A DNA stretch of 64,000 nucleotides from assembly GCA_965248435.1 (NCBI GenBank), contig OZ252100.1, positions 3,808,001 through 3,872,000 of the forward strand, in the 5' to 3' direction. Both the position numbers and the translations under genes were made by a program. This document shows positions 1-64,000 of this stretch, piece by piece; position 1 is the first letter of the stretch, and every line of letters starts with the position of its first letter. This DNA comes from Candidatus Latescibacterota bacterium. GTDB lineage: Bacteria; Latescibacterota; UBA2968; GCA-2709665. A model generated the notes under the pieces. The model had not been told where the DNA came from. It saw only the letters and a program-made list of their open reading frames with translations, and did no database searches.

Positions 1-553
1 GTTTCGCGTCGATGGCAACGCAGGGATGCAATACAGCGAAGCCCTCCCCAGACTGAAGCGCATGGTCGAGCCCTACGGCCTGGAGTTCGTGGAGCAGCCC
101 CTCGCCATCTGGGATCTGGACGGTATGGCTCGTCTCTCGGAGGCGCTCTCGGTGCCGATTATGGCAGACGAGAGTGCGAACTCGATCCACGCGGTGATGG
201 AGCTGGTAAAGCAGAAGGCCGCCTCCATTGTCGACATCAAGCTGGCGAAGATGGGCGGCATCTACACGGCTCGAAAGATCGCGGCGATCGCGGATGCAGC
301 AGGCATCCCTCTGTATGCGGGAGGACAGCCTTCTACAAGCGTGGGTGCGGCGACGGCCGCTCACTTTTACGCCGCCACCTGGAATGTGATCGGTGGCGAT
401 TTTGCACTGGGCCCGGACGGATGGCTTGGCGCAGACACTACCCGGGAGCCTCTGCGCGTCGAGGACGGTTTTGCCTGTGTGCCGACGGAAGGGCCCGGCA
501 TCGGTGTCGAGCTGGACGAAGCCAAGGTTGAAAGTGTGTCAGTCCGAAAGTAG
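1..553 (+). CDS. Mandelate racemase/muconate lactonizing enzyme (enolase superfamily), 5'-truncated by window edge
   Basis: Frame open from base 2 (FRVDGNAG..); EQP, IMADES and DIKLAKMGG motifs; C-terminal GPGIGVELDE. Confidence 0.85.
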   Translation, partial: FRVDGNAGMQYSEALPRLKRMVEPYGLEFVEQPLAIWDLDGMARLSEALSVPIMADESANSIHAVMELVKQKAASIVDIKLAKMGGIYTARKIAAIADAAGIPLYAGGQPSTSVGAATAAHFYAATWNVIGGDFALGPDGWLGADTTREPLRVEDGFACVPTEGPGIGVELDEAKVESVSVRK

Positions 554-575
554 CTGACGTTACCGAAGGTGGGGC

Positions 576-1568
576 GTGATGGCGGAAGATCGGGCATCCA
601 GTTTGCACGAGGCCTTGATTATCATCGACGGATTGCAGGTCAGCCGATGGGGTGAACCGGTATTCCGTTCTCTCGTTCAGGGGGGGCTGACGGCGATCAA
701 CGCGACGGTCGCGGTGCACGAAAATTTCCGGGAGACCGTGGAGAAGATCGAGGGATGGAACGAGATGTTCGAGGCCCACGGCTCCCTGATCATGCCGGTG
801 AGGACCACGGACGACATCAGAGCGGCCAAGTCAGCGGGAAAGGTCGGTATCATCTTCGGCTTTCAGGATACCGCGCCGATCGAACACGACTCGCGTCTGC
901 TCTCCACGTTCAAGGCGCTCGGCGTGCGCGTGATTCAGCTTACGTATATGGAGCGAAACTACGTGGGGGACGGGTGTCTGGAACGGACCGATGCCGGACT
1001 GAGCCGATTCGGTCTGGAGGTGATCGAAGAGATGAACCGGCTCGGCCTGCTGATCGATCTCTCTCACGTGGGTTATCAGACGACGATGGAGGCGATTGAG
1101 GCATCGTCCCAGCCGGTCGCTTTCACCCACGCCAATCCGCGCGCGCTGTGTGATCATCCCCGCAACAAGACGGATGAACAGCTCCTCGCCCTGGTCAAGA
1201 AGGGGGGAGTCGTCGGGGCCAACATCTTTCCCCCGTTCCTGGCGGCCGGGTCCAGGGCGGCTCTGGAGGACTTCGTTGACGTGATCGATTATCTGGTGAA
1301 GGTCGCAGGGATCGATCAGGTGTCGATCGGGACCGATTTCACGGAAGGTCAGCCGGAATCGTTCTTCGACTGGGTCCTGATCGGAAAGAGCCGCAAAGGC
1401 CCGATCGCAAAGGTCGATTTTCCGATCGTCAACCCCAAAGGCATTCGTTCATCGGCAGAATTTCCGAATGTTACGCGTGCCCTTCTCAAAAGGGGGTACT
1501 CGGAGCCCGATGTCCAGAAGATCATGGGAGAGAACATGCTGAGACTGTTTAAAACAGTGTGGACCTAA
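576..1568 (+). CDS. Membrane dipeptidase (peptidase M19 family)
   Basis: IQLTY, DLSHVG, FTHAN, HPRNKTDE, IGTDF, KIMGEN motifs. Confidence 0.9.
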   Translation: MMAEDRASSLHEALIIIDGLQVSRWGEPVFRSLVQGGLTAINATVAVHENFRETVEKIEGWNEMFEAHGSLIMPVRTTDDIRAAKSAGKVGIIFGFQDTAPIEHDSRLLSTFKALGVRVIQLTYMERNYVGDGCLERTDAGLSRFGLEVIEEMNRLGLLIDLSHVGYQTTMEAIEASSQPVAFTHANPRALCDHPRNKTDEQLLALVKKGGVVGANIFPPFLAAGSRAALEDFVDVIDYLVKVAGIDQVSIGTDFTEGQPESFFDWVLIGKSRKGPIAKVDFPIVNPKGIRSSAEFPNVTRALLKRGYSEPDVQKIMGENMLRLFKTVWT

Positions 1569-1637
1569 GGGCCGTGGATCGTTAATCGTCGTTCGTCGAT
1601 CTTAAAGCAAACACACATTGAAGGAGGATAGAGAGCG

Positions 1638-3251
1638 ATGCCTGAAGCGCCGAGACTGATGTACAACAACGATGGAAGCTTTCTGCTGCAGTGTGCACCG
1701 CCGATGAGCCCTGACGAATTCGTCTACGAGTCGGTGGGCCGCGTGATCGGTACGCAGGTGGGCCGGGTGATCGTGAACATGTTCGGGTTTGGCGACGCAA
1801 TGCCTTGGTACAAGACGGAGATCCCGGAGGCGAGGCCGCCCAGGAACAAGACCTATTCCAACCTCCAGGAATACCGTATCCAGGAGAACCTGCATCACAT
1901 CTGGTCCCTGGACGTGGATGTCTGGGAGATGGCCGTCCAGGCGGCGCACGACGCCGGGATGGAGTTCTGGCCTGGGACCCGCTTCAACGACCGCCACGGA
2001 GAACGATTCGCATGGCTGACCGAGTGGCGAGTGAGCCACCCCGAATACAACATCCCGAAGGACTGCACCGAGGGAAGCTACCGTGTTCCCGGGGGGCCTC
2101 GGGGCCTGAACTATGCGCTGCCGGAGGTCCGGGCCTGGAAGATCAAGCTGATGGAAGAGGTCTGCACGCGGTATGACGTGGACGGCTTCGAGCTGGACCT
2201 GATGCGTGAGCCGATGGTCAGTTTTACGGACATCGAAGAGGGGCGCGCCATCCTGACCGAGTTTCTGGCCGACTGCCGCGCGGCGCTGGACAGGGTTGGC
2301 GAAAAGCGTGGGCGACCGCTCGGTTTTGGGATCCGCACGGCGGCGACGCCAGAGGCCACGCAAGAAATGGGCCTGGACCTGGAGGCCGTCCTCGAGCAAC
2401 GGTCCGTGACCACCATCTCGCCTTCCGTCTACTGGGATACCTCGACCGACGCGCCTTACGATCGATTCGTGGAGATGGCACGCGGCAAGGACTGCCACGT
2501 CTACGCCTGCCCGTCAGAGCAGATCGGCCCCGGTCCGCAGTATGTGCCCGCATCGAAGGAGGCCCTGCGCGGTGCCGCATACAACGCCTGGCACCAGGGC
2601 GTGGATGGCATCTACATCTTCAATTTCAATCACAACCCGACGTGCAACGTGGATGCCGCCGAGCTTTTCGCTCAGCTCGGTCACACGGAGACGCTGCGCT
2701 ACCGTGACAAGCGGTATGCGGTTTCGGGGATCGAGGCGCTGATCGAGCACTACGACACCGGTATCGTCGAGCGAGGGCATATGGAATCCTACCACAGCTC
2801 GGGCAGCTACTACTCCAGCTTCGAGCATCAGCTCCCTGTCGCCCTGGAGGTGACGCCCACGGGACCGGGCCGGGTTATTGACCTGCTCGTGTATGATGAC
2901 CTGAAAACCGCTGCCGAGCGCGGGATGCTGAAGTCCGTGATCCTTGAGATCACCGTGGCCGGATCCACGAAGGACGACGAGTTCGAGTTCAAGCTGAACG
3001 GCCATCGGCTGCCCGACCCGGAGAGCCCCGAGTTTCACCTCTATTCGCAGTATCGAATGGGTCCGCGCTGGAACGGGATGCAGGGGAACTACGCGCTGCG
3101 ATACAACCTGCACAAGGGGGAGCTCCTCGAGCAGGGCGCGAATGAGGTGGAACTGATGCTTCGGAAACGGAATCCCTTGATTGACTGCGATTTCCTGATT
3201 CACGACATCTTTCTGGACGTGTCGTTCCACAATTTGACAATGCGTGGTTGA
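1638..3251 (+). CDS. Putative glycoside hydrolase-like TIM-barrel protein (GHL10-like), paralog 1
   Basis: YNNDG, LNYALPEVR, YDVDGFELDLMR, GVDGIYIFN motifs; GGAGG RBS. Confidence 0.6.
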   Translation: MPEAPRLMYNNDGSFLLQCAPPMSPDEFVYESVGRVIGTQVGRVIVNMFGFGDAMPWYKTEIPEARPPRNKTYSNLQEYRIQENLHHIWSLDVDVWEMAVQAAHDAGMEFWPGTRFNDRHGERFAWLTEWRVSHPEYNIPKDCTEGSYRVPGGPRGLNYALPEVRAWKIKLMEEVCTRYDVDGFELDLMREPMVSFTDIEEGRAILTEFLADCRAALDRVGEKRGRPLGFGIRTAATPEATQEMGLDLEAVLEQRSVTTISPSVYWDTSTDAPYDRFVEMARGKDCHVYACPSEQIGPGPQYVPASKEALRGAAYNAWHQGVDGIYIFNFNHNPTCNVDAAELFAQLGHTETLRYRDKRYAVSGIEALIEHYDTGIVERGHMESYHSSGSYYSSFEHQLPVALEVTPTGPGRVIDLLVYDDLKTAAERGMLKSVILEITVAGSTKDDEFEFKLNGHRLPDPESPEFHLYSQYRMGPRWNGMQGNYALRYNLHKGELLEQGANEVELMLRKRNPLIDCDFLIHDIFLDVSFHNLTMRG

Positions 3252-3256
3252 TACAG

Positions 3257-3400
3257 CCCTAACCCCCCCAGCCCCCTCCCTCGGCAAGCTCGGGACATGC
3301 TTCCCTAAAGGGAAGGGGGAACTGGATTTTTCTTGAGTAACAGTAAAAGAATCGCGTCGTTCTCCCCTCTCCTTTAGGAGAGGGGCCGGGGGAGAGGTCT
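3257..3400. repeat. REP-like palindromic intergenic repeat (CCCCTTCCC/GGGAAGGGG + CCCCTCTCC/GGAGAGGGG)
   Basis: ttccctaaagggaaggggg and ctcccctctcctttaggagaggggccgggggagaggtc; related copies at 5127-5241, 6919-6938, 7481-7520, 18840-18895. Confidence 0.75.
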
Positions 3401-3485
3401 GATCGTACGCGGCGATCTTGCTGTCAGATCTGAAGCAGGAATTTCCATGAAACCCAACACACGCGTTAAAAGGAGAGAAAAGACG

Positions 3486-5099
3486 ATGCGTAAAGCGCCA
3501 AGATTGCTGTACAACAATGACGGAAGCTTTCTGCTTCAATCTGCGCCGCCGATGAGCCCTGACGAATTCGTTTACGAGACGGTCGGTCGGGAAATCGGTA
3601 CGCAGGTGGATCGAGTCATCGTCAACATGTTCGGATTGGGTGACGCGATGCCCTGGTACAAGACGGAGATCCCGGAGGCGAGGCCGCGCAGAAACAAGAC
3701 TTACACCAATCTTCAGGAATACCGGATCCAGGAGAACCTGCATCACCTCTGGTCCCTTGACGTAGACGTCTGGGATATGGCGGTACAGGCGGCACACGAC
3801 GCCGGGATGGAGTTCTGGCCGGGGACCCGCTTCAACGACCGCCACGGCGAGCGATTCGCCTGGTTGACGGAGTGGCGAGTGAACCATCCCGAATACAACA
3901 TCCCGAAGGACTGCACCGAGGGCCGATACAGCATTCCCGGGGGACCACGGGGCCTGAATTATGGACTGCCGGAGGTCCGGGCCTGGAAGATCAAGCTGAT
4001 GGAAGAGGCGTGCACGCGGTATGACGTGGACGGGTTCGAGCTGGACCTGATGCGGGAACCGATGGTCAGTTTTACGGACATCGAGGCGGGGCGTTCCATT
4101 CTGACCGAGTTTCTGGCCGACTGCCGCGCGGCGCTGGACCGGATTGGTGAGAAGCGAGGTCGGCCGCTCGGTTTTGGGATCCGCACGGCGGCGACGCCAG
4201 AGGCCACGCAAGAAATGGGCCTGGACCTGGAAGCGGTCCTCGAGCAGCGGTCCGTGACCTGCATCTCGCCCTCCGTCTACTGGGATACCGCGACAGACGC
4301 ACCCTACGATCGATTCGTGGAGATGGCCCGGGGCAAGGATTGCGAGGTCTACGCCTGTCCGTCAGAGCAGATCGGTCCCGGCCCGCAGTACGTGCCTGCG
4401 TCGAACGAGGCCCTGCGAGGTGCTGCGTACAACGCGTGGCACCAGGGTGTGGATGGGATCTACATCTTCAATTTCAATCACAACCCGACGTGCAACGTGG
4501 ACGCCGCCGAGCTCTTCGCTCAGCTCGGTCACACGGAGACACTGCGCTACCGGGACAAGCGGTATGCGGTTACGGGAAACACGGAGATGATCAAGAGGTA
4601 CGACACCGGTGTCGTCGAGCGAGGCTACATGGAATCCTACCACAAGTCGGGTGCCTACTACTCCAGCTTTGAACATCAGCTCCCGGTCTCGCTCGATGAG
4701 ACGCCCACGGGACCCGGAAAGATCATTGACCTGCTGGTTTATGAAGACTTGAAGACCGCTGCCGATCGAGGGATGCTGAAGTCGGTGGTCCTGGAAATCA
4801 CGGTGGCAGGATCCACGAAGGATGACGCGTTCGAGTTCAAGCTGAACGGAAATCGGCTGCCCGACCCGGAGAGCCCCGAGTTTCACCTCTATTCGCAGTA
4901 CCCGATGGGCCCGCGGTGGAACGGGATGCAGGGGAACTACGCGCTGCGATACAATCTGCACAAGGGGGAGCTCCTGAAGCAGGGCGCAAACGAGGTGGAG
5001 CTGATCCTTCGGAAGCGGAATCCGATGATTGACTGCGATTTCCTGATTCACGACATCTTTCTGGATGTGTCGTTTCACAATCTGACGATGCGCGGGTAG
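3486..5099 (+). CDS. GHL10-like TIM-barrel protein, paralog 2
   Basis: Near-identical to 1638-3251; start set at MRKAPRL by alignment with paralogs. Confidence 0.6.
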   Translation: MRKAPRLLYNNDGSFLLQSAPPMSPDEFVYETVGREIGTQVDRVIVNMFGLGDAMPWYKTEIPEARPRRNKTYTNLQEYRIQENLHHLWSLDVDVWDMAVQAAHDAGMEFWPGTRFNDRHGERFAWLTEWRVNHPEYNIPKDCTEGRYSIPGGPRGLNYGLPEVRAWKIKLMEEACTRYDVDGFELDLMREPMVSFTDIEAGRSILTEFLADCRAALDRIGEKRGRPLGFGIRTAATPEATQEMGLDLEAVLEQRSVTCISPSVYWDTATDAPYDRFVEMARGKDCEVYACPSEQIGPGPQYVPASNEALRGAAYNAWHQGVDGIYIFNFNHNPTCNVDAAELFAQLGHTETLRYRDKRYAVTGNTEMIKRYDTGVVERGYMESYHKSGAYYSSFEHQLPVSLDETPTGPGKIIDLLVYEDLKTAADRGMLKSVVLEITVAGSTKDDAFEFKLNGNRLPDPESPEFHLYSQYPMGPRWNGMQGNYALRYNLHKGELLKQGANEVELILRKRNPMIDCDFLIHDIFLDVSFHNLTMRG

Positions 5100-5126
5100 C
5101 CGTATCTCGTATCTCGAAAAAATCGG

Positions 5127-5241
5127 ACCTAACCCCCTAGCCCCCTTCCCTAAAGGGAAGGGGGAATGGATTCTACTCCAGCATCAGAAAAAAGATCTCT
5201 TCTTCTCCCCTCTCCTTTAGGAGAGGGGCCGGGGGAGAGGT
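5127..5241. repeat. REP-like palindromic repeat
   Basis: Same two palindromes as 3257-3400. Confidence 0.75.
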
Positions 5242-5259
5242 CCGAAGAGGAGAAGAACC

Positions 5260-6882
5260 ATGCCTAAAACCCCACGACTCCTGTACAACAATGACGGTAG
5301 CTTCATGTTTCAGAGCGCGCCCCCGATCAGCCCGGAAGAGTTCGTGTATGAGACCGTGGGGCGCGTGATCGGGACGCAGGTGGATCGGGCGATCTGCAAC
5401 ATGTTTGGCTATGGCGATTCGGTACCTTTCTATCCGACCGAAATCCCGGGCGCCAGGGGTCCCAAGAACGAGACCTACACATCGGGGCAGACCTATCGGC
5501 ATCAGGAGAACCTGCATCACATCTGGTCTCTGGATGTGGATGTCTGGGCGCTGGCGGTCCAGGCGGCGCACGACGCGGGGATGGAGTACTGGGCGGGGAC
5601 CCGTTTCAACGACCGTCACGGAGAGGCCTACGCCTGGCTGAGCGAATGGCGGACGAGCCACCCCGAGTATAACATCTCAGATGATTGTACCGCAGGCGCT
5701 TACGGACGTCAGGGTGGGGACAGGGGGTCGAGGGCGCTGAACTATGCGCTTCCGGAGGTCCGGGCCTGGAAGATGGGGCTGATGGAGGAAGTCTGCACGC
5801 GGTATGACGTGGATGGGTTCGAGCTGGACCTGATGCGGGCCCCGCTCGTCAGCTTTCCGGACATCGAGGAAGGGCGCGAGATCCTGACGGAGTTTCTGGA
5901 AGACTGCCGCAGTGCTCTGGACCGGGTCGGCGAGAAGCGGGGTCGGCCGCTGGGGTTCGGCGTTCGCATCCCAGGAACGCCGGAGATGACACACGAGATG
6001 GGTATGGACCTGGAGAAGGTGTTGGAGAATGGGTCGTTGACGTATATCGCTCCTTCCGCCACGTGGGATACCGCGACGGACCTGCCCTACGATCGTTTCC
6101 TGGAGATGGCGAAGGGCAAGGACTGCTGCGTCTACGCCTGTGTATCCGAGAACGTCGGTCCGGGGACGCAGTACTATCCCGCGTATGTGCCCGCGCTCCG
6201 GGCCGCAGCGACGAACGCGTGGAATCAGGACGTGGATGGAATCTATATCTTCAATTACAACCACTGCCCGACGACAAACATCGATCAATCCGAGATCTTC
6301 AGCCAGCTCGGTCATCTCGAGACCCTTCGATACAGGAGCAAGCGATACGCTGTGGCTCCAATCGCTCACGTTGTCGAGGTCTATGACACGGGCGTTATCC
6401 GACCGGGGTTTTCCGAGGAGGCGCACGGCCCAGGGGCTATGTATTCTAGCTTCAAACATCAGCTTCCGGTGACGCTGAGAGATCAGCCGACCGGGGCAGG
6501 GGAGGTGATCAACCTGCTCGTCTACGACGACCTGAAGACGGCCGTCGAGCGGGGGATGCTGAAGTCGGTGATCCTGGAGATCACGGTTGCCGGATTCTCG
6601 AAGGGTGACGTCTTCGAATTCAAAGTGAACGGAGAAGCGCTGCCGTATCCAGAGAGCCCGGAGTTCCACCTCTACGGGAGATATCGGATGGGGCCACGCT
6701 GGAATGGAATGCAGGGCAACTATGCGCTGCGCTTCAACCTGCGGTCTGGGGATATGTTCCAGTGGGGATGGAATGAGATCGAACTGACGTTGCGAAAGCG
6801 CAATCCGAAACTGCTCTACGATTTTGTGGTGCACGACATGTTCCTGGATGTGGAGTATCACAATTTGACGATGAGAGGATAA
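5260..6882 (+). CDS. GHL10-like TIM-barrel protein, paralog 3 (more diverged)
   Basis: Same motifs and same C-terminus (HNLTMRG) as paralogs 1 and 2. Confidence 0.6.
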   Translation: MPKTPRLLYNNDGSFMFQSAPPISPEEFVYETVGRVIGTQVDRAICNMFGYGDSVPFYPTEIPGARGPKNETYTSGQTYRHQENLHHIWSLDVDVWALAVQAAHDAGMEYWAGTRFNDRHGEAYAWLSEWRTSHPEYNISDDCTAGAYGRQGGDRGSRALNYALPEVRAWKMGLMEEVCTRYDVDGFELDLMRAPLVSFPDIEEGREILTEFLEDCRSALDRVGEKRGRPLGFGVRIPGTPEMTHEMGMDLEKVLENGSLTYIAPSATWDTATDLPYDRFLEMAKGKDCCVYACVSENVGPGTQYYPAYVPALRAAATNAWNQDVDGIYIFNYNHCPTTNIDQSEIFSQLGHLETLRYRSKRYAVAPIAHVVEVYDTGVIRPGFSEEAHGPGAMYSSFKHQLPVTLRDQPTGAGEVINLLVYDDLKTAVERGMLKSVILEITVAGFSKGDVFEFKVNGEALPYPESPEFHLYGRYRMGPRWNGMQGNYALRFNLRSGDMFQWGWNEIELTLRKRNPKLLYDFVVHDMFLDVEYHNLTMRG

Positions 6883-6938
6883 GAAGAACGTATCTCGTAT
6901 CTCGTGAAGGGTATCTCGGACCTAGCCCCCTTCCCTAA

Positions 6939-7324
6939 GGCTCTTCACCGAATCTAGGGGACGGCAAGAGGAAAAAGTGGCTATCTCTCGTTGCTCCCTA
7001 ATCTGTTCGCCCCACCCCAAAACCCCATGCCTCCGGCGGCCTACTTTTCTTGTTCGCCCAAGAAAAGTTGGACAAAAGAAGGGCTCCCCTCAGGCGCCGG
7101 GGAGGCTTCGGCCGCGGCACCTCACCCTCAGTGGAAAGGACGGTGGCGGCAATCAGGGCGGGACTCCTGCCCCGCTTGACGTCCACTATGGGACCGGCGC
7201 AGAGGGCCTAACCGCGTGGGAGGTGAAAGAACGAGGTTGCATGGGAGTCGCACACCGCGGCCCGGATGGCATTCAGCGGTGCAATAGAGCTCATTAGCTT
7301 GACCCCAACATTTGGCGAAGAACC
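6939..7324. mobile_element. MITE-like non-autonomous element, followed by a truncated second copy (7330-~7470)
   Basis: Imperfect terminal inverted repeats ggctcttcaccgaa / tttggcgaagaacc; first ~140 bp repeated at 7330; interrupts a REP palindrome after ttccctaa. Confidence 0.5.
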
Positions 7325-7535
7325 TTACAGGCTCTTCACCGAATCTAGGGGAGGGCAAGAGGAGAAAGTGGCTATCTCTCGTTGCTCCCTAATCTGTTCG
7401 CCCCACCCCAGAACCCCATGCCTCCGGCGGCCTACTTTTCTTGTGTCGCCACAAGAAAAGTAGACAAAAAAAGGGCGCCGTTCTCCCCTCTCCTTTAGGA
7501 GAGGGGCCGGGGGAGAGGTCCAAATTGGAGAGGTT

Positions 7536-8684
7536 GTGACATCTACGGCAGATATCGTGATCATCGGAGGCGGGGTGCAGGGGGCCAGCCTGGCCTATAA
7601 CCTCGCGCGTGCCGGGGCTGGAAAGATCGTCCTGCTGGAAAAGAGACAGATCGCCTCAGGGCCCACAGCTCGGTCCAGCGCGATGATCCGGCCGCTCTTT
7701 ATGGACACCGTCTACATCCGCCTCGTGCAGGAGGCGACCGATCTGTTCGAGCACTGGAGCGACGAGGTGGGTGGCGATCCCGGGTTTGTGCAGAACGGGT
7801 TTCTCCGGATCACAAATACGCTGGATGCGGATGCCCTCGGGGGAGATCTGGACCTGATGAAGGGCCTGGGGGTCGCGTTCGAGGTGTTGAAGGCCGACGA
7901 ACTGTCCCACCAGGAGGCCACCGGGGTGTTCAGAGAAGATGAGATGGGCGTTTTATTTCCCGGTGGAGGAAGCGCCGATCCGATTGCGACGACGCTTTCA
8001 CTGGCTGTGGCTGCCAGACGGAACGGCGTGGAAGTCATCGAGGGCGTGGGCGTCACCGGGATCGGGGTGGAGCAGGGCCGGCTCTACGCGATCCAGACAG
8101 ATGGCGGCGAGATCAACACGCGCGTGGCGGTGAATTGCGGGGGTGCGTGGGGTCACCGGATTGCGGCGCTCGCCGGCGTGCAGCTGCCGATCGAGATTCA
8201 CCGGACGCCGGTCTGTCTGTTCCGCCGGCCCGAACAAATGAGGGCAGAGGGCCCGATCCTGTCCGATGGGGTCAACGAAATCGTTCTGCTCCGGGCTGAC
8301 GAGAAGCAGTTTCGGTCCGGGCTCTTCGCCTGGTCGACGGACCCGGCCGATCCCGACGCTTACGACGAGACGATCAGCCAGGGGCAGCTTGACGCCTTTC
8401 GCAGGGCGCTGGAGCCGCGCTACGCCGGCATGCGGGAGACCGCTTTTTTGGGAGGATTTTCGGCGCTCTACGATATGACCCCCGACGCCCACCCGATCGT
8501 CGGTGAGACCGAAGTGGAAGGATTCTGGAACAACTGCGGCTGGAGCGGCAACGGTTTTGCCAGCGCCCCGGTGTTCGGCCGCTGCCTGGCCGCAGAGATC
8601 GTGGGCAGTTCCGGCAGGGATGAGATCGACATTTCCGCATTCAACTGGCCCCGGCCTCCAGGCATAAAAGAGCGCCATTTGTAA
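7536..8684 (+). CDS. FAD-dependent oxidoreductase (DAO/sarcosine oxidase beta-like)
   Basis: IIGGGVQG dinucleotide-binding motif; YDMTPDAHPIVG; GWSGNGF. Confidence 0.88.
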   Translation: MTSTADIVIIGGGVQGASLAYNLARAGAGKIVLLEKRQIASGPTARSSAMIRPLFMDTVYIRLVQEATDLFEHWSDEVGGDPGFVQNGFLRITNTLDADALGGDLDLMKGLGVAFEVLKADELSHQEATGVFREDEMGVLFPGGGSADPIATTLSLAVAARRNGVEVIEGVGVTGIGVEQGRLYAIQTDGGEINTRVAVNCGGAWGHRIAALAGVQLPIEIHRTPVCLFRRPEQMRAEGPILSDGVNEIVLLRADEKQFRSGLFAWSTDPADPDAYDETISQGQLDAFRRALEPRYAGMRETAFLGGFSALYDMTPDAHPIVGETEVEGFWNNCGWSGNGFASAPVFGRCLAAEIVGSSGRDEIDISAFNWPRPPGIKERHL

Positions 8685-8727
8685 TCGCCCCTTATCTGAC
8701 TGGAGACACAACTTCTGAGAGAGAAGG

Positions 8728-10710
8728 ATGGCGGAATTCCAGACGGCAGTCGAAGAAGGGAAACCTGAACCCGATCTGCGTCGGCCTGCAGAACGGGTCA
8801 CACCCCGGGCATTCGCGCTGGGACTGATCACGATTGCGGGTCTGTGTATCTTCACAGAGAACTACGGCAGGGGCATGGTCCGCAGCTTCATGCCGATCCC
8901 CGCACAGATGATGTTCATGGTCTGGGTCGGGATCTATCTGTTGATGAAGATCGTCCGCTTCCGATTCGCCCTGACCCGCACAGAAGTTCTGGCCATCTTC
9001 GGCATGGCCTGGCTCGTGGGCACCCTGCCCGGGTTGGGACTGGTGGGCAAACTGGTCGCCGACGTCTCAGGTCCGGCCTATTTCTCTTCCCCGGAGGACC
9101 GGTTCTGGGAGGTGGTCGGGCCGCACATGCCCAACTTCCTTTTCTTCGAGCAGGGCAACCCTGCCGTTGACAAATTCTACCTCGGGTTGGCCCCCGGAGC
9201 GTCGGTCCCATGGGGAGAATGGATCACGCGTCTCTACTGGTGGTTCGTCGGGACGGTAGGGGTGGTGATGGCTGGATTCTTCGGGACCGTGATTTTCTAC
9301 AAGCAGTGGGCCCAGAAGGAAAAACTGGCCTTTCCCCTGGCCCACTTCCCCCTGGAACTCCTGAAGGAATCCGGGGGCAGCCGGGTGCCCGACATCTTCA
9401 GACGCAGGGCCTTCTGGGTGGGATTTGCCTGCATGTTCGGGGTGATCGCCTACCAGGTGGCCAGCTGGAAGGTCCTCGCCCTGCCCAAGATCGTGGTGTT
9501 TGAGCATCGAATCTTCAACAACGTAACGATCGCTCGAGACTTCCCGCCGTTCAACACGCGGATCCATCCCTTTCTGCTTGGTCTGGCCTACCACTGCCCG
9601 CTCAACATCCTTTTCAACTTCTGGTTCTTCTACCTCCTGAACATCTTGAGAGAGGGGATCATGAACCGGACAGGGTTTTCCGTCGGCATCGAAGGTCAGC
9701 CGGCCACGCCGAAAGAGATCCTGACCCTGGAGGCTCACGGCGCGCTTGTCATCCTCGTGATCTGGTCGGTCTGGGTGGCCCGGGGTCACCTGAAGGAGAC
9801 TTTCCGGAAGGCCTTTTCCGGGCACAGGTCCGAAGACGACGGGCTGCCGGTTTCCTATCGTATGGCCTGGCTGGGATTCCTGGGTTCGGCGATCTTTCTT
9901 CTGGGCTGGCTGGTCTCGATCGGGTTCAACGTGCCGGTGGCGCTCCTGCAGATGGCGCTGCTCTTCATCATCTATTTCGGGATGGCAAAGTATGCGGCAG
10001 CGACCGGGTTTGTGTTCCTGCGCATTCCCGGAAACAAAGGCGTGGTGATTCTGAAATCCATCCTGGGGACGGCGGACTTCTCGCCGCGAAACCTGGTCGG
10101 GATGATGCTTGTAGATCGGCACGGGTTCGCGGGGCATCCGATACGGATGCTCTCGGTCCCGGCCATCCCGCACTTTTTTCACATGCTGGGCAACGCCCTG
10201 CGCCGCCATCCCCTGGTGACGCTCGCGCTGCCAGCGTCACTCCTGGTTGGCTATACTGTACAGTGCTGGGCGAACATCCAGAACGTCCACACGCACAGCG
10301 GCATGAACGTCGGCATGGTCACTGTCTGGCGATCGATGCTGGGGCAGATCCCCACGATCGAGGGGACCGACCTGACCTACTTCGATCCGGAGAAACTGCT
10401 CGTCTGGATCGTCGGGGGAGTGGAGGCGTCCCTGCTGACCCTCCTGAGCACCCGGTTTGCGGCCTTCCCCCTCCATCCCCTGGGCCTGGCCTTCCCGACC
10501 CTGTACGGGTTCACCGCCTTCCTGATCTGGCTGCCTAAGCTGATCATCCTCCGGTACGGGGGAGTGGCCCTCTACCGGCGCTCGATTCCTTTCTGGTACG
10601 GGCTGATTGTCGGCTACGTCATGGGGAATTGGGCGGGAAAACTGACCGGCATCGCCTTCTTTCCCTACGTCCGGGGCTACGGCTCCTCGATCGGTGTGCA
10701 CTACTGGTGA
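8728..10710 (+). CDS. Polytopic membrane protein, DUF6785/DUF6784-like putative transporter, paralog 1
   Basis: Many hydrophobic helices; KQW...EKLAFPL and FPLHPLG motifs. Confidence 0.6.
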   Translation: MAEFQTAVEEGKPEPDLRRPAERVTPRAFALGLITIAGLCIFTENYGRGMVRSFMPIPAQMMFMVWVGIYLLMKIVRFRFALTRTEVLAIFGMAWLVGTLPGLGLVGKLVADVSGPAYFSSPEDRFWEVVGPHMPNFLFFEQGNPAVDKFYLGLAPGASVPWGEWITRLYWWFVGTVGVVMAGFFGTVIFYKQWAQKEKLAFPLAHFPLELLKESGGSRVPDIFRRRAFWVGFACMFGVIAYQVASWKVLALPKIVVFEHRIFNNVTIARDFPPFNTRIHPFLLGLAYHCPLNILFNFWFFYLLNILREGIMNRTGFSVGIEGQPATPKEILTLEAHGALVILVIWSVWVARGHLKETFRKAFSGHRSEDDGLPVSYRMAWLGFLGSAIFLLGWLVSIGFNVPVALLQMALLFIIYFGMAKYAAATGFVFLRIPGNKGVVILKSILGTADFSPRNLVGMMLVDRHGFAGHPIRMLSVPAIPHFFHMLGNALRRHPLVTLALPASLLVGYTVQCWANIQNVHTHSGMNVGMVTVWRSMLGQIPTIEGTDLTYFDPEKLLVWIVGGVEASLLTLLSTRFAAFPLHPLGLAFPTLYGFTAFLIWLPKLIILRYGGVALYRRSIPFWYGLIVGYVMGNWAGKLTGIAFFPYVRGYGSSIGVHYW

Positions 10711-10715
10711 AAGGA

Positions 10716-10771
10716 ACGGGTACCGGGGAATCAAAACACGGGTACCGGGGTTCGGGTACCGGGTACCGTAA
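10716..10771 (+). repeat. GGTACCG-heptamer intergenic repeat (aaaacacgggtaccggg...)
   Basis: Recurs at ~14581, 20389, 23558, 24845, 28340, 30786, 35126, 37793, mostly just after stop codons. Confidence 0.8.
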
Positions 10772-10966
10772 TCGTATCCGCAAAGTGATACGAGGGATTG
10801 ACCCACCCCGCCCCGGCTCAAAAGCACACCGGGCACCCTGGAGAGACGTTTGGTGGAATAATAAAGCCCATTCCTTCGGGGGATGTAGGGGTGGCTGCGA
10901 TGAGTAGAAACTCCATTGTGACCCGCTCCGACCCAGGAGGGGATTTTTTGTGACGATCGAGGTGAG

Positions 10967-12955
10967 TTGGAATCGAACTTTGTACATAGGGAGATGCGTC
11001 CCGATACGGATGCCGATCTAGGGCAGCCTGCTGAACGGGTCACCCCCCGGGCCTTCCTGCTGGGACTGCTCACCATCGCAGGCCTGTGTCTCTTCGCAGA
11101 AAACTACGGCCGAGGCCTGGTGCGGAGCTTCATGCCCGCGACGGCACAGATCATGTTCGTGGTCTGGATCGGGATCTATCTGCTGATGAAGCTCACCCGT
11201 TTCCGGTTCTCCCTGACCCGCACCGAACTGCTGATGATCTTCGGGATGGCATGGCTCGTCGGGACGCTCCCAGGCCTGGGTCTCGTGGGGAAGTTGGTGG
11301 CGGACATCACGGGTCCGGCCTATTTCTCGTCGTCGGAGGACCGGTTCTGGGAGGTGGTGGGGCCCCACATGCCCAACTTCCTCTTCTTCGAGCAGGGGGA
11401 TCCGGCGGTCGATCTGTTCTATCTGGGGCTGAAACCGGGGGAGTCGATCCCCTGGGGCTCGTGGTTTACACGCCTCTACTGGTGGTTTATCGGGACGCTG
11501 GGCCTGGTGATGGCCGGGTTCTTCGGGAGTGTGATCTTCTACAAGCAGTGGGCCGAAAAGGAGCGGCTGGCCTTTCCCCTGGCCCACTTCCCGCTGGAAC
11601 TCCTGAAGGCATCGGAAGGGAGGCGGGTACCCGATATTTTCAGGAACAAGATTTTCTGGATCGGGTTCGCCTGTATGTTCGGCAAGATCTGCTACGACAT
11701 CGCCGGCTATTTCATCCTGGATCTGCCCAAGATTATGGTGATGGAGCATCGCGACTACAACAACATCCCCGTCGCCCGGGACTTTCCGCCGTTCAACGTG
11801 CGCGTGCATCCGTTCCTGATGGGGCTGGCCTACCACTGTCCGCTGAACATCCTGTTCAACTTCTGGTTTTTCTACGTGGTGAACATCGTCAAAGAGGGGA
11901 TGATGAACCGGACAGGGTTCGCCGTGGGACTGGAAGGCCAGCCGGCCACACCGAGGGAGATATTGACTTTGGAGGCACACGGGGCCCTGGTGGTACTCGT
12001 GGTCTGGTCGGTCTGGGTGGCCCGGGGCCACCTGAAGGAGACGTTTCAGAAGGCGTTTATGGGTCTCCGGTCAGAAGACGACGGCGTGCCAGTGACTTAT
12101 CGTGCGGCGTGGCTCGGGTTTCTAGCTTCGGCGGTCTTTATGCTGGGTTGGTTCGTCTCGGTCGGGTTCAACGTGCCCGTGGCGCTGCTTCAGATGGCAC
12201 TGCTTTTTATCATCTATTTCGGTATGGCGAAGTATGCCGCAGCGACCGGTTTCGTGTTTCTGCGGGTTCCCGGCAACAAAGGGGTGTTGATCCTGAAATC
12301 GATCCTGGGAACGGCCGACTTTTCGCCGCGCAACCTGATCGGGATGATGATCGTGGATCGAAACGGGTTCGCCGGGCATCCGATTCGGATGCTTTCGATT
12401 CCGGCCACGGCCCACTTCTTCCGCATGCTGGGGAGTGCCCTCAGGCGCCATCCCTTGATCTTCCTGGCCCTCCCGGTTTCCCTGCTCGTCGGCTATACGG
12501 TGCAATGCTGGGCAAACATCTCCAACGTCCACACCTGGGGCGGGATGAACGTCGGCATGCCGGGTGTCTGGGTGGGGATGCAGAACCAGATTCCCACGAT
12601 CGAGGGGACCGAGCTGACTTATTTTGATTCTGAAAAGCTTTTTGTCTGGGTCTTCGGGGGGATCGAGGCGGTCCTGCTTACCATCCTGGCCTCCCGATAC
12701 ACCACCTGGCCGATCCATCCCCTGGGCCTGGCCTTCCCCACCAATTACGGATTCAGCGCGTTTTTGGTATGGCTGCCGAAATTCATCGTCCTGCGAGTCG
12801 GGGGCGTAAGCCTCTACCGGCGTTCGATTCCGTTCTGGTACGGGATCGTTTTCGGCTACCTGGTAGGGATATGGGCAACCAAGCTGGTGGACATCACGTT
12901 CTTCCCGTTCGTTCGCGCATACGGAACCGCTCACACCGTACACGAGCAGTGGTGA
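10967..12955 (+). CDS. DUF6785/DUF6784-like membrane protein, paralog 2
   Basis: Colinear and highly similar to 8728-10710; WPIHPLG. Confidence 0.6.
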   Translation: MESNFVHREMRPDTDADLGQPAERVTPRAFLLGLLTIAGLCLFAENYGRGLVRSFMPATAQIMFVVWIGIYLLMKLTRFRFSLTRTELLMIFGMAWLVGTLPGLGLVGKLVADITGPAYFSSSEDRFWEVVGPHMPNFLFFEQGDPAVDLFYLGLKPGESIPWGSWFTRLYWWFIGTLGLVMAGFFGSVIFYKQWAEKERLAFPLAHFPLELLKASEGRRVPDIFRNKIFWIGFACMFGKICYDIAGYFILDLPKIMVMEHRDYNNIPVARDFPPFNVRVHPFLMGLAYHCPLNILFNFWFFYVVNIVKEGMMNRTGFAVGLEGQPATPREILTLEAHGALVVLVVWSVWVARGHLKETFQKAFMGLRSEDDGVPVTYRAAWLGFLASAVFMLGWFVSVGFNVPVALLQMALLFIIYFGMAKYAAATGFVFLRVPGNKGVLILKSILGTADFSPRNLIGMMIVDRNGFAGHPIRMLSIPATAHFFRMLGSALRRHPLIFLALPVSLLVGYTVQCWANISNVHTWGGMNVGMPGVWVGMQNQIPTIEGTELTYFDSEKLFVWVFGGIEAVLLTILASRYTTWPIHPLGLAFPTNYGFSAFLVWLPKFIVLRVGGVSLYRRSIPFWYGIVFGYLVGIWATKLVDITFFPFVRAYGTAHTVHEQW

Positions 12956-12998
12956 AATCCTGAGTGACGCATCTTGAATCTTCGAAGAGGAGCATGAC

Positions 12999-14558
12999 AT
13001 GATCAGGATGGACAGTACGATGCTGCACGTCGGGAAGGTGACGAACACCTTCTTCGACAACCTTTTCATCGAACAGATCCAGGACGTGACCCGGACGGTG
13101 CACTCCCCGGAAAAGGTCCCTGGGCCCCTGGTCAAGAAGGACCGACCGTGGGAGGGCGTCCCGTACCTCACGTGCAATACGTGGAACGTGTTTCGCGACG
13201 AGGCTTCCGGCGAATTCAGGTTCTGGTACGAGGACTGGCACTTCGATCCGCAGGATTTCGCGACCCACAGCAGGTCGGATGGCGGGACGGGGCTCCCTCG
13301 CAGCATTCACGGCGATCCCTACAAGAGCCAGATGTGCTATGCCCGGTCTGAAGATGGCTTGAACTGGGAGAAACCGGAACTGGATTACTTTGAGGAGGAC
13401 GGGCGAAAGACGAACGTGGTCTTCGGCGATCCGGGATTCGGGACGGTGCACGCGGCGACGATCCTTGACGACCCGCTCGAGTCGGATCCGGGGAGGCGCT
13501 ACAAGGTGGTCTACGACCGTCGCTTTCCGGGGAGCCAGGGAAAGCAGATCGAGATCGCCTGTTCGGGGGACGGGATCTCGTGGACGCCGTTCGATAAGAC
13601 CCCGAACTGTGGCCGGTTCGGTCCGAACCTGGGCGACGTGTTGATCCTGACCGCGGACGTGGATTCCGGACTCTACTGCCTCACAAGTCGGCATCCCAGG
13701 GCGGGCGGTATCGCGATGCCGGAAGATCGACCCAGCACGAACAGTTTCCTGAGACCGATCTTTCCAGACGATTATTCGCGGATGAACCGCCGCAGGGTGT
13801 TCAAGCTGGTGAGCAGCGACCTGATCAACTGGTCGCTTCCGCAGCTCATTCTCGCACCGGACGATGTGGATGACAATCTGGACGAGACTTTCTATGGCAT
13901 GGCGCCCATGCGGATTGGCGATATCTACGTCGGATTTCTGAATGTGATTCACGAGGTCCGAAACACGCTGGAGGTGCGACTCGTCTTCAGTCGGGACGGA
14001 TGGAACTGGCGCCAGCTGAACCAGCGCCAGCCCTGGCTGGCCCCGAGTCCCGGCTCCTGGGATCGCACGATGGTGAATATTCCGAACGTCCCGGTCACCG
14101 TCGGTGACGAGCTGTTTGTCTACTACGGCGGGGCGAAGAATCACCACGACTGGTGGATCACGGGGCCTCGGGAGGGACTCGACGTTCCTGAGGCGAAGAG
14201 CCTGGACGAGGTCGAATACGGTCTGGGGTTGGCCAAACTGAGGAAGGACGGGTTCGTTTCGCTGGACGCGGGGTCGACGCGAGAAGGCATTTTGATCACG
14301 CGACCGATCCACACGGATGGTGAGCGTCTCGTCCTGAATGCGGCCTGCGGTAAGGGCGGCAGCATCGAGGTGGAGGTTACGGACGCGGCGGACGGCGTGC
14401 TGGCGGGATGCTCTCGGGCGGAGTGTGACACGTTCTCGGGGGACAGCACTCGGGCGACGGTTACGTGGAAGGGGAAATCCGGTATTGCGCATTCTGGTCC
14501 CCTGCGCCTCCGATTCTTTATGCGCAACGCATCTCTGTATTCATTTGCGTTTGAATAG
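12999..14558 (+). CDS. Five-bladed beta-propeller glycoside hydrolase-like protein (GH32/43-like fold)
   Basis: Asp-box-like repeats (SEDGLNW, SGDGISW, SRDGWNW); LRKDGFVSL C-terminal domain. Confidence 0.6.
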   Translation: MIRMDSTMLHVGKVTNTFFDNLFIEQIQDVTRTVHSPEKVPGPLVKKDRPWEGVPYLTCNTWNVFRDEASGEFRFWYEDWHFDPQDFATHSRSDGGTGLPRSIHGDPYKSQMCYARSEDGLNWEKPELDYFEEDGRKTNVVFGDPGFGTVHAATILDDPLESDPGRRYKVVYDRRFPGSQGKQIEIACSGDGISWTPFDKTPNCGRFGPNLGDVLILTADVDSGLYCLTSRHPRAGGIAMPEDRPSTNSFLRPIFPDDYSRMNRRRVFKLVSSDLINWSLPQLILAPDDVDDNLDETFYGMAPMRIGDIYVGFLNVIHEVRNTLEVRLVFSRDGWNWRQLNQRQPWLAPSPGSWDRTMVNIPNVPVTVGDELFVYYGGAKNHHDWWITGPREGLDVPEAKSLDEVEYGLGLAKLRKDGFVSLDAGSTREGILITRPIHTDGERLVLNAACGKGGSIEVEVTDAADGVLAGCSRAECDTFSGDSTRATVTWKGKSGIAHSGPLRLRFFMRNASLYSFAFE

Positions 14559-14701
14559 AAGATAGCAACCCGCGGAATAGAACGGGTACCGGGAAAGCAA
14601 AACACGGGTACCGGGGATCGGGAAAATCAAAAACCAAGAAACACCGCAGAGGCCTGCTCCGGACACTGATCCAGGGCGCAGAGGACGCGGAGAGAATTGC
14701 T

Positions 14702-15397
14702 ATGGGAAAGCTTTGGAACAGCGATGAGGAGCTCTTCGAGCTCGCGCGAAAGGAACTGTTTACGGCCGTCGTGGGGGACGTGATGGACAAGATGGGACTG
14801 ATGCACCAGTTCCTCCCTCCACAGATCCAGCCCCTGGACCCCAGCATGGTGACCGTGGGACGCGCGATGACGGTGCTGGAGGAGGACCGTTCCGGGGAAC
14901 TCCCCGACAGCGAGGCAGATGCGGTTGTGGCTAGACCGTTTGGCCTGATGCTAGAAGCGCTCGATGATCTGAAGCCGAATGAGATCTACGTCTGCGCGGG
15001 CGCCTCTCCCCGCTATGCCCTCTGGGGTGAGCTGATGAGTACACGGGCAATGAAACTTGGCAGCGTCGGGGCTGTGGTGGATGGGTACACGAGAGATTCC
15101 GCGGGGATCCTGGCACTCGGGTTCCCGATGTTTTCCTACGGGGCCTACGCCCAGGACCAGGCGCCCCGGGGAAGGGTGATTGATTTTCGGGTCCCGATCT
15201 CGATGGGAGAAGCGGCCATCGAACCGGGGGACATCCTGTTCGGAGACCGGGACGGGGTGTGCGTGATCCCCAGGCAGGCCGAGGAGGAGGCGTTCAACCG
15301 GGCCCTGGAAAAGGCGAGAGGGGAGAAGCTGGTGAAGAAGGCGATCGAGGGGGGGATGGGCGCGGTGGAGGCGTTCGAGAAGTACGGAATCATGTAG
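14702..15397 (+). CDS. RraA family / HMG aldolase-like protein
   Basis: ALWGELMS, VVDGYTRD, PGDILFGDRDGVCVIP. Confidence 0.88.
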   Translation: MGKLWNSDEELFELARKELFTAVVGDVMDKMGLMHQFLPPQIQPLDPSMVTVGRAMTVLEEDRSGELPDSEADAVVARPFGLMLEALDDLKPNEIYVCAGASPRYALWGELMSTRAMKLGSVGAVVDGYTRDSAGILALGFPMFSYGAYAQDQAPRGRVIDFRVPISMGEAAIEPGDILFGDRDGVCVIPRQAEEEAFNRALEKARGEKLVKKAIEGGMGAVEAFEKYGIM

Positions 15398-15527
15398 GGC
15401 ATTGCGGATTGCGGATTGGGGATTTCGGATTGAAAAGCGGGATCACGAAAAGGCGCGAAATTCCACGAAAGAAACACGAAGGGATGAGGAAGTGCGTGAG
15501 CAAGGCGAACAGGGCAGGAGAGCAGCC

Positions 15528-15638
15528 ATGAAATATCGTCCCTTCGGACGGACCGGGCTCGAGGTCTCGGCCATCGCAACACCGCCCAACGACGCAGTAG
15601 GGGTGCTGCACTATTCCAAGCCGTTCTCGCTCGGGTAA
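15528..15638 (+). pseudogene. Aldo/keto reductase N-terminal remnant
   Basis: GGAG RBS then MKYRPFGRTGLEVSAI, a typical AKR start, followed by an early stop. Confidence 0.55.
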
Positions 15639-15679
15639 CGAATCGGTTGGTGGGAATTCCTCGGCCGGCGCGGTGATTG

Positions 15680-15721
15680 AGACGCCCCATCGGGGGAGAC
15701 GCCCCACCGGGGCGTCTCTAC
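15680..15721. repeat. GTAG-type REP hairpin (gtagagacgcccc...ggggcgtctc)
   Basis: Palindrome between convergent genes; second copy at 20465-20493. Confidence 0.65.
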
Positions 15722-16875
15722 GGGCGTTGGAAGAGCCTTCTGTCGAGCTTCGTAACGACCTCGTTTCCGTCCTCCGTAATCACGACCGTTTCACTTATCG
15801 CGACTCCATAACGACCGGCATCACGGAGCGAGATCGGCAGGTGAAGGACCATGCCGGGCTCGAAGAGAGTCTGGTCTCCCTTCATCACCCGAACGGGGCA
15901 GTCCGCCCAGGTGGGAGGAAAGCCGAGACCGACGGAATAGGCGAAGGAGTGGTGGAAGATCATCTCCGCGCCGGCCTTCGCGATGGCGGCCTCGCCGATT
16001 TCTGCGGCCTCATCGAAGACTCGCCCGGGCTGCATGGCCTCGATGACGCCGTTGAGCGTCTCCAGGATCGCGTCGGCCATGCGTTTCACCGTCTCGTTCG
16101 GCGGGCCGATGACGACGGCCCGCATCAGGGGGGCGTTGTAGCGGTGGACGCAGCCGCTCAGCTCCAGCAGGATCGTCTCACCTTCTTTCACGCTGACCCG
16201 GCGGTGGTTCCCGTGAGGGATGCCCGCTAGCGCGCCGGCACAGACGACCGGCTGCAGGCACATGTATTCGCTGCCTTCGGATATGAGTGCTTGGTAGGCA
16301 GCAGCCGAAATCTCCTGGTCGCTCGCGCCGGCGTGTGCGGCCTCGACTGCCGCGCCCATGCCCGCGTCGGTGATCGCTGCCGCTTCACGGATGTGGGCGA
16401 CCTCCGCAGGGGATTTCAGGGTCCGGTGTTCCTCGACCAGATTGGCGCAATCCACGATCGTTGCCTCTGGAAAGGCATCCACGATGCGCTGACAGCTCTG
16501 GACCGTCAGGTTTCCGGTGTTCAGCTCCATCCCCAGGCGTTTGTTTCCCAATCCGTATTCATTGAGCATGTCGATGGTGAGGGCGACTGGATCGCCCTGA
16601 GTTTCAAAAGTGAACGTTTTTGTGATCCATGAGCTGACGCGTGCGTTGCCGAGTTCGGAATGCCACAGGATCAGGGCAGGCTCACCTTCGCGTGGCAGGA
16701 GCAGCACGTAATAATCATAGTTGTTGAATGACTGATAGCCGCTCAGGTAGCAGATGTTCGGGAAGTGGTGCACGAGCAGCGCGTCCAGCTGTCGGTCGGC
16801 CATGGACTGCCTGACTCTGGCCACTCGGTCGTTGTACTCCTCCATGCTGAAGGAAAGGTTCGGCGTGATTTCCAT
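15718..16875 (-). CDS. Xaa-Pro peptidase M24 family (creatinase/ectoine hydrolase-like)
   Basis: NICYLSGY, LKSPAEV, RYNAPLMR, SETVVIT. Confidence 0.85.
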   Translation of the reverse strand: MEITPNLSFSMEEYNDRVARVRQSMADRQLDALLVHHFPNICYLSGYQSFNNYDYYVLLLPREGEPALILWHSELGNARVSSWITKTFTFETQGDPVALTIDMLNEYGLGNKRLGMELNTGNLTVQSCQRIVDAFPEATIVDCANLVEEHRTLKSPAEVAHIREAAAITDAGMGAAVEAAHAGASDQEISAAAYQALISEGSEYMCLQPVVCAGALAGIPHGNHRRVSVKEGETILLELSGCVHRYNAPLMRAVVIGPPNETVKRMADAILETLNGVIEAMQPGRVFDEAAEIGEAAIAKAGAEMIFHHSFAYSVGLGFPPTWADCPVRVMKGDQTLFEPGMVLHLPISLRDAGRYGVAISETVVITEDGNEVVTKLDRRLFQRP

Positions 16876-16876
16876 G

Positions 16877-17623
16877 TTAAGTTTCTCTCTCTGTGTTGTT
16901 GTCCACAACCTGGGCCGACGCAAAGAGCGAGCCGACTCCCTGTTTGCGCGGTTCAACCCCCGCCAGCTTCAACGCCTCCCACATTGTTACCTGGTTCGCT
17001 GAGAGTACGGGGCGGTTCAGGTCCCGCTCCAGCACATCCAAGATATCTATTGTGGAGAAGTTTGTACAGCTGACGAAGACGGCATCCGCGCCGTCAAGAG
17101 GAACGCTTTTGACGTACTTCGCGACTTCCTTTGAGGGCACGAGCGCGATGTCGTCACTGTCGAGCTGCATCCCCTTCATCGCGACGACCTCGAAGCCGCT
17201 TGCTTCCAGGAATGTCTTCAGCTTGTCGTTGATCTCGTCCAGGTAAGGCGTGACGACCGCGACTCGCTTCGCGTTTATGGAGCGTAAAGCCTTGACGGCC
17301 GCGGTAGAAGTGGTGGTGGCCGACACGCCGGTCGCCTTCTCGATCCTCTGAATGATGTCCTTGTCTCCCCCCACGCCCCGGACGAAGCTGAACGTCGTAC
17401 AGGCATAGGCGATGCTGCTGAGCCCGATTCTGTCGTATTGCCTTGCTGTCTCCTCGATGTCTGGGGTTTCAGCAAGTTCTATGGCGACCTTGACCGTATC
17501 GTCTCCCCGATGGACCGGGGTCCGGTTCATGAACACGCCGACGTCGTCCGGTACGAACGCCCAGTATTCGTGGTCCAGCAGGCCGTTGCCCGGATAGATT
17601 ACACCGATTCTTGCGCGCCACAC
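16877..17623 (-). CDS. Maleate cis-trans isomerase / Asp-Glu racemase family
   Basis: YACT, VTPY, FVSCTN, PVLSANQ. Confidence 0.88.
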   Translation of the reverse strand: MWRARIGVIYPGNGLLDHEYWAFVPDDVGVFMNRTPVHRGDDTVKVAIELAETPDIEETARQYDRIGLSSIAYACTTFSFVRGVGGDKDIIQRIEKATGVSATTTSTAAVKALRSINAKRVAVVTPYLDEINDKLKTFLEASGFEVVAMKGMQLDSDDIALVPSKEVAKYVKSVPLDGADAVFVSCTNFSTIDILDVLERDLNRPVLSANQVTMWEALKLAGVEPRKQGVGSLFASAQVVDNNTERET

Positions 17624-17633
17624 GTTCTTGCTC

Positions 17634-18716
17634 CTAAGCGGTCTGCCGAAGGTGCACGGGCAAACCTGTCTGACTGGATTCTAAGATCGATTCAGCGACT
17701 TCTATCGCCGCGAGGCCATCCAAAGCGGTGCAGATCGGCTGCGTGCCATTTCGTATGCAATCGAAGAAGTGGCTATGCTCCGAAGAAAACGCCTCAGAGT
17801 TGAACCCCCAATCCTCTTCCCATTCCCACTGCTGGACCGGAGTGAAGTCCGGATTTGTGTTCTCGTAAAGGGATAGCAGGCGACGCCCTTCCGGATCGGG
17901 GAAATGGAGGGATCCTTTCGGACCGATCACATCCAACGTGGGGCGGACGTGCCGACCGATGCGCCCGGGCTTCCAACCCATACCCGGTGCAGCCCAGGAC
18001 TCCGACCAGACGGCCTGATCACCTGAGGCAAAGTCCAGGATGGCAATGAGCGTATCGTCTGCGGTCGTGGGATCCGGCTTGAGGTGCCGCATCGACGCGT
18101 AGACTTTCTGCACCGGGCCAAACACTGAGTTGACGAAGTCGAGCCAGTGCGTGTGCTCATACAACACACCTCCACCTTGTTCCGCGTCGTGTATGGCCGG
18201 ACTGGGCGAGCCTTTGCAGAGCGCCCAGACATCGCGGAAAAAGACGGGACGACCCACCCGCCCGCTCTGGATCTGATCCCGCAGGTTCAGGGCATCCGGG
18301 GAAAAGCGCATCGTATAACCCAGCAGGAAGGCAGATCCACTTGCTTCGGCGGCCTCGTGGATGGCGCGGCATTCATCGGTGCTCTTTGCCAGGGGTTTCT
18401 CGCAGAAGACGTGCTTCCCGGCCTGCAGCGCCGAAATCGATACCTCGGCGTGCCGGTATGCGGGCGTGAGGACCCAGATCGCCTCGATTTCGGCATCCGA
18501 TACAAGCTCTCGATAGTCAAGGGTCCATCGCCGGATGTCGAACTCAGCTGCGCGCCTTCTGGCGCGCTCCTCCACGAGGTCTGCCACCCCGACCACCTCA
18601 AACCGATCTGAGGGGGTCAGCAAGTTCAGATGGCGCGCTGAAATGTTGCCGCAGCCGACAACCCCCGTCTTGACGGGATTCATCGCGGTCTCCGGGTCAG
18701 GAAGCCTCGTCACCAT
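17634..18716 (-). CDS. Gfo/Idh/MocA oxidoreductase
   Basis: GVVGCG, GKHVFCEKP, GGVLYEHTHWLD. Confidence 0.88.
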   Translation of the reverse strand: MVTRLPDPETAMNPVKTGVVGCGNISARHLNLLTPSDRFEVVGVADLVEERARRRAAEFDIRRWTLDYRELVSDAEIEAIWVLTPAYRHAEVSISALQAGKHVFCEKPLAKSTDECRAIHEAAEASGSAFLLGYTMRFSPDALNLRDQIQSGRVGRPVFFRDVWALCKGSPSPAIHDAEQGGGVLYEHTHWLDFVNSVFGPVQKVYASMRHLKPDPTTADDTLIAILDFASGDQAVWSESWAAPGMGWKPGRIGRHVRPTLDVIGPKGSLHFPDPEGRRLLSLYENTNPDFTPVQQWEWEEDWGFNSEAFSSEHSHFFDCIRNGTQPICTALDGLAAIEVAESILESSQTGLPVHLRQTA

Positions 18717-18915
18717 TTGATGCTTTCCCCTTCAAAATCATCTGGTTAGCGTTGGCGACGGGTAATATCACTTCATCGGGTAAGGCGATCAAGAAAAATC
18801 GGAGACGCGCGGTCGGCCAGAGATTATGTTGTAGGGCAGCCCTCACCCTGCCTCGCCTCGCTCGGCATCCCTCTCCCATAAATGGGAGAGGGAGATACTC
18901 AAGAGAGGATGGATT

Positions 18916-20385
18916 ATGCCGCGCAGACCGAACATTCTGTTTCTGTTGTCAGACCAGCATAGCCCCCACATCGCTGGATTCGCCGGTGACCGGATTGTGG
19001 ACACCTCGGCCCTGGACCGCGTTGCGGAGGAAGGAGTCCGGTTCGACACGGCCTATTGCCAGGCGCCGCTCTGCGGCCCGAGTCGGATGAGCCTGCTCAC
19101 GGGGCAGTGGTCGCCGCTGCGGTGGACGGGATGGGCACACGGGCCCTCACTCACTCCTGAGGTCGAGACGATTCCGGGCTGGCTTGCCAAACAGGGCTAC
19201 GCGACCGCCTCGGTCGGAAAGATGCATTTCGATGACGCGGATCAGTTGCACGGGTTTCAGTATCGTCCGTACGGCGATCTCGTGAAATCGCGGGCCGCGA
19301 CGCATCAGCCCGATCCTCCGGACACGGCAGACGGACGGTGGAACCGCCACTCTCTGGGACGCTTTCCGTTCGCGGGTCCAACGGCCATCCCAGAGAGCTT
19401 GCTCATGGAGAGCGTGACGACGATCGAGTCTCTCGCGTGGCTGTTGGAGTTTGCGGATACAAATCCGGATACCCCCTGGTTTTTCTGCGCTTCCTATTCC
19501 CGCCCGCATTTTCCGCTCACCGCGCCGGGGCGATACATTCGGAAGTATATGGACAGCGACCTGAAGACTCCATCCCTTCCGCCGGGATACCCGGATGATC
19601 TACATCCTCACGATCGGTTTATCGTAGACGACTTCAACCTGTTGAGTTTCTCGGATGAGGAACACCGGTTGGCGGTGGCGGGCTACTACGCCTGCGTGGA
19701 CTATGTGGATGATTGTATGGGCGGTCTGCTGGAAGGCCTCCGTCGAGCTGGATGCTTGGACAATACCTACATCGTCTATACGTCCGACCACGGGGATATG
19801 GCGGGTGAACACGGGCTCTGGTGGAAGCGCACCTACTACGACGCCTCTGCGGGTGTACCGCTGTTGATATCGGGGCCTGGGATTGAAGGGAAACAGGCGG
19901 TGTCCACGCCTGTCGAGCTCGTGGACCTGTTCCCGACCTTCTGCGATTGGGCTGAGGTCGATGCGCCATCAGGCCTGGATGGAGAGAGCCTCGTGTCTCT
20001 CCTCAACGGAAGTCAGGATCGGCGCGAGAAGCGGATCGCCCGATCGGAGCTGATCGCGGATAAGCCAGGCACCGAGTTTCGTATGGTGCGGGACGAGCGA
20101 TGGAAGTACGTGGACTTCCCCGCAGCGCCCCCACGGCTCTACGATATGAAGGCCGATCCTGGCGAGACAAACGACCTGGGGTCTGATCCACCGGGCGATG
20201 CGCCTGTGGATCAGCTTCAAGCCATGCTCGACGAGGAAGGATCCTGGGACGATGTTTTGAAGCGGATCGATGAAGAGCGCGCCCAGCTGAAACGGCACCC
20301 TGTAGAGAGTCAGGGGACGGTTCAGTACCGGCTGTCGGATGGAAGGATAATTGAAGCGGATGAGGCTTTGTACAAAACCGGATAG
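18916..20385 (+). CDS. Formylglycine-dependent sulfatase (choline-sulfatase-like)
   Basis: PNILFLLSDQH, CGPSR, GKMH, SDHG. Confidence 0.9.
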   Translation: MPRRPNILFLLSDQHSPHIAGFAGDRIVDTSALDRVAEEGVRFDTAYCQAPLCGPSRMSLLTGQWSPLRWTGWAHGPSLTPEVETIPGWLAKQGYATASVGKMHFDDADQLHGFQYRPYGDLVKSRAATHQPDPPDTADGRWNRHSLGRFPFAGPTAIPESLLMESVTTIESLAWLLEFADTNPDTPWFFCASYSRPHFPLTAPGRYIRKYMDSDLKTPSLPPGYPDDLHPHDRFIVDDFNLLSFSDEEHRLAVAGYYACVDYVDDCMGGLLEGLRRAGCLDNTYIVYTSDHGDMAGEHGLWWKRTYYDASAGVPLLISGPGIEGKQAVSTPVELVDLFPTFCDWAEVDAPSGLDGESLVSLLNGSQDRREKRIARSELIADKPGTEFRMVRDERWKYVDFPAAPPRLYDMKADPGETNDLGSDPPGDAPVDQLQAMLDEEGSWDDVLKRIDEERAQLKRHPVESQGTVQYRLSDGRIIEADEALYKTG

Positions 20386-20549
20386 GAATGGGTACCGGGG
20401 AGGCAAAACACGGGTACCGGGTACCGTGAAACCCGTCGTTCGTCGATCGTCGTTCGTTGATCGTGTAGAGACGCCCCGTCGGGGCGTCTCTGCGATGATG
20501 GCGGATTGTTACTGGATTGCGGATTTGGGATTTCGGAATAAATCGACAG

Positions 20550-21377
20550 TCAGCTAGCGACTGCCTGATCGCGGAAGCGTTTGAAGAAGGCGACATCCCG
20601 TTTCATCGCAGGCATAAACTCATTATCCGGAACCTTGAACTCGCTGTGAATGGCAAGCGGACCGTCAAACTCGATTCGAGCGAGTTCCGAGAAGACGGCG
20701 GTCCAGTCGACCATTCCTATTCCTGCCTCGACCCAGGCCTTCGAAATCTCGCCGTGTCCATCCTTCTCGGTCCGGGTCAACAGCACGTCTTTCAGACCGA
20801 TGATGCTGAGGTGGCTCTTGACGATCGCGGCTCCGACGGCGAATTCCTCTCCCTCGACGACCAGATGGCCCGCGTCGAGGTAGGCGCCGATGAGACGCGG
20901 ATCGAATCCCTGAATGAGATGCGCCATCATGCCGGCGTTGAGCCCCATGCAGCGGCGACTGTGGTTGTGATAGCAGATCTTGACGTTGTATTTTTCGGCG
21001 AGCGCTGCCCAGCCCTCGAGCGCATCTCTGACCCGGTCCACTTCCTGCCAGTAGTCCTGTTCGGCGGGATCGAACTTGAAATAACCCGGCTTGATCAGCC
21101 TGACGTCAGCGGCATCCATCGCCGATAGCATCGGTTCCGCCGCCGGGTGATCCGGCAGCACCAGGTCGGTCGGTGTGGTGACGAGGGGTACGGAGAGGCC
21201 CTCCTTTCGGAACGTGCTCACGGCTTCGACCAGCTCGGTGGCCGCATTGTCCGGATGGACAGGATGGCCCGGTCTCACGGCCAGGTCGTAGCCATCCAGG
21301 CCGAGTTCGTGCGCCAGAGTGATCAGTTCCTTGACATTCTTGTCCTGTAACATCTTGGAAAACAGGATCAGTTTCAT
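20550..21377 (-). CDS. Sugar phosphate isomerase/epimerase (xylose isomerase-like TIM barrel)
   Basis: YHNH, YLDAGH, LKD, IHSE; start MKLILFSK. Confidence 0.8.
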   Translation of the reverse strand: MKLILFSKMLQDKNVKELITLAHELGLDGYDLAVRPGHPVHPDNAATELVEAVSTFRKEGLSVPLVTTPTDLVLPDHPAAEPMLSAMDAADVRLIKPGYFKFDPAEQDYWQEVDRVRDALEGWAALAEKYNVKICYHNHSRRCMGLNAGMMAHLIQGFDPRLIGAYLDAGHLVVEGEEFAVGAAIVKSHLSIIGLKDVLLTRTEKDGHGEISKAWVEAGIGMVDWTAVFSELARIEFDGPLAIHSEFKVPDNEFMPAMKRDVAFFKRFRDQAVAS

Positions 21378-21515
21378 GGATTCTTTCTCCTGAGAAGGAA
21401 ATCCGGTTTGAGTGACGTCGTGTATTCTAACTTGGTGGCATGAAGATCGCAAGTCTTATCCGCAGTTCCGGACCATCCATAACCGGGGGTCCTTGAGCCA
21501 AGAGAGGAGTGATGA

Positions 21516-22466
21516 ATGTTGAAAGTCGCGTTTATCGGAGCGGGACGCCGGGCGAAGTCGGCGCACTACCCGAACGTCAGTCGATTGGAAGACGTCCAAA
21601 TCGAGGCCGTCGCGGAGCTGGACGAGGACCTGATGAGCCAGGTCGTGGAGCAGTACCACATTCCGCAATCATTTTCGGATTACCACGAGATGCTTGACCG
21701 CGTAGACCCGGACATCGTGTATGTCATCATGAAGGACATCTTCATGACGAAACCTGCGCTTGACTGCCTGAACGCGGGAAAGCACGTGTTTATCGAGAAG
21801 CCGCCGGGTGCGAATTACGAGGAGGCGCAGCAGCTTAGAGATGCGGCGGTCGCCAACAATGTCACGTGTTCGGTCGGTCACCAGCGACGATTCGCTGCAG
21901 TGACCCTGGAGGCCATGCGGCGCGTGAGGGCCGGCAGTGAACCGACGCTCGCGATCGGGGAGTTTCACAAGAATCTGTTGAATGGCCCCATCCCGGATAC
22001 GAGCACGATGTGGGACGATGTGGGTCACATCGTGGACCTTGTCCGCTACATGGTCAAGAGTGACGCTGTTGAAGTAACCGCTTATCGGGACAACCATAAA
22101 ACGGAATGGAAAAACTGCTACAACGCCCTCGTCCGTTTTGACAACAAAGCGGTCGGCATCATTACGGCCAACCGATCTTCGGGGGGGCGCGTCCTCAGCG
22201 CCGAGCTACACGGCGTCGGCGTGGGGTGCTACCTGCAGATCCCGGAGCAGATCCAGATTCTCGAAGAAGGGGAGGAGCCGAAGGTCCTGTCCGGGGCGGA
22301 AGCGGCCGGTCTTGACCCTGGCGCGCACCGATCCGAATATGAAGGTACGTTGACGATGCACAGACATGTCGTGGACTGCATCCAGAAGGGGGAGATTCCC
22401 ATCAATGATATCCGAGATGTGATTCACACCTACGCCCTGGTCGCCCAGATCGAGGGCGACCGGTAA
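21516..22466 (+). CDS. Gfo/Idh/MocA oxidoreductase
   Basis: FIGAG, GKHVFIEKP, VGHQRRF. Confidence 0.88.
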   Translation: MLKVAFIGAGRRAKSAHYPNVSRLEDVQIEAVAELDEDLMSQVVEQYHIPQSFSDYHEMLDRVDPDIVYVIMKDIFMTKPALDCLNAGKHVFIEKPPGANYEEAQQLRDAAVANNVTCSVGHQRRFAAVTLEAMRRVRAGSEPTLAIGEFHKNLLNGPIPDTSTMWDDVGHIVDLVRYMVKSDAVEVTAYRDNHKTEWKNCYNALVRFDNKAVGIITANRSSGGRVLSAELHGVGVGCYLQIPEQIQILEEGEEPKVLSGAEAAGLDPGAHRSEYEGTLTMHRHVVDCIQKGEIPINDIRDVIHTYALVAQIEGDR

Positions 22467-22498
22467 CCTGACAGGCCGTATTCGAAAGGAGTAATCAG

Positions 22499-23548
22499 GT
22501 GGCGAAACGAATGAACATTGCGATCATCGGATGCGGAGGGATCAGCAATTCGCACATGCCCAACATCCTGAACACGCCGGAGATGCACCTTGTTGCTACT
22601 ATGGATCCGATAGAGGAGGCGGAACGGAATGGGCGGCGCTACGGAGCGAAGGTGCGCGCTGAGGAGGGAAACGCGGAGTACTACACGGACGACCTGGACC
22701 GTGTGCTTTCCGACGGGGATATCGACGCGGTGCTGATCTGTTCGACGCACACGACCCACGCCGAGATCTGTGTGAAGGCCTGTGCCGCGGGCAAACACAT
22801 CTTTTCCGAGAAACCGCTGGCGATGTCGATGGAGGATGCCCGAGCCGTCCAGAAGGCGGTCCACGAGTCGGGCGTACAGCTGATGAGCGGGTGGTGGTTC
22901 AAGCATTCACCGGTGACGAAACGGCTTCGGGAGGTCATTCGCAAACCTTACGAGGTCATGTTCACCTGCCGCGTGGCCAGCCCAAGATACGAAAAGCCGG
23001 ATGACCCCGCAGGCACTCACGGAGTTGAAGGCCTTCTTGACAACGCCGGATACAACCTCTACTGGATCTGGCATGTGATGCGTTCTCAGCCTGTAGAGGT
23101 GTTCGCGATGGGCTACGAAGGAAAGCCCACGAACACGAGTACGATCTGTATCCGCTTCGAGAACGGGGGCCTGGGCACGTCCGTCTACAGCACGGTGGGC
23201 GCTGGCGGGATCCTTCCGAAGCATTATGCTGAAGTCCGTGCCGGGACGATGAGCGCGGCCACGCTTCGGTTCGGGAATCTGGTGTTCGAGGGAACGGACG
23301 AGCCGGGTATCGAGGAGAATGCGTACCATAACGGATTTGATGAGGAGATGGGGATGTTTGCGCGGCTCTGCCTGGAAGGCGGTCCGAGTCCGATGGACGC
23401 TTGGGAGGCCTGTATCCCGACGCTGATTTTCGAAAAGGCGGTCGAGTCGATGCGCACACGTAAGGCGGTGTCTGTAGACGTAGAAAAGGAATTCTACCTG
23501 CCCGACGGCAAGCTGCCGGCCAGCATCGAGCGGTTTGGCGACGTGTAA
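22499..23548 (+). CDS. Gfo/Idh/MocA oxidoreductase, paralog A
   Basis: IIGCGG, GKHIFSEKP. Confidence 0.85.
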   Translation: MAKRMNIAIIGCGGISNSHMPNILNTPEMHLVATMDPIEEAERNGRRYGAKVRAEEGNAEYYTDDLDRVLSDGDIDAVLICSTHTTHAEICVKACAAGKHIFSEKPLAMSMEDARAVQKAVHESGVQLMSGWWFKHSPVTKRLREVIRKPYEVMFTCRVASPRYEKPDDPAGTHGVEGLLDNAGYNLYWIWHVMRSQPVEVFAMGYEGKPTNTSTICIRFENGGLGTSVYSTVGAGGILPKHYAEVRAGTMSAATLRFGNLVFEGTDEPGIEENAYHNGFDEEMGMFARLCLEGGPSPMDAWEACIPTLIFEKAVESMRTRKAVSVDVEKEFYLPDGKLPASIERFGDV

Positions 23549-23554
23549 CGCCAA

Positions 23555-23695
23555 GAACCGGGTACCGGGATAGGTAGATAGGTTACAGAGACCTGACGGT
23601 TTGGGGGCGACGCCTGCGTCGCCCCGAGAAATCAAAACACGGGTACCGGGTACCGTAAAGCCGTCGATCGTTTTTCGTGGATCGTCGTTCGCAAG
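23555..23695 (+). repeat. Long (~140 bp) version of the GGTACCG intergenic repeat, with internal hairpin
   Basis: Near-identical to 24842-24976 and similar to 28337-28437; hairpin ggggcgacgc..gcgtcgcccc. Confidence 0.8.
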
Positions 23696-23788
23696 ACAAG
23701 CCTCACTGCAGAGGTGCAGGGGAAACCAGTTGATCGTGGACCAAAAGCGCCGGACTAAGTCGGCTGTGAATCTTGACAGGGGAATAAG

Positions 23789-24832
23789 ATGGCCAAACGG
23801 CTGAATATCGCGATGATCGGGTGCGGTGGGATCAGCGGTTCCCATATGCCCAACATTTTGAACACGCCTGAGATGAATCTCGTGGCGACGATGGACCCGG
23901 TGGAGGAGGGGGTGCGCCCGAACGGGAGAAAGATCGGGGCGAAGGTGCGGGCGGAGGAGGGGAACGCAGACTACCACACGGACGATCTGGACCGCGTGCT
24001 TTCCGACCCTGACGTGGACGCGGTGCTGGTCTTCTCGACACACGATACACACGCGGAGCTCGTCGAGAAGGCCTGTGCTGCGGGTAAGCACATCTTTTGC
24101 GAGAAGCCGCTGGCGATGACGCTGGATGAGGCGCGGGCGATCCAGAAGGCGGTCCACGAGTCGGGCGTCCTGCTGATGGGCGGCTGGTGGTTCAAGCATT
24201 CGCCTATCACCAGGCGGCTCCGAGAGGTGATCCACCAACCCTACCACATCTTCTTTACCTGCCGGGTCAAATACGAGAAACCGGATGATCCCGAGGGGCC
24301 ATACGGTCGCGACGGGATCCTGGACTGCGCGGGCTACAACCTCCACTGGATCTGGCAGGTGATGCGGTCTCAGCCGGTGGAGGTTTTTGCGATGGGGTGC
24401 AACGGGCAACCGACAAACACGAGCACGATCGTCATCCGGTTCGAGAACGGAAGCCTGGGTACCTCCGTCTACAGCACTCTGGGCGGCGGAGGGATCCTTC
24501 CGAAGCATTATGCCGAGGTCCACGCGGGGACGGTGAGTGCTGCCACGCTTCGATTCGGCAACCTCGTGTTTGAAGGTACGGACGCACCGGGTATCGAAGG
24601 GAATACCTACCACAACGGATTCGATGAGGAGATGGGGATGTTCGCACGGGCCTGCCTGGAAGGGAGTCCGAGTCCGATGGATGCCTGGGAGGCCTGCATC
24701 CCGACGCTGATCTTCGAAAAGGCGATCGAGTCGATGCGCACTGGGCGGCCGGTCGCTGTGGACATAGAAAAGGAATTCTACCTTCCTGACGGCAAACTGC
24801 CGGTCAGCATCGAGCGGTTTGGCGATGCATAA
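23789..24832 (+). CDS. Gfo/Idh/MocA oxidoreductase, paralog B
   Basis: Highly similar to 22499-23548. Confidence 0.85.
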   Translation: MAKRLNIAMIGCGGISGSHMPNILNTPEMNLVATMDPVEEGVRPNGRKIGAKVRAEEGNADYHTDDLDRVLSDPDVDAVLVFSTHDTHAELVEKACAAGKHIFCEKPLAMTLDEARAIQKAVHESGVLLMGGWWFKHSPITRRLREVIHQPYHIFFTCRVKYEKPDDPEGPYGRDGILDCAGYNLHWIWQVMRSQPVEVFAMGCNGQPTNTSTIVIRFENGSLGTSVYSTLGGGGILPKHYAEVHAGTVSAATLRFGNLVFEGTDAPGIEGNTYHNGFDEEMGMFARACLEGSPSPMDAWEACIPTLIFEKAIESMRTGRPVAVDIEKEFYLPDGKLPVSIERFGDA

Positions 24833-25056
24833 CATCATCAAGATCGGGTACCGGGATAGGTAGATAGGTTACAGAGACCTGACGGTTTGGGGGCGACGCC
24901 TGCGTCGCCCCGAGAAATCAAAACACGGGTACCGGGTACCGTAAAGCTATCGATCGTTTTTCGTGGATCGTCGTTCGAAAAGCAAACCGCACCGCGGAGA
25001 CGGGGAGGGCGCGGAGGAAAGACCGGGTACCGCTAAGGAACGTATTCCGTGAATTA

Positions 25057-26511
25057 TTGGCGATGGACTCTGCCGTGAACATTATCGCGATCATCTCAGA
25101 CTCGTTCCGATACGACAACCTCTTCGATCGGGCACCCCTGCCGGTGCGGACGCCGGAACTTGATCGCTTTTCCGAACGTTCGGTGAGTCTTTCGCGCTTC
25201 TACGCCGCCAGTTTTCCCACGATTCCGTTCCGCACGGACTGGACGACGGGGCGCACGACCTGGCCGTGGCATCCCTGGCAGGAGCGGCGGAAGAGCAGCC
25301 AGAACCACGCCCCCGAGCTGCTTGATGAGGCCGGGTACGTCACGCAGCTGCTCTGTGACACGCCGCACCTGTTTCCCGCCGGCATGGACCAAGGTTTTCA
25401 CGGCGCGTACGAGCTACGCGGACAGGAGGGAGACACGTTCTTCCTCAGGATGAACCGCCCGATCGAACAGGTGATGCCTCCCGAAAAGACGCGACAGACT
25501 TTCCACTTCCAGGGGCGCACCCTCGTGGATCTCCACCGGTGGACGAATCGCGCCTGGACCCGTGAGGAGGACCGCTTCGCTCCGCGCACGGCGGGCCTGG
25601 CCATAGAATGGCTGGAAGAGAACTACCAACATAAGCCATTTTTTCTGTGGGTCGACTTCTTCGATCCCCACGAGCCTTGGGACCCTCCCGAGTACATGGT
25701 CAGACGTTACGACCCTGACTACGAAGGCACGCCGATGCTTCATCCCAACTACGGCAGGGCCAGCGATCTGACTCCCGGGGAGCTGAAGAACCTGCACGCA
25801 CACTACTGTGCCGAAGCGGAACTGACCGATCGCTGGATTGGACGAATCCTTCGGAAGATCGACGACCTGAATTTGTGGGAAAACTCGATCGTCCTCTTCA
25901 TGTCCGACCACGGGAAGAGCCTGGGTGAGCACGACAGGACGGGCAAGTCGAACCGGAACCTGGCCGACGACCGCCTCTGGCCTGTCTATCCGGAACTGGC
26001 CCACATTCCCTTGATGGTCGCTGCCCCGGGATTGGAGGGCGGGCGGACGGTGGACGCGCTTCTGCAACCTCCCGACGTCCTGCCCACGCTGCTGGACCTG
26101 GCCGGGGCCGACGTCACACCCCCGGAGCCGTTCCACGGGCAATCCTTTGCCCCGCTCCTGCGGGGCGAATCCCAGGCCCCGCCGCACGACTGCGCCATCT
26201 CGGCGTCGTTCTTGCGTCAGACCGAGGGCACCATCCCCCTCAGTCGCAACACGCCTGTCCTCTACACAGAGGGTTGGGCGTATGCCCCGATTGGCTCCGA
26301 GGGCGATCGCGAGCTGTTCGATCTAAAAGAGGATCCGTACGGGGAGACGAACGTGGCTTCAGAACACGCCAGCGTGGTCAGAGAACTGCACGACCGGTTG
26401 ATCGGCCGGCTGCAGGAAATGGATGCGCCCGAAGAGGCAATCGCGGTCTTTAAAGGAAAGGTGACAGCTCGAAAAGAGAAGGGACGGACCGTGGAGTCTA
26501 TCCCCAGGTAG
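25057..26511 (+). CDS. Sulfatase-like hydrolase (alkaline phosphatase superfamily) with Thr at the nucleophile position
   Basis: IISDSFR, FPTIPFR, FDPHEPW, SDHG, ELFDL. Confidence 0.8.
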   Translation: MAMDSAVNIIAIISDSFRYDNLFDRAPLPVRTPELDRFSERSVSLSRFYAASFPTIPFRTDWTTGRTTWPWHPWQERRKSSQNHAPELLDEAGYVTQLLCDTPHLFPAGMDQGFHGAYELRGQEGDTFFLRMNRPIEQVMPPEKTRQTFHFQGRTLVDLHRWTNRAWTREEDRFAPRTAGLAIEWLEENYQHKPFFLWVDFFDPHEPWDPPEYMVRRYDPDYEGTPMLHPNYGRASDLTPGELKNLHAHYCAEAELTDRWIGRILRKIDDLNLWENSIVLFMSDHGKSLGEHDRTGKSNRNLADDRLWPVYPELAHIPLMVAAPGLEGGRTVDALLQPPDVLPTLLDLAGADVTPPEPFHGQSFAPLLRGESQAPPHDCAISASFLRQTEGTIPLSRNTPVLYTEGWAYAPIGSEGDRELFDLKEDPYGETNVASEHASVVRELHDRLIGRLQEMDAPEEAIAVFKGKVTARKEKGRTVESIPR

Positions 26512-26602
26512 GGATTCCGAGAATCGGAAGAGGAAGCAGCCAGGACAGTCCCGGGAAAGTTTGAGAAATCTTTCAGGGATTCCCTCTAAATGGAGGGTTG
26601 CC

Positions 26603-27385
26603 ATGACCCCGGATGAGCGCTTGCATTTCGAAACGTTCGGGTTTCTGTTCTATCGTCAGCTGTTCACATCGGACGAAACGGAGAAGATCACGAAGGCCGC
26701 GGAAGAGGTCTGGACCGAAGCACTGGGTCGACCGCCTGCGGGAGACGAAAAGATGAACGTCTGGCCCTTCGTCGAGCGGCACGAAACCCTGCTGCGTATC
26801 ATCGACGACGATCGTATCCACGGCCCGTTGACCGACCTTCTGGGCGAGGACATGATCTGGTCCCTGTCGGAGGGAAACCGCGGATTCGACCCGGAAAGAC
26901 CGGCACATCACTGGCACGCGGACCGGGCCGGAAAACAGGAACTGGATTACACGCGCATCAAGATCATGCTCTACCTGGATCCCACGGCGAAAGATCGGGG
27001 GGCCATGCGCGTGATTCCAGGCTCGCATCGCCTTCCGCTGCACGAAGCGCTGCAACCGTTTCAGAAGAGTCACGTCGAGGATGCGCCCACGTTCTTCGGT
27101 ATGGACGGGGCGGACGTGCCCTCTCACGCTGTCGAAAGCCAGCCGGGTGACGTGCTCATCTTCGATCAGACCCTGTTCCACGGCGTCTACGGGAAGACCG
27201 GACGCCGCCGTTATATCGCTTTGAAGTATGCGGCACGGCCGAAGTGTAAAGCCCATCTGGCCTCCTTGAAGAACTGGTCCGAATACACGTTTCACCCGCA
27301 TCAGGCGCTTCTGGACTGCGATCGCCCGCGTGTCCAGGAGATGGTCAGAGGGCTATCCGCCTTAGGACAGGAAGCAGGAGCATGA
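26603..27385 (+). CDS. Phytanoyl-CoA dioxygenase family (Fe/2OG)
   Basis: WHAD, RVIPGSH, PGDVLIFD..LFHG. Confidence 0.85.
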   Translation: MTPDERLHFETFGFLFYRQLFTSDETEKITKAAEEVWTEALGRPPAGDEKMNVWPFVERHETLLRIIDDDRIHGPLTDLLGEDMIWSLSEGNRGFDPERPAHHWHADRAGKQELDYTRIKIMLYLDPTAKDRGAMRVIPGSHRLPLHEALQPFQKSHVEDAPTFFGMDGADVPSHAVESQPGDVLIFDQTLFHGVYGKTGRRRYIALKYAARPKCKAHLASLKNWSEYTFHPHQALLDCDRPRVQEMVRGLSALGQEAGA

Positions 27386-27419
27386 AATGAAGGGCCGGAA
27401 ATGAAGGAGGATCACAGAG

Positions 27420-28272
27420 GTGGCTGCCGAGGCATATCACTATCGCTCGGTCGAGGGCTGGGGTCTGGGTTCCGATGGACGGCAGATGGGCGGCGTCCTG
27501 CCCGACGTCGCCATCGATTCGGAAGATCGAGTCTACGTGACGCGTGCGCGACCCGCCGGCCATTCTGGTCTATGACTGCGAGGGTCGATACCTCACGTCC
27601 TTCGGCGAAATCGTCCTCTCCAATCCACACAACGTCTGGATCGATCCCGCCAATCGACTCTTCTGTGCGGACGTCGAGGACCACACCGTCCGCATCTTCG
27701 ACACAAAGGGCGAGCTCCTCCAGACGCTAGGCTCCCCGAACGAAACCGGCGCGCCCGGAGAGCCGTTCAACAAGCCGACGAAGGCCATGGCGGCGCCTTC
27801 CGGAGCCGTCTTCGTCTCCGATGGCTACGGCCAGCACCGCGTGCATCGATTCTCGCCGGACGGTGAGCTGCAGCTCTCCTGGGGCGAGGAAGGCACGGGA
27901 CCGGGCCAGTTTGCGTTGCCCCACGATGTCTGGGTCGATCCCCGCGATCGCGTCATGGTGACCGATCGGGAGAACGACCGTATTCAGCTCTTCGACGTCG
28001 AAGGTCGCTTTCTCGAAGCGTGGACGGACGTCGAATCGCCCAACGACATCCACATCGACGAAAACGGCATCGTCTACGTCGCCGAGGCACCACGACGCGT
28101 CAGTCTGTTCGACCTCGATGGCCGGCTTCTTGCCCGCTGGGGCGAAGAAGGCGACGGACCGGGTCAATACGTCGACCACCCGCACGGCATCTGCGTCGAC
28201 TCACACGGTGACATCTACGTCACCGAAGTCCCCTGGCAGCCCGACCGCCTCCAGAAGTTCACGCGCACCTGA
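27420..28272 (+). pseudogene. NHL-repeat beta-propeller (peptidyl-alpha-hydroxyglycine lyase-like), frameshifted near 27545
   Basis: GTG frame VAAEAYHY...DVAIDSEDRVYV switches frame to RDPPAILVYD; NHL motifs GPGQFALPH, VSDGYG. Confidence 0.6.
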
Positions 28273-28290
28273 TGATCCACGAGGCATCAC

Positions 28291-28336
28291 GTGAAGATCG
28301 CGGACATCGAAGTCATCCCGCTCCGCGTTCCCTGGA
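28291..28336 (+). pseudogene. Enolase-superfamily N-terminal remnant
   Basis: VKIADIEVIPLRVPW, cut off by the GGTACC repeat. Confidence 0.4.
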
Positions 28337-28507
28337 AGAACCGGGTACCGGGATAGGTAGATAGGTTACAGGGATCTTACGGTTTGGGGGCGACGCTGGG
28401 TCGCCCCGGGAAATCAAAACACGGGTACCGGGTACCGAAGAACCTGGAACGTCATCCAATTGCGGATTGCGGATATCCTGCACGTTAGCAGTGCAGAAGA
28501 GCACACA

Positions 28508-28636
28508 ATGGCGAAGTATCGCGGCGGAGTGATTGGGCTGGGATGGATGGGGTTGCTCTACGATCTTGCGGACCGGATTCCGGACCGCTTCAACGTGGAC
28601 GACGTGGACAGGCCCACGCCCGAGCTTGACATCCAC
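28508..28636 (+). pseudogene. Gfo/Idh/MocA-like N-terminal remnant
   Basis: MAKYRGGVIGLGWMG, then runs into a tandem repeat. Confidence 0.45.
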
Positions 28637-28725
28637 GGAAGGCAGAACACGGGAAGGCAGAACACGGGGAAGCAGAACACGGGAAGGCAGAACACGTGAA
28701 GGCAGAACACGGGGAAGCAGAACAC
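28634..28725 (+). repeat. 15-bp tandem repeat (acgggaaggcagaac) x~6
   Basis: Directly visible, with single-base variants. Confidence 0.9.
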
Positions 28726-28760
28726 CGCTACAGGGTATCGTAAAGGCCAAAACCGGAATT

Positions 28761-29153
28761 ATGGGAAATATGAAAGTGAGCAGCTATAAGGACCTGGAGG
28801 TATGGAACAAGGGTATCGGAATCGTGGATCACGTATATGATGTCACGTCTCAATTTCCGAAGGAAGAAACGTATGGCTTAGCGGCGCACATGCAAAAGAC
28901 GGCGATATCCGTACCATCGAACATTGCTGAAGGTCATGCTCGACAGCATACCAGAGAGTATCAGCAGTTCTGTCACATCGCGCTCGGTTCGTGTGCTGAA
29001 TTGGTGACACAGTTAACCATCGCAAAGCGACGAGGCTATATATCTGACGAAGACTTCGCGAAATTGGAGGACGAATTGGACCACGAGACTCGAATGCTCC
29101 AGAACCTGATTAGGAGTCTTAAGGATAAATCGAGCGAGGAATCTCAATCTTGA
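28761..29153 (+). CDS. Four helix bundle protein (23S rRNA IVP / bAvd-like family)
   Basis: YKDLEVW, FPKEETYGL, SVPSNIAEG, ALGSCAEL. Confidence 0.9.
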   Translation: MGNMKVSSYKDLEVWNKGIGIVDHVYDVTSQFPKEETYGLAAHMQKTAISVPSNIAEGHARQHTREYQQFCHIALGSCAELVTQLTIAKRRGYISDEDFAKLEDELDHETRMLQNLIRSLKDKSSEESQS

Positions 29154-29252
29154 TATCAGGAGAAATGGTTTTTCGGACCCCGGACCCCGGTACCCGGTAC
29201 CCGAGATCAGGCAACAGAGCACTTGTTCTCGGTGATGAGGAGGAGTAAACCT

Positions 29253-30782
29253 ATGAGGCTTCAAATTCCGGGCTCAGAACTGATCGTAAACATCGGAACT
29301 CAGAAGCAGCTGTTTGTTGACGACCACATTATCGAGACGACGCGGTGGATATCGCCGCGGTCTTCCGAGACGGCCAGATATTTGCAGCCACCTGCGCGGC
29401 CCAGAACCGACCTGGATGGCTGGAGCGAGGGCGTCGACCGGATCGAGGGCGATGTCCCGGGGCACCTCGTGAGGGCGACGGCGTTCGTGACCCGAACGGT
29501 GAATCAACCCGAGCGGGTCGAGGGCAATCCGATTTTCAAAAAGGCACAGCCCTGGGAGGGTGATGCGCCGTCGGCCTCCACCGTGATGTACGACGATGGG
29601 CTCTGGAAGATGTGGTACCTCAGCAAGAAACTACCCAGCCCGCCGCATCGATATTCCTGCCTATATGCCACATCTCAGGACGGAATCAGGTGGGAAAGGC
29701 CGGCGCTGGGCGTGGTGAAAGACGATGCGGGCAGGGACACGAACATCGTTCTGGAATCCGGGTGCGGGTCTGTCTTGAAGGATGAAGAGGCGGACCCCTC
29801 CCGGCGTTACAAACTCGCGCTCTCCAGGCGGTCGAAAGAGGGACTGCAGCACCCGATGCTCTACCATTCGCCCGACGGCATCCACTGGACACCGGACCCT
29901 GGGCCGTTCAGCCACAGCCGGGGAGACGAAGTCCTCTCGGTGATGTATGATCCTTTGAGCAAGAAGTACCTGGGGTTCTGCCGAAACGCCTACCCCAAGC
30001 CGGTGCTGGTTCACAGGACCGAGCGGTTCCTCCTCAGGATGCAGAGCAATGATCTGGTTCACTGGTCGATGTCTGAGCCCATCATCGAAAAGGACGACCT
30101 CGATCCGTTCGACTCCGATTTCTACGGCATGAGCGGCGTGTGCTACGAGGGCATGTACCTCGGTTTCGTGAATGTACACCATACGGCTCCCGACACGATG
30201 GATATATGGCTTGCCCACAGCAGAGACAGCTTCCGCTGGAAGCGGCTCCGGAGCCGGCCCTTTATGCCGAGGGGGCCCGAAGGGAGTTGGGAGGGAGGCA
30301 TGGTGATGATGTTTCAGGCACCGATACAGGTGGACGATGAAATCTGGGTCTACTACAGGGGGACCGACGGGTTCCACGATGCGCTGGAAAAGAACAGGTA
30401 TGTCGGGCTGGCAAAGCTGCGCCTGGATGGCTTCGTGTCTATCGACGCCTTTCCGAATGAACACAAGAAAAAACGTGCGATTCAACAGCCCGGAAAGAAT
30501 TTTCCGCCTACGCTTCTTACCAAACCCCTCCATTCACCGGGCAACCGCCTCGTTGTGAATGTGGATGCCTCTGAAGGGTTTATCGAGGCCGAGCTGTTGA
30601 ACGTTGACGGATACGTCATCGATGGATTTTCCAGCGAAGCGTGCGACACCTTTCATGGGGACAGTCTGGCGCACACGTTCATCTGGAATGGAAACTCGGA
30701 TATCGGGGGAGCCCTTCCGGCGAGGATCCGATTCTCGATGAATAACGCGAAGCTGTATGCGTTGCAGATTCCCAAAGAGTGA
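29253..30782 (+). CDS. Beta-propeller glycoside hydrolase-like protein, paralog 1
   Basis: KQLFVDD, SQDGIRW, SPDGIHW, LRLDGFVS. Confidence 0.6.
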   Translation: MRLQIPGSELIVNIGTQKQLFVDDHIIETTRWISPRSSETARYLQPPARPRTDLDGWSEGVDRIEGDVPGHLVRATAFVTRTVNQPERVEGNPIFKKAQPWEGDAPSASTVMYDDGLWKMWYLSKKLPSPPHRYSCLYATSQDGIRWERPALGVVKDDAGRDTNIVLESGCGSVLKDEEADPSRRYKLALSRRSKEGLQHPMLYHSPDGIHWTPDPGPFSHSRGDEVLSVMYDPLSKKYLGFCRNAYPKPVLVHRTERFLLRMQSNDLVHWSMSEPIIEKDDLDPFDSDFYGMSGVCYEGMYLGFVNVHHTAPDTMDIWLAHSRDSFRWKRLRSRPFMPRGPEGSWEGGMVMMFQAPIQVDDEIWVYYRGTDGFHDALEKNRYVGLAKLRLDGFVSIDAFPNEHKKKRAIQQPGKNFPPTLLTKPLHSPGNRLVVNVDASEGFIEAELLNVDGYVIDGFSSEACDTFHGDSLAHTFIWNGNSDIGGALPARIRFSMNNAKLYALQIPKE

Positions 30783-30973
30783 TGACCGGGTACCGGGGTT
30801 CGGGTACCGGGTACCGTAAAACCGGGGATCGTGAATCGTGAATCGTGGATCGAAAAGCGGCTACAGAACGTGGCTAAGGGCCTCCAGACGGCGAAATTTG
30901 GCCCAATCTTGAGAATCAGGTACCTGAAATCAGGTATCAGGTCACTCGATTGGAAATGAGGGGGGTTACAGCA

Positions 30974-32497
30974 ATGAGGGTTCAGGTTCCAGGCTCAGAA
31001 AACGTCGTGAACATCGGCACGCGCAAGCAGCTGTTCGTGGACGACCACATCATCGAGACGACGCGGTGGATATCGCCCCGGTCTTCAGAAACCGCCCGAT
31101 GGGTACAACCTCCCGCGCGTCCACGGACAGACCTGGATGGATGGAGTGAAGGGGTGGACCGGATCGAGGAGGACATTCCGGGGCACCTGCTGAGGGCGAC
31201 GGCGTTCGTGACCCGAATCATCAACCAGCCCGAGCGCTACGAGGGCAATCCGATCATGAAGAAGGCCCACGACTGGGAGGGAGAGACGGCCCCGCATCCG
31301 AACGGCATCACCTACGACGAGGAGGACGAGATCTGGAAGATGTGGTACTGCGGCCTGACGCACGAGGATGAGGGCCGAAGGCACGTTTACAATTGTATGT
31401 ACGCGACTTCTCAGGATGGCATCACGTGGGACCGGCCGGAACTCGGCCTGGTGAAGGACAGCGCGGGAAACGACACGAACATCGTTCACGAGGGCAAGGC
31501 CCAATTCGCCTTCAAGGATCCGAGGGCCGGTGATCCTTCCAGGCAATACAAGATGGGGCGGTCGATGGCCTCGAAGGAGGGGCTGCAGCACCCGATGGTC
31601 TACTATTCACCGGACGGCCTCAACTGGACGCCGGACCCGGGGCCGTTCAGCCACAACCGGGGAGATGAAACCCTGTCTGTGATGTATGATCCCGAGAGTA
31701 AGAAGTACCTGGGATTTTGTCGCAACCGATATCCCAAGCCGACGCTTCGGCACCGGACGGAGCGGTCGCTCCTGAGGATCCAGAGCAACGACCTGGTCCA
31801 CTGGTCGATGTCGGAGCCGATTATGGACAAGGATCCGCTGGACCCCTTCGACACCGATTTTTACGGCATGAGGGGGACGTTCTACGAGAGCGTCTACCTC
31901 GGCTTCTTGAATGTCCATCACACCGCGAAAGACGATTTCGACATCTGGCTCGCTTACAGCAGAGACAGCTTCCACTGGGAGCGGCTCAGGACCGGGCCTT
32001 TTTTGCCTCTGGGACCGGAAGGGAGCTGGGACTGGGGCATGGTATCGGCAATTCAAGCGCCGATTCGGCTGAACGACGAGCTCTGGTTCTACTACACGGG
32101 GGTGGCCGGGCTGCACGATGCGCAGGGCAAGTCCGTTGGCCTTGGATTGGCCAAGCTGCGGGTGGACGGCTTCGCGTCGATCGACGCGTTCGAGAATACG
32201 CACCGAACGAAGAACTACCCGCCGACGCTGCTCACCAAACCGCTCTACTCGCACGGCAACCGCCTGGAGGTTAACGTGGATGCCTCGAAGGGTTTCATCG
32301 AGGCCGAGCTGCTGAACGTGGACGGATTTCCGATCGAGGGGTATTCGAATGATGAGTGCGACACATTCAAGGGGGACAGCCTGGCGCATACGTTCACCTG
32401 GAAAGGGAGGTCGGATATCGGAGGGCATCTTCCAGTTAGAGTGAGGTTCACCATGAATAATTCGAAGCTTTATGCGCTGCAGATTCCGAAGGGGTAG
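30974..32497 (+). CDS. Beta-propeller glycoside hydrolase-like protein, paralog 2
   Basis: Colinear with 29253-30782. Confidence 0.6.
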   Translation: MRVQVPGSENVVNIGTRKQLFVDDHIIETTRWISPRSSETARWVQPPARPRTDLDGWSEGVDRIEEDIPGHLLRATAFVTRIINQPERYEGNPIMKKAHDWEGETAPHPNGITYDEEDEIWKMWYCGLTHEDEGRRHVYNCMYATSQDGITWDRPELGLVKDSAGNDTNIVHEGKAQFAFKDPRAGDPSRQYKMGRSMASKEGLQHPMVYYSPDGLNWTPDPGPFSHNRGDETLSVMYDPESKKYLGFCRNRYPKPTLRHRTERSLLRIQSNDLVHWSMSEPIMDKDPLDPFDTDFYGMRGTFYESVYLGFLNVHHTAKDDFDIWLAYSRDSFHWERLRTGPFLPLGPEGSWDWGMVSAIQAPIRLNDELWFYYTGVAGLHDAQGKSVGLGLAKLRVDGFASIDAFENTHRTKNYPPTLLTKPLYSHGNRLEVNVDASKGFIEAELLNVDGFPIEGYSNDECDTFKGDSLAHTFTWKGRSDIGGHLPVRVRFTMNNSKLYALQIPKG

Positions 32498-32567
32498 GCA
32501 GTGGGTTACTCAATGCGGATTGCGGATTGCGGATTAAGGGGCAGCCCGTGTCGTTGGAGGTCTGACA

Positions 32568-35123
32568 GTGTCGAGCATATATAATGTAAAGGACTATGGG
32601 GCGAAGGGCGACAGCGTGACGCTGGATACGGAGGCGATCCAGAAGACGATCGACGCGTGTGCCGAGGCAGGCGGAGGCGTGGTGACCCTTCCCCCGGGTA
32701 CTTATCTATGCTCGACATTTTATTTGAGAAGCAACATGACGTTTGAGGTTGGTCAGGGGGCGGTGCTGCTTGGGAGCAAGAATCTGTCTGATTATGGTGC
32801 ATTTACGGACGACAAGGAGTTTTACAGAAATGAAGCAGCCCGGACAACCAGCCACTCTGCAAAACTCCTTGAGGCTGGTTGTCCGGGTTTCTTCATTCGG
32901 GGCATCGGCCTTCATGATGTGACGATGCGCGGACCGGGTGTGATCGATGGAAACGATGCGGTTCGTGAAGACGGCAATCGAGGTCCGCGCCTGATTCTCT
33001 TCGAAGGTTGCCAGAACGTCACGCTTCAAGATATAACCGTTGTTCGGGCGCCAGCAGAGAACACGGGCTTTCTGGAATGTGAGGATATCCGCATCTTGGG
33101 CGTAAAGATCCGCGATAGCTTTGCGGATGGTATCTACATCATAAGCTGCCGGCGGGTGCTCATTGACGGCTGTGTGATCGAAAGAAGCGGTGACGACCCC
33201 CTCTCCCTCAAGAACGAAGGCAGGCCCGAGCGTCCCTCCTTCTACAAAGACCTCGTCGAAGATGTCCTCATTACCAATACCACGATCCGCCACGCGACGC
33301 ATCCGGCGATCAAGATCGGCACGGACACTGCGGGTGTTTTCCGAAACATCCAGGTCTCGAACTGCATCTTCGAAAACGTCGGGCCCATGTTCCAGATCCA
33401 GCTTATGCGTCCCAAGCTCAAGAAGACCAAGGAACGGATCATTGAAAATGTGATGTTTTCAAACGTCATCTCACGAGATGTGCGGGAGGTAATTGACATT
33501 ACAACGATGGGTGTGGATGAGGCGGCTGTCTCAGATCTTGTTTTCGACAATCTGCTCGTTTCCGGCATGCGCGAACCCTCGAGGATCCACGGGAACGAGC
33601 AAGTCTCGATCAGCAACGTTGCAATCAAGAACTCCCGCTTCATTCATTCCCGGAGCAGCATGACGAAATGGCTGTCCTGTCTCTACACGAAAAACCTGAT
33701 GGTCCGGGACGTGACGTTCGATCTCCGAGAACCGTTGGAAAGCATTGTGGAGGTGGATCGGGCAGATGGGTTTACCTGGGACAGGGTATCGATACAGGGT
33801 GAGGCAAGGGCTGACCGTGGGGTGACGATCGGGAACGCTTCAGATGTAGAGATCCGGGGCTGTGGCACGAAAGGCGTCAATACGTATCTTCGGGTTGGGG
33901 AAGGAGGCCTGTCGGATATCCGGTTTCTGGGCAACGACTTTCAGGATGCATCAGAGGCCTCTTTTGCCCGGTGGGACGCGATTTCAGGGGATGTCCGACC
34001 TCTGGCTGACCGTATTTCGAGCTCCGTTCTGGAGATGGAAAGGGAGATCGATCCCGGGACGGCACTCACGATCAAGGTCAAGCTTCAGAACGAGGGGAGT
34101 GCAGGTGCATTTCTGCTGAATGTGACCGAGGATGGCAAGACCCTGGGTGGAAGGTGGGTGCTTCTCGGGCCAGGGGAGTGCAGGACGGTAGTGTTTGAGA
34201 CGGAACCGATCTATCGGTCCGGAAACCACGCGCTGCAAGTGGGCGGTGTAGTAGAGACAGTAGCTGTTCGAGAGACGCCTTGCACGCTCACGCATCCCGG
34301 GCCACTCGAACTGCGGCTGGAAGAGGGTAAGCCTGAGGCTTCGTGGGTGAAGGTCCCGGTTCAGAACGTCGGAGGAAAGCGCAGCGTGGCGGAAGTGATG
34401 CTGGATGCAGCCGGGCATACAATCAAGAAGGAGATCTTGCTGGAACCGGGAGAGTTTTCGTTTGTGACTTTCGATGATTTCAAGGGTGTGCAGTCTTTAC
34501 TTCCGCTCAGAGTAGGAGATTTTCCCTCCTTAAAGTATTGTACGTATGCAAATACTGACGGGCGATTCTTATATCATCACGACGGTCGCATCGAGATTCA
34601 CGCGGGTGGGGAACGTGGAACATTCGAGCAGCACGCAGCTGTCTACCTTTCACGGATTGTGGGCGATTACACGGCGGTCTGCCGTTTGATCCATCAAGAC
34701 GACCATACGGGGGAATACGCGGGCGCGGGTCTGGTCGCACGAAACGTGATGACGGACGATGGGTCTCCGGGTTTCGCAAAATATTTTCGCGTCATCAAGT
34801 ACGGCGGATTCATGATTTTTTGTGTCGACATTGACGGGGATGGAAAATTTGACCCGGCAGATGGTTCGGGATGGGGAATAGGTCACATCCCTTTCTGGCT
34901 GAAACTCGAGAGGCGGGGCAAGGACTTCCGAGCCTACGTAAGTGAGGATGGCGAGCACTGGGAGGAGAACCACTCGATGGTGGCGGGCAAGCGCAAGCTT
35001 CTCAGAGGCCATTATACCCTGGAGAACACAGCGGATACACAGGATGTGGGTGTCTTTGGGTTGGCCTATGGGAATGGGATCTCTAAGGTGATTGTAGGAG
35101 ACTTCAGCGTTACGAAAAGTTGA
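32568..35123 (+). CDS. GH28-like beta-helix protein with Ig-like and C-terminal lectin-like domains, paralog 1
   Basis: YNVKDYGAKGD..LDTEAIQKTID, ADGI, GDD, AIKIG. Confidence 0.7.
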   Translation: MSSIYNVKDYGAKGDSVTLDTEAIQKTIDACAEAGGGVVTLPPGTYLCSTFYLRSNMTFEVGQGAVLLGSKNLSDYGAFTDDKEFYRNEAARTTSHSAKLLEAGCPGFFIRGIGLHDVTMRGPGVIDGNDAVREDGNRGPRLILFEGCQNVTLQDITVVRAPAENTGFLECEDIRILGVKIRDSFADGIYIISCRRVLIDGCVIERSGDDPLSLKNEGRPERPSFYKDLVEDVLITNTTIRHATHPAIKIGTDTAGVFRNIQVSNCIFENVGPMFQIQLMRPKLKKTKERIIENVMFSNVISRDVREVIDITTMGVDEAAVSDLVFDNLLVSGMREPSRIHGNEQVSISNVAIKNSRFIHSRSSMTKWLSCLYTKNLMVRDVTFDLREPLESIVEVDRADGFTWDRVSIQGEARADRGVTIGNASDVEIRGCGTKGVNTYLRVGEGGLSDIRFLGNDFQDASEASFARWDAISGDVRPLADRISSSVLEMEREIDPGTALTIKVKLQNEGSAGAFLLNVTEDGKTLGGRWVLLGPGECRTVVFETEPIYRSGNHALQVGGVVETVAVRETPCTLTHPGPLELRLEEGKPEASWVKVPVQNVGGKRSVAEVMLDAAGHTIKKEILLEPGEFSFVTFDDFKGVQSLLPLRVGDFPSLKYCTYANTDGRFLYHHDGRIEIHAGGERGTFEQHAAVYLSRIVGDYTAVCRLIHQDDHTGEYAGAGLVARNVMTDDGSPGFAKYFRVIKYGGFMIFCVDIDGDGKFDPADGSGWGIGHIPFWLKLERRGKDFRAYVSEDGEHWEENHSMVAGKRKLLRGHYTLENTADTQDVGVFGLAYGNGISKVIVGDFSVTKS

Positions 35124-35279
35124 TAACGGGTACCGGGGAATCAAAACACGGGTACAGGGTACCGTAAAACCGTGAATCGTGGATCGTGGATCGTAAACTA
35201 GCCGGATAGAATGCGGCCGTGCATCGGGTAGGCTCCAGGCGGCGAATTTCAGCTTGATTTTTTAGATGAGGAGCTGACA

Positions 35280-37790
35280 ATGTCGAGCATTTATAATGTA
35301 AAGGAGTTCGGGGCGAAGGGGGACGGCGTGACCCTGGATACGGAGGCGATCCAGAAGACGGTCGATGCCTGCGCCGAGGCGGGCGGAGGGACCGTTACCC
35401 TTCCCACGGGTACCTATCTATGCTCGACCTTTTATTTGAAGAGCCGGATCACGTTTGAGGTCGGTCAGGGAGCAGTACTGCTGGGGAGCAAGAACCTGTC
35501 AGATTATGGTGCATTTACGGACAAGGAGTTTTGCAGGGTGGCCGGCTGCGCGGGCTACTTCATCCGCGGCATCAACCTTGAGGATGTGACGATATCCGGA
35601 CCGGGCGTGATCGACGGAAACGAAGCGGTTCGCGAAGATGGCAATCGGGGGCCGATGACGATCCTGTTCGAGGATTGCCGGGACGTCACCGTTCGAGACA
35701 TCACGATCATTCGCGCTCCGGGGTGGTGCACGACCTTCGTTGAGTGTGAAGATCTACGGATTCTGAGGGTCAACGCACGGGATTGCGAGTGCGATGGGAT
35801 CAACATCGTGAGCTGCAGGCGGGTTCTCTACGACGGCTGCGTGATCGATACGACCCATGATGACCCGCTGTGTATCAAGAACGAAGGAAGGCCGGGTGAC
35901 CCTAAGCGACACCGTTACAAGAATGTGACGGAGGACGTGATTATCTCCAACACGGTGATTCGGAATACCACGCATCCAGCGATCAAGATCGGGACGGCGA
36001 CCTCCGGGGTTTTCCGAAATATCCTGGTGTCGAACTGCATCTTCGAAAACGTAAGGAGCATGTTTACCATCCAGCTCATGCGACCCAAGCTGGAGGAGAC
36101 GAAGGAGCGGATCATCGAAAACGTGATGTTTTCGAACGTCACCGTGCGGGACGTGCGGGATGTATTCGATATCACGACGATGGCCGTGGATGAAGCGGCC
36201 GTTTCAGATTTGGTTTTCGACAATCTGCTGGTCTCCGGCATGCGCGAGTCCTCGAAGATCCATGGGACCGAGCAGGTCTCGATCAGCAACGTCGCGATCA
36301 AGAACTCCCGCTTCGTTCATTCCCAGAGCAGCATGACCAAATGGCTGTCCTGTTCCTACACGAAAAATCTGACGGTTCGGGATGTGACGTTCGATCTCCG
36401 GGAGCCGCTGGACAGGGTCGTGGAGCTTGACAAGACGGACGGGTTTACGTGGGACAGGGTTTCCTTACTGGGCGATGCGGTGCGTGACTGTGTCGTCACG
36501 GTCGATAACTCTGCCGGTGTTGAGATCCGGGGCTGCACTGCGAAGAACGTCCATACCTATCTTCAAGTCGGAGAAGGAGGGCTGGCGGATATTCGATTTC
36601 TGGGGAACGATCTGCAGGATGCGTGGGAAGCTTTCCTGGCCGAGTCGGACGCGATTTCGGGGCGCGTCCGACCTCTGGCCGACCGTGTTTCGTGCTCCGT
36701 CCTCGAGATGGAGAGGGAAATCGATCCCGGAACGGCGCTCACGATCAAGGCAGAGCTCCAGAACGAGGGACAGGCAGGCGCGTTTCTTTTGAGTGTGATC
36801 GAGGACGGCAAAACGCTGGGTGGCCGGTGGGTGTTCCTCGGACCGGGAGAGCGCAGGACCGCGGCGTTCGAGACGGAACCGATCTATCCGTCCAGAAGCC
36901 ACGTGATCGAGGTCGGCGGTGTGACGGAGGAGGTGACCGTTCGAGAGGCCCCGTGTACGCTCGCGCATCCCGGGCCATTCGAACTGCGGCTGGAAGAGGG
37001 TAAGCCTGAGGCGTCGTGGGTGAAGGTCCCGGTCCAGAATATCGGGGGAAAGCGCGGCGTGGCGGAGGTGATGCTGGATGCAGCCGGGCATAGGTTGAAG
37101 AAGGAGATCTCGCTGGAACCGGGAGAATCTTCCTATATAACTTTCGATGATTTCAAAGGAGTGCCGTCTTTGCTTCCGCTCAGGGTAGGAGATTATCCCC
37201 CCTTAGAGTATTACACGTATGCAAATACGGAAGGGCGATTCCTATACCATCACGACGGTCGCATCGAGATTCACGCGGGGGGGGAACGTGGAACATTCGA
37301 GCAGCACGCAGTTGTCTACCTTCCGCGGATTGTGGGCGATTACACGGCGGTCTGCCGTTTGATCCATCAGGACAACCATACGGGGGAATATGCGGGCGCG
37401 GGTCTGATTGCACGAAACGCGATGACGGACGATGGGTCTGCAGGTCACGCCAAGTATCATCGTGTCATCAAGTACGGTGGGTTTATGAATTTTCGCGTCG
37501 ACAGCGATGGGGATGGAAAACTGGACGTGGGGGGCGGCGGGCAAGGCGGGCGCATCCCTTTCTGGTTGAAGATCGAGAGGCGGGGAAAGGACTTCCGGGC
37601 CTACGTAAGCGGGGATGGCGAGCACTGGGAGGAGAACCAGGCGATGAAGGGGGGCAAGCGAAAGCTCCTCAGGGGCCACTTTGTCCTGGAAAACACTGCG
37701 GATATACAGGATGTGGGTGTTTTCGGGCTTGCTTACGGCGGCGGGATATCCGAAGTGATTGTAGAAGACTTCGGCGTTACGAAAAGCTGA
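35280..37790 (+). CDS. GH28-like beta-helix multidomain protein, paralog 2
   Basis: Same architecture; CDGI, HDD. Confidence 0.7.
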   Translation: MSSIYNVKEFGAKGDGVTLDTEAIQKTVDACAEAGGGTVTLPTGTYLCSTFYLKSRITFEVGQGAVLLGSKNLSDYGAFTDKEFCRVAGCAGYFIRGINLEDVTISGPGVIDGNEAVREDGNRGPMTILFEDCRDVTVRDITIIRAPGWCTTFVECEDLRILRVNARDCECDGINIVSCRRVLYDGCVIDTTHDDPLCIKNEGRPGDPKRHRYKNVTEDVIISNTVIRNTTHPAIKIGTATSGVFRNILVSNCIFENVRSMFTIQLMRPKLEETKERIIENVMFSNVTVRDVRDVFDITTMAVDEAAVSDLVFDNLLVSGMRESSKIHGTEQVSISNVAIKNSRFVHSQSSMTKWLSCSYTKNLTVRDVTFDLREPLDRVVELDKTDGFTWDRVSLLGDAVRDCVVTVDNSAGVEIRGCTAKNVHTYLQVGEGGLADIRFLGNDLQDAWEAFLAESDAISGRVRPLADRVSCSVLEMEREIDPGTALTIKAELQNEGQAGAFLLSVIEDGKTLGGRWVFLGPGERRTAAFETEPIYPSRSHVIEVGGVTEEVTVREAPCTLAHPGPFELRLEEGKPEASWVKVPVQNIGGKRGVAEVMLDAAGHRLKKEISLEPGESSYITFDDFKGVPSLLPLRVGDYPPLEYYTYANTEGRFLYHHDGRIEIHAGGERGTFEQHAVVYLPRIVGDYTAVCRLIHQDNHTGEYAGAGLIARNAMTDDGSAGHAKYHRVIKYGGFMNFRVDSDGDGKLDVGGGGQGGRIPFWLKIERRGKDFRAYVSGDGEHWEENQAMKGGKRKLLRGHFVLENTADIQDVGVFGLAYGGGISEVIVEDFGVTKS

Positions 37791-37940
37791 TAACGGGTAC
37801 CGGGGAATCAAAACACGGGTACCGGGTACCGCAAGACTGTGGATCGTGGATCGGAAAGCGACTAGATAGAACGCGGTCGCGCATCGGGTAGGCTCCAGGT
37901 GGCGAATTTCAGCTTGATTTTTGAGATGAGGGAGCTGACA

Positions 37941-40448
37941 ATGTCGAGTATATATAATGTAAAGGAGTTCGGGGCGAAGGGGGACGGCGTGACGCTGGAT
38001 ACGGAGGCGATCCAGAAGACGATCGACGCGTGTGCCGAGGCGGGTGGGGGGGTGGTCACCCTTCCTTCGGGCACGTATCTATGCTCGACCTTTTATTTGA
38101 GAAGCAACATGACGTTTGAGGTTGGTCAGGGGGCGGTGCTGCTTGGGAGCAAGAATATGTCTGATTATGGTGCGTTTACGGAGGACAAGGAGTTTTGCAG
38201 AGTGGCCAGTTGCGCGGGCTACTTCGTTCGGGGAATCGACCTTCATGATGTAACGGTATGCGGACCGGGCGTGATCGATGGAAACGATGCGGCTTGTGAA
38301 GACGGCAATCGAGGTCCGATGACGATCCTGTTCGAGGGTTGCCGGGATGTGACGGTTCGGGATATCGCAGTCATTCGTTCTCCGGGGTGGTGCACGACTT
38401 TTGTCGAATGCGAAGATGTCCGGATCCTTAGGGTCAACGTACTGGATTGCGACAACGGTGGGTTCACAACCGAGAGCTGCAGCCGGGTTCTCTACGACGG
38501 CTGCGTGATCGAAAGGACCTACGACGACCCGCTGTGCATCAAGAACACTTCCGGATACAACGATGTAACAGAGGACTTGATTATCTCCAACACCGTGATT
38601 CGGAACATCGGGAAGCGCGGGACACATCCTGCGATCAAGATCGGGACGGCGACGGCAGGGGTTTTCAGAAACATCCTGGTATCGAATTGCATGTTTGAAA
38701 ACGCACAAAGCATGTTTGCGATCCAGCTTATGCGCCCCAAGCTGAAGGAGAACAAGGAACGGATCATTGAAAATGTGGTGTTTTCAAACGTCATCGTAAG
38801 AGACGTGTGGAATGTAATTGACATCACAACGATGGGCGTGGATGAGGCGGCTGTCTCAGATCTGGTTTTCGACAATCTGCTTGTTTCCGGCATGCGCGAA
38901 CCCTCGAGGATCCACGGGACCGAGCAAGTCTCGATCAGCAACGTTGCGATCAAGAACTCCCGGTTCGTTCATTCCAGGAACAGCATGACGAAATGGCTGT
39001 CCTGTCTCTACACGAAAAACCTGATGGTCCGGGACGTGACGTTCGATCTCCGAGAACCGTTGGAGAGCATTGCGGAGGTGGATCGGGCAGATGGGTTTAC
39101 CTGGGACAGCGTATCGATACAGGGTGAGGCAAGGGCTGACCGTGGGGTGACGATCGGGAACGCTTCAGATGTAGAGATCCGGGGCTGTGGCGCGAAAGGC
39201 GTCAATACGTATCTTCAGGTTGGGGAAGGAGGGCTGTCGGATGTCCGATTTCTGGGCAACGACTTTCAGGACGCATCGGAGGCCTCTTTTGCCCGGTGGG
39301 ACGCGATTTCAGGGGATGTCCGACCTCTGGCTGACCGTATTTCGAGCTCTGTTCTGGAGATGGAAAGGGAGATCGATCCCGGCACGGCACTCACGATCAA
39401 GGTCAAGCTCAAGAACGAGGGGAGCGCAGGTGCATTTCTGCTGAAGGTGACCGAGGATAGCAAAACACTGGGTGGAAGGTGGGTGCTTCTCGGGCCAGGG
39501 GAGTGCAGGACGGTAGCGTTTGAGACGGAACCGATCTATCGGTCCGGAAACCACGCGCTACAAGTGGGCAGCGTGCTGGAGACCGTAACCGTTCGAGAGA
39601 TGCCTTGCACGCTCACGCATCCCGGGCCACTCGAACTGCGGCTGGAAGAGGGTAAGCCTGAGGCTTCGTGGGTGAAGGTCCCGGTTCAGAATATCGGAGG
39701 AAAGCGCAGCGTGGCGGAACTGATGCTGGATGCAGCCGGGCATATAATCAAGAAGGAGATCTTGCTGGAACCGGGAGAATCTTCGTTTGTGACCTTCGAT
39801 GATTTCAAGGGTGTGCAGTCTTTACTTCCGCTCAGGGTAGGAGATTATCCCCCCTTAAAATATTGCACGTATGCAAATACTGACGGGCGATTCCTATACC
39901 ATCACGACGGTCGCATCGAGATTCACGCGGGTGGGGAACGCGGAACATTCGAGCAGCACGCAGCTGTCTACCTTCCAAGGATTGTGGGCGACTACACGGC
40001 GGTCTGCCGTTTGATCCATCAGGACAATCATACGGGGGAATACGCGGGGGCGGGTCTGGTTGCACGAAACGTGATGACGGACGATGGGTCTCCGGGTTTC
40101 GCCAAATATTTTCACGTCATCAAGTACGGCGGATTCATGATTTTTTGTGTCGACCTTGACGGGGATGGAAAATTTGACCCGGCAGATGGTTCGGGATGGG
40201 GAGGAGAACGCATCCCTTTGTGGTTGAAACTCGAGAAGCGGGGCAAGGACTTCGGAGCCTACGTAAGTGAGGATGGCGAGAACTGGAAGGAGAACCAGGC
40301 GGGGAAGGGGCCAAATCGGATACGTCTCAGAGGCCATTATATCCTGGAGGACACCGCGGATACGCAGGATGTGGGTGTCTTTGGGTTGGCCTATGGAAAT
40401 GGGATCTCCAAGGTGATCCTAGAAGACTTCAGCGTTACTCCGATCTAA
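37941..40448 (+). CDS. GH28-like beta-helix multidomain protein, paralog 3
   Basis: Same architecture; start MSSIYNV by alignment. Confidence 0.7.
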   Translation: MSSIYNVKEFGAKGDGVTLDTEAIQKTIDACAEAGGGVVTLPSGTYLCSTFYLRSNMTFEVGQGAVLLGSKNMSDYGAFTEDKEFCRVASCAGYFVRGIDLHDVTVCGPGVIDGNDAACEDGNRGPMTILFEGCRDVTVRDIAVIRSPGWCTTFVECEDVRILRVNVLDCDNGGFTTESCSRVLYDGCVIERTYDDPLCIKNTSGYNDVTEDLIISNTVIRNIGKRGTHPAIKIGTATAGVFRNILVSNCMFENAQSMFAIQLMRPKLKENKERIIENVVFSNVIVRDVWNVIDITTMGVDEAAVSDLVFDNLLVSGMREPSRIHGTEQVSISNVAIKNSRFVHSRNSMTKWLSCLYTKNLMVRDVTFDLREPLESIAEVDRADGFTWDSVSIQGEARADRGVTIGNASDVEIRGCGAKGVNTYLQVGEGGLSDVRFLGNDFQDASEASFARWDAISGDVRPLADRISSSVLEMEREIDPGTALTIKVKLKNEGSAGAFLLKVTEDSKTLGGRWVLLGPGECRTVAFETEPIYRSGNHALQVGSVLETVTVREMPCTLTHPGPLELRLEEGKPEASWVKVPVQNIGGKRSVAELMLDAAGHIIKKEILLEPGESSFVTFDDFKGVQSLLPLRVGDYPPLKYCTYANTDGRFLYHHDGRIEIHAGGERGTFEQHAAVYLPRIVGDYTAVCRLIHQDNHTGEYAGAGLVARNVMTDDGSPGFAKYFHVIKYGGFMIFCVDLDGDGKFDPADGSGWGGERIPLWLKLEKRGKDFGAYVSEDGENWKENQAGKGPNRIRLRGHYILEDTADTQDVGVFGLAYGNGISKVILEDFSVTPI

Positions 40449-40647
40449 TTTCGAGCACCCACGGCCTTCTCATTTGTCTCCAGCGTCCGCCCCTCGCCCC
40501 GAACAAATTCCTCTGAATTGTGAGGATGGCGGGAAAACACTCGGGAACAAGATCGATCGTGAACATCGAATCGAGAAACTGTCTATTCCATGACGCAGCT
40601 TTGGAGCCAGCTTTCTTACTAGGTGATTAGACGAGGAGCTTCCAGGA

Positions 40648-41682
40648 ATGACCGAGACGATTCTGACTGACGGATACGGATACGGGGCCCTGAGGGACGA
40701 GGTGGCCCTGCTCCTCCAGGAGGGCAAGGCGCGCGCCGCTGCGGCGGTGGCGCGTGAGACGCTGCTGACCTACCACGCGATCGGCGGGGCCGTGAGCGAA
40801 TACCTGCTCGCGCACCCGGCCGCATACGGCGAGCAGACCGTGGCGCGGCTCGCGGCCGACGTTGGGCTCAGCAACTCGATCCTGTATGAGGCCGTGGCTT
40901 TTTATCGATTTCGCCCAATTTTCCACGCGCGTGGAAAATTGGGTTGGACCCACTACCGGGCCCTGCTGAAGCTGCCCACGGACGCCCAGCGGGAGGCGGC
41001 TGAGGCCGCCGCCCAGGAGCATCGCTGGAGCGTTCGAGACCTGGAGGCGCAGATCCGGTCCGGCGCGTTTGAAGGATCCGGGTTGGCCGCGACCGAGGTC
41101 AAGGCTGCTCACCAGCTGCCGGCCCTGCGCGGACAGTTCTACACCTACAAGCTGGTCGAGGCGCCTCAATTCCAGGAACGCAGTCTCCGGCTGGACCTGG
41201 GATTCGGGACTCAGCTCGCGTGGCCGATTCCGGATGCGGAGAGGTTCCGCGGAGGGCAGTTCCTGAACGCGACCCGCCAGGGGCCAGAGAAATACCGCTT
41301 CGCCGAAGCCGTCGAGCGAACCGCCGCATTCTATACCTACGTGGCGCGCGTTCTGCGCGTCATCGACGGAGATACGGTCTGGCTGGACATCGACTGCGGT
41401 TTCCGCGTGTGGGCGCGGCAGAAGGTGAGGCTGCGGGGGATCGACACGCCCGAGATCAAGACGGCGGAGGGCGTGCGTGCCAGGGACTTCGTCGCGGAGG
41501 CGCTGGAGAGCGTCCCGTTCGTCGTCGTGACGACGACGAAGCCGGACAAATACGATCGGTACCTGGCCGACCTGTTCTACCTGCCTGAGGCAGAAAAGGC
41601 GGAAGAAGCGCTGGCGAAGGGACGGTTTCTGAATCGCGAGCTCGTGGAACAGGGATTGGCGGAGCGGGTCAGAAAGGGATGA
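40648..41682 (+). CDS. DUF1016(YhcG)-N-like domain fused to thermonuclease (SNase) domain
   Basis: N-terminal YHAIG..YGEQTVARLA..LGWTHY..WSVRDL; C-terminal RVIDGDT, VRLRGIDTPE, DKYDRYLA. Confidence 0.75.
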   Translation: MTETILTDGYGYGALRDEVALLLQEGKARAAAAVARETLLTYHAIGGAVSEYLLAHPAAYGEQTVARLAADVGLSNSILYEAVAFYRFRPIFHARGKLGWTHYRALLKLPTDAQREAAEAAAQEHRWSVRDLEAQIRSGAFEGSGLAATEVKAAHQLPALRGQFYTYKLVEAPQFQERSLRLDLGFGTQLAWPIPDAERFRGGQFLNATRQGPEKYRFAEAVERTAAFYTYVARVLRVIDGDTVWLDIDCGFRVWARQKVRLRGIDTPEIKTAEGVRARDFVAEALESVPFVVVTTTKPDKYDRYLADLFYLPEAEKAEEALAKGRFLNRELVEQGLAERVRKG

Positions 41683-41758
41683 AAGCACGGTCCTTTAGAC
41701 GACCTGATGGAAATTAGGTTCTATGGTTCAGAATATTAGGTGTATCTATAGAAAGGCA

Positions 41759-41787
41759 TTCACGTAATAGGGCGCATTATCTATATT
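41759..41787 (+). promoter_or_regulatory. Candidate sigma70 promoter (Pc-like) upstream of the cassette array
   Basis: TTCACG-17 nt-TATATT in an AT-rich stretch 75 bp before the first GTT site. Confidence 0.4.
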
Positions 41788-41975
41788 ATTGGCAGGATTT
41801 ACGCAGTGCATTTTATCTGCCCTACAGGTGGAATCTGCGCACATGGTGCGCGAATGCAGAAGTTGAACTAAACCGCTTCGCGGTGGCCTGCTGCAAGGCC
41901 TTTGCTCTTTGACAACCAGGATATGATACCGTGCAAGTCCGGAGCCACTTTGCAAATGGCTCTGTGCTTCGCATC

Positions 41976-42013
41976 CTCCTTCTGCTAACAACGTCCACCA
42001 TCAGCAGAAGGAG
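41976..42013 (+). promoter_or_regulatory. RBS-sequestering hairpin upstream of the recombinase
   Basis: ctccttctgct (41976-86) is a perfect 11-bp complement of agcagaaggag (42003-13), which holds the SD. Confidence 0.55.
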
Positions 42014-42019
42014 AGAGCC

Positions 42020-42871
42020 ATGACCAAGCATCGGAAGCGAATGATCCGGGACATGCAGTTGAAAGGTTTAGATCCGGATACGCAGAAGGCGTACGTGAGC
42101 GGAGTGGCCGGGCTGTGTCGTTACTGCAAGACACCGCCCGACCGGCTCAGCGAAGAAGAGATCCGCGCCTATCTGCACTATCTGATCACTGAGCGGAAGC
42201 TGTCCCAAAGCTATGTCAACCAGGTATACAGCGGGCTGAAGTTTCTGTTCCAAACGACGTTGAAGCGTGACTGGGTCGAGTGGGGCATCCCTCGTGCGAA
42301 GAAGGCAAAGAAGCTCCCGGTGGTACTCTCCACAGAGGAAGTGCAGCGGCTGATCGACAGGACCAACAACCTGAAACACCGTACGCTGCTGATGGTCATT
42401 TACTCTGGCGGGCTCAGACTGAGTGAGGCCATCGGGCTAAAGCTTTCCGATATCGACAGTGACCGGATGCTGATCCGTGTGCGGGGCAAAGGCCAAAAAG
42501 AGCGAGAGACGCTTCTGGCCCAGGAGGCCTTAAAGGCACTCCGCGTCTATTGGCGCACCAACCCGTCTCGCGATTGGCTGTTCCCCGGCGAAAGACCGGA
42601 CGCGCCGCTCCATGCTCGCACTGTCCAGAAAGTCTTCGAGCAGGCCTGCCGACGCGCGGAGATACAAAAGCGTGCGAGTGTCCACTCGCTGCGTCACAGC
42701 TTCGCCACGCATCTTCTGGACAACGGAGTCGACATCCGCTTCGTCCAACAACTGTTGGGTCACACGAGCATTCGAACCACCACCGTCTACCTCCACGTCA
42801 CCACCCGGGACCTCACGCGTATCAGAAGCCCCCTGGACCTTTTGGGAGATGAAGACAAGCCGACTTCGTAG
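42020..42871 (+). CDS. Tyrosine recombinase (SAM-like N-terminal + catalytic domain), no IntI-specific insertion
   Basis: GLRLSE (R), GKGQKER (K), HSLRHSFATH, LLGH, TTVY. Confidence 0.92.
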   Translation: MTKHRKRMIRDMQLKGLDPDTQKAYVSGVAGLCRYCKTPPDRLSEEEIRAYLHYLITERKLSQSYVNQVYSGLKFLFQTTLKRDWVEWGIPRAKKAKKLPVVLSTEEVQRLIDRTNNLKHRTLLMVIYSGGLRLSEAIGLKLSDIDSDRMLIRVRGKGQKERETLLAQEALKALRVYWRTNPSRDWLFPGERPDAPLHARTVQKVFEQACRRAEIQKRASVHSLRHSFATHLLDNGVDIRFVQQLLGHTSIRTTTVYLHVTTRDLTRIRSPLDLLGDEDKPTS

Positions 42872-42883
42872 CGGAGGTCGGCC

Positions 42884-44068
42884 ATGTCACAGGCTCTCGA
42901 AGTCGCCGACATCTTCCGGGCCCACGGAGACAGCTATCAAGTAGAATACGGTGATCACATGCCGCTTCGGCAGAAGCGGGCCATGCGGGCTATCCAGATC
43001 TGCCGAACAGCTGCGCTGGGCGGACACGTGGAAGTGTGCGGACACTGCGGAGCGAAGCGGATCGCCTACAACTCCTGCCGCAACCGGCACTGTACGAAGT
43101 GCCAGTTCCTGACGACCGAACGATGGATCGACGCTCGTAAAGAGGATCTCCTTCCGATCCCATACTTCCACGTCGTCTTCACGTTGCCCGAGCCCCTGCG
43201 GCCGCTTGCTCTGCGGAACCAGAAGCTGATCTACAACCTGGTGTTTAAAGCCGCATCGCAGAGTCTTCTGGAGCTGGCGCGGGAACGGAAGTATCTTGGA
43301 GCGCAGATCGGCTTTACCGCCGTGCTTCATACATGGTCTCAGACACTCATCGACCACCCGCATCTGCACTGTATCGTAACTGGAGGTGGGCTGACCCACG
43401 ACGGTCAGGAATGGAAGGCGGCGCGACGGGGCTTCTTTCTACCCGTAAAAGTTCTGTCCCGACTGTTCCGGGGGAAGTTCCTTGCGTTCCTGAAGGACGC
43501 GCACCAGGAAGGCCTTCTGGCGTTCCCGGGATTGAGTGCTCCACTGGAAGATGCGTTCTTCGATCTGCTTCGGGGTCTTTACCAGAGAGAATGGACCGTT
43601 TACGTCAAGCCGACTTTTGCGGATCCAGAACGCATCGTGGCCTATCTGGGACGATACACACACCGGATCGCCATCTCCAACCACCGGCTGGTCGCCTGTG
43701 AGGGCGACCGGGTCTCATTCCACTACCGGGACCGCCAGGCCGGCAACCGACGGAAGCTGATGACCGTCGATGCCTACGAGTTCATCCGGCGGTTCCTGCT
43801 TCACATCCTGCCGGATGGCTTCGTGAAGATCCGGCACTACGGACTGCTCAGCAATCGGGGTCGCCGGAAAAAGCTCGCACGATGCCGTAGGCTCCTGGGC
43901 ACTGTATGCACGACGGCTTCCGCAGCCACAAAGGCGACCTGGCAGGACCTTCTGCTCCGGGTAACAGGCATCGATCTTCAGGTCTGTGCGCAGTGCGGAG
44001 GCCCTATGCTCACAGTCGGAACCCTCGCGCCTCTGCGAGCGCCTCCGGCACATGTTGCCGTAGCTTGA
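42884..44068 (+). CDS. IS91-family (HUH, Y2) transposase with Zn-binding N-terminal domain
   Basis: CRT..CGHC..YNSCRNRHCTKC, HPHLH, YLGRY, FVKIRHYGLL. Confidence 0.92.
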   Translation: MSQALEVADIFRAHGDSYQVEYGDHMPLRQKRAMRAIQICRTAALGGHVEVCGHCGAKRIAYNSCRNRHCTKCQFLTTERWIDARKEDLLPIPYFHVVFTLPEPLRPLALRNQKLIYNLVFKAASQSLLELARERKYLGAQIGFTAVLHTWSQTLIDHPHLHCIVTGGGLTHDGQEWKAARRGFFLPVKVLSRLFRGKFLAFLKDAHQEGLLAFPGLSAPLEDAFFDLLRGLYQREWTVYVKPTFADPERIVAYLGRYTHRIAISNHRLVACEGDRVSFHYRDRQAGNRRKLMTVDAYEFIRRFLLHILPDGFVKIRHYGLLSNRGRRKKLARCRRLLGTVCTTASAATKATWQDLLLRVTGIDLQVCAQCGGPMLTVGTLAPLRAPPAHVAVA

Positions 44069-44273
44069 GCTCCTACACCATCCCTTGCCCGCAAGCCCAA
44101 CCACCCAACACGGCAGTAGTCTGTCCACTCTTTGAGCTTGGTAGAGCGACTATGGGATCCTGCGACATCGGCCCCTCCAAACAGCTTCAAATACGGTCCG
44201 ATGACTGGGCCAGCCCAGCGGTCCTTACACAAGAATCACTCATCCAATCCCCATAGGCAGGTGAAGCGGCTTC

Positions 44274-44348
44274 GTTCAACACCGTGTATCCGGAATCCCG
44301 CTCCCGTCCACGCTTCTCCGACTCCGGATACACGCTTAATCGTTAACT
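44274..44348 (+). repeat. attC-like site 0
   Basis: GTTCAAC..gtgtatccgga / tccggatacac..GTTAACT. Confidence 0.7.
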
Positions 44349-44383
44349 GCAATCGTGGCCTGGGTGTCAAAGCAAGGAGAACC

Positions 44384-45448
44384 ATGTTGTCTGTAGCTGT
44401 TGTGGCCCTGGTATCTGTCCTGCTTTTGTCAGATTCTTCTTTCGGAAGAGATGTGAACCTTGACCTGACTCAAGCAGTAGCCGAAAATGACAGCGCCGCC
44501 TTGAGAGTCGCTCTAGATTTAGTTGCAGATGTGAATGCTAAGGACCAGAAAGGCATGACAGCTCTAATGGATGCGGCGATGAACCCCAATCCACACATTA
44601 CACAAATGTTGTTGGATTCAGGAGCAGCTGCAAATGCAATAGATTCGGAAGGCAGGACAGCTTTAATGTATGCGGCAGTGAAAGGAAATATCACAACCGT
44701 TCAAACCCTGTTGGACGCGGGTGCCCATATGAACACTCAAAACCGCGGGGGTAGGACAGTTTTGATGCTAGCTTCAGCAGCGGGTTACGAATCAATCGTA
44801 CAGGTGTTACTGGATGCGGGGGCTAGGGTGAATGCAGAAGACGGGAATGGTTACACGGCATTGAGGTGGGCGGAAAAGAATGCTCACATTGGCATTGCGC
44901 GGACGTTGCGGCTTGAGCGGGTACGGTTTAGGCCAGACATTGATATTCCCCTAATACGGGCATCATTTGCCGGAGACATATCCACTGTCCAAGCCTTGGT
45001 TGAGAAGGGCGTTGATGTGAACTTGAGGGACGAAGGTGGCAATACAGCTCTGAAATGCTCAGCTCGAAAGGGACATACAGACATTGTAGAAGTACTGTTG
45101 GATAGAGGTTCAGACGTGGATGCACAAAGTAAGAATGGCCATACAGCCCTGATGGTGGCAGCTCGTAAGGGCCATACGACTATTTTAGAAGTGCTCCTAG
45201 AAAAGGGCGCAGATGTGAACGCCACGGATATATATAGGGTTACGGCTTTGATGGGCGCGGCAGTCAAGTGTCATCGGACTGTCGTGCAAGCGCTTCTGGA
45301 TAATAATGCGGATGTCAATTTGAAAGACAGTAAGGGTAGAACAGCCTTGGAGTTAGCCAAGATGGCCTTAGGATCTGCCGTCGATTCAAACAAGGAACGC
45401 TATTCTGACCTTATTCTGTTGCTCCAGAATGCAGGAGCCGAGGAATAG
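44384..45448 (+). CDS. Ankyrin-repeat protein with signal peptide (cassette 1)
   Basis: Repeated G.TALM.AA..G...V..LLD.GA.VN; hydrophobic N-terminus. Confidence 0.92.
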   Translation: MLSVAVVALVSVLLLSDSSFGRDVNLDLTQAVAENDSAALRVALDLVADVNAKDQKGMTALMDAAMNPNPHITQMLLDSGAAANAIDSEGRTALMYAAVKGNITTVQTLLDAGAHMNTQNRGGRTVLMLASAAGYESIVQVLLDAGARVNAEDGNGYTALRWAEKNAHIGIARTLRLERVRFRPDIDIPLIRASFAGDISTVQALVEKGVDVNLRDEGGNTALKCSARKGHTDIVEVLLDRGSDVDAQSKNGHTALMVAARKGHTTILEVLLEKGADVNATDIYRVTALMGAAVKCHRTVVQALLDNNADVNLKDSKGRTALELAKMALGSAVDSNKERYSDLILLLQNAGAEE

Positions 45449-45480
45449 CTGACTGTCAAAAGTTCTACGGCCACGACAGC

Positions 45481-45561
45481 AGTTAACAAGGCACTTGCGG
45501 CTCGGGCCGTGCGGCCCTCGGCAAACCCCTACGGGGTTCGCAAGTGCCTAGACCGTTACAC
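45481..45561 (+). repeat. attC-like site 1
   Basis: AGTTAAC..ggcacttgcg / cgcaagtgcc..GTTACAC. Confidence 0.85.
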
Positions 45562-45587
45562 GCCAGGCACACAAGGATGGCTCAAAG

Positions 45588-46160
45588 GTGCTGATGCCCG
45601 AAGCCCTATCCATAATCGTGCAGCGGGTCTTTCACTCCAAGCCTCGATCAACACTGTTGACGGAGAGCACTGCACTCCAAGCTAGCGAGTTGGCCGACAC
45701 TTGCCTGGGCCTGCGCGCGCAGATGCTCCACTGTCTGGAGGGGCTTCCCGCGCTGGCCTTCGAACCGGCGCCTGACCGCCTGCCTGGGGAGACTGGCTGG
45801 ACGGCGGGTGAGATCGTCAGCCACAACACCGACCGCCTGTTGTGGGCGCTGACCGAGGCAACCGCGACCGCCGGACTGAGCGAAAGCATTGTTCCGAGGC
45901 CGCCCGAAGTGGTCGCGAGCAACGCAGCGCACGAGCCTATACTTCTAGACCGCTGCCTTGCCCTGGAGGTCGTGCAGGCGGCAAACGGCCATCTCAAGAG
46001 TGTGCTTCCTCTCCTGTTGTCAACCGACCGGGGGGAGACGACAACGAGGACTCACCACGGACCCATGAGCGTCAAATCGTGGCTACTCCTGATTTGTATC
46101 CACGACAGCGACCATTTGGGGCAGTTGCGCGCACGCCAGGAGCCAGGCACGTTGGCTTGA
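45588..46160 (+). CDS. DinB-like protein (cassette 2)
   Basis: WTAGEIVSH and HDSDHLGQL His motifs. Confidence 0.7.
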   Translation: MLMPEALSIIVQRVFHSKPRSTLLTESTALQASELADTCLGLRAQMLHCLEGLPALAFEPAPDRLPGETGWTAGEIVSHNTDRLLWALTEATATAGLSESIVPRPPEVVASNAAHEPILLDRCLALEVVQAANGHLKSVLPLLLSTDRGETTTRTHHGPMSVKSWLLLICIHDSDHLGQLRARQEPGTLA

Positions 46161-46203
46161 TGAGGAGGCGATGCTTTTTACATGTGGTGTGGATGTGCCC
46201 GGC

Positions 46204-46345
46204 GTGTAACACGACGGGCTGCGGCTCGTGGCATTCGCCCCTCGCCCAACCTGCCTCATCGCGGTCACGGCACTTGCTCAAGAAAATCGTGGGTGGCAAG
46301 CGCCGCGCCCGCTTGGCAGGTTCGCAGCCCGCGAGAACGTTACAC
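46204..46345 (+). repeat. attC-like site 2
   Basis: GTGTAAC..gggctgcg / cgcagccc..gagaacGTTACAC. Confidence 0.85.
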
Positions 46346-46408
46346 GCCAGCAGGTTCTTCCTGAAACAACCGATAGGATGATGTTCCTGATGGAGTTCCC
46401 TTGGAGCA

Positions 46409-47299
46409 ATGATGAAAGACTCTTTTTCCGTATCTGACATCCCGCCCGAAGAAATCCAAGAGGTAATCGAGGTCACCAACGACTATCTAGTTGCGTTGGC
46501 GGCTGCGTCGAGGGATCAAGATGGGCATGTAAACGTGAACTGGACTGCTAGCGGCATGCTGGCTACCATAGGCGGTGAGCCCACTATCATCACTGCCCGA
46601 CATGTCGCTGAGGCTCTGGAAAGAGAAGAACCGGAGAGTGTTAAGATCTGGACTGACTTCAGAAAGGAAAGTGCAACGGCAGTAATGTCTTTAGACATTA
46701 CGCATGTACGCTTTGTGAAGTCTGCAAAACCGGCGTCAGGGAAGGCCATTGATGGCCCTGACCTGGCATTGATATTACTTCCGGACCACTTGGTTGGATC
46801 AATATCGGCCACCAAGGGCTTCTACAATCTGGACAAACGGCGCGACGCCGCGCTCCAGCAGGAGGGACCGCCCACGACAGGCTTCTGGCTTGCTCGTGGC
46901 TTTCCGTACGAACTCGTGACCGGGATGGATGGCGCCGAGGGTTTCTGCTTCTACTGCCTCAACCACGTGTGCTACCTCAGCGGATCCCACGAAGAGGCTG
47001 GCCATGATTACTACGACCTGGAGTTCGATTTCACATTGATGGACACCCTATCAGCCTCCGGCGAGCATCCAGAGTTGAAGACCAACCAGGGAATGAGCGG
47101 TGGTCCTATATGGCACGTTAAGGTTCACGGCGACTCGGAGGGCGTACCACGAATAAAGGACCCGCAGGGAGATATCCTTCTCTCCGGAGTGATCTTCTAC
47201 GAGTACGACCTAGAGAAGGAAAGCAAGAAGTTTCGCTGTCACGGAATCCGGTCGGTCTATAAAGCGCTCTACGATCTCCTCAAACAGCAGACTGACTAA
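46409..47299 (+). CDS. Trypsin-like serine protease (cassette 3)
   Basis: ITARHV, PDLAL, GMSGGP catalytic triad motifs. Confidence 0.7.
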   Translation: MMKDSFSVSDIPPEEIQEVIEVTNDYLVALAAASRDQDGHVNVNWTASGMLATIGGEPTIITARHVAEALEREEPESVKIWTDFRKESATAVMSLDITHVRFVKSAKPASGKAIDGPDLALILLPDHLVGSISATKGFYNLDKRRDAALQQEGPPTTGFWLARGFPYELVTGMDGAEGFCFYCLNHVCYLSGSHEEAGHDYYDLEFDFTLMDTLSASGEHPELKTNQGMSGGPIWHVKVHGDSEGVPRIKDPQGDILLSGVIFYEYDLEKESKKFRCHGIRSVYKALYDLLKQQTD

Positions 47300-47316
47300 C
47301 CCTTTGGTGCGCCGGC

Positions 47317-47455
47317 GTGTAACACGAGCACCCACGGCTCCGGCGCATACGCGCCTCCGCTGAAACCTGCCTCCCGCCTTACCAGTCTGCTCTGATAGAT
47401 GCCTGACGGCCTTCGTGAAGAGTCGGCAGGTTCGTGGGTGCCGAGAACGTTAAGT
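47317..47455 (+). repeat. attC-like site 3
   Basis: GTGTAAC..gcacccacg / cgtgggtgc..GTTAAGT. Confidence 0.85.
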
Positions 47456-47484
47456 GAAACCCGACGAAGGGGTTTACGCAAATC

Positions 47485-48132
47485 ATGCAATCTAAGCGGG
47501 CTGTGGTCCTCCAGCGCATCGCTGCAGAAATCTGGGGGAACCTTACTGACAATGTGATAAAAGTCGCGATCGATGGTGTAGATGGCGCCGGCAAGACGAC
47601 ATTTGCAGACGAGCTCGCTGAAATCATCGAAAACCGACCTATAATCCGTGCATCAGTAGATTTCTTTCACAATCCCCGAGCAATCAGATACCGACAGGGA
47701 AAAGATTCGCCGTTAGGTTTTTTCGAAGACTCGTACAACTACGAGGAACTTCTCGGCTTACTTCTCAATCCTCTAAGTCCTGGAGGGTCTGGGCGCTTTC
47801 GCACTAAGGCATTCGACCACAGGACCGACGCCCACGTTGAGTCACCCGAACTGTACGCGGAGCCAGAGTCGATTCTCTTGTTCGACGGGATTTTCTTGCA
47901 TAGACCTGAACTTTGGGACATATGGGATTATTCAATCTACTTGGACGTGAATTTCGAGAACTCAATTCCGAGATGTGCTCTCCGTGGAGAGGGAAATCCG
48001 GATCCCTATGCCGAGCAGAACCGCCGCTACATAGAGGGGCAGAAAATTTACATCCAAAACTGCCAACCCAGTGAACGGGCAACAATAATCGTCGACAACA
48101 ATGATTTGGATGCTCCCTTTATCGTTTCTTAA
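47485..48132 (+). CDS. Uridine kinase-like P-loop protein (cassette 4)
   Basis: IDGVDGAGKTT, DFFH, FDGIFL. Confidence 0.85.
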   Translation: MQSKRAVVLQRIAAEIWGNLTDNVIKVAIDGVDGAGKTTFADELAEIIENRPIIRASVDFFHNPRAIRYRQGKDSPLGFFEDSYNYEELLGLLLNPLSPGGSGRFRTKAFDHRTDAHVESPELYAEPESILLFDGIFLHRPELWDIWDYSIYLDVNFENSIPRCALRGEGNPDPYAEQNRRYIEGQKIYIQNCQPSERATIIVDNNDLDAPFIVS

Positions 48133-48166
48133 TGCTGGTACGGCGGGCGTATCCGCGTCGGACTTC

Positions 48167-48294
48167 ACTTAACACGTCCACTTGCGCTGCGGCGCATTCG
48201 CGCCTTGGCCTGACGGCAACCCGCCTTCCTCCTTCGCTGCTTCGCAGCTTCGGAGGGCAAGTCGGCGGGTTCGCAAGTGGCGGGAACGTTATAT
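48167..48294 (+). repeat. attC-like site 4
   Basis: ACTTAAC..ccacttgcg / cgcaagtgg..GTTATAT. Confidence 0.85.
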
Positions 48295-48321
48295 GCAATG
48301 CAGCCAGGAGAGGGTTTTCGA

Positions 48322-49044
48322 ATGGAGAGTCGATTGGATTCGGACCATCCAGATCCCATCCTTGCAGAGCAGGTAGAGTACTACCGTGCTCGGGCTCCAG
48401 AGTACGATGACTGGTACCTCCGCAGGGGGCGATACGATCACGGGCAAGAGCTGAATGACCGATTCAGGGCAGAAATCAACACCGTTGAAACCGAGGTGAG
48501 GGCTCTTGCGAATGTGGACAGGATTTTGGAACTGGCTGCTGGTACCGGCTGGTGGACGAGGCTCTTTCGGGAGACAGGTGCCAGAGTGACGGCCGTGGAT
48601 TCTTCGCCGGAGGTCCTAGCAAAGAACCGGGGTAGGAATGGAGACGAGAAGATCGAGTACGTAGAGGCCGATGTACTCAGTTGGACGCCGCGCGGAAGGT
48701 ATGATCTGGTCTTCTTCGGCTGCTGGCTCTCTCATGTCCCCCCCGACCAGTTTGAGACCTTCTGGAATAGAGTTGGAGAATCTGTGAAACCGGGAGGCAA
48801 AGTGGCTTTCGTGGACACACTGCGAGAAGGAATCAAGACCGTGGCGGCGCGAGACCATCACCGGAGAGAGAATGAAGGCGACATCACCGAACGCTACCTA
48901 AACGACGGAACGCCGTTCAAGATTTACAAAGTCTTCTACCAACCAGAGGAGTTGACAGAACGGCTACAACGACTGGGATGGGAAGTCAAGGTCAAGACCA
49001 GCGGAGAGTACTTCCTTTTCGGATCGGGTGAAAGGGAAAACTAA
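48322..49044 (+). CDS. Class I SAM-dependent methyltransferase (cassette 5)
   Basis: YYRARAPEYD, LELAAGTG, WLSHVP. Confidence 0.88.
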   Translation: MESRLDSDHPDPILAEQVEYYRARAPEYDDWYLRRGRYDHGQELNDRFRAEINTVETEVRALANVDRILELAAGTGWWTRLFRETGARVTAVDSSPEVLAKNRGRNGDEKIEYVEADVLSWTPRGRYDLVFFGCWLSHVPPDQFETFWNRVGESVKPGGKVAFVDTLREGIKTVAARDHHRRENEGDITERYLNDGTPFKIYKVFYQPEELTERLQRLGWEVKVKTSGEYFLFGSGEREN

Positions 49045-49088
49045 CCCCCACAGAAATGTGTTTTCTCTCGGCAACCTGGCTGCACTGC

Positions 49089-49175
49089 ATATAACACGAC
49101 GGGCTGCGGCTCCGGCCATTTGGCCTCCGCACCAACCTGCCTGCGGCAGGTTCGCAGCCCGCGAGAACGTTATAG
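49089..49175 (+). repeat. attC-like site 5
   Basis: ATATAAC..gggctgcg / cgcagccc..GTTATAG. Confidence 0.85.
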
Positions 49176-49252
49176 GAAATGCCAGCAGCTCAACTTACTG
49201 GGTGGTTGTTAAGAATGTTCGGAACTATTGAATCGAAAGAGGTGCGCTGAAC

Positions 49253-49906
49253 ATGAAAGTGCCCTACGCAGACTCCGGTGTATGGGACCGAAGGTTCGAG
49301 CAAGAAGGTGATTTAGACTGGGGAGGGCTTTGGACCGATCCGTTCATAGAACTTTTTCGGGAGAACGGTTGCCATTCGATTCTGGATCTGGGGTGTGGGA
49401 CTGGAAACGATGTACTCCGCCTGGCAGAGGAAGGGTTTCAAGTCACTGGACTGGATTTCTCTGAGCACGCTCTTAATCTAGCGGAGCCTAAGAGGATTCA
49501 GGATGCGACATTCATTCGGGCGGACATGGTCGATGGGCTGCCGTTTGTTGATAAGCGCTTCGATGCTGCAATGGCGAACGTAGCGCTTCACATGTTCGAC
49601 CGTGGCACCACAGACACTGTCATTCAAGAAGTAAGAAGGATCCTCCGTCCGGAGGGAGTGTTCATCTTTCACGTCAACTCTATTGATGATCGAAGGCTGC
49701 GTGAGAAGCGTAGGAAACCCGAGGAGGAACTGGATAAGAATCTTATCAGAGAAGAAGATGGACAGACCGTTCACTTTTTCACCCAGACCGAACTCAAGTT
49801 ACTCTTTGCTGGATGGTCCCAGTTACAACTTGACCACTTGGAGATTCCGCATAGGGAAACGGGTGAACCATTCAAGAGGATGTGGAGAGGAGTGGCCAAG
49901 AATTGA
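49253..49906 (+). CDS. Class I SAM-dependent methyltransferase (cassette 6)
   Basis: ILDLGCGTG, GLDFS, RILRPEG. Confidence 0.88.
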   Translation: MKVPYADSGVWDRRFEQEGDLDWGGLWTDPFIELFRENGCHSILDLGCGTGNDVLRLAEEGFQVTGLDFSEHALNLAEPKRIQDATFIRADMVDGLPFVDKRFDAAMANVALHMFDRGTTDTVIQEVRRILRPEGVFIFHVNSIDDRRLREKRRKPEEELDKNLIREEDGQTVHFFTQTELKLLFAGWSQLQLDHLEIPHRETGEPFKRMWRGVAKN

Positions 49907-49943
49907 GGATCTAACCAATTAGAAACATGACTGCTGGCACTTC

Positions 49944-50037
49944 CTATAACACGACCACTTGCGCTGCGTCGCTTTCGCTCCTTGGCCTTTACGGCAACCC
50001 GCCTTTGGCGGGTTCGCAAATGGCGAGAACGTTATGC
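49944..50037 (+). repeat. attC-like site 6
   Basis: CTATAAC..ccacttgcg / cgcaaatgg..GTTATGC. Confidence 0.85.
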
Positions 50038-50143
50038 GCCAATGCTGTTTCTGTGGTGGAAACTGCAGACTAGGGAGCAGACCCCCAGGGCAATTGTTTG
50101 TACACCCAGATTGCCTATGATGGTGTAACGAGCAAGAAAGTTC

Positions 50144-50680
50144 ATGACAAAGATCAAGAACCTTCGAGATGTGGGACTCGGCATCAACGAAATCCTAGTG
50201 GAAAGCATGCTTAGACAGTGCGCTCTCTATCGCAGCGGCGCCCTACCTGATTCTCTGCAAAAGGGTGATCTGCCCTGGGTTGAGACCGTTATTAGCCTGA
50301 GACGGGAGGCCGATCCCGAACTCGAAAACATCAAACAGCTGCAAGTTGCACCCAATGGCTCGATGAACAACTACGTTTTCACGGCTCAGGTCTTCGAAGA
50401 GTGGATTCAGAGACTGTATAGGACACTAGCGGAGTTTACTGTCTGGCCTGTTCTCCTGCATTGTACAGGAGGCAAAGATAGAACTGGAGTTGGCGTCGCC
50501 CTTGTTTTGAGAAACCTTGGCATCTCTGAGGACGCCATTGTGGAGGAGTATATGCGGGGTGAAGGCACTCGCTACCCAGAAAGCATGGAGAACCTCCTAA
50601 AAGAACTCCCTCGGCTGTCACATCTAAGAATGGATGAACAACAAAAGGAAACGATCGGAAGTGAATTGCTGGCGGACTAG
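50144..50680 (+). CDS. Tyrosine-protein phosphatase (Y_phosphatase3-like; cassette 7)
   Basis: NLRDVG, LYRSG, HCTGGKDRTG P-loop. Confidence 0.85.
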   Translation: MTKIKNLRDVGLGINEILVESMLRQCALYRSGALPDSLQKGDLPWVETVISLRREADPELENIKQLQVAPNGSMNNYVFTAQVFEEWIQRLYRTLAEFTVWPVLLHCTGGKDRTGVGVALVLRNLGISEDAIVEEYMRGEGTRYPESMENLLKELPRLSHLRMDEQQKETIGSELLAD

Positions 50681-50766
50681 ACGTCGGGTTCGGATAGAGG
50701 CAAGACCGAGAAAGTCAGGCAAACGACTGCTCTTGTATTTCTGTCGAGACACAGAAACAGCACAGC

Positions 50767-50911
50767 GCATAACAACGGCACCCCCGGCTTCGGCGCTTAC
50801 GCGCCTGCGCGCAACCTGCCTGGCGCTGTCACGGCGCTTGCAATAAATCAAGACCCTGAGGGGCAAGCGCCGCGCCAGCTTGGCAGGTTCGTGGGTGCTT
50901 GACCGTTAAAC
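50767..50911 (+). repeat. attC-like site 7
   Basis: GCATAAC..gcacccccg / cgtgggtgc..GTTAAAC. Confidence 0.85.
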
Positions 50912-50933
50912 GACATAAGAAAAATCAATCACT

Positions 50934-51923
50934 ATGGTAGACAGTTGGAACAAGGATTCTAATACGGAAGTGCTCAACAAAATCGATCAATTCATATTTG
51001 AATACCCTGAATACACTCGCGAAGGAGTTGATCTGCGTCCCCCAATGGGTACGAACCGGGTTGTATTCGCACGCCGAGGGCAAGATAAGGTTGTGTTCAA
51101 AGTATTCTGTGAAGAAGAACGCAAGGAGCGCGAGTGTTTCGCCCTACGCCACTGGCATAAGACGGGTCTGGTGCCCCATATTATCTGGGATGATGACCCC
51201 ACTATGGTCATTCTGTCCTGGATACCCGGATTGACGATGGGCGAAGCGCGGGAGCAGGGTGCAACAGACGCTGAATTTTGCACCGTCTATCAACAAATTG
51301 GCGAAGCGTTTGCGACGCTGAATACAGTCCCTCTAAGTCCCGCCGATCAAGCAGCTTTTGAGAATCGCTTCTATAGTGACTTAGGCCCCCTTGATTCGTA
51401 TTTGGAGCGCATTCTAGAGTTAGCCAAGGGCGTGCATGTCCGAGATCCAGATTTCCAAGATGTTTTTTGGGGGGAAAGTCTCGATTTTATCGAAGAGCAA
51501 CTAAACAAGATTCTAAACCAACCCCGTCTTCTCTATCATCAAGATGCCGGAAATCTGCACATCAAAGGAGAACGCTTGATTGGTTTTTTCGATTTGGAGA
51601 TGTGTCGGGTCGGTGGTTTCGCCATGCAATTGGCAGCCGCGCCTGGAGTATTTTACGAAGACGGAAGTAATCCAGAAGAGCTACGAAAAGTGCTCTGGCG
51701 CGCATTTCGCCGAGGTTGGGAAGATGCGATAGGCAATCCCTTAAGTTTCGATGATCTCGAAGCGATTACAGCCGCCAACCACTTGCTAAACTGGCGTGAG
51801 ATTACTCGCTATTTGAGCTACGATGGTACTCCTGGAACAGGCTTTTCTTGGGCTAACCCGGCTGATCCCGTAAGGTATCGAAACCGACTTGAACCACTGG
51901 CACGCGTACTCCAAACACAATAA
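50934..51923 (+). CDS. APH-like phosphotransferase/kinase fold protein (cassette 8)
   Basis: VFKVF, LYHQDAGNLHI, FFDLE. Confidence 0.7.
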   Translation: MVDSWNKDSNTEVLNKIDQFIFEYPEYTREGVDLRPPMGTNRVVFARRGQDKVVFKVFCEEERKERECFALRHWHKTGLVPHIIWDDDPTMVILSWIPGLTMGEAREQGATDAEFCTVYQQIGEAFATLNTVPLSPADQAAFENRFYSDLGPLDSYLERILELAKGVHVRDPDFQDVFWGESLDFIEEQLNKILNQPRLLYHQDAGNLHIKGERLIGFFDLEMCRVGGFAMQLAAAPGVFYEDGSNPEELRKVLWRAFRRGWEDAIGNPLSFDDLEAITAANHLLNWREITRYLSYDGTPGTGFSWANPADPVRYRNRLEPLARVLQTQ

Positions 51924-51944
51924 ATGATGAAACTATCTTACGTC

Positions 51945-52046
51945 GTTTAACAGGCCACACACGCTGCGGTCGCTACGCTCCCTTGGCCTACGGCACAGCG
52001 GCTCCGTTTCACTGCGCCGCCGTCGTGTATGGCCGGACCGTTAGCC
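51945..52046 (+). repeat. attC-like site 8 (divergent type)
   Basis: GTTTAAC a ggccacacacg / cgtgtatggcc ggaccGTTAGCC. Confidence 0.8.
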
Positions 52047-52102
52047 GCAAGCGGCAGAGAAACACCAGATTGGGCACAAGGGATCTTAGGACTAGAGAAA
52101 AG

Positions 52103-52498
52103 ATGGAAGACCGGGCTTGCATCGCATTCATCGAAGACGGGCAGATTCTGATGGTTCAACAGCTCGACGGGGGGAGGATGGTCTGGACTTTTCCGGGCGG
52201 AGGGATTCGGAATGGAGAGAGTCCCCGTGAGGCAGCCGTTCGCGAGGCCAGGGAGGAAGTCAACGTATATGCAAAAGTAGGCCGAATCCTATATCGAGGC
52301 CCCAGGAGTACCACCAAAGGAGAGTATTACTGCTTTGAGGGACGAATCGTCAGAGGAGAAGTGAGTCTGGGGAAGGATCCTGAATTGCCGGATGATGCAC
52401 AGGAATTGCAGGATGTCCGGTGGTTTCCAATTACAGAGGTCAGGGATCACTTTGAAGTTTCGAGAATCTTGGGATCTATAGTCCGGAATGAAGGGTGA
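52103..52498 (+). CDS. NUDIX hydrolase (cassette 9)
   Basis: PGGG...GES.REAAVREAREE Nudix box. Confidence 0.9.
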   Translation: MEDRACIAFIEDGQILMVQQLDGGRMVWTFPGGGIRNGESPREAAVREAREEVNVYAKVGRILYRGPRSTTKGEYYCFEGRIVRGEVSLGKDPELPDDAQELQDVRWFPITEVRDHFEVSRILGSIVRNEG

Positions 52499-52551
52499 TG
52501 GCGTGCCCTTTACGCATCTGCGTGATGGCTTCGCCTGATTCGACCGCCAGC

Positions 52552-52693
52552 GGCTAACACGGCACCCCCGGCTCAGCGCCTGTCGGCGCTTCGGCCCAAC
52601 CTTCCTTCGCGGTCACGGCGTTTGCTTCAAAGACAAAAGCTGGGCAACCGCCGCGCCCACTCGGCAGGTTCGTGGGTGCCGAGAACGTTAGAT
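52552..52693 (+). repeat. attC-like site 9, R' box interrupted by IS110
   Basis: GGCTAAC..cggcacc / ggtgccg..gagaacGTTAG|IS. Confidence 0.85.
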
Positions 52694-52706
52694 ACTCTCT
52701 TGGTGG

Positions 52707-53699
52707 TCAAGCCATTTTGTAGAACTTTTCTCCGTCGAAGTCCTGGTTGTGTTGGAGAATACCCCAGATGCAGTGAAGCAGCTTTCGCATCACCGCGATG
52801 ACCCCCTGCATCGGCTTCTTGCCTCGACTGATGAGTTTTTCGTAGAACGCCTTCACATTGGGCTGCTGTTGAATGGCCACCAGCGCTGGCATATATAAGG
52901 CGGTTCGTAAATACTTATTCCCCGCTTTGGAGATCACTCGGCGCTTGTGAATCGTGTCTCCCGATTCGTGGGGTCGTGGATCCAGGCCTGCGTAGGCCAC
53001 CCATTGGGCAGGCTTCATATCGGCAGGCAACATCGCAATCTCTGCCAGAATGCCCATCGCGCTGGTTGCTGCGATCCCGTGAACGGAAGTCAATCGTGCG
53101 AACTTCTCGCGCAGAGTGGCTTCCCCCTCAATGAGCTCCAGAGCCCGCGCTTTCAGCTGCTGCACACGCGCTTTGAGATGTTCAACATGCTCTTCGATGT
53201 CCAAGGAGACGGCAGAGGTGACCGATGGCCGCTGCGTGGAAGCATGAAGCCGGTTTCCTTCCCGGTTGATCTCGACTTTGATCTGCGCGATCCGGCGTGT
53301 AATCGCCTGCAGGTCAAGCACTTCATCACGGGGTGCCTGCCACGTCTGGAAGGGCATCCGCTGCACATACTCCAATGCCACTTCCGCATCGATCGGGTCG
53401 GTTTTCCCCCGTTTCATCAAAGCCTGGGAGAAATTCCTCAGCGCTCTGGGGTTGATTACCATCACCTGAGTCTTCGGATGCCGATGCAACGCCAACGCCA
53501 CCTCAAAACTATAGATGCCTGTGGCCTCGACTCCCACTCGAGCCGGCTTTCCCCGCTTTGTCGCCCACTTGATCAATCGACGGTGCCCTTCGCCTGTGTT
53601 GGGAAATCTTGCCAGTGGATACGCTTTCCCTGAGCGACGGATCGCGACCACCAGCTCCCGGGCTGAGACGTCTACCCCCAACAGATTCTCTTGCTTCAT
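52707..53699 (-). CDS. IS110-family recombinase (DEDD RuvC-like + Tnp20 domain)
   Basis: GVDVS, VEATG, KTDPID, YAGLDP..HESG, SKAGN; start MKQENLL after an AAGGAGG RBS. Confidence 0.93.
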   Translation of the reverse strand: MKQENLLGVDVSARELVVAIRRSGKAYPLARFPNTGEGHRRLIKWATKRGKPARVGVEATGIYSFEVALALHRHPKTQVMVINPRALRNFSQALMKRGKTDPIDAEVALEYVQRMPFQTWQAPRDEVLDLQAITRRIAQIKVEINREGNRLHASTQRPSVTSAVSLDIEEHVEHLKARVQQLKARALELIEGEATLREKFARLTSVHGIAATSAMGILAEIAMLPADMKPAQWVAYAGLDPRPHESGDTIHKRRVISKAGNKYLRTALYMPALVAIQQQPNVKAFYEKLISRGKKPMQGVIAVMRKLLHCIWGILQHNQDFDGEKFYKMA

Positions 53700-53719
53700 G
53701 ATCTCTCCCTCCTTATTTG

Positions 53720-53872
53720 TACCTCTGGTCCCCCGACCTTGCACCTGGCCTACCAGCCTTGTGATACAGACTCTCGGGTCTCGGATACTCCTCGGCATGG
53801 GCCAAGAAGGCGGGGGGCCTATCTAACGTCCAAGGTCAATGCCTTCATGCGCAATCCGGCCTCCCCAGAGGT
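53720..53872 (-). ncRNA. Predicted IS110 bridge RNA
   Basis: Closing stem ACCUCUGG/CCAGAGGU; target loop AUUGCGCAU + GACGUUAG; donor loop GGAGUAUC + ACAAG. Confidence 0.75.
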
Positions 53873-53956
53873 CTTCTTCGAACCAAGATAATCTACAAAT
53901 AGATCATATTTTCAAGATACAAGATGCAATCGTGGCCCTGTTACGAAGAGGGTTGA

Positions 53957-54790
53957 ATGCTTAGAATCGGGATTTCTGCCAGTACAATTCTTTCGGATTC
54001 AGATAGACTGGATGAAGTATTCTGGGAAGGGATAGACCACATAGAAATAGGGGCACTTTCCTCGCATCGTGATCTGACTTATCTACTCAGAAAGGCACAA
54101 GACAAACGGATAAGTGTCGGCTTCCATTCGCCCGTTTTCGCGGGAGGCAGCAAATACGACCTCTTGGTACCGGTAGACGGGGAGATCGAGAGTGCGTGGA
54201 GCCAAATCGAACAGGAAATGGCCTTGGCGCAGGATAACGGAGTAGAATATGTGCTGATGCATTTCCCGTACTTCGAAACCTCCTCTACACCAAACTCTAT
54301 TTCAAGAATGGAATGGGGTCTGGAACGCCTTCGCTCGTTGCAGGAGAGATACGCAACGAGATTAGTGTGCGAACCCAAACTCGGTGACAACCGAAATGCC
54401 GGTGCAATCGAGATTCTCCGGCGCTATTCAGTGGAGAAATGGGCAAGCTGGGGTATCGCTATGTGCTGGGATATGGGCGATTATCTGTTGGCGACGGGCT
54501 CTTCGGACGAATCCGTGCTGGAGCTGCGGAGGCTGAGTAGCATAATCGAGGTAGTCCACGTGCATAACGTACAGGTGGAATCCGGAAAGTATTTCTGGGT
54601 GCCCATACACCCCTCGCACGAGGAAGACGATGGGTTTTTTCGCATTGCACCAATCTTGTCGGAGATGAAAAACATGGATGCTGTGCTCGTTTGGGAGCAC
54701 ACTCCCCATTTCACCCCGAGTGAGGAGTTTGCAGTTGAGGGATTCAAATGGGCAGTAAACTTGCTTGGATTTGGCTCACGCTCTAGTTGA
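53957..54790 (+). CDS. AP endonuclease 2 / xylose isomerase-like TIM barrel (cassette 10)
   Basis: FHSP, LMHFP, CEPK, WDMG, VHVHN, VWEH. Confidence 0.7.
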   Translation: MLRIGISASTILSDSDRLDEVFWEGIDHIEIGALSSHRDLTYLLRKAQDKRISVGFHSPVFAGGSKYDLLVPVDGEIESAWSQIEQEMALAQDNGVEYVLMHFPYFETSSTPNSISRMEWGLERLRSLQERYATRLVCEPKLGDNRNAGAIEILRRYSVEKWASWGIAMCWDMGDYLLATGSSDESVLELRRLSSIIEVVHVHNVQVESGKYFWVPIHPSHEEDDGFFRIAPILSEMKNMDAVLVWEHTPHFTPSEEFAVEGFKWAVNLLGFGSRSS

Positions 54791-54807
54791 AGCGGGGCCA
54801 CGACAGC

Positions 54808-54896
54808 ATCTAACACGACGGGCTGCGGCTCCGGCGCATTCGCGCCTCCGACCCAACCTGCCTGCGGCAGGTTCGCAGCCCGCGAGAACGTTATGC
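54808..54896 (+). repeat. attC-like site 10
   Basis: ATCTAAC..gggctgcg / cgcagccc..GTTATGC. Confidence 0.85.
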
Positions 54897-54942
54897 GGCA
54901 TCGGCACTTCAAAATCTTTCTGGTTAACCATCTGGACCTTTG

Positions 54943-55491
54943 ATGATGATCTCTATATTCCGGGTAATTCTATTCGCCTCTATTTTCATCCATCTTCTGG
55001 GCGCTAGGACCAATGCACTTTGGGACGAGGCGCCTCTCCTCGATAGGATCCTAAGAGCAGAAATGGTCGTTGTGGGCAAGCTAGTCAACGTCGAAAACAA
55101 CGCGATCCTTATCAGACGTCCTGGACCGAGGGGAGAGAAGGGATTTCAAGTGCATCTTGACATAGGGTCTATTCAAGCCACAAATGTGCTCTACGAAAGG
55201 GGGCCACCCGGCGCTTCCCCGAAAGCTCGGAAACTTCCGGCCAACTTTCCATTTGCCTGCCATAGCCGAAGCCAGCCTCAATCTGGCGGACTCAGGGCTT
55301 GGAGTTTTTCTTATTTGAATTTCGAAGAAGGTGATGAGGGGGTTTGGATTCTTAACCAGTCTCATTTTGTCGGGTACCTAGCAGTCACGTATCCCCACAA
55401 CTTCCTTCCCATCGATTCGCTGATAGTTGTAGAGAAGACGATAGACAAATCAGTCAAAGCGACCAACGTTGACAGTTTGCCGGGAAACTAG
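54943..55491 (+). CDS. Hypothetical, probably exported protein (cassette 11)
   Basis: Fills the cassette; hydrophobic N-terminus. Confidence 0.6.
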   Translation: MMISIFRVILFASIFIHLLGARTNALWDEAPLLDRILRAEMVVVGKLVNVENNAILIRRPGPRGEKGFQVHLDIGSIQATNVLYERGPPGASPKARKLPANFPFACHSRSQPQSGGLRAWSFSYLNFEEGDEGVWILNQSHFVGYLAVTYPHNFLPIDSLIVVEKTIDKSVKATNVDSLPGN

Positions 55492-55538
55492 CTTTGAGAA
55501 CATCATACTTAGAAACGGACACTAACCGCACCAACGCC

Positions 55539-55651
55539 GCATAACACGGCACCCTCGGCTCAGGCCATCCGGCCTTCGCCCAACCCGCCTTCGCGGCTTA
55601 CGCCGCTTCGGTGGACAGGCGGCAGGTTCGTGGGTGCCGAGAACGTTATGC
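55539..55651 (+). repeat. attC-like site 11
   Basis: GCATAAC..cggcaccc / gggtgccg..GTTATGC. Confidence 0.85.
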
Positions 55652-55714
55652 GGCAAGTCGGTCTTGGTACAATGGTATGAGGCCATAGGGAGAAAGCACA
55701 AACCGGAGAGACCT

Positions 55715-56605
55715 ATGCATTCGATTGACCTGAAGGGAAAAGTTGGTTTGGTCACCGGCGTTGGCAACAAGTGGAGCCTGGGTTGGGCAATTGCCCAAAT
55801 TCTCCACTCCGCAGGAATGCTCCTTGTTTTTGGGTATTCCAGACAGAGAAGTCGAAAAGCAATCGAGAAGCTCCTGACCGAATCGGGATGGGATAATGTG
55901 GTACTTCCAGATGTGATCTACGATGCCGAGGACGATACTCAGATTGAAAGACTCTTCAACTTTGTGGAGGATGAGGTTGGTGCTTTACATGCGTTCCTTC
56001 ACTCGATAGCCTTTGCACCTCCAGAGGCACTGCAAGGCGAGTTCGGTGATACATCCCGTGAGGCTTTTCGGACCGCTCTGAATGTCAGTACGTTTTCTTT
56101 CTTGAAGATGAGTCGATGTGCCTCAGAATTGATGGTTGATGGCGGTTCCATTCTCACTCTGAGTTTCTTGGCTTCACAGAGAGTGTTTCCTCACTACAAC
56201 GTAATGGGAACTGCGAAAGCCGCGCTCGAACACTCTGTCAGACAGCTAGCTTTCGAGTTAGGACCCAGAAACATCAGGGTGAACACCATTTCGGCTGGAC
56301 CAATAAGCACGGCGTCTGCCCGAGGCGTAAAGGGATTTGGAGGATTTCATCACTCCTACGCTGAGAATGCACCCCTGCGAAGAAATGTAAGTCAGGAGGA
56401 AGTCGGTAAGGCTGCTCTCTTCCTTCTTAGTGATCTGTCGAGTGGAGTCACCGGGGAAGTGCTTCATGTGGATGGAGGATACAATGTCCTGGGAGCGCCC
56501 CTTGGAGAATTTCCAAAGGCAGATCAACGGCAAAAAAGGGGAGAAGCATGCTCCGGCTCTCCCCCAAACTCCTTCGATGAGAACCAAAGCCGACTCACCG
56601 CATAA
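55715..56605 (+). CDS. fabI: Enoyl-ACP reductase (cassette 12)
   Basis: GVGNKWSLGW, HSIAFAP, YNVMGTAKAALE, ISAGPI, VLHVDGG; stop codon lies in the attC R'' box. Confidence 0.88.
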   Translation: MHSIDLKGKVGLVTGVGNKWSLGWAIAQILHSAGMLLVFGYSRQRSRKAIEKLLTESGWDNVVLPDVIYDAEDDTQIERLFNFVEDEVGALHAFLHSIAFAPPEALQGEFGDTSREAFRTALNVSTFSFLKMSRCASELMVDGGSILTLSFLASQRVFPHYNVMGTAKAALEHSVRQLAFELGPRNIRVNTISAGPISTASARGVKGFGGFHHSYAENAPLRRNVSQEEVGKAALFLLSDLSSGVTGEVLHVDGGYNVLGAPLGEFPKADQRQKRGEACSGSPPNSFDENQSRLTA

Positions 56606-56685
56606 CAAGCCGTCTGCGGCTCGGGGCAGTCGCCCCTCGCTCAACTTGCCTTCGGCAAACTCGCAGAACGGCCAGAACGTTAACT
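56600..56685 (+). repeat. attC-like site 12
   Basis: GCATAAC..gccgtctgcg / cgcagaacggc..GTTAACT. Confidence 0.8.
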
Positions 56686-56710
56686 GCAATGGCGGTGGGG
56701 GGAAGCAGGA

Positions 56711-57586
56711 GTGATGAAATTGAAAGCGAACGTCATGAACGAAGCGAGTCGCTGGCGACTTGCCCTAGCAAAAAGGGTTTCGGAGATCTATTGCGAACAT
56801 GCCGATGTAAAGGCGGTAGCAGTGGGTGGGTCAGTTGCACGTGGGATTGCTGATGCCTATTCAGACATCGACATGCCAGCGTTCTGTAAGGAATTGCCTT
56901 CTGAGGATTCCTTAGAAGCTTTGTCGGGAAGAATCAAAGGAGCGGTCTGGAGACCTTTTCGCAAATCAGATATGGCTATAGCTTCAGAACTCTATATCGA
57001 CAGTGTTCGAGTAGATATGCCGTTCATTAAGATTGATAGAATGCTAGATGTTCTAGATCAAGTTGTGGAACAGCACAGTACTGATCCCTCCAAACAGAAG
57101 TCAGTTGGAGGAATTCTTGACGCAATTCCGATTCATGGCTTTGATCTAATCGACAAATGGAAGGCCAAGGCTGCCGAATATCCCAATGAACTCGCGAAAT
57201 CAATGGTGAAGAAACATTTACAGTTCGAGCCTCTATGGGTACCAAGGGAATACGCTGTTTTGCGAGAGAGCAAACTTTTTGAGTGTGAGCTAATATGTGC
57301 TTATGCCAAAAATATTCTCGGTGTACTCTTGGGGCTCAATCGAATCTATCACCCAGGTGACCTTAAGAGATTGGATTGGCTTGTAGGGAGAATGTCAATT
57401 GTTCCACGTGACCTGCTGTCTCGTCTGAGAGAAGCTTTCCAGGCTAATCGGAAGGATGTTATAAACGATCTCAGTAAACTAATCGAGGAAATAATCGACT
57501 TAGTAAATACGAAGGAAGTTAGGAAATCACTTAATAGTTCGCCGTATGTTTGTACCATTCCACCCACGGTTGAGATTTCCGATTAG
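56711..57586 (+). CDS. Pol-beta-like nucleotidyltransferase with helical C-terminal domain (cassette 13)
   Basis: VGGSVARG.AD.YSDID motif. Confidence 0.78.
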   Translation: MMKLKANVMNEASRWRLALAKRVSEIYCEHADVKAVAVGGSVARGIADAYSDIDMPAFCKELPSEDSLEALSGRIKGAVWRPFRKSDMAIASELYIDSVRVDMPFIKIDRMLDVLDQVVEQHSTDPSKQKSVGGILDAIPIHGFDLIDKWKAKAAEYPNELAKSMVKKHLQFEPLWVPREYAVLRESKLFECELICAYAKNILGVLLGLNRIYHPGDLKRLDWLVGRMSIVPRDLLSRLREAFQANRKDVINDLSKLIEEIIDLVNTKEVRKSLNSSPYVCTIPPTVEISD

Positions 57587-57634
57587 AAAAGCGCAGGCCA
57601 CCGTTTTGTAATGGAGAGTCAGCACCGCCACAGC

Positions 57635-57779
57635 AGTTAACACGGCACTCCCGGCTCAGCGCCTGGTTGCGCTTCGCCCAACCTTCCTTCGCGGTCACGG
57701 CGCTTGCTTTAAAGATAAAATGCGGTTTGCAACCGCCGCGCCCGCTTGGCAGGTTCGCAGCCCGCGAGAACGGTTAAAT
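57635..57779 (+). repeat. attC-like site 13 (mismatched arms)
   Basis: AGTTAAC..cggcactcccg / cgcagccc..GTTAAAT. Confidence 0.8.
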
Positions 57780-57886
57780 GACATGGGATGAAATGAGACT
57801 ACATTCTTGCGGTATATCCTCAGAATAGAAGGAGATATGCTGCAAATTTCGTGATTCACTAATGAACGGGCAACAAGACAAGGAAT

Positions 57887-58786
57887 ATGATGAAAGAACT
57901 TGCTGCAAGAGCCTTGGAAGATATCGAGCACTCAGTACCTCATGGGATATGGGGTGCTCACAACGGCTGTGCGATCCTCGCGGGCATATTTCTGATCGAA
58001 GAGAACTTGATCGAGGAAGGTGCGAAGGAAGCGGTGAAGCAATTGCTCAATTCGAGTAGAGTTAAGAGGGACCAGCAAGGAAACGAAAGGCGCCTCATCA
58101 GCTTGGGTGATTTCAGAGAAAGATTGATATCTTGCCTAGCGCTGGACCCGGAGCAAGTAAAAGAAATCGGCCACGATGTAATCTTCTCTTCGTACGTACT
58201 CAAGGCTTTGGATTTCCTTTCGATCTCACCCTGGGAGTCGTTGCTGGAGAGCATGGTAGAGTTGATCGGCGCGATTAAGGAATCCACGCCAGGTTGGATC
58301 ACCGTGAATGGAGAAAATCAACCGAGAGAACTGGACAAAGTTGACTCAAGTCTGCCGACAAACTACTGGCATGCCTTCGCGGCCTTAGATAGGCCCATCC
58401 AAATGGAAATAGGAGATATGCAGTTAGGACATGTTCTTACTCACGGGCATGCGATCGAGATGTTCAAATTGTACGGAAACAAGAAATCAGCGGTTGCATT
58501 TGATATAGCCTATCGCAAGCGATTGCACGGACTGCTATTGGCAAACAGTGAACAGAAAGAAAGAACAGCGCTTCCTCGTAGAAGGTTAGATCCACGCCTC
58601 GCGAGCTATTGGAGGCACGTGAAAACCAACGGCGACATGGAAGGCCATGTTTACAAGTACGCCTTCAGCTTCCTGGATCTGAATAGGCATGATCTGCGGA
58701 CCGAGGCATTCGAGGCATTCGGAAGGGTTGTTTGGCCCAACAAGCCGCTGGAGACAACGGCGACAAACGATGCGTCTAAGCCCTGA
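57887..58786 (+). CDS. Hypothetical His-rich helical protein (cassette 14)
   Basis: GAHNG, IGHDVIF, GHVLTHGH, GHVYKY; fills the cassette. Confidence 0.6.
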   Translation: MMKELAARALEDIEHSVPHGIWGAHNGCAILAGIFLIEENLIEEGAKEAVKQLLNSSRVKRDQQGNERRLISLGDFRERLISCLALDPEQVKEIGHDVIFSSYVLKALDFLSISPWESLLESMVELIGAIKESTPGWITVNGENQPRELDKVDSSLPTNYWHAFAALDRPIQMEIGDMQLGHVLTHGHAIEMFKLYGNKKSAVAFDIAYRKRLHGLLLANSEQKERTALPRRRLDPRLASYWRHVKTNGDMEGHVYKYAFSFLDLNRHDLRTEAFEAFGRVVWPNKPLETTATNDASKP

Positions 58787-58794
58787 TGTTAGTA
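58735..58794 (+). repeat. Vestigial classical 59-be-type attC nested inside cassette 14
   Basis: GCCCAAC-aagcc-gctggagac..gtctaagc-cctgat-GTTAGTA, 60 bp. Confidence 0.6.
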
Positions 58795-58841
58795 AGAACT
58801 TGGCTCAACTATCAGTTTGACCAGAGATAGTATCCCACGTC

Positions 58842-58933
58842 ATTTAACACGCCCACTTGCGCTGCGGCGCATTCGCGCCTTGGCTTTTGGCAACCCGCCT
58901 GCAGCGGGTTCGCAAGTGGCGAGAAGGTAGGAC
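58842..58933 (+). repeat. attC-like site 14 with degenerate R' (GTAGGAC)
   Basis: ATTTAAC..ccacttgcg / cgcaagtgg..gagaagGTAGGAC. Confidence 0.75.
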
Positions 58934-58959
58934 GCCAAGTCTGTACAGGCGGGTAGCCT

Positions 58960-60267
58960 ATGGATGAAGAGATCTTGAATGAGTCAATCGTATTCCTTGG
59001 TCTATGTGAGAAAGTCCAAACGGTTCCCGATGGCCATCCGGACTTTCTGAAACAGAACATACTAGGACTCAAGACTACTGTCTTCTCTCCCTTCTTTCCT
59101 ATGGGAATGAAAGGGTTTAGTCTTGCCTTCTGTATGAAGTGGCGGGATGTGCCATTTTCTGCCAAGATTAGAGGCTTGCATCCCGACGGGAAGGAAGCGT
59201 TTCGTATCGAATTCAACGCTGAATTTGAGCCACATGAGTCCGGACAGCGAAAGAAACCAGGTGAGGCCAGCCAATCAAGGTTTAGTGTAATTGCATCAGA
59301 CGATCCGCCATCTTGGGCATTTGTGACTTTCCCTGTGCCTGAAAAATCAGTGGTGGCAACGCCGGGTTTTATGAAAATCTGTGCCGCAGTTGCCGAGGAG
59401 GAGTCAGTCATTGGCCAGGTAAGATTTGTGCATGCGAAGCCTGCCCCACTCACTCCAGATAGAATCGACGCGATCAAGAGCAACCCACAAGCAGCGAAAA
59501 CAGTCTGGTACACAATCGGGTGCACGGAGTGTTCGGACGCTATCAAAGCCTACGCTGGGATCGGTCGCAACATGGATTCGGAAGAAGATGGCTGGATTTG
59601 GCAACATGACCTACCTAAGACGTTCAAATGCAAATGTGCGAAAACGAGGTTGGATCTATCCTATATGCGCGATGGTCTTCACGGCCTCTTGGGTTCCATC
59701 TATAGCATAGGCGAGGACGTAGAGTTCACCCGTCTCTACGAAAGAAGCGCTCTTGAGTCAATTTCAGGCAAGTATTGGAAGATACTGCGAGATTCGGAAA
59801 GGGAAGAAGATCTGCAGAAGTTCATCGAGGGAGCTCCAGCACTTTTGCAGTGTTTTAGTCCTGCACGGATCTTTCACAAGAGCCCCATCCTGAGTAAATA
59901 CAGTGTTGATTTCGCCATTCTCGACACTCAGGGGCACCTAATCCTTATTGAGATAGAAAGACCAGGAATCCGCTTGCTTCGTAAGGATGGCGGAATGGCG
60001 GCCGAACTCGGACATGCTTTCACTCAAGTAAGTCAATGGTTACTGGAATTTGACTTGCATCGACAGGCTTGCCTGGAATGTATTGGGGTCGACCCAAAAG
60101 AGGTTGTCCAAGTTAGAGGTGTAGTTATCGCAGGACGAGAAGCCGAGTATCCGGCAGAACATTTGGCCAGGCTAAAATGGGAAGACCGAGGTAAGATAAG
60201 CTTCCTTACATACGACGATCTTGGCCGGAGCTATATCAGTCTTATTCGAAGGTTCCATGACCTGTAG
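58960..60267 (+). CDS. Shedu (SduA/DUF4263)-like nuclease with uncharacterised N-terminal domain (cassette 15)
   Basis: EEDLQKFI, VDFAI, LIEIERP, AFTQVSQW, VVIAGR, LTYDDL. Confidence 0.72.
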   Translation: MDEEILNESIVFLGLCEKVQTVPDGHPDFLKQNILGLKTTVFSPFFPMGMKGFSLAFCMKWRDVPFSAKIRGLHPDGKEAFRIEFNAEFEPHESGQRKKPGEASQSRFSVIASDDPPSWAFVTFPVPEKSVVATPGFMKICAAVAEEESVIGQVRFVHAKPAPLTPDRIDAIKSNPQAAKTVWYTIGCTECSDAIKAYAGIGRNMDSEEDGWIWQHDLPKTFKCKCAKTRLDLSYMRDGLHGLLGSIYSIGEDVEFTRLYERSALESISGKYWKILRDSEREEDLQKFIEGAPALLQCFSPARIFHKSPILSKYSVDFAILDTQGHLILIEIERPGIRLLRKDGGMAAELGHAFTQVSQWLLEFDLHRQACLECIGVDPKEVVQVRGVVIAGREAEYPAEHLARLKWEDRGKISFLTYDDLGRSYISLIRRFHDL

Positions 60268-60283
60268 ATCGTGCAGACTCGGC

Positions 60284-60427
60284 ATCTAACACGCCGGGCT
60301 GCGGCTCCGGCGCATTCGCGCCTCCGGCCCAACCTGCCTTTCGCGTTCACGGCGCTTGCTTGGCGACGAACAAAAGGGGCAAGCGCCGCGCCCACGGGCA
60401 GGTTCGTGGGTGCCGAGAACGTTAAAT
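60284..60427 (+). repeat. attC-like site 15 (mismatched arms)
   Basis: ATCTAAC..gggctgcg / cgtgggtgccg..GTTAAAT. Confidence 0.8.
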
Positions 60428-60507
60428 GCAATTGCGGCTCACAGACAAGCCGGCGACGCGTCCTGCGCCGCAAACAAAACTAGAGCTACGGAAGTAGGAG
60501 TACACTC

Positions 60508-61422
60508 ATGGCTGAACAAACCGAAACTGAATCACCCGAATGCAGTAATGTCGCCCCTCTCGTGGGATTCTGGGGCTGTGATGCGGAAACGGACGAGATA
60601 CCTGTTGGGTTTGATGTCGCACTCGTCAGGAATCCGAGGGTGGATGTTGATGAGGAATGGTCAAAGAAGATTGGGACGTCGGCTACCGATGAGCTGCGAA
60701 GAGCTCAGTGGGCACTTGAACACAGGTATCGTGGTGAGCCGGGAATCCATTTGGGATCAAAGGAGGATCTTTCGGATCAGTTGTTGCAGACTGCGTTGCT
60801 TGCTCTTTGGATCACTAAGCCCACCGGAGCCAGGATCACGCACCTGCTGAGATACCGTACCCCCTGGCACTCTGCGAATGCAGCATCTGTCGCGTTCTAC
60901 CGAGGGGATTCCTTTAGACCTAATCGTCGATATGAAAGGACTACTTTCGCCCCCGACGATCTGGATGACCTCGGGACAGTGTTCAAGGGCGTGAAATCAA
61001 TATTCGACATGAAGAAGGGACTCAGGCGAGCACTCTACCATCTGAGCGGGGCCTTACACTTGTGGTTCTGGGATGCTCGATTCGCGATGTTCACAGTCGT
61101 TCTCGAAAGCCTGTTCACCACAGACGCACAAGAGATCACGCACAAGATCAGCGAACGCATCGCCTTCTTCCTTAAGGACACTCCAGCAGAGAGGCGATGT
61201 GTGTTTGATGACGTAAAGGAAATCTACCGTACAAGATCGAGAATTGTCCACGGACTCGATCTCAAGGCTACTGAAGAACAAACCGTCAGCCTCTTGGCGG
61301 AACTAGAGGCGCTTGTTCACCACGTTTTGAAGAGGATTTTGAAAGATTCAAAGCTGGTAGAGGAGTTCTCTGGCAATGCCAAGCGACGTGAACAGTTCCT
61401 AACTGACCTTGTGTTCTCCTAA
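60508..61422 (+). CDS. HEPN-domain protein (ApeA-like; cassette 16)
   Basis: LESLF..EITHKISERIA..YRTRSRIVHG (RxxxxH). Confidence 0.75.
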   Translation: MAEQTETESPECSNVAPLVGFWGCDAETDEIPVGFDVALVRNPRVDVDEEWSKKIGTSATDELRRAQWALEHRYRGEPGIHLGSKEDLSDQLLQTALLALWITKPTGARITHLLRYRTPWHSANAASVAFYRGDSFRPNRRYERTTFAPDDLDDLGTVFKGVKSIFDMKKGLRRALYHLSGALHLWFWDARFAMFTVVLESLFTTDAQEITHKISERIAFFLKDTPAERRCVFDDVKEIYRTRSRIVHGLDLKATEEQTVSLLAELEALVHHVLKRILKDSKLVEEFSGNAKRREQFLTDLVFS

Positions 61423-61479
61423 GTCTTTATGGAGCTTGGCCAACTTGCCTTCGTAGCAAGCTGGCCGGGCCGCAACAGC

Positions 61480-61622
61480 ATTTAACACGAGCACCCCCGG
61501 CTTCGGCGCATTCGCCCCTCGCCCAACCTGCCATTTCACTGTCACGGCGCTTGCTTAAGAAAACCGTGGGTGGCAAGCGCCGCGCCAGCTTGGAAGGTTC
61601 GCAGCCCGCGAGAACGTTAGCC
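61480..61622 (+). repeat. attC-like site 16 (mismatched arms)
   Basis: ATTTAAC..gcacccccg / cgcagccc..GTTAGCC. Confidence 0.8.
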
Positions 61623-61716
61623 GAAATTCCTTACCCCACCCCGTCTGTGAAGGCACGCAGATTCGTAACCACAGTCGATCGGAGACCGTTTCGACCGGTG
61701 GGACGGAGATCTTATC

Positions 61717-62166
61717 TTGAGATACGGAATGAGTGCCGCGGCCGTGATCGTCCAACACAATCGAGTGCTGCTGGTCCATCATTCTAAGCGGGGCGAGTTT
61801 GACTTCTGGTTGCCCCCCGGCGGCGGCCTTGAAGGACAGGAGTCTATCTTTGACTGCGCCTCGCGAGAGGCACTGGAAGAAACGAGTCTTGAGGTTGAGT
61901 TAGACAGAATTATCTACATTCAAGAATTTGTCGAATCTGACTATCACTTCTGCAAGTTTTTCATCCTGTGCCGAAGTTACAATGGCACCATTTCTCTCAA
62001 GAACAAAACAGCCGAGGAGGATTTCCTGGTAGACGCTCGTTTCTTCTCTGAGAGTGACCTAAGCAGCATGGATGTCAGGCCAGATATACTGAAGGAACAA
62101 TTCTGGTCAGATCTTCGGGCGGGCTTTCCAAAAACGAGATATCTCGGGTTGCACACGATAGGTTAA
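61717..62166 (+). CDS. NUDIX hydrolase (cassette 17)
   Basis: PGGGLEGQESIFDCASREALEET. Confidence 0.9.
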   Translation: MRYGMSAAAVIVQHNRVLLVHHSKRGEFDFWLPPGGGLEGQESIFDCASREALEETSLEVELDRIIYIQEFVESDYHFCKFFILCRSYNGTISLKNKTAEEDFLVDARFFSESDLSSMDVRPDILKEQFWSDLRAGFPKTRYLGLHTIG

Positions 62167-62243
62167 AGACGCAAATGCTTTGACGCGTGCTTGAGGGCTG
62201 CCCTCAATGGAAATACCGAGGGGGGCAGTTCTTCAAGAACTTC

Positions 62244-62340
62244 GGCTAACACGTCTACTTGCGCTACGGCGCATTCGCGCCTTGGCCTCCGGCAACCCGC
62301 CTGACGGCGGGTTCGCAAGTGGCGAGAACGAACGTTATAC
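62244..62340 (+). repeat. attC-like site 17
   Basis: GGCTAAC..acttgcg / cgcaagt..gagaacgaacGTTATAC. Confidence 0.82.
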
Positions 62341-62369
62341 CACATTAGTCAGGACAGAAAGGCAACAGA

Positions 62370-62828
62370 ATGAAGGATTGCATGACCTGCGAACTGACGG
62401 AGAGACGCAGGCTGGGCCAAGCTCCACTTTGGGACTGCATCTATCGCACTCAGTTTTGGGATGTGGCGCATGCTTACAATACCGCATTGCCTGGCTGGCT
62501 TGTGTTGATTGTTCAGAGACATATAGAAGCGATCGATGAACTGACTGAGCAGGAAGCCGTTGAGTTGGGGGGCTTGATTCGCCGGGTTTCTTTGGCGCTA
62601 AAAAAGATCACTGGATGTGCGAAAACATACGTGATCCAATTTGCCGAGCATAAAAATCATCCGCATGTGCACTTCCATATTGTGCCACGTATGTCTGATC
62701 AGCCCGAGGACCGACGAAGCACAAAGATCTTTGCCTATCTGGGCGTCTCTCAAGAGGAAAGTGTGAGTGAACATCAGATGAATGACATTGCCACCAAGAT
62801 TCAGAGCATTCTGTTGTCAAATGATTGA
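62370..62828 (+). CDS. HIT family hydrolase (cassette 18)
   Basis: CMTC, HPHVHFHIVPR. Confidence 0.9.
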   Translation: MKDCMTCELTERRRLGQAPLWDCIYRTQFWDVAHAYNTALPGWLVLIVQRHIEAIDELTEQEAVELGGLIRRVSLALKKITGCAKTYVIQFAEHKNHPHVHFHIVPRMSDQPEDRRSTKIFAYLGVSQEESVSEHQMNDIATKIQSILLSND

Positions 62829-62845
62829 AAGTCTAAACTCACGTC

Positions 62846-62988
62846 GTATAACACGGCACCCCCGGCTCAGCGCCTGACGGCGCTTCGACCCAACCCGCGC
62901 TCGCGGTCACGGCGCTCGCCTTAAAGACAAAAGCCGGGGCAACCTCCGCGCCCGCTCCGCAGGTTCGGGCGTGCCGAGAACGTTACAC
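62846..62988 (+). repeat. attC-like site 18
   Basis: GTATAAC..cggcac / gtgccg..GTTACAC. Confidence 0.85.
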
Positions 62989-63102
62989 GCAACCGGCCCC
63001 TAGCAAGGCAGGGCGGCGCGTCCTGCGCCGCCAAACACAAAGGTTGCAAAAACCGACAAAATTGGCGTCTATTAGAGAGATAATAGGTAAGGATCTTGAA
63101 TA

Positions 63103-63342
63103 ATGCCGACGGTATTGAGGGAAGGTCCCTATCGATTCTTTTTCGTATCACTCGACCGAGAAGAACCCGCGCATATTCACATACGGCGGGAGAACATGGT
63201 AGCAAAGTTTTGGCTTGATCCTATGGCGCTGGAAAGGGCTGGTGGATTCAGAGCTTCCGAACTGAACCGGATCGCCCAGCTTGTTCAAGAGCATCGAGAA
63301 CACTTCTTGGAGCAATGGCATGGCTTCTTCGCAGAAGAGTAA
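63103..63342 (+). CDS. DUF4160 protein (putative toxin; cassette 19)
   Basis: MPTVLR.GPYRFFF.S....EPAHIH..AKFWL. Confidence 0.85.
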   Translation: MPTVLREGPYRFFFVSLDREEPAHIHIRRENMVAKFWLDPMALERAGGFRASELNRIAQLVQEHREHFLEQWHGFFAEE

Positions 63343-63637
63343 GTCTGAAGCAAGAGCGCAAGAGGTGACACTCACTGACGAAGTGTTGAGCATTAGCCTC
63401 GTGGACGGTCGTTCCGTCAGTGTGCCGCTTTCGTGGTATCCTCGTCTGTGGTACGGCAGTGAGGAAGAACGCAAGAACTTCGAACTATTTGGAGATGGAT
63501 CGTACATTCACTGGCCTGATCTCGACGAAGATCTCACAGTTGAAGGTATCCTCGAAGGAAAGCGATCGGCCGAAGGTCCCAGCTCGCTGAAGAAATGGCT
63601 CGAGACAAGAGAAGGAAAATCCAAACCCACAGCTTGA
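63320..63637 (+). CDS. DUF2442 protein (putative antitoxin; cassette 19)
   Basis: L.DGR...VPLSWYPRL, IHWPDLDEDL; overlaps the DUF4160 gene. Confidence 0.85.
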   Translation: MASSQKSKSEARAQEVTLTDEVLSISLVDGRSVSVPLSWYPRLWYGSEEERKNFELFGDGSYIHWPDLDEDLTVEGILEGKRSAEGPSSLKKWLETREGKSKPTA

Positions 63638-63712
63638 GGATACATCCAACTGAGTTGTGCGTACGCGGCCTTGCCATCCCCGGCAAGGCCGCAACTACAA
63701 GGTCCCGGCAGC

Positions 63713-63852
63713 GTGTAACACGACGGGCTGCGGCTCGGGGCATTCGCCCCTCGCGCAACCTGCCTTATCGCGGTCACGGTGCTTGCCGATGAAAGGCGGG
63801 TTGCAACCGCCGCGCCCGCTCGGCAGGTTCGTGGGTGCCGAGACCGTTACCT
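63713..63852 (+). repeat. attC-like site 19 (mismatched arms)
   Basis: GTGTAAC..gggctgcg / cgtgggtgccg..GTTACCT. Confidence 0.82.
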
Positions 63853-64000
63853 GCCATGCAGGTTTTTGAGTTTCCGGTTTCAATAGAAGGGGCAAACCAA
63901 ACAACAGCTCAGGGGCTTCTGACGAGGCCCCTTGTTTGTCAGGTTGATAGGTACTTGGCGCGCGCGCGGCAGCGCGCCCGACTGACACCTCGTTTCAGTC

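What the first reader, a model, noticed from the sequence alone, without database searches (positions are those of the whole stretch)
41700..64000. Integron-like cassette array headed by a tyrosine recombinase + HUH/Y2 transposase instead of IntI
Seen: at least 20 same-strand cassettes separated by AAC..GTT hairpin sites. There is no divergent intI upstream; the upstream gene is a nuclease. The only tyrosine recombinase is co-oriented at position 1 and paired with an IS91-like transposase. It lacks the insertion before WLFP (ALRVYWRTNPSRDWLFP). Established: IntI needs that insertion (I2 helix) to read folded single-stranded attC, and HUH transposases make ssDNA by rolling-circle nicking. Inference: this may be a non-IntI cassette capture/shuffling platform in which the HUH enzyme supplies ssDNA or circles and the recombinase joins the GTT sites. 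The simpler alternative is a CALIN serviced by an intI elsewhere in the genome.
Basis: partly seen in the sequence, partly recalled or inferred. Interest (0 to 1): 0.9.

Follow-up and report, generated by a model that had tools for sequence, protein, structure and literature searches.

The report
Integrase-less cassette array invaded by IS91
This is a real 19-cassette integron-type array that has lost its own integrase, and the recombinase-plus-transposase pair at its head is a six-copy IS91-family insertion sequence sitting exactly in the array's entry site, while relatives show the original integrase was an unusual short enzyme lacking the hallmark integron-integrase domain.

Summary
There are 19 co-oriented attC sites (window 45481-63855), no divergent intI, a nuclease gene upstream, and a co-oriented tyrosine recombinase (Y-rec) plus IS91 Y2 transposase at position 1.

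The pair is a 2,480-bp IS91-family element with 6 intact copies in the genome at 97-99.6% identity. It is bounded by G|TT on both sides and has an attC-like hairpin at its right end. All 6 copies sit at the GTT core of a ~130-nt attI-like site.

In relatives (G003, G018, G094, G096, G038, G083) this same attI-like sequence lies directly after an intact, co-oriented short Y-rec. That Y-rec lacks the IntI I2 insertion and is followed by attC arrays of the same type. The window keeps only its last codons (41692-41715).

- No canonical IntI exists in this genome.
- 30 of 31 attC-positive genomes (41 searched) lack canonical IntI, and 29 of 31 lack the pair.
- 0 of 50 Y-rec+Y2 pairs from other genomes and metagenomes adjoin an attC array.

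So the pair is an invader, not the platform's head. The notable lead is different: integron-like arrays headed by I2-less recombinases, which I also saw in Ignavibacteriota and Bacteroidota records. How the IS targets attI cores is unresolved.

The parts
40648..41682 (+). Upstream neighbour: DUF1016_N + staphylococcal-nuclease-like gene (344 aa). It occupies the place where relatives carry the short Y-rec gene.
   Evidence: Pfam. A paralogous nuclease lies upstream of the IS copy at G000 1.449 Mb.
41692..41715 (+). Remnant of the last codons (PLDDLMEI) of a decayed array-type short Y-rec gene.
   Evidence: It aligns with the C-terminal coding end of the 82-aa Y-rec remnant at G000 4954386-4954601.
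41715..41864 (+). attI-like entry site ('left region'). It ends ...GAATGCAGAAG|TT, with the core G at 41862.
   Evidence: An HMM of this region finds 11 places in the genome: 6 occupied by the IS, 2 intact and unoccupied that run straight into cassettes, and 3 truncated. The sequence is homologous to the stretch directly after intact short Y-rec genes in G003, G018, G094, G096 and G038, and G083 matches the HMM at E = 2e-9. It has no significant ssDNA fold (z = -0.9 and +0.2).
41863..44342 (+). IS91-family element, 2,480 bp, cassette-shaped (starts TTGAAC, ends ...CTTAATCG).
   Evidence: There are 6 copies at 97.4-99.6% identity to this one. The identity block starts and ends at the two GTT. 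All 12 reading frames are open.
42020..42871 (+). IS-borne tyrosine recombinase, 283 aa, Xer/IntI-like, without the I2 insertion. Catalytic R-K-H-R-H-Y are present.
   Evidence: invariant columns. It falls in the clade of Y2-linked Y-recs (SH-aLRT 94).
42884..44068 (+). IS91-family HUH/Y2 transposase, 394 aa (Zn_Tnp_IS91 + Y2_Tnp).
44274..44348 (+). attC-like right end of the IS: GTTCAAC (reverse complement of the left-end GTTGAAC), a 15-bp stem at 44283-44297/44320-44334, the spacer CTTAATC, then G|TT at 44342.
   Evidence: (inverted repeat I5). The bottom-strand fold has z = -3.3. The same design is found in G004 and in Oceanirhabdus.
44384..45448 (+). First true cassette ORF: an ankyrin-repeat protein of 354 aa with a signal-peptide-like N-terminus. 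The longer ORF from 44132 runs into the IS and is spurious.
45481..45564 (+). attC 1
46204..46348 (+). attC 2
47317..47458 (+). attC 3
48167..48297 (+). attC 4
49089..49178 (+). attC 5
49944..50040 (+). attC 6
50767..50914 (+). attC 7
51945..52049 (+). attC 8 (divergent)
52552..52696 (+). attC 9. The IS110-family element begins inside its R' end.
52683..53922 (-). IS110-family insertion (transposase 52707-53798). It is a secondary invader of the array.
   Evidence: NF033542, 203 bits. All 3 copies in the genome lie at attC R' ends.
54808..54899 (+). attC 10
55539..55654 (+). attC 11
56600..56688 (+). attC 12
57635..57782 (+). attC 13 (R' reads GGTTAAA)
58842..58936 (+). attC 14 (degenerate R': GGTAGG)
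60284..60430 (+). attC 15
61480..61625 (+). attC 16
62244..62341 (+). attC 17 (4-nt duplication before R')
62846..62991 (+). attC 18
63713..63855 (+). attC 19, the last one. No further site follows in the genome.

Best explanation
Window 41.7-63.9 kb is a chromosomal, integron-type cassette array: 19 attC-bounded cassettes encoding ankyrin, methyltransferases, a kinase-like protein, a phosphatase, an SDR, a nucleotidyltransferase and others. It has lost its integrase gene, so operationally it is a CALIN (cluster of attC sites lacking an integron integrase).

Its entry site survives. This is an attI-like stretch of about 130 nt (41715-41864) ending in G|TT. In relatives the same stretch lies directly downstream of an intact, co-oriented, short Xer/IntI-like tyrosine recombinase (Y-rec) that lacks the IntI I2 insertion. 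Here only that gene's last codons remain, behind a nuclease gene.

The Y-rec + Y2 pair is a separate 2,480-bp IS91-family element with 6 intact copies. It has inserted exactly at the GTT core of this entry site, in cassette orientation. It did the same at five other sites of this family in the genome.

Shown:
- the anatomy and the junctions;
- the copy number;
- the absence of canonical IntI;
- the homology of the entry site to the post-integrase region of relatives.

Inferred:
- that the short I2-less Y-rec was the array's integrase (my odds about 0.6);
- that the IS reaches attI cores through its own enzymes, with the HUH transposase releasing the bottom strand whose attC-like hairpin is then joined at the GTT core by the IS-borne Y-rec (about 0.4), rather than being moved as a passive cassette by a resident integrase (about 0.35).
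For: Array and the lack of IntI
- 19 attC sites with folds.
- TIGR02249 gives 23 partial matches in the genome and 0 over the cut-off.

The pair is an IS
- 6 copies, at C1 1.447, 2.070, 3.850, 4.651, 4.842 and 5.171 Mb, 97.4-99.6% identical to the window copy.
- The identity block is bounded by G|TTGAAC on the left and ...CTTAATCG|TTA on the right in all 6 copies.
- All frames are open.
- NF033538 scores 449.9 bits.
- Matches in 320 plasmid records; in the 10 listed, the features under the match are annotated 'IS91 family transposase' beside an integrase/recombinase.
- The same terminal design appears in G004 and in a Clostridia genome.

The target is an attI-like site
- The left flanks of the 6 copies are homologous to each other but diverged.
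- 2 unoccupied sites end GAATGCAGAAG|TTAACAG and GAATGCCGTAG|TTAAGTG and run into cassettes that carry attCs.
- 5 of 6 IS copies are followed within 0.6-1.5 kb by an attC.

Native integrase
- An 82-aa Y-rec C-terminal remnant lies 33 nt upstream of the 4.954-Mb site. Its best matches are lone short Y-recs, at 71-72%.
- Intact homologues in G003, G018, G094, G096 and G038 are followed by the same attI-like sequence, ending ...TAATnCnGTAG|TTA or ...TACTAAGCAG|TTA. G083 matches the attI-like HMM. attCs of the G000 type follow.
- These proteins lack about 40 aa of the IntI insertion. Five such array-heading Y-recs from other phyla (L043, L041, L045, L055, L071) score 197-251 bits, below 265, on TIGR02249.

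Distribution across the 41 genomes searched (40 relatives plus G000)
- The attC covariance model hits 31 of 41.
- Canonical IntI is present in 2 of 41, G004 and G036. G036 has no attC hit.
- The pair is present in 2 of 41.
Against: - No experiment was done. That the short Y-rec recombines these sites is inferred from position only.
- Many attC-rich relatives (for example G002 with 45 hits, G020 with 31, G021 with 19) gave no short-Y-rec match at E<=1e-50. Only 3 of the 7 array heads I fetched there carry a partial remnant. So most arrays in this family are orphaned, and the link rests on a minority of loci.
- In G001 the homologue lies inside an array on the opposite strand.
- G004, in the same family, carries a canonical IntI. 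A canonical IntI acting in trans in the past therefore cannot be excluded.
- My attC heuristic found only 10 of the 19 window sites. It found no array beside 7 canonical IntI genes, so its negatives are weak. A structure-free repeat search gave IntI 3 of 7, lone Y-recs 4 of 49 and pairs 2 of 50. Of the two pairs, L037 was coding paralogues and L058 was not inspected.
- The G|TT crossover cannot be told apart from an IS91-type cut one base away, because GTT stands on both sides of each junction.
Confidence: 0.8

Rival explanations
1. One reading: the Y-rec + Y2 pair is the array's own capture and shuffling machinery. The HUH enzyme makes ssDNA or circles, and the I2-less Y-rec joins the GTT sites of all cassettes.
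For: - The six IS-borne Y-recs are the only intact IntI-like recombinases in the genome.
- They are 45-46% identical to array-heading short Y-recs and group with them, apart from canonical IntI.
- The IS carries an attC-like hairpin and sits at GTT cores 6 times out of 6.
- The strand that an IS91-type nick next to GTTA would release is the bottom strand. That is the recombinogenic strand of attC (my inference from the junctions; the rolling-circle model is described in the PMC7923331 passage).
Against: - 29 of 31 attC-positive genomes (41 searched) lack the pair.
- Four multi-cassette arrays in G000 have no copy.
- 0 of 50 pairs elsewhere adjoin an array.
- In G004 the element sits behind a real IntI.
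- In a Clostridia genome the same element type inserts at another conserved, non-attC target.
- The array predates the IS. The attI-like sites are 60-84% alike, while the IS copies are at least 97% alike.
Confidence: 0.1
2. Plain CALIN (cluster of attC sites lacking an integron integrase) of a canonical integron. The arrays were built by an ordinary IntI (with I2) that has been lost or acts in trans. The short Y-recs next to arrays in relatives are bystanders or Xer-like genes of other elements.
For: - G004 (same family) and G036 (same order) have canonical IntI.
- CALINs without IntI are common in bacteria (PMC4889954 and the bioRxiv paper on archaeal integrons, passages).
- I2 is held to be needed for attC recombination (PMC8138268 and PMC9024848 passages).
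Against: - There is no canonical IntI in G000, in G003, G018 or G038, in G094, G096, G088, G083 or G117, or in G042-G046. All of these carry short-Y-rec-headed arrays.
- The G000 attI-like sequence is homologous to the region after the short Y-rec. It did not match the region after G004's IntI (no HMM hit).
- Downstream attC-like hits are co-oriented about 30 times against 4 on the other strand, over 20 loci. The loci are related to one another, so this is not a formal test.
- The same layout recurs in Ignavibacteriota (11 attCs) and Flavobacteriaceae (5 and 3).
Confidence: 0.2
3. The IS is a passive gene cassette. It is moved by whatever integron integrase is resident (IntI in G004, the short Y-rec formerly in G000) through attI x attC recombination, not by its own enzymes.
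For: - Its boundaries are exactly those of a cassette. It starts TTGAAC and ends in an attC-like site whose R'' GTTCAAC would pair with a restored R' GTTGAAC in the circle.
- It sits at position 1 behind attI in G004 and in G000, and between GCCTAAC... and G|TTAGGC in G004.
- It is always in cassette orientation.
Against: - G000 has no intact resident integrase, yet it has 6 near-identical intact copies. Two of them sit in nuclease-attI modules that are themselves more diverged than the IS.
- The GTTGAAC/GTTCAAC-plus-hairpin ends are also present in a Clostridia genome where no attC array was seen. They are therefore IS-family ends, not a borrowed attC.
- Element copies are common in genomes without any integron signal.
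Confidence: 0.35

Closest known systems
Chromosomal integron / CALIN (cluster of attC sites lacking an integron integrase; IntegronFinder definitions, PMC4889954, PMC9024848)
   Same: Same-strand promoterless cassettes are separated by folded attC sites with R''/L''/L'/R' boxes and a G|TT crossover. The attCs are homogeneous within the lineage. There are several arrays per genome and no IntI nearby.
   Different: The entry site is homologous to the region behind a short Y-rec without the IntI additional domain, not to one behind an IntI. The integrase in relatives is co-oriented and directly upstream of attI. That layout is reported for archaeal and 'reverse' integrons (bioRxiv 10.1101/2022.02.06.479319 passages), but there the integrases carry the domain.
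IS91-family insertion sequences with an upstream tyrosine-recombinase gene. Annotated plasmid records pair 'IS91 family transposase' with 'site-specific integrase'. The names ISShvi3 and ISWz1 are recalled from ISfinder and seen in PMC9229058 and PMC11322121 passages.
   Same: It has the Zn-finger + Y2 HUH transposase, a 283-aa Y-rec 12 nt upstream, multiple copies, a terminal hairpin, a GTTN tetranucleotide next to the right end, and no visible target duplication.
   Different: Every copy here sits at the GTT core of an integron-type entry site, in cassette orientation. The flanking tetranucleotide is GTTA rather than the GTTC/CTTG recalled for IS91. I found no described role for the Y-rec.
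IS1111-attC elements (IS110 family) and group IIC-attC introns: mobile elements that home to integron recombination sites (recalled; mentioned in PMC9229058 and PMC7923331 passages)
   Same: A mobile element specifically occupies integron recombination sites in one orientation. A true IS110-family example lies in this very array (52683-53922).
   Different: The enzymes differ (HUH + Y-rec). The target is the attI-like core rather than attC in 6 of 6 G000 copies. The element itself has the outline of a cassette.
ISCR elements linked to class 1 integrons (IS91-like rolling-circle elements)
   Same: An HUH Y2 transposase relative is found next to integron cassette arrays.
   Different: ISCR elements lie beyond the 3' conserved segment, carry no Y-rec, and are not bounded by GTT cores. 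NF052416 (ISCR clade Ia) scores only 26 bits against a cut-off of 925.
Canonical integron integrase IntI (TIGR02249)
   Same: Both the IS-borne and the array-type short Y-recs align with IntI over both halves of the protein and keep the catalytic residues.
   Different: Both lack the roughly 40-aa insertion (model positions 177-236) and score below the family cut-off. IntI forms its own clade with support 100.

Membership tests
Complete integron | IntI with the IntI-specific additional domain (I2) adjacent to the array | tested here: not met
   TIGR02249 gives 0 of 23 matches over the 265-bit cut-off in the whole genome, and none covers model positions 177-236.
Complete integron | attI entry site ending in G|TTRRRY at the head of the array | tested here: inconclusive
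   An attI-like site, 41715-41864, ends in G|TT. Unoccupied copies read G|TTAACAG and G|TTAAGTG. Function was not tested.
CALIN (cluster of attC sites lacking an integron integrase) | At least 2 co-oriented attC sites less than 4 kb apart with no IntI nearby | tested here: met
   19 sites with spacing of 0.6-2.3 kb. No IntI.
attC site | Imperfect hairpin with R''(..AAC)/R'(GTT..) and L''/L' boxes, an asymmetric unpaired spacer, and folding as ssDNA | tested here: met
   Alignment with covarying L boxes. Bottom-strand folds with z = -3.4 to -4.6 for the 3 sites folded. IntegronFinder's own model was not available.
IS91 family | Y2 HUH transposase with an N-terminal zinc-binding domain | tested here: met
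   PF14319 + PF04986. NF033538 scores 449.9 bits against a cut-off of 125. The HPHLH and YxxxY motifs are visible.
IS91 family | Multiple copies with defined ends, no target duplication, and a specific tetranucleotide flanking the right (ori) end | tested here: met
   6 copies, no duplication, and GTTA after the right end in 6 of 6. The IS91 tetranucleotide GTTC/CTTG is recalled, not taken from a call.
IS91 family | Rolling-circle, one-ended transposition | not testable with these tools
   Only contigs of public runs were available. No circle or empty-site junction was seen.
Integron gene cassette (for the IS) | Bounded by G|TT. Its own attC has an R'' complementary to the R' that is restored on circularisation. 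| tested here: met
   Left end G|TTGAAC. Right end GTTCAAC..stem..CTTAATCG|TT. The sequence criterion is met, but mobilisation by an integrase was not tested.
Integron integrase IntI (for the IS-borne Y-rec) | Score over the TIGR02249 cut-off and presence of the I2 insertion | tested here: not met
   195.5 bits against a cut-off of 265, in two stretches. The alignment shows the gap.
XerC/XerD chromosome-dimer resolvases (for both short Y-rec types) | Score over the TIGR02224/TIGR02225 cut-offs | tested here: not met
   184-212 bits against cut-offs of 330-335. The genome's own Xer genes form a separate branch with support 100.

The most novel reading that the evidence does not exclude
Short Xer/IntI-like tyrosine recombinases that lack the I2 insertion are the working integrases of an unrecognised class of integron. 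Some of them carry a conserved N-terminal extension of about 95 aa with no Pfam match. This class occurs in the window's phylum and in Ignavibacteriota, Bacteroidota and possibly Firmicutes and Spirochaetota, and current tools file it as CALIN.

The Y-rec-bearing IS91 elements are a sister lineage. They combine such a recombinase with an HUH enzyme that delivers the folded bottom strand, which lets them home to attI cores. In genomes that lost the integrase they might still move cassettes.
Probability: 0.3. Interest if true: 0.85.

Novelty: new variant of a known kind. Interest (0 to 1): 0.62.

Why it matters
Integron integrases are defined, in the literature and in every detection tool, by the I2 additional domain. 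That domain is regarded as what allows recombination of folded single-stranded attC sites. Arrays without such a gene are therefore set aside as orphan CALINs.

In this case the entry site of a large 'orphan' array can be traced, by sequence homology, to the region directly behind an I2-less recombinase in relatives. The same gene-then-array layout recurs in distant phyla whose genomes have no canonical IntI.

If these enzymes are active, three things follow:
- I2 is not the only route to attC recombination.
- A share of CALINs are complete platforms.
- The step from Xer-like enzymes to IntI becomes directly testable with natural proteins.

Separately, an IS91-family element that always lands on the GTT core of integron entry sites gives a first handle on what the Y-rec of this common but unexplained IS91 subgroup does. 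It also adds a third kind of element, after IS1111-attC and group IIC-attC introns, that parasitises integron sites.

Tried and rejected
Rfam. No family matched at gathering score in the window. attC is not an Rfam family.

Strict attC detector. A detector requiring 6 of 7 R''/R' pairs found only 4 of 19 sites, because R' belongs to the next cassette. The relaxed version found 10 of 19, plus the IS end and 2-3 stray hits in 128 kb.

attC heuristic on other loci.
- 0 of 50 Y-rec+Y2 loci have 2 or more co-oriented sites.
- 0 of 7 canonical IntI loci do either, so the negative is weak.
- A structure-free repeat search gave IntI 3 of 7, lone Y-recs 4 of 49, and pairs 2 of 50.
- Of the two pairs, L037 proved to be coding paralogues, not attC. 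L058 was not inspected.

362-aa integrase. The integrase upstream of the left-region copy at 4.625 Mb is a different, island-type Y-rec (34% to the remnant). The site there is truncated.

The attI-like HMM found nothing next to the IntI genes of G004 or G036.

G004 copies. Copy 'b' is about 4.2 kb long (something is inserted) and was not examined. For the fourth, divergent copy (53%) I did not find the ends.

Tree. The quick tree has many open forks, so I draw only three points from it:
- IntI is one clade;
- most Y2-linked Y-recs are one clade;
- array-type Y-recs are scattered among the short Y-recs.
Four of the 112 input rows were left out by the builder or because of stops.

Sequencing runs.
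- No RNA holder was listed.
- All four runs laid were contigs. Contigs break at the IS ends, and one run carries the 4.651-Mb-type copy with its own flanks.
- No contig joins 41862 to 44343 (an empty site) or the two IS ends (a circle). Contigs drop rare forms, so this says nothing either way.

Literature.
- Searches found no paper in the held library that describes an I2-less recombinase heading attC arrays, or a role for the Y-rec of IS91-type elements.
- I read passages only (find mode) of PMC9345347, PMC7923331, PMC9229058, PMC11322121, PMC9024848, PMC8138268, PMC2426708, PMC4889954 and 10.1101/2022.02.06.479319. All other titles were seen as search listings.
- Supplements are closed. The supplementary integron and CALIN tables of the two IntegronFinder papers might list such loci.

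No structure or complex prediction was run.

Full report
**1. What is in the window**

Between 45481 and 63855 the + strand carries 19 attC-like sites.
- Each begins ..TAAC and ends ..GTTA.
- The inner L''/L' arms come in three covarying sub-types.
- The central part is either short (sites of 84-98 nt) or holds an extra hairpin (sites of 128-148 nt).
- The three sites I folded as bottom-strand ssDNA form the canonical attC shape: an R box, a 4-nt bulge and a long L stem. Their z-scores are -3.4 to -4.6 against dinucleotide shuffles.

The ORFs between the sites are all on the + strand. They encode unrelated functions: ankyrin repeats, a DinB-like protein, a P-loop kinase, two methyltransferases, a tyrosine phosphatase, an APH-like kinase, a TIM-barrel protein, an SDR, a nucleotidyltransferase and several proteins with no family.

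Half-site HMMs and a covariance model built from these sites find no further site after 63855. The array ends about 145 nt before the window does.

**2. No canonical IntI**

The integron-integrase model TIGR02249 gives 23 partial matches in the window's genome and none over the curated cut-off of 265 bits. The genome is 5.67 Mb in 2 contigs and 97.5% complete. No match covers model positions 177-236, which is the IntI-specific insertion.

The best matches are six copies of the window's own Y-rec. As a whole protein it scores 195.5 bits in two stretches. The gene upstream of the array head is a DUF1016_N/SNase nuclease.

**3. The pair is a six-copy IS91-family element**

BLAST of 41600-45600 against the genome finds six copies, 97.4-99.6% identical to the window copy. 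In a six-way alignment the block of near-identity begins at G|TTGAAC (window G at 41862) and ends at ...CTTAATCG|TTA (G at 44342). The right flanks all differ. The element is 2,480 bp long.

All six Y-rec frames and all six transposase frames are open.
- The transposase is a standard IS91-family protein (NF033538, 449.9 bits; PF14319 + PF04986).
- The Y-rec keeps the catalytic R, K, H, R, H and Y as invariant columns among 19 homologues.
- More than 6,500 proteins of about 283 aa match it at E<=1e-30 among 8,000 candidates scored. Most lie on contigs of 1-5 kb.
- In 320 plasmid records the junction region matches; in the 10 listed, the features under it are annotated 'IS91 family transposase' beside 'site-specific integrase' or 'tyrosine-type recombinase'.

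The pairing as such is therefore an ordinary, widespread IS architecture.

**4. The element has the outline of a cassette, and this belongs to its family**

Its right end reads GTTCAAC-AC-[15-bp stem, 22-nt loop]-CTTAATC-G|TT. GTTCAAC is the reverse complement of the left-end GTTGAAC. A circle would therefore restore a paired R''/R' box next to an L stem with an asymmetric spacer, as in the array's attCs.

The orthologous element in relative G004 (Y-rec 55% identical, transposase 61%) has the same design with different stem letters. So does an element in an Oceanirhabdus genome (48%), where three identical copies sit at a conserved AT-rich target that is not an attC.

These ends are therefore IS-family ends. 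They look like an attC, but they were not borrowed from this array.

**5. Where the element sits**

In all six copies, the 110-150 nt to the left of the IS belong to one family of sequences. They are only 60-84% alike. An HMM of this 'left region' finds 11 places in the genome:
- the 6 occupied ones;
- 3 truncated ones;
- 2 intact, unoccupied ones, which end GAATGCAGAAG|TTAACAG (4.954 Mb) and GAATGCCGTAG|TTAAGTG (5.004 Mb) and run straight into a cassette followed by attC sites.

The IS has therefore inserted at the GTT of a pre-existing site, six times independently, always in the orientation of the cassettes. Five of the six copies are followed within 0.6-1.5 kb by an attC.

The site does not fold significantly as ssDNA (z = -0.9 and +0.2). 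That fits a double-stranded attI-type site.

**6. What the site is**

At 4.954 Mb the site is preceded, 33 nt upstream and on the same strand, by an 82-aa C-terminal remnant of a Y-rec. The window and the 1.449-Mb locus keep only its last codons (window 41692-41715, PLDDLMEI) behind a nuclease gene.

The remnant is 58-60% identical to the IS-borne Y-rec and 50% to G004's IntI. It is 71-72% identical to 'lone' short Y-recs of other phyla.

Intact homologues exist in relatives. In G003, G018, G094, G096 and G038, the sequence directly after the stop codon of a co-oriented short Y-rec is visibly the same site. It reads ..CATAGGAAGCATTCnCGAAC.. and ends ..ACCGTAACnGTTCGgTAATcCcGTAG|TTA (G038..GTTCGGTACTAAGCAG|TTA). 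G083 matches the site HMM at E = 2e-9. attCs matching the G000 half-site HMMs follow in G003, G018, G096 and G038.

The window's array head is thus the decayed form of [short Y-rec] -> [attI-like site] -> cassettes.

**7. The short Y-recs are not IntI**

In an alignment with two canonical IntIs they lack about 40 residues of the insertion before and after the WxFP motif. Five such array-heading Y-recs from other phyla (L043, L041, L045, L055, L071) score 197-251 bits on TIGR02249, in two stretches and below the cut-off, and 178-212 bits on XerC/XerD against cut-offs of 330-335.

Five of them (G004e, L045, L055, L071, L052) share an N-terminal extension of about 95 aa without any Pfam match.

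In a quick maximum-likelihood tree of 108 rows:
- canonical IntI is one clade (support 100);
- 38 of 41 Y2-linked Y-recs fall in one clade (support 94);
- the array-linked short Y-recs are spread over several groups among the short Y-recs.
Many forks are unresolved.

**8. Distribution**

The counts below are over the 41 genomes searched: 40 relatives of the same family and order plus G000 itself.
- The attC covariance model hits 31 of 41. Leaving G000 out, that is 19 of 21 in the family and 11 of 19 in the sister family.
- Canonical IntI is found in 2 of 41, G004 and G036. G036 has no attC hit.
- The IS91 pair is found in 2 of 41, G000 and G004.

A phylum scan with the G004 short Y-rec hits 26 of 168 genomes at E<=1e-50. 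The hits in G000 are the IS copies. I analysed 20 loci of this kind (18 fetched after that scan plus G004e and G038); attC-like hits below come from my heuristic plus locus-specific HMMs.
- Of the 7 proteins with the N-terminal extension, 6 have at least one co-oriented attC-like site downstream (4, 4, 4, 3, 1, 1). The seventh is a pseudogene.
- Among core-only homologues, G003, G018, G096, G104, G038, G004h and G004g have 1-3.
- Five have none.
- G001 has three on the other strand.
- In total, about 30 downstream hits are co-oriented and 4 are opposite. Several of these loci are close kin, so this is not a formal test.

None of G094, G096, G088, G083 and G117 has a canonical IntI.

Outside the phylum:
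- an Ignavibacteriota record has such a Y-rec followed after 225 nt by 11 co-oriented attCs (GCCTAAC...GTTAGGC);
- two Flavobacteriaceae records have 5 and 3;
- a Bacteroidales record has 2 and a second Bacteroidales record has 1, both before their contigs end;
- a Firmicutes record has 4 in the divergent position.
None of the five genomes checked there has a canonical IntI.

Against the link:
- Many attC-rich relatives (G002, G020, G021 and others) show no intact short Y-rec.
- Of the 7 array heads fetched there, only 3 carry a co-oriented partial remnant.
Most arrays of this bacterial family therefore look orphaned, as the window's does.

**9. The pair elsewhere**

Of 50 Y-rec+Y2 pairs from other genomes and metagenomes (34-49% Y-rec identity), none has an IntI in the flanks held. 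None has two co-oriented attC-like sites.

The heuristic also missed arrays beside 7 canonical IntI genes. A structure-free search for dispersed repeats gave 3 of 7 for IntI, 4 of 49 for lone Y-recs and 2 of 50 for pairs. Of the two pairs, L037 proved to be coding paralogues and L058 was not inspected.

In G004:
- two of the four copies lie directly behind an IntI gene (one full, 464.5 bits; one partial), with the same 60-nt flank ending ...AATTAATAG|TTGAAC;
- one lies between a GCCTAAC-bearing hairpin and G|TTAGGC;
- one was not resolved.

The element therefore lands on integron cores of both integrase types in this bacterial family. It is not bound to integrons elsewhere. [quoted passage not shown]

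**10. How it most likely works**

Shown: the array is an integron-type cassette store without a resident integrase, and the pair is a later invader of its entry site.

Inferred:
(a) The short I2-less Y-rec was the integrase that built or served the arrays. This rests on position, orientation, homology of the site, and recurrence across phyla.
(b) The IS inserts with its right, hairpin-bearing end next to a GTTA. This is as expected for an IS91-type origin end beside its tetranucleotide (the IS91 rule is recalled; the rolling-circle model is in the PMC7923331 passage). A nick there would release the bottom strand, which is the recombinogenic strand of an attC.
(c) The choice of one 130-nt site family among roughly 44,000 GTTA in the genome (my arithmetic) needs more than a tetranucleotide. 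The IS-borne Y-rec, a relative of the array-type enzymes, is the obvious candidate.

The alternative is that a resident integrase moved the IS as a cassette. That fits G004. It fits G000 less well, for two reasons:
- no integrase is intact there, while the copies are at least 97% alike;
- two copies sit in nuclease-attI modules that are more diverged than the IS itself.

The crossover point cannot be fixed to the base, because GTT stands on both sides of each junction.

**11. Verdict**

The finding is real and its anatomy was read correctly. However, the pair does not stand 'instead of IntI'.
- The reading of the pair as the array's machinery is unlikely (about 0.1).
- The reading as a CALIN served by a genomic IntI is not supported for this genome.
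- The array is best described as an orphaned member of an integron-like lineage whose integrase lacks the I2 domain, secondarily invaded by an attI-homing IS91-family element and by an attC-homing IS110-family element.

I found neither the I2-less platform nor the attI-homing IS described in the papers I could search. Both rest on comparative evidence only.

Noticed in passing
window 52683-53922 (transposase 52707-53798, - strand): An IS110-family element is inserted in the array. All 3 copies in the genome (also at C1 1444289-1445528 and 2066291-2067550) begin inside the R' end of an attC. This is the behaviour known for IS1111-attC elements.
   Followed up: partly
L212:13230-14399 (-), L055:9662-10789, L045, L071, L052: Array-heading short Y-recs from the window's phylum, Bacteroidota and Spirochaetota share an N-terminal extension of about 95 aa (motif ..PG..W....K.W.vP..). 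It has no Pfam family and takes the proteins to 370-390 aa.
   Followed up: partly
window attC sites 57635-57782, 60284-60430, 61480-61625, 63713-63855: In these four sites the L'' arm is of one sub-type and the L' arm of another, so the L box cannot pair well. They look like hybrids made by homologous exchange in the shared central hairpin, not by G|TT recombination.
   Followed up: no
G000 C1 2072943-2073162 (left of the IS copy at 2.072 Mb): The attI-like site there is preceded by the left half of an attC. An 'attI + array' module therefore seems to have been joined into the middle of another array (2055-2089 kb).
   Followed up: no
window 40648-41682 and G000 C1 about 1449700-1450700: Two paralogous DUF1016_N + SNase nuclease genes stand at the same place: directly before the last codons of the lost Y-rec and the attI-like site. 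The nuclease-attI module was therefore duplicated after the integrase was lost.
   Followed up: no
L010 (G000 C1 4624078-4625492) and G000 C1 4650323-4651300: A 362-aa island-type integrase next to cysS is followed by a truncated copy of the attI-like region. A second, broken copy of the same integrase (one TAA) precedes the IS copy at 4.651 Mb.
   Followed up: partly
L037 (Oceanirhabdus record), 2866-16100: The IS copy there lies within a tandem series of paralogous coding segments and a second repeated, roughly 70-nt non-coding unit. None of them is attC-like. The three IS copies share homologous flanks on both sides.
   Followed up: partly
L096 (Firmicutes MAG record), 220-4681 and 5168-5959: A short I2-less Y-rec has four attC-like sites on the opposite strand upstream, which is the classical divergent integron layout. 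This is in a phylum where complete integrons are reported as very rare.
   Followed up: no
window 37899-40448: A large pectate-lyase-like / GH28 beta-helix protein (849 aa) lies upstream of the nuclease. A 117-nt stretch inside it (39545-39661) has a near-copy at 34220-34336.
   Followed up: no

Follow-up and report, generated by a model that had tools for sequence, protein, structure and literature searches.

Bacteria capture genes chiefly by means of integrons. The recombination sites of integrons are built on an inverse core, R″ (consensus RYYYAAC), and a core, R′ (consensus GTTRRRY), with ends of the GTTGAAC/GTTCAAC type, and structural work has assigned the holding of the extrahelical bases of attC to an insertion in the integrase, IntI. 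Integron recombination sites are also landing pads for mobile elements: IS1111-attC elements and group IIC-attC introns interrupt attC, by DDE-type or retro-homing chemistry. Both kinds of attC-homing element (the former insertion sequences) are mentioned in PMC9229058. The element described in this work has the choice of landing pad in common with them; unlike them, it goes in at the crossover point that the integron itself uses, and carries with it a look-alike site and an IntI-like enzyme.

The other system to be compared is the IS91 family, whose members have, according to PMC13181058, two different ends and no terminal inverted repeats, the gene-upstream end (terIS) consisting of a cleavage tetranucleotide and a subterminal palindrome. 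ISShvi3 is a named IS91 element with an upstream tyrosine recombinase (PMC9229058), and the recombinases of IS91-linked elements have been called the closest homologues of IntI (bioRxiv 10.1101/542381). Within the literature searched, which did not extend to ISfinder and TnPedia, attC-like ends of recombinase-bearing IS91 elements are undescribed beyond one sentence on ISShvi3 in PMC9229058, and the available parts of PMC5737581, PMC3469429, PMC7923331, PMC9345347 and PMC11322121 hold nothing on the ends of such elements.

The window (i.e., the whole stretch of 64,000 nucleotides of Candidatus Latescibacterota DNA that was analysed) contains an element of this kind. It is a discrete module of 2,484 nt, running from GTTGAAC to GTTA (delimited as TT...G, as is usual for integrons, it covers 41863–44342 and 2,480 bp), and the genome has six copies of it, 96–100% identical. 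The unit is a cassette-form, integron-homing member of a known, little-studied family of elements that combine an IS91 transposase with a tyrosine recombinase, and the explanation that we favour, with moderate confidence, is that it enters integron platforms by tyrosine-recombinase exchange. Integron cassettes and the module are alike in their G|TT bounds, in the R″/R′ consensus, in an imperfect stem with bulge and variable loop, and in a bottom strand that folds better than the top one. The usual cassette, however, consists of one promoterless cargo gene, whereas the module is 2.5 kb long and contains two mobility-enzyme genes with a 158-nt conserved leader. Its R stem, in addition, is extended to 18 bp, it has IS91-type end signals besides, and its L hairpin is unlike the resident attCs, with no match of the attC profile at 44274–44342. 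The features of the locus are collected in Table 1.

Table 1. Features of the recombinase+IS91 module and of its insertion site, in window coordinates.
Feature	Position	Strand	Basis
attI-like platform region (insertion target, outside the mobile unit)	41712..41861	+	nhmmer profile
Left arm: GTT crossover triplet and R′-like box GTTGAAC, leading into GAAC-TAA-palindrome	41862..41879	+	inverted repeat with 44263–44280
Subterminal palindrome ACCGC-TTC-GCGGT beside GAAC	41872..41884	+	single-strand folds
Tyrosine recombinase gene, 283 aa	42020..42871	+	PF13495, PF00589
IS91-family Y2 (HUH) transposase gene, 394 aa	42884..44068	+	NF033538, PF14319, PF04986
oriIS-like motif CAATCCCCATAGG	44245..44257	+	conservation; 177 nt past the transposase stop codon
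Right arm (inverted left end), terminating in R″-like box GTTCAAC	44263..44280	+	inverted repeat
Hairpin in the position of an attC L-box/variable loop	44283..44334	+	complementarity, folding
Right boundary: 7-nt spacer CTTAATC and the GTT opening the next cassette	44335..44344	+	copy comparison

A profile made from seven upstream regions (nhmmer) detects seven full-length copies of an attI-like region in the genome (E values from 1e-38 to 2e-23) and four partial ones. The region is semi-conserved and terminates in ...GCGAATGCAGAA immediately 5′ of GTT. Six of the seven full-length copies precede a module, whilst the seventh (locus L007), with an 82-aa recombinase-gene remnant ahead of it, is empty; its sequence is ...GCAGAAGTTAAC.... 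All six modules sit between the attI-like GTT and a differing sequence that begins with GTTA, with cassette arms found at four of the six, and the module heads six arrays of gene cassettes, the genome having at least 76 attC sites and lacking a standard integron integrase. The original prediction, that this recombinase/IS91-like module is itself built as a cassette, is thereby borne out, both in construction and in placement, by six copies with identical ends, a GTT on each side and an attI-like site in every case. A promoter-like site (TTCACG-17-TATATT, 41759–41787) lies on conserved blocks of the attI-like region, though such sites are not more numerous than expected by chance, and a promoter/terminator scan likewise gave counts not above those of shuffled sequence. 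The attI-like region and the module have only chance words of 7–9 nt in common. The attI profile had zero matches in the other genomes, plasmids or metagenome loci, and matches of the attC profile elsewhere were confined to the genomes G001, G003 and G018.

A related module (recombinase 55%, transposase 61% identical) occurs in the relative G004, where three of three copies are again at integron sites. Two of them have a canonical IntI gene (464 bits) upstream, truncated in the second case, and the other lies inside a canonical-looking attC at G|TT, between ...cttG and TTAGGC, with GCCTAAC as R″; a search for an intact paralogue of this interrupted attC returned the query alone. This copy and the empty attI-like site add to the support for a cassette-like construction and placement of the module. 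The further idea that it could seed new arrays at GTT sites found no support: all six copies here and all three in G004 lie at pre-existing attI or attC, and none at an ordinary GTT.

The ends themselves were found where they had been placed, with GTTGAACTAAACCGCTTC as left arm and GAAGCGGCTTCGTTCAAC as right arm, complementary at 16 of 18 positions (89%) and mismatched at arm positions 8 and 11. A search of the 64 kb with the right arm, allowing up to three mismatches, recovered the two arms only, against 0.05 expected matches and no case of two in 100 shuffles. The mismatch at position 11 (an A of the start arm facing a C of the end arm), said to be common to all cassettes, is indeed seen in 13 of 13 examined (12 resident ones and the module), and the sequence behind the right arm is as described too: GTTAAC is at 44342–44347, and the hairpin arms (44283–44297 and 44320–44334) are complementary at 14 of 15 positions, the 11 perfect pairs originally described among them. 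The bottom strand of the hairpin, taken as single-stranded DNA, folds with −14.6 kcal/mol (z = −3.3; 1 of 200 shuffles was equally good). The boxes GTTGAAC (41862–41868) and GTTCAAC (44274–44280) fit GTTRRRY and RYYYAAC, respectively. In the six genomic copies, the left arm is identical throughout, and the right boundary is equally sharp, all copies being identical through ...CTTAATCGTTA and divergent beyond. Both ends fall at a GTT, somewhere within which the exchange would take place. The hairpin occurs, genome-wide, only within the six full copies; a pre-existing hairpin serving as landing pad was considered and rejected, as there is no solo hairpin in the genome and the empty attI has none.

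The two ends would be the halves of one attC-like site, GTTGAAC plus 11 nt pairing with 11 nt plus GTTCAAC, and in a circular form of the unit the arms, the hairpin and the 7-nt spacer would make a folded site with the geometry of the resident cassettes. The predicted circle junction reads ...CTTAATCG|TTGAAC... and folds in silico into a 10-bp outer stem, a mismatch, the 7-bp box, a 5-nt bulge and a long stem, more stably in the bottom strand (−30.1 kcal/mol) than in the top one (−24.0 kcal/mol), and three resident cassettes fold in the same manner. To judge by sequence, then, the joined module ends mimic a single cassette recombination site of an integron. Over 41500–44700, the Logan contigs of four public runs break at 41861 and 44345; the go-back joint is not listed among them, and they gave no circle junction, empty-site polymorphism or strand-specific intermediate, rare forms being something that contigs cannot show.

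Which enzyme makes these junctions cannot be identified from sequence alone, since an IS91-type insertion of GTTGAAC...CTTAATC 5′ of GTTA gives the same junction. It could be argued, therefore, that the module moves by plain IS91-type transposition, i.e., by the Y2 enzyme alone, by a single-strand, rolling-circle route and into GTT(A/G) at hairpin feet that are integron sites only by coincidence, with the recombinase as an accessory (e.g., for resolution or regulation); duplication-free insertion 5′ of a tetranucleotide would yield exactly what is observed. In favour of this, the transposase is intact and under purifying selection; it scores 449.9 bits against NF033538 (cut-off 125), and has H158, H160 and H162 (HxHxH) and Y254 and Y258 (YxxxY) invariant across an 11-protein alignment. 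It is, like those of canonical IS91, IS801 and IS1294, a Y2 HUH transposase with a zinc-binding N-terminus, some 26–32% identical to E. coli IS91-family copies, and the module's extra upstream ORF is comparable to orf121 of IS91 (PMC13181058). The left end, with its tetranucleotide, TAA and palindrome (GAAC-TAA-ACCGC TTC GCGGT, against (T)CGAG-TAG-GCAGCC..GGCTGC in true IS91), has the layout of a terIS, the likeness being one of layout only. Copies in Mesorhizobium, moreover, are located at the 3′ foot of unrelated hairpins.

The conserved oriIS-like motif points the same way in part. An AAT-YCC-YAT-type motif downstream of the transposase gene is common to canonical IS91-type elements and the module, and the motif originally proposed (caatccccatag, 44245–44256) stands as far as location, conservation and likeness to a true IS91 end are concerned. 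True IS91 on an E. coli plasmid ends in ...AAATTCCTATCGAT, then GAAC or CAAG, its right end being ...CCTATCGAT|GAAC or CAAG in four junctions (with one tandem junction), and an IS1294-like copy ends in ...AATTTCCTATACGT, then CAAG; the module's AATCCCCATAGG has 8 of 12 letters in common with each of the IS91 and IS1294-like ends in an ungapped comparison by eye. The motif is, however, internal and not terminal. The GTTC of the inner repeat comes 17 nt beyond it and the end of the unit 85 nt beyond it, and it is not followed by a conserved or canonical tetranucleotide, as would be the case in a terminal oriIS abutting GTTC or CTTG (on the transferred strand). The GTTC suggested as an IS91 target tetramer is present within the R″ box (44274–44277), but it is the mirror of the left-end GAAC and, read in the direction of the transposase, is oriented opposite to the flank of a true oriIS.

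Several observations set the module apart from canonical IS91 or speak against the Y2 enzyme acting alone. Canonical IS91 targets any GTTC or CTTG, whereas the module targets attI or attC, and it does so in nine of nine copies (six here, three in G004), even though GTTA is common in any genome. Its flanks are GTTA or GTTG, which are absent from the 12 tetranucleotides recorded for IS91 (PMC13181058, Table 2). Canonical IS91 has no terminal repeats, whilst the module ends form an 18-nt inverted repeat (at least 13 nt in 36 metagenome loci). The module also reaches past both IS91-type signals to the hairpin and GTT, extending 64 nt beyond the terIS-like inner repeat and 85 nt beyond the motif. 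It has two terIS-like sites on opposite strands, where a HUH enzyme requires origin and terminus on the same one. Neither one-ended or partial products nor solo left or right unit ends occur anywhere in this genome. We therefore regard transposition by the Y2 enzyme alone as unlikely. Under entry by tyrosine-recombinase exchange, the transposase, together with the terIS-like left end and the oriIS-like motif inside the unit, would probably serve to supply or copy a single-stranded circle.

The recombinase is IntI-like. It shares with IntI the N-terminal SAM-like domain and catalytic motifs such as HxLRHSFATH and LGH, and lacks the IntI-specific insertion in the catalytic domain, remaining below the family cut-off: 195.5 bits against TIGR02249 (cut-off 265), in two stretches that skip profile positions 177–236, and 219 against NF040815 (cut-off 220). 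Its best solved structure is VchIntIA (2a3v, E 2e-35), again in two stretches (chain residues 19–176 and 245–318), with 26 residues in place of what lies between residues 176 and 245. This is the description of the ‘integron-like’ subgroup (bioRxiv 10.1101/542381), which is IntI-like, without insertion, and encoded directly upstream of an IS91-family transposase. In a tree that contains one canonical IntI, apart from the group, all 33 IS91-linked recombinases (the module's and 32 others) group together, the branch having an SH-aLRT of 98, in keeping with a long association between recombinase and transposase. None of the 23 TIGR02249 matches in this 97.5%-complete genome is above the cut-off, the best being the six module recombinase genes, and no other intact recombinase more than 32% identical to the module's was found in the genome. 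The possibility that the 283-aa protein is the array's resident integrase was rejected, the resident type (G001, G003, G018 and the L007 remnant) being outside the IS91-linked group. If the unit enters platforms by exchange at G|TT, in attI here and in attC elsewhere, the catalyst in this genome is most probably the unit's own recombinase, the sole intact gene of its kind. The absence of the insertion, given the role in attC binding assigned to it, speaks against this explanation.

The gene pair is found well beyond this genome, in elements annotated by PGAP as ‘IS91 family transposase’ beside ‘site-specific integrase’, which have gene order, ends, motif and hairpin as in the module, even though the module proteins are merely 47–61% identical to those of any relative found. 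The IS91 transposase has an annotated integrase directly upstream in six of seven plasmid loci and, of 80 metagenome loci, in 70; among the remaining 10, nine had less than 300 nt upstream. In Pirellulales relatives the left end GAACTAAACCGC... is near-identical, even though protein identity is only 48%, and over 36 metagenome loci it is also the consensus of the family; the palindrome is retained with altered letters at L023 (GCCGCT-AA-AGCGGC) and in Mesorhizobium (CCGCTCCGCG..CGCGGAGCGG), and the left end of L026 is diverged or truncated. Of 80 metagenome loci, 65 have the oriIS-like motif with at most two mismatches to AATCCCCATAG, and it is also present in relatives from Eremiobacterota, Acidobacteriota, Proteobacteria and Clostridium. 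Behind it, 67 of 92 loci have an equivalent of the inner repeat, ...GCGG(C/T)TT(A/C)-GT(T/C)C, and at 52 of these 67 (57 of which had at least 120 nt searchable) a hairpin follows at the equivalent place, against 131 of 1340 random positions. The hairpin sequence varies between lineages. Homologues with conserved GTTGAAC/GTTCAAC-type ends and a hairpin, the comparison suggested with the original prediction, are thus found across phyla, the end architecture recurring in Planctomycetota, Eremiobacterota, Acidobacteriota, Proteobacteria and Clostridium. Flanking triplets other than GTT do occur (cGAA in Pirellulales and, at two of the three right junctions in Mesorhizobium, TAAT or CTAT), so that the exchange point is not uniform across the family. 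What sets the present case apart from other recombinase+IS91 elements is that six copies are each at an integron attI, four with detectable cassettes adjoining, in a genome with no IntI.

This distribution bears on whether the module is passive cargo, i.e., an IS91+recombinase element that came to lie in a cassette at some time past and has since depended, as other cassettes do, wholly on host integron integrases for its movement, its own genes idle. A canonical IntI gene directly upstream of the module in G004, the resident recombinases heading similar arrays in G003 and G018, and the position-11 A/C mismatch common to the module arms and the resident cassettes would all agree with such a history. 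The hairpin, boxes and spacer, however, are conserved in family members from distant phyla outside integron arrays, and hence belong to the element. Both module genes are under purifying selection, moreover, and the six copies are 96–100% identical in a genome with no intact host integrase. On balance, we find passive carriage quite improbable.

The six copies, each exactly 2,484 nt, have no indels among them and differ at 57 sites, only three of which are in the 435 non-coding nt. Third codon positions take 34 of the 52 variable coding sites (21 of 29 in the recombinase gene and 13 of 23 in the transposase gene), and both genes are under purifying selection. The variable sites bunch at 42529–43052, as they do in mosaics, which raises the thought that the six copies spread from one paralogous attI-array platform to another by homologous recombination or by gene conversion, with no site-specific or transpositional event here. 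The attI-like regions are indeed paralogous, and loci L001 and L004 have about 90 nt of near-identical upstream sequence in common. At the other loci, on the other hand, similarity on either side breaks off no more than a few bases from GTT, and the cassettes downstream are different in each case, whilst conversion would require homology on the right side, which is here limited to GTTA. Such a spread is, in our view, very improbable.

It is hard to refrain from a wider reading, in which a two-enzyme machine runs on integron chemistry, the modules keep orphan arrays active, and the family is related to the ancestor of IntI and attC; taken as a whole, we hold it to be doubtful. Boundaries, copy number, target sites, fold geometry, family-wide conservation and purifying selection on both genes are observed; the division of labour between the enzymes and the existence of circles are inferred. 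In the wider reading, the HUH transposase may peel off or copy a single-stranded circle whose joined ends fold like an attC, and the insertion-less, IntI-like recombinase may integrate the folded site at attI or attC. The six modules would then be the only working source of integrase and could keep the otherwise orphan arrays active, and the family would be a living relative of the ancestor of the IntI/attC system. Two questions about integrons are touched by this, the origin of single-stranded attC substrates and the ancestry of IntI and attC, since the family couples the nearest relatives of IntI, a HUH single-strand transposase and a look-alike attC, and homes to integron sites. If the recombinase does act on folded sites without the IntI insertion, the role accepted for that insertion needs revision; similarly, arrays scored as ‘lacking an integrase’ could, if this reading is true, be served by a mobile one. 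The genome, which combines an empty site with six near-identical copies and is devoid of IntI, is a natural test bed for these ideas. The arrays of this bacterial family have 18-nt extended arms with the fixed mismatch at position 11, and the insertion-less recombinases that head those of G003 and G018 are represented in the present genome by a remnant only.

Six copies of the module (96-100% identity) are present in its own genome (5.67 Mb in two contigs, 56.6% G+C, with the window at positions 3,808,001-3,872,000), and in every one of them the distance from GTTGAAC to GTTA is 2,484 nt, with no indels at all. The left limit of similarity between the copies is ...A/GTTGAAC and the right limit CTTAATCGTTA/ (slashes mark boundaries), and the sequences 3′ of the six modules are all different, each with a beginning that resembles the start arm of a cassette. 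Neither the left nor the right end of the module occurs on its own anywhere in this genome. The original prediction had read the module as a cassette with an oriIS-like motif inside its site, and the sequence details on which it was built, i.e., the arms, the hairpin, the GTTAAC and the motif, were all correct when checked directly in the window. There, the right arm is found at just two places when up to three mismatches are allowed (expected 0.05; none of 100 shuffles gave two), and the hairpin is followed on its 3′ side by CTTAATC and then GTTAAC. Of the 57 sites at which the six copies differ, the recombinase gene holds 29, with 21 at third codon positions, and the transposase gene 23, with 13 at third positions; two more are in the short gap between these genes, and the non-coding ends, 435 nt in all, have just three. 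This distribution indicates that both genes are under constraint, and the ends even more so.

Positions of the module's features and of neighbouring elements in the window
Feature	Position	Product	Details
DUF1016_N + SNase-domain gene	40648-41682		in the expected integrase place, 5′ of the attI-like region
Antisense open frame	40627-41688	353 aa	overlies the DUF1016_N + SNase-domain gene stretch
Promoter-like TTCACG-17-TATATT	41759-41787		on the two best-conserved attI-like blocks, directed into the cassettes; count not above chance
Module arms (left; right)	41862-41879; 44263-44280		complementary at 16 of 18 positions
Tyrosine recombinase gene	42020-42871	283 aa	PF13495, PF00589; between the arms
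IS91-family Y2 transposase gene	42884-44068	394 aa	PF14319, PF04986; NF033538 450 bits (cut-off 125)
oriIS-like motif	44245-44257		3′ of the transposase gene
Hairpin arms	44283-44297; 44320-44334		14 of 15 paired
Cassette array	44342-64000		at least 19 attC-like sites
First cassette 3′ of the module	44384-45448	ankyrin-repeat protein	likely signal peptide

The array 3′ of the window's module has attC-like junctions (...TAAC, inner stem, variable loop, GTTA...), and a profile of such sites gives 76 matches in 13 clusters across the genome. At least one attC-like cassette, recognized by attC profile or arm pairing, lies within 9 kb 3′ of five of the six modules, and in four of the six a cassette begins at the module's right-hand GTT; neither method detected a cassette 3′ of the sixth module. 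The start arm of the resident cassettes (about 18 nt) pairs with the sequence before their own ...TAAC, and its position 11 sets A opposite C, a G-T wobble on the bottom strand, in all 13 cassettes examined (12 resident ones and the module). We know of no extended R stems of this kind, of about 18 nt, among classical attC sites. The integron core consensus is RYYYAAC and GTTRRRY, which GTTCAAC and GTTGAAC of the module ends fit. When the module is joined into a circle in silico, the fold of the junction runs from a 10-bp outer stem through a single mismatch, a 7-bp box and a 5-nt bulge to the long hairpin, a layout matched by three resident cassettes, and in all four sites the bottom strand gives the more stable fold (-30.1 kcal/mol, vs -24.0 for the top strand, in the module).

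Directly 5′ of all six modules lies a semi-conserved attI-like region of about 150 nt, ending in ...GCGAATGCAGAA-GTT, of which a profile search of the genome gives seven full and four partial copies. The seventh full copy (L007, C1:4954224-4954607) has no module, reading ...GCGAATGCAGAAGTTAAC straight into a cassette, and 5′ of this empty site, in the same orientation, are the 3′-terminal 82 codons of a recombinase gene, whose 82-aa product is 60% identical to an array-type recombinase of the related genome G001 and 50% to the IntI of another, G004. The latter is the only canonical IntI (464 bits) found by an integron-integrase family search of 30 related genomes and the window's own, and its gene has the same direction as the cassettes. 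In G003 and G018, also related genomes, there is a recombinase without the IntI-specific insertion and without a transposase, a 283-aa frame in G003, with AGTT about 128 nt 3′ of the gene; in G003 the cassettes that follow have 18-nt arms and a mismatch at position 11, as in the window's genome, and G018 has just attC-profile matches, further 3′. These IntI- or recombinase-headed platforms of the relatives, together with the L007 remnant, identify the attI-like region as a genuine integron attachment site whose own integrase has decayed in the window's genome.

The G003 and G018 arrays (L218 and L217) are each headed by a resident insertion-less IntI-like recombinase in cassette orientation, with an attI of about 128 nt, an arrangement of this bacterial family of which the window's genome retains just the L007 remnant; rules of the IntegronFinder type would probably score them as arrays without integrase. 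Elsewhere in the window's genome (C1:4624078-4625490), a partial attI-like region that lacks its final 40 nt, GTT included, lies 3′ of the gene for a 362-aa tyrosine recombinase. At L005 (C1:2058787-2088802) an attI-like region and a module sit inside a 21-site array; the exact start of the region is the GTT of the attC before it (GTTGTCA), an arrangement like that expected if attI x attC exchange had joined two platforms. A paralogue of the DUF1016_N + SNase-domain gene is also found 5′ of the module copy at L002, and the promoter-like sequence in the window could be a counterpart of the integron Pc promoter.

About 190 nt 3′ of the G004 IntI gene the sequence reads ...AGTT/GAACAAAACCGC..., the start of a module akin to the window's (identity 55% for the recombinase, 61% for the transposase) which ends ...CAATCTTTACC/GTTATCT. 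A second copy lies 3′ of a truncated IntI gene (L214, G004:C1:2157000-2169000; about 1.6 kb of extra DNA separates its transposase gene from the oriIS-like motif), and a third, as read by eye, is inside an attC with R″ GCCTAAC and R′ split as ...cttG/module/TTAGGC. Exchange at G/TT by a tyrosine recombinase would yield the observed junctions, and IS91-type insertion of GTTGAAC...CTTAATC 5′ of GTTA would yield identical ones, so that sequence alone cannot distinguish the two. Recombinase-mediated, cassette-like integration seems to us the somewhat likelier route, because all nine copies, six in the window's genome and three in G004, occupy attI or attC sites, the boundary of the unit is the foot of an attC-like hairpin and not an IS91-type signal, the window's genome holds no partial products, and the module junction folds like the resident sites. 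In such cassette-like integration the transposase would probably make or copy a single-stranded circle, a suggestion encouraged by the statement, in PMC13181058, that integration of IS91 circles is confined to the bottom-strand form.

As for the IS91 signals, five copies of true IS91 in an E. coli plasmid have the left end (T)CGAG-TAG-GCAGCC..GGCTGC and the right end ...TTTAAATTCCTATCGAT, followed by GAAC (three copies), CAAG (one) or a tandem copy (one). These ends fit the published description, where the terIS tetranucleotide stands beside a subterminal palindrome and oriIS abuts the target (PMC13181058). The module's left end shares the terIS layout of IS91, and since the right arm is its mirror image the two terIS-like sites are on opposite strands; the mobile unit runs 64 nt past the right arm. 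The predicted resemblance of the motif to the IS91 oriIS core holds by eye at 8 of 12 letters; unlike IS91 oriIS, however, the motif is internal and no conserved tetranucleotide follows it.

The recombinase reaches 195.5 bits with the integron-integrase model (cut-off 265), in two stretches that skip the middle of the profile, and its best solved relative, VchIntIA (2a3v, E 2e-35), is likewise matched in two parts, between which the module protein has 26 residues and the VchIntIA chain about 68. Because both matches leave out the middle stretch, the protein is IntI-like but without the IntI-specific insertion. This agrees with Smyshlyaev et al. (bioRxiv 10.1101/542381), according to whom no homologues are closer to IntI than the recombinases carried by IS91 elements, which do not have the IntI insertion. 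That statement and one sentence on a Shewanella integron, where the IS91-like ISShvi3 next to an attC is said to give ‘a new gene cassette structure’ (PMC9229058), were the only published mentions of such elements found by a search outside ISfinder and TnPedia. In the window's genome none of 23 integron-integrase model matches is an IntI above the cut-off, and, apart from the module copies, nothing intact and closely related to the module recombinase was found; the nearest relatives of that recombinase in named genomes belong to the Pirellulales (phylum Planctomycetota). A quick tree of 42 recombinases (one truncated row dropped) has a branch, with SH-aLRT 98, that separates all 33 IS91-linked recombinases from the resident array recombinases, the IntI and the Xer proteins.

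The recombinase-transposase pair occurs widely. The transposase is also present at 6 of 79 recombinase-bearing genome loci; starting from the transposase, an annotated integrase is directly 5′ at six of the seven plasmid loci fetched, and the recombinase at 70 of 80 metagenome loci, nine of the remaining ten having less than 300 nt of sequence on that side. Hardly any variation is seen in the left end GAAC-TAA-ACCGC..GCGGT, even between loci whose proteins share about 50% identity, and the motif AATCCCCATAG occurs within two mismatches at 65 of the 80 metagenome loci. A scan covered the window, 11 relatives found earlier and the 80 metagenome loci, 92 loci in total; in 67 of them the inner repeat comes after the motif, and 57 of the 67 have at least 120 nt beyond that repeat. 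Of these 57, 52 have a hairpin (arms of at least 10 nt, starting no more than 12 nt past the repeat), compared to 131 of 1340 random positions, and its sequence varies between lineages. [GAC]TTA stands 4-11 nt past the hairpin at 17 of the 52 hairpin-bearing loci; among control windows the count is 194 of 4600. In the Pirellulales the flanking triplet is GAA, not GTT, and copies in a Mesorhizobium plasmid (89-92% identity) delimit a unit (A)TTGGAC...CTCTGCA, with unrelated hairpins as left flanks. Judging from these comparisons, the end architecture is a property of the whole recombinase+IS91 element family. The Mesorhizobium copies (L100, L105 and L111, plasmid NZ_AP023258.1) sit at the 3′ foot of those hairpins, and in two cases about 9 nt of the hairpin's 5′ arm are repeated in the right flank.

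Follow-up and report, generated by a model that had tools for sequence, protein, structure and literature searches.

The cassettes of the array described here begin and end in inverted repeats, and we consider it reasonably probable that these are the two halves of an attC R arm, reunited when a cassette is excised as a circle, where a short IntI-like recombinase would act on them and a wobble pair would favour the bottom strand. The window (the whole 64,000-nucleotide stretch analysed) belongs to genome G000 and supplies the coordinates in Table 1; it holds 20 complete cassettes (41862-63852), numbered 0-19 as in the initial annotation, and the array decays within about 1.3 kb past the start of the last unit. 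With positions counted from the G of R' (GTT...) and the opposing base lying upstream of the cassette's own R'', base 11 is A and its opposing base is C in 20 of 20 complete cassettes, with co-varying pairs on either side, just as the initial annotation had it, and its quoted examples recur on recounting (cassette 5, 20/21; cassette 6, 19/20; cassette 14, 16/17; cassette 8, 15/16). The rule extends to damaged cassettes, as cassette 15 starts with a decayed R' (GTAGGAC) and pairing persists across positions 8-19 with A/C at 11, and the R' arm of cassette 10, split by an IS110 element between bases 7 and 8, obeys it when the insertion is read through; cassette 7 shows a register shift of 1 nt at positions 10-11. 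The IS110-family element is present in three copies in G000, each directly after GTTAGAT, and its insertion does not account for the repeats.

Table 1. Features of the cassette array in window coordinates; pairs are positions at which a cassette's start pairs with its own end.
Feature	Coordinates	Strand	Remarks
attI-like region	41690..41861	+	5' of first cassette; AT-rich; short palindrome abutting crossover, ...GAATGCAGAA|GTT
Cassette 0	41862..44342	+	own 75-nt hairpin site 44274-44348; pairs 1-7, 9-10, 12-18; A/C at 11
Short IntI-like tyrosine recombinase, 283 aa, inside cassette 0	42020..42871	+	Pfam PF00589, PF13495
IS91-family (Y2 HUH) transposase, 394 aa	42884..44068	+	PF04986, PF14319; NF033538 450 bits
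Cassette 1, ankyrin-repeat protein	44342..45555	+	attC 45481-45561; pairs 1-9, 12-19
Cassette 2, weak DinB-like match below Pfam cut-off	45555..46339	+	attC 46204-46345; pairs 1-10, 12-17
Cassette 3	46339..47449	+	attC 47317-47455; pairs 1-10, 12-13
Cassette 4, kinase-like P-loop protein	47449..48288	+	attC 48167-48294; pairs 1-10, 13-18
Cassette 5	48288..49169	+	attC 49089-49175; pairs 1-10, 12-21 (20/21)
Cassette 6	49169..50031	+	attC 49944-50037; pairs 1-10, 12-20
Cassette 7	50031..50905	+	attC 50767-50911; pairs 1-9, 1-nt register shift, then ~13-nt outer stem
Cassette 8	50905..52040	+	attC 51945-52046; pairs 1-10, 12-16
Cassette 9	52040..52687	+	attC 52552-52693; pairs 1-9, 12-15
Cassette 10, IS110-interrupted	52687..54890	+	attC 54808-54896; IS read through: pairs 1-9, 12-20
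IS110-family insertion sequence	52694..53925	-	transposase 52707-53798; PF01548, PF02371
Cassette 11	54890..55645	+	attC 55539-55651; pairs 1-10, 12, 14-15
Cassette 12	55645..56679	+	attC 56600-56685; pairs 1-9, 12-17, 20-24
Cassette 13	56679..57773	+	attC 57635-57779, L''/L' non-complementary; pairs 1-9, 12-19
Cassette 14	57773..58927	+	attC 58842-58933, R' decayed (GTAGGAC); pairs 1-10, 12-17
Cassette 15	58927..60421	+	attC 60284-60427; R box 4/7 matches; pairs 8-10, 12-17; A/C at 11
Cassette 16	60421..61616	+	attC 61480-61622, L''/L' non-complementary; pairs 1-9, 12-18
Cassette 17	61616..62334	+	attC 62244-62340; pairs 1-10, 12-14
Cassette 18	62334..62982	+	attC 62846-62988; pairs 1-7, 9-10, 12, 14-16
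Cassette 19	62982..63846	+	attC 63713-63852; pairs 1-9, 12-15, 18-20
Last unit, start only (GTTACCTGCCA...)	63846..64000	+	continues past window end

The same profile emerges across the genome as a whole. Among the 39 of 51 cassettes of G000 with at least 6 of 7 R-box matches, identity between a cassette's start and its own end is 0.95, 0.90 and 0.64 at positions 8, 9 and 10, drops to 0.00 at position 11, where 0 of 39 pair, and returns to 0.69-0.85 at positions 12-16 and 0.51-0.62 at positions 17-19, pairing falling with distance from 0.85 at position 14 to 0.33 at position 20. This outer pairing is not due to chance: over positions 12-20 own pairs average 5.5 matches of 9 versus 2.8 of 9 for non-own pairs (51 cassettes, 2550 non-own pairs), and an exact outer run of at least 6 occurs in 26 of 51 own pairs versus 4.3% of 1394 non-own pairs. 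Of the 27 cassettes with a good outer stem, a few do mismatch at positions 5, 6 and 7 (identity 22/27, 25/27 and 25/27). Genome-wide the A/C combination is not strictly invariant: 61 of 69 R' sites have A11, and 53 of 63 R'' sites have the C. Members of three paralogous cassette pairs share the ORF and arms and differ in the inner hairpin, and paralogues about 92% identical retain the pairing of their arms.

Beyond this genome, position 11 pairs in none of 11 cassettes from relatives of the same family and in 1 of 15 from a second family (G106, G107 and G097). Metagenome contigs bearing the short recombinase, mostly 2-5 kb long and with a complete cassette visible in only 6 of 80 loci, yielded nine unique extended pairs from those six loci, of which 9/9 place A opposite C at position 11 and 0/9 match there. 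Cassettes with other bases there keep an imperfection at positions 10-12, either as a register shift or as an internal loop of 2-4 nt, ahead of a good outer stem.

The canonical integron behaves differently. In 57 control cassettes from 19 IntI loci, own-end identity falls from 0.86 through 0.72, 0.68 and 0.56 to 0.42 over positions 8-12, is down to 0.14 at position 13 and lies at background further out, so that self-pairing ends at about 8-12 nt; the pertinent part of an earlier account gives 9-11 nt (PMC2727003). Neither the fixed mismatch nor the outer stem is present in these 57 cassettes, and 80 IntI loci (1.01 Mb) contain no extended pair with a mismatch at position 11 and two unique ones that match there. 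What is not routine in canonical integrons is thus the outer stem with the A·C at 11, whereas the inner extension is routine, which divides the initial annotation's claim of unusual pairing past the 7-bp R box, and with it the canonical comparison that it proposed as a refutation: the reach to 9-12 nt is commonplace, and the outer stem with its fixed mismatch is absent from the canonical cassettes compared.

Overlooked in the initial annotation was the short IntI-like recombinase near these arrays, which cassette 0 also carries together with an IS91 transposase. Against TIGR02249 this protein scores 195 bits, under the cut-off of 265, and skips model positions 177-236; it is 36% identical to canonical IntI (hhalign), its catalytic residues R, K, HxxR, H and Y are conserved while some 45 residues belonging to the IntI insertion are missing, and its best NCBIfam match is a XerA-type model (219 bits, cut-off 220). 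It adjoins such arrays in eight genomes, at a distance of about 0.2-1.5 kb from the array end in G003, G001, G106, G107 and G098 and, in G018, of about 4 kb from the first site detected, and it is truncated in G097 and at 4954 kb in G000. It counts against it as the acting enzyme that the genes directly beside the G000 arrays are truncated or broken, the intact copies being the six in cassette 0, and that arrays are present in G002 and G021, where no recombinase was found at E<=1e-30. The six copies of cassette 0 in G000 (97-99.6% identity) always occupy the first position, their identity spanning GTTGAAC to GTTA; each copy is preceded by an attI-like region and followed by a different cassette. 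Homologues of the attI-like region (72-93% identity) lie 5' of other arrays and of other cassette 0 copies, and one heads the array at 4954 kb in G000, which has no cassette 0.

These six copies place the boundary within the GTT of R', such that the sequence 3' of it is part of the following cassette and the two arm halves flank the ORF in the array and adjoin the inner hairpin only in the circle, a geometry that agrees with the initial proposal of a stem confined to the excised form. On this arrangement the 5' end of a cassette would hold one half of the arm (TTA NNN G NN A and 6-10 more nt), and the other half (complement ... C NN C NNN TAAC) would lie just 5' of the inner hairpin. The bottom strand of the circle would then fold into one long hairpin whose outer stem leads inwards, by way of T.G at position 11 and often a T/T at position 10, to a 10-bp R duplex, beyond which come a 4-nt bulge by the cleavage site, the L stem and a variable tip; the top strand would present an A.C mismatch at position 11. 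A canonical arm ends after 9-12 bp; here a fixed imperfection would sit one helical turn from the crossover and the arm would go on. Synteny points to the short tyrosine recombinase without the IntI-specific insertion, rather than canonical IntI, as the enzyme, which may read G8:C and T11.G, or need them paired, in the circle and in the hybrid sites of the array alike and so hold them invariant, with the remaining arm positions free to co-vary because their pairing would be needed only in the circle.

Predicted folding energies suggest which strand is used. For 31 of 33 cassettes the circle form is predicted to be stabler when folded from the bottom strand than from the top (mean -45.9 versus -40.3 kcal/mol), which fits a role for T.G / A.C in strand choice or recognition, and the circle form is predicted to be 10.5 kcal/mol stabler than the array form. 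The initial suggestion of such a role thereby gains agreement from energies, the function itself being a prediction; the wobble and outer stem may bias folding and recognition to the bottom strand and may also tell R' from an otherwise identical R''. Bases left unpaired between the R and L stems fall mostly on the R'-L' arm, whereas the extrahelical bases of canonical attC sites are described on the L'' arm (PMC5027507, in part), making the analogy that fixes "bottom strand" imperfect. Counting against our reading, pairing of the hybrid R arm in the array is limited to positions 1-4, 8 and 11, a few cassettes with good outer stems mismatch at positions 5-7, and the differing inner hairpins of paralogues and the two attC sites of the window with non-complementary L boxes are not predicted by a simple model. 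As a whole, the interpretation given in the initial annotation is partly supported.

Alternatively, the arrays could be relics of ordinary integrons, that is, CALINs left by a lost canonical IntI whose lineage-specific attC shape the arm reflects, the short recombinases being passengers such as leftovers from the insertion of IS91-type cassettes at attI. We regard this as unlikely, although it draws on the lack of an intact platform recombinase alongside the G000 arrays, on the IS91 linkage of 44 of the 80 metagenome homologues of the recombinase, on the canonical IntI genes in 17 of the 168 genomes of the phylum and on G004, where a recombinase+IS91 cassette sits directly behind canonical IntI, an enzyme that may thus be capable of moving sites of this kind. 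However, that cassette retains the outer stem CCGCT together with A/C at 11, whereas the cassette after it departs from the position-11 rule, as do the cassettes found beside this IntI, which have other attC sites, and the feature occurs in 0 of 80 canonical loci. Moreover, G001, G003, G018, G106 and G107 combine arrays with a stand-alone short recombinase at the array end, have no IS91 transposase match in their array loci and, like G000, have no canonical IntI, and the canonical IntI of G097 and G098 lies more than 80 kb from the arrays or on a separate contig.

Less likely still is that base-specific recognition of double-stranded or hybrid sites accounts for position 11, one contact reading A at +11 of R' and another, separate one C at -11 of R''; the two bases would then face each other in the circle only incidentally, and the mismatch would have no structural role. 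Both bases are indeed conserved also where the outer stem has decayed, the invariant positions alone are usable in the array, and R' and the complement of the R'' consensus differ at position 11 (A versus G) and partly at position 10, so that position 11 can distinguish the two ends. Yet the imperfection is kept structurally even with other bases, as the register shifts and loops at positions 10-12 attest, and the outer stem is left unexplained.

The initial notion that the repeats record how cassettes are created is not supported, as nothing bearing on that claim was found. In its explicit form, a footprint left when an ORF first joined a hairpin and now decaying neutrally, it is very improbable; it would accommodate arms individual to each cassette and pairing that wanes with distance, but the same architecture and fixed position recur in two families and in unrelated metagenome contigs, the paralogous cassettes still pair, and neutrality would not hold a mismatch at 0/39 beside pairing neighbours. 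Scarcely credible is the view of each ORF as a small TIR element moved by an IS91/IS110-type transposase rather than by attC recombination, for although TIR-like repeats flank the ORFs and both transposases lie within the array, target duplications are absent, the units share one orientation and abut at the GTT of a structured hairpin, the ends of the IS110 element are its own and different from these, with the element interrupting an arm, and the repeats vary between units such that no single transposase could read them all.

A long arm with a fixed mismatch, together with a short integrase-like enzyme, hints at a separate branch of gene-capture systems. Like canonical attC arrays, these comprise co-oriented cassettes with imperfect hairpins between them, ...TAAC / GTTA... 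cores, a crossover within GTT and first cassette bases that pair with the cassette's own R''; unlike them, the arm runs past a fixed A.C / T.G at position 11 to positions 17-21, positions 5-7 vary freely and lack the RRRY/RYYY pattern, G8 and A11 being fixed, a 4-nt bulge on the R'-L' arm serves as the spacer in place of a 5-6-nt loop per arm, and an IntI with the specific insertion is absent. CALINs, reportedly clusters of attC sites without an integron integrase, share the attC-type arrays with no IntI nearby, but the present arrays are not orphaned, as a different recombinase family is syntenic with them. The core sites of Xer/dif systems have 11-bp arms around a 6-8-bp centre, and the canonical pairing limit at position 12 matches an 11-bp arm counted from the crossover; the top match of the recombinase, too, is of XerA type. 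In contrast to Xer/dif, the site here would be a folded single strand with bulges and a wobble at the tenth base pair of the arm. IntI has its nearest homologues among tyrosine recombinases encoded by IS91- and IS3-type elements (Smyshlyaev et al., bioRxiv 10.1101/542381), and the recombinase here resembles these in domain make-up, in having no IntI insertion and in its linkage to an IS91 transposase. As outlined there, those enzymes come with no recombination site or cassette arrays, whereas here they lie beside arrays and the element that carries them ends like a cassette. ISShvi3, an IS91-like element adjoining an attC in a Shewanella integron and termed 'a new gene cassette structure' (PMC9229058), likewise places such an element next to an attC-type site, although as presented there it is a single observation in a canonical IntI integron, whereas here six first-position copies have arms obeying the position-11 rule. 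The same source mentions IS1111/IS110 elements that target attC sites (PMC9229058), and the IS110-family element resembles these in having inserted into an attC arm, with one target common to all three copies.

The array comprises 20 complete co-oriented cassettes, with imperfect hairpins of 75-145 nt between them, and the beginning of a twenty-first, and arrays of the same type occupy eight more chromosomal places in this genome. Each hairpin is laid out as NNNTAAC (R''), a spacer of ACG or ACGA, an L'' stem of 9-11 nt, a variable and frequently branched tip, the complementary L', the spacer CGAGAAC, and GTTANNN (R'). All 20 window sites show the defining features of attC, namely an imperfect hairpin with an inverse core (...AAC), a core (GTT...) and L boxes, here with TAAC and GTTA cores, and a generic hairpin finder retrieved them with energies between -0.19 and -0.33 kcal/mol per nt. 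The L stems are self-complementary in 18 of the 20 and hybrid in the other two, in which L'' and L' belong to different sequence types and do not pair, suggesting exchanges within attC sites. Rfam gave zero family matches across window positions 41000-64000. With at least two attC sites and no IntI nearby, these arrays classify as CALINs, a label that describes them without explaining them. Past the window, the last R' is followed by an aldo-keto-reductase-like gene and then the remains of a decayed attC (…CGCAGAACGTTAGCCGAAAG…); the array fades gradually with no sharp boundary. Logan contigs from one sample break at attC repeats, and their joints, with sides of 20-32 nt that match other attC copies, give no evidence on excision or circles.

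Coordinates of the array features and related loci (G000, genome under study; C1, its contig that holds the window, at 3808001-3872000)
Feature	Coordinates	Sequence	Detail
DUF1016_N + staphylococcal-nuclease-like protein	40648-41682	window	upstream of attI-like region; not an integrase
Short palindromes in attI-like region	41800-41861	window	6-10 nt before crossover
Short palindromes in attI-like region	~9820-9970	L130 (locus of relative G003)	6-10 nt before crossover
Cassette array	41862-63852	window	
Cassette 0	41862-44342	window	
Recombinase + IS91 unit	41862-44348	window	
Recombinase + IS91 unit, other copies	~1447-1450, 2070-2073, 4651-4654, 4842-4844.5, 5171-5174 kb	G000	
Cassette 0 recombinase	42020-42871	window	
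IS91-family transposase	42884-44068	window	
IS110-family element	52694-53925	window	PF01548 + PF02371
IS110-family element, further copies	near 1445.5 and 2067.5 kb	G000	
attC with non-complementary L stems	57635-57779	window	
attC with non-complementary L stems	61480-61622	window	
Decayed R' of cassette 15	58927-58933	window	GTAGGAC
Array end	3872000-3873110	G000:C1	past the window
Broken/truncated recombinase genes	4954200-4954610; 4650300-4650840	G000:C1	directly upstream of attI-like regions, co-directional with arrays
Paralogous cassette pairs	5335972/982995; 1442597/2078902; 1441590/2077958	G000	92-97% identity
Cassettes mismatched at positions 5-7 (starts)	969234; 2082537; 5341107; 4950611; 977055	G000	own R'' mismatched; positions 8-20 pair well

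The extent of the exchanged unit is set by cassette 0, which encodes a short IntI-like recombinase and an IS91 transposase. In all six of its genome copies (97-99.6% identity) the shared sequence runs from GTTGAAC to the next GTTA, downstream 75-nt hairpin included, with a diverged attI-like region to the left and a different cassette to the right, and all six hold the first position of an array, adjoining the attI-like region. These boundaries place the crossover within the GTT of R', as in integrons, so that a cassette is an ORF with its downstream hairpin, delimited by the G/TT crossover that defines integron cassettes; the polarity assumed in the initial annotation was thus correct. We also considered the opposite polarity, an upstream hairpin plus ORF with crossover at R'', because the hairpins carry their extra unpaired bases on the arm opposite the canonical extrahelical bases; this is excluded, as all six copies have the hairpin downstream and the attI-like region upstream. 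With the crossover within GTT, the complementarity between a cassette's start and its own end, which begins at position 1-4 (counted from the G of the R' GTT), consists of two halves that flank the ORF in the array and meet around the inner hairpin only in the excised circle. The earlier proposal that the stem forms only in the circle therefore follows from the geometry.

The reported fixed mismatch was recovered in full, with A at base 11 opposite C at the cassette's own end in 20/20 complete window cassettes. To extend the count, half-sites were located chromosome-wide with two small HMMs, yielding 51 start/end pairs. Own pairs matched at a mean of 5.5 of the nine positions 12-20, versus 2.8 for 2550 non-own combinations, and an exact outer run of at least 6 (register shift of up to 3 allowed) was present in 26 of 51 own pairs versus 4.3% of 1394 non-own pairs. 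In the 39 cassettes (of 51) that match in six or more of the seven R-box positions, start-to-own-end identity was 0.95 at position 8, 0.90 at position 9, 0.64 at position 10 and 0.00 at position 11, then 0.69-0.85 at positions 12-16 and 0.51-0.62 at positions 17-19, with background from position 20. Position 10, where it too is unpaired, is mostly A opposite A. Across all sites of the genome, R' has G8 in 64/69 and A11 in 61/69, and R'' has C opposite position 8 in 62/63 and opposite position 11 in 53/63; both positions are nearly, not strictly, invariant.

Individual cassettes show irregularities of several kinds. Cassette 7 has a register shift of 1 nt, and in cassette 15 the R' has decayed from GTT to GTA with G8, A11 and the outer stem intact. 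In cassette 10 the start arm is split by an element with the two domains of an IS110-family DEDD transposase, inserted exactly between R' bases 7 and 8 (GTTAGAT/GCAATCG); its copies sit at the same 7-mer in 3/3 cases, and judged from these insertion points it looks like an attC-targeting IS. Among 27 cassettes with a good outer stem, positions 5, 6 and 7 are identical in 22, 25 and 25, so a few mismatch there, and the combination of mismatches at positions 5-7 with good outer pairing, seen in the five cassettes listed, is not predicted by a crossover strictly at G/TT. Three informative pairs of paralogous cassettes, used as a test of the exchanged unit, did not decide the matter: ORF and arms are common to both members and the inner hairpins differ. 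The break in one of these pairs lies near position 11, on the R''-side arm.

The same rule was found outside this genome. In five same-family relatives (G001, G002, G021, G003 and G018), 11 of 18 start/end pairs passed the filter, and position 11 paired in 0/11 with A at the start in 11/11; for G106, G107 and G097, which form a second family within the class, 15 of 23 passed and position 11 paired in one of 15. Some cassettes have a small internal loop or bulge at positions 10-12 in place of the single mismatch, followed by a good outer stem, which indicates that conservation applies to an imperfection at this point of the arm. A search with the aligned short recombinases retrieved 80 metagenome loci, most of 2-5 kb. 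Six of these held nine complete extended-arm cassettes, all nine with A opposite C at position 11, and in two loci (L142 and L175) the first such cassette begins 113 and 168 nt past the recombinase gene. An IS91 transposase is encoded in 44 of the 80.

We then asked whether these features are routine in canonical IntI cassettes, the outcome the initial annotation had named as fatal to its claim. For its first 2-5 nt the extension is indeed ordinary, start-to-own-end extension of that length being already in print for canonical integrons (Bouvier et al.); neither holds for the outer stem or for the obligatory A.C. As same-phylum IntI loci gave too few clean cassettes, six canonical IntI proteins of this phylum were aligned and used to collect 80 loci from many phyla of the genome collection, and a constrained-fold attC finder calibrated on the window was run on those 39 that had 4 kb or more of upstream sequence. 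This finder is crude (constrained MFE per nt); it gave 87 candidate cassettes, of which 57 from 19 loci passed a 6-of-7 R-box filter, 11 of them from one locus (L109) whose boundaries were moved 12 nt after inspection, and one start (L123:3088) is counted twice, with two different ends. Identity in these 57 was 0.86, 0.72, 0.68, 0.56 and 0.42 at positions 8-12 and 0.14 at position 13, then background, indicating that canonical arms end at position 12 or earlier and have no fixed mismatch. A finder-independent scan, requiring identity at positions 1-9 and at least 6/7 matches at 12-18 (counts halved, since both strands are hit), found no extended pair mismatched at 11 and two matched in the 80 canonical loci (1.01 Mb), versus 29 mismatched (28 of them A opposite C) and one matched on the chromosome under study. 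An outer stem with a fixed A.C (bottom strand, T.G) at position 11 is thus real, conserved and non-canonical.

The genome under study has no canonical IntI. The IntI model TIGR02249 gave 23 matches to it, none over the cut-off and the best single stretch at 104 bits, and all of them skip the IntI-specific middle of the model. The best are the six copies of the cassette 0 recombinase, whose gene precedes that of the IS91-family transposase and which scores 195 bits against a cut-off of 265 in a match that omits positions 177-236. Along its full length the recombinase shares 36% identity with canonical IntI; it keeps the catalytic residues, and in the alignment about 45 residues of the IntI insertion are absent. 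Judged by sequence, membership among integrons in the strict sense accordingly fails on the integrase, which would need to be an IntI with the additional domain. The transposase scores 450 bits against NF033538 (cut-off 125), as expected of an IS91-type Y2 HUH enzyme. IS91-family elements have rolling-circle ends (oriIS/terIS) and insert at GTTC/CTTG; the ends of the unit here are the cassette ends (GTTGAAC ... GTTCAAC-hairpin-GTTA).

Stand-alone homologues of the short recombinase (45-51% identity) lie at the ends of this array type, and no IS91 transposase match was found in their loci. They are co-directional with the array in G003, G018 and G098, divergent in G001, G106 (with one stop codon) and G107, and truncated in G097 and at 4954 kb of the genome under study, where the fragment is 58% identical to the short recombinase versus 50% to canonical IntI. 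Canonical IntI was absent at E<=1e-70 from G001, G003, G018, G106 and G107, and in G097 and G098 it is over 80 kb distant or on a different contig. No recombinase match at E<=1e-30 was obtained in G002 and G021, though arrays are present. In integrons an attI site adjoins the integrase and takes up new cassettes at first position; here an attI-like region is conserved before the first cassette, its neighbouring integrase truncated in the genome under study and intact in G003, G018 and G107; short palindromes just before the crossover are possible recombinase binding sites. Paralogues (71-82% identity) of the DUF1016_N protein upstream of the window's attI-like region also precede two further copies of cassette 0.

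G004, the sole close relative with a canonical IntI, offers an internal contrast. Directly behind the IntI there, twice, lies a cassette of the recombinase + IS91 type in which both the outer stem and the A/C of position 11 are preserved. The cassette that follows it breaks the rule, which argues that the feature accompanies the short recombinase, not IntI. The half-site HMMs built on the window found no match in this genome; ordinary short attC sites lie on the co-directional side of its IntI, and a repeat search on the divergent side was empty.

Integrons in the strict sense recombine the folded bottom strand of attC. Here, 33 cassettes were folded with DNA parameters in the circle form (end, inner site and own start) and in the array form. 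The mean predicted energy of the circle form was -45.9 kcal/mol for the bottom strand and -40.3 for the top, the bottom being more stable in 31/33; for the array form the means were -35.4 and -32.0 kcal/mol. The own arm is thus predicted to add about 10.5 kcal/mol and to widen the strand asymmetry by about 2.3 kcal/mol. In the predicted bottom-strand fold, read from outside in, the outer stem is followed by the position-11 T.G, an R duplex of 10 bp, a bulge of 4 nt immediately 3' of where cleavage is presumed, a clamp of 2 bp, the L stem and the variable tip; some sites have a bulged T between clamp and L stem.

The mechanism as a whole is probably as follows. Xer-type recombinases bind an arm of about 11 bp, and the enzyme here would bind a similar arm (positions 2-12), which is also where canonical pairing stops. 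The wobble at position 11 would close that arm on the bottom strand only; since position 11 is where the consensus of R' departs most clearly from that of the R'' complement (position 10 differs in part), it could set both strand and orientation. The outer stem may supply the stability that IntI gains by gripping extrahelical bases with the domain absent here. Array sites are hybrids, their two arm halves stemming from different cassettes, and their pairing is limited to positions 1-4, 8 and 11; G8:C and T11.G may be fixed because they are the sole outer positions usable in both circle and array. These pairing limits also make excision hard to picture. Other observations that fit this mechanism poorly are the two window attC sites whose L boxes do not pair, the paralogous cassettes with common arms and different inner hairpins, the mismatches at positions 5-7, the placement of most unpaired bases opposite the canonical extrahelical ones, and the arrays of G002 and G021 with no recombinase match.

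By every criterion testable in sequence, this is an integron-like system that would work as an integron does. What is understood of integron recombination comes from a single enzyme family, IntI; its additional domain, thought necessary for attC recombination, reads bases that flip out of the folded attC. Tentatively, and with rather less than even confidence, we propose a second integron-type gene-capture lineage, whose short recombinase never had or has lost that domain and in which the DNA takes over its role. An extended R arm would hold the folded circle together, and a fixed T.G wobble, one turn away from the crossover, would label the strand that recombines and distinguish R' from R''. 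The integrase gene would also move as a cassette joined to an IS91 transposase, landing first at attI sites, those of canonical integrons included. If so, folded single-strand recognition, strand choice and orientation choice would have another solution, part of the 'orphan' attC clusters would not be orphans, and surveys keyed to the IntI domain would overlook a class of gene-capture elements. The long arm with its one fixed wobble would give a direct handle on the evolution of IntI from Xer-like enzymes, and because position 11, its co-varying neighbours and the outer stem are easily mutated, the question is directly testable.

Within a limited set of publications we found neither cassette arrays tied to an insertion-less IntI-like recombinase nor a fixed mismatch outside the R box. 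IS91- and IS3-borne recombinases that have no IntI insertion are the closest IntI homologues according to Smyshlyaev et al. (bioRxiv 10.1101/542381). Canonical attC sites, as described in PMC5027507, carry their extrahelical bases on the L'' arm and leave a central spacer of 5-6 nt unpaired in each arm. Here, in contrast, a bulged single T occurs on the '' arm of the bottom strand in only part of the sites and the main unpaired stretch, of 4 nt, lies on the other arm. Bases left unpaired between the R stem and the L stem are thus mainly opposite the canonical extrahelical ones.
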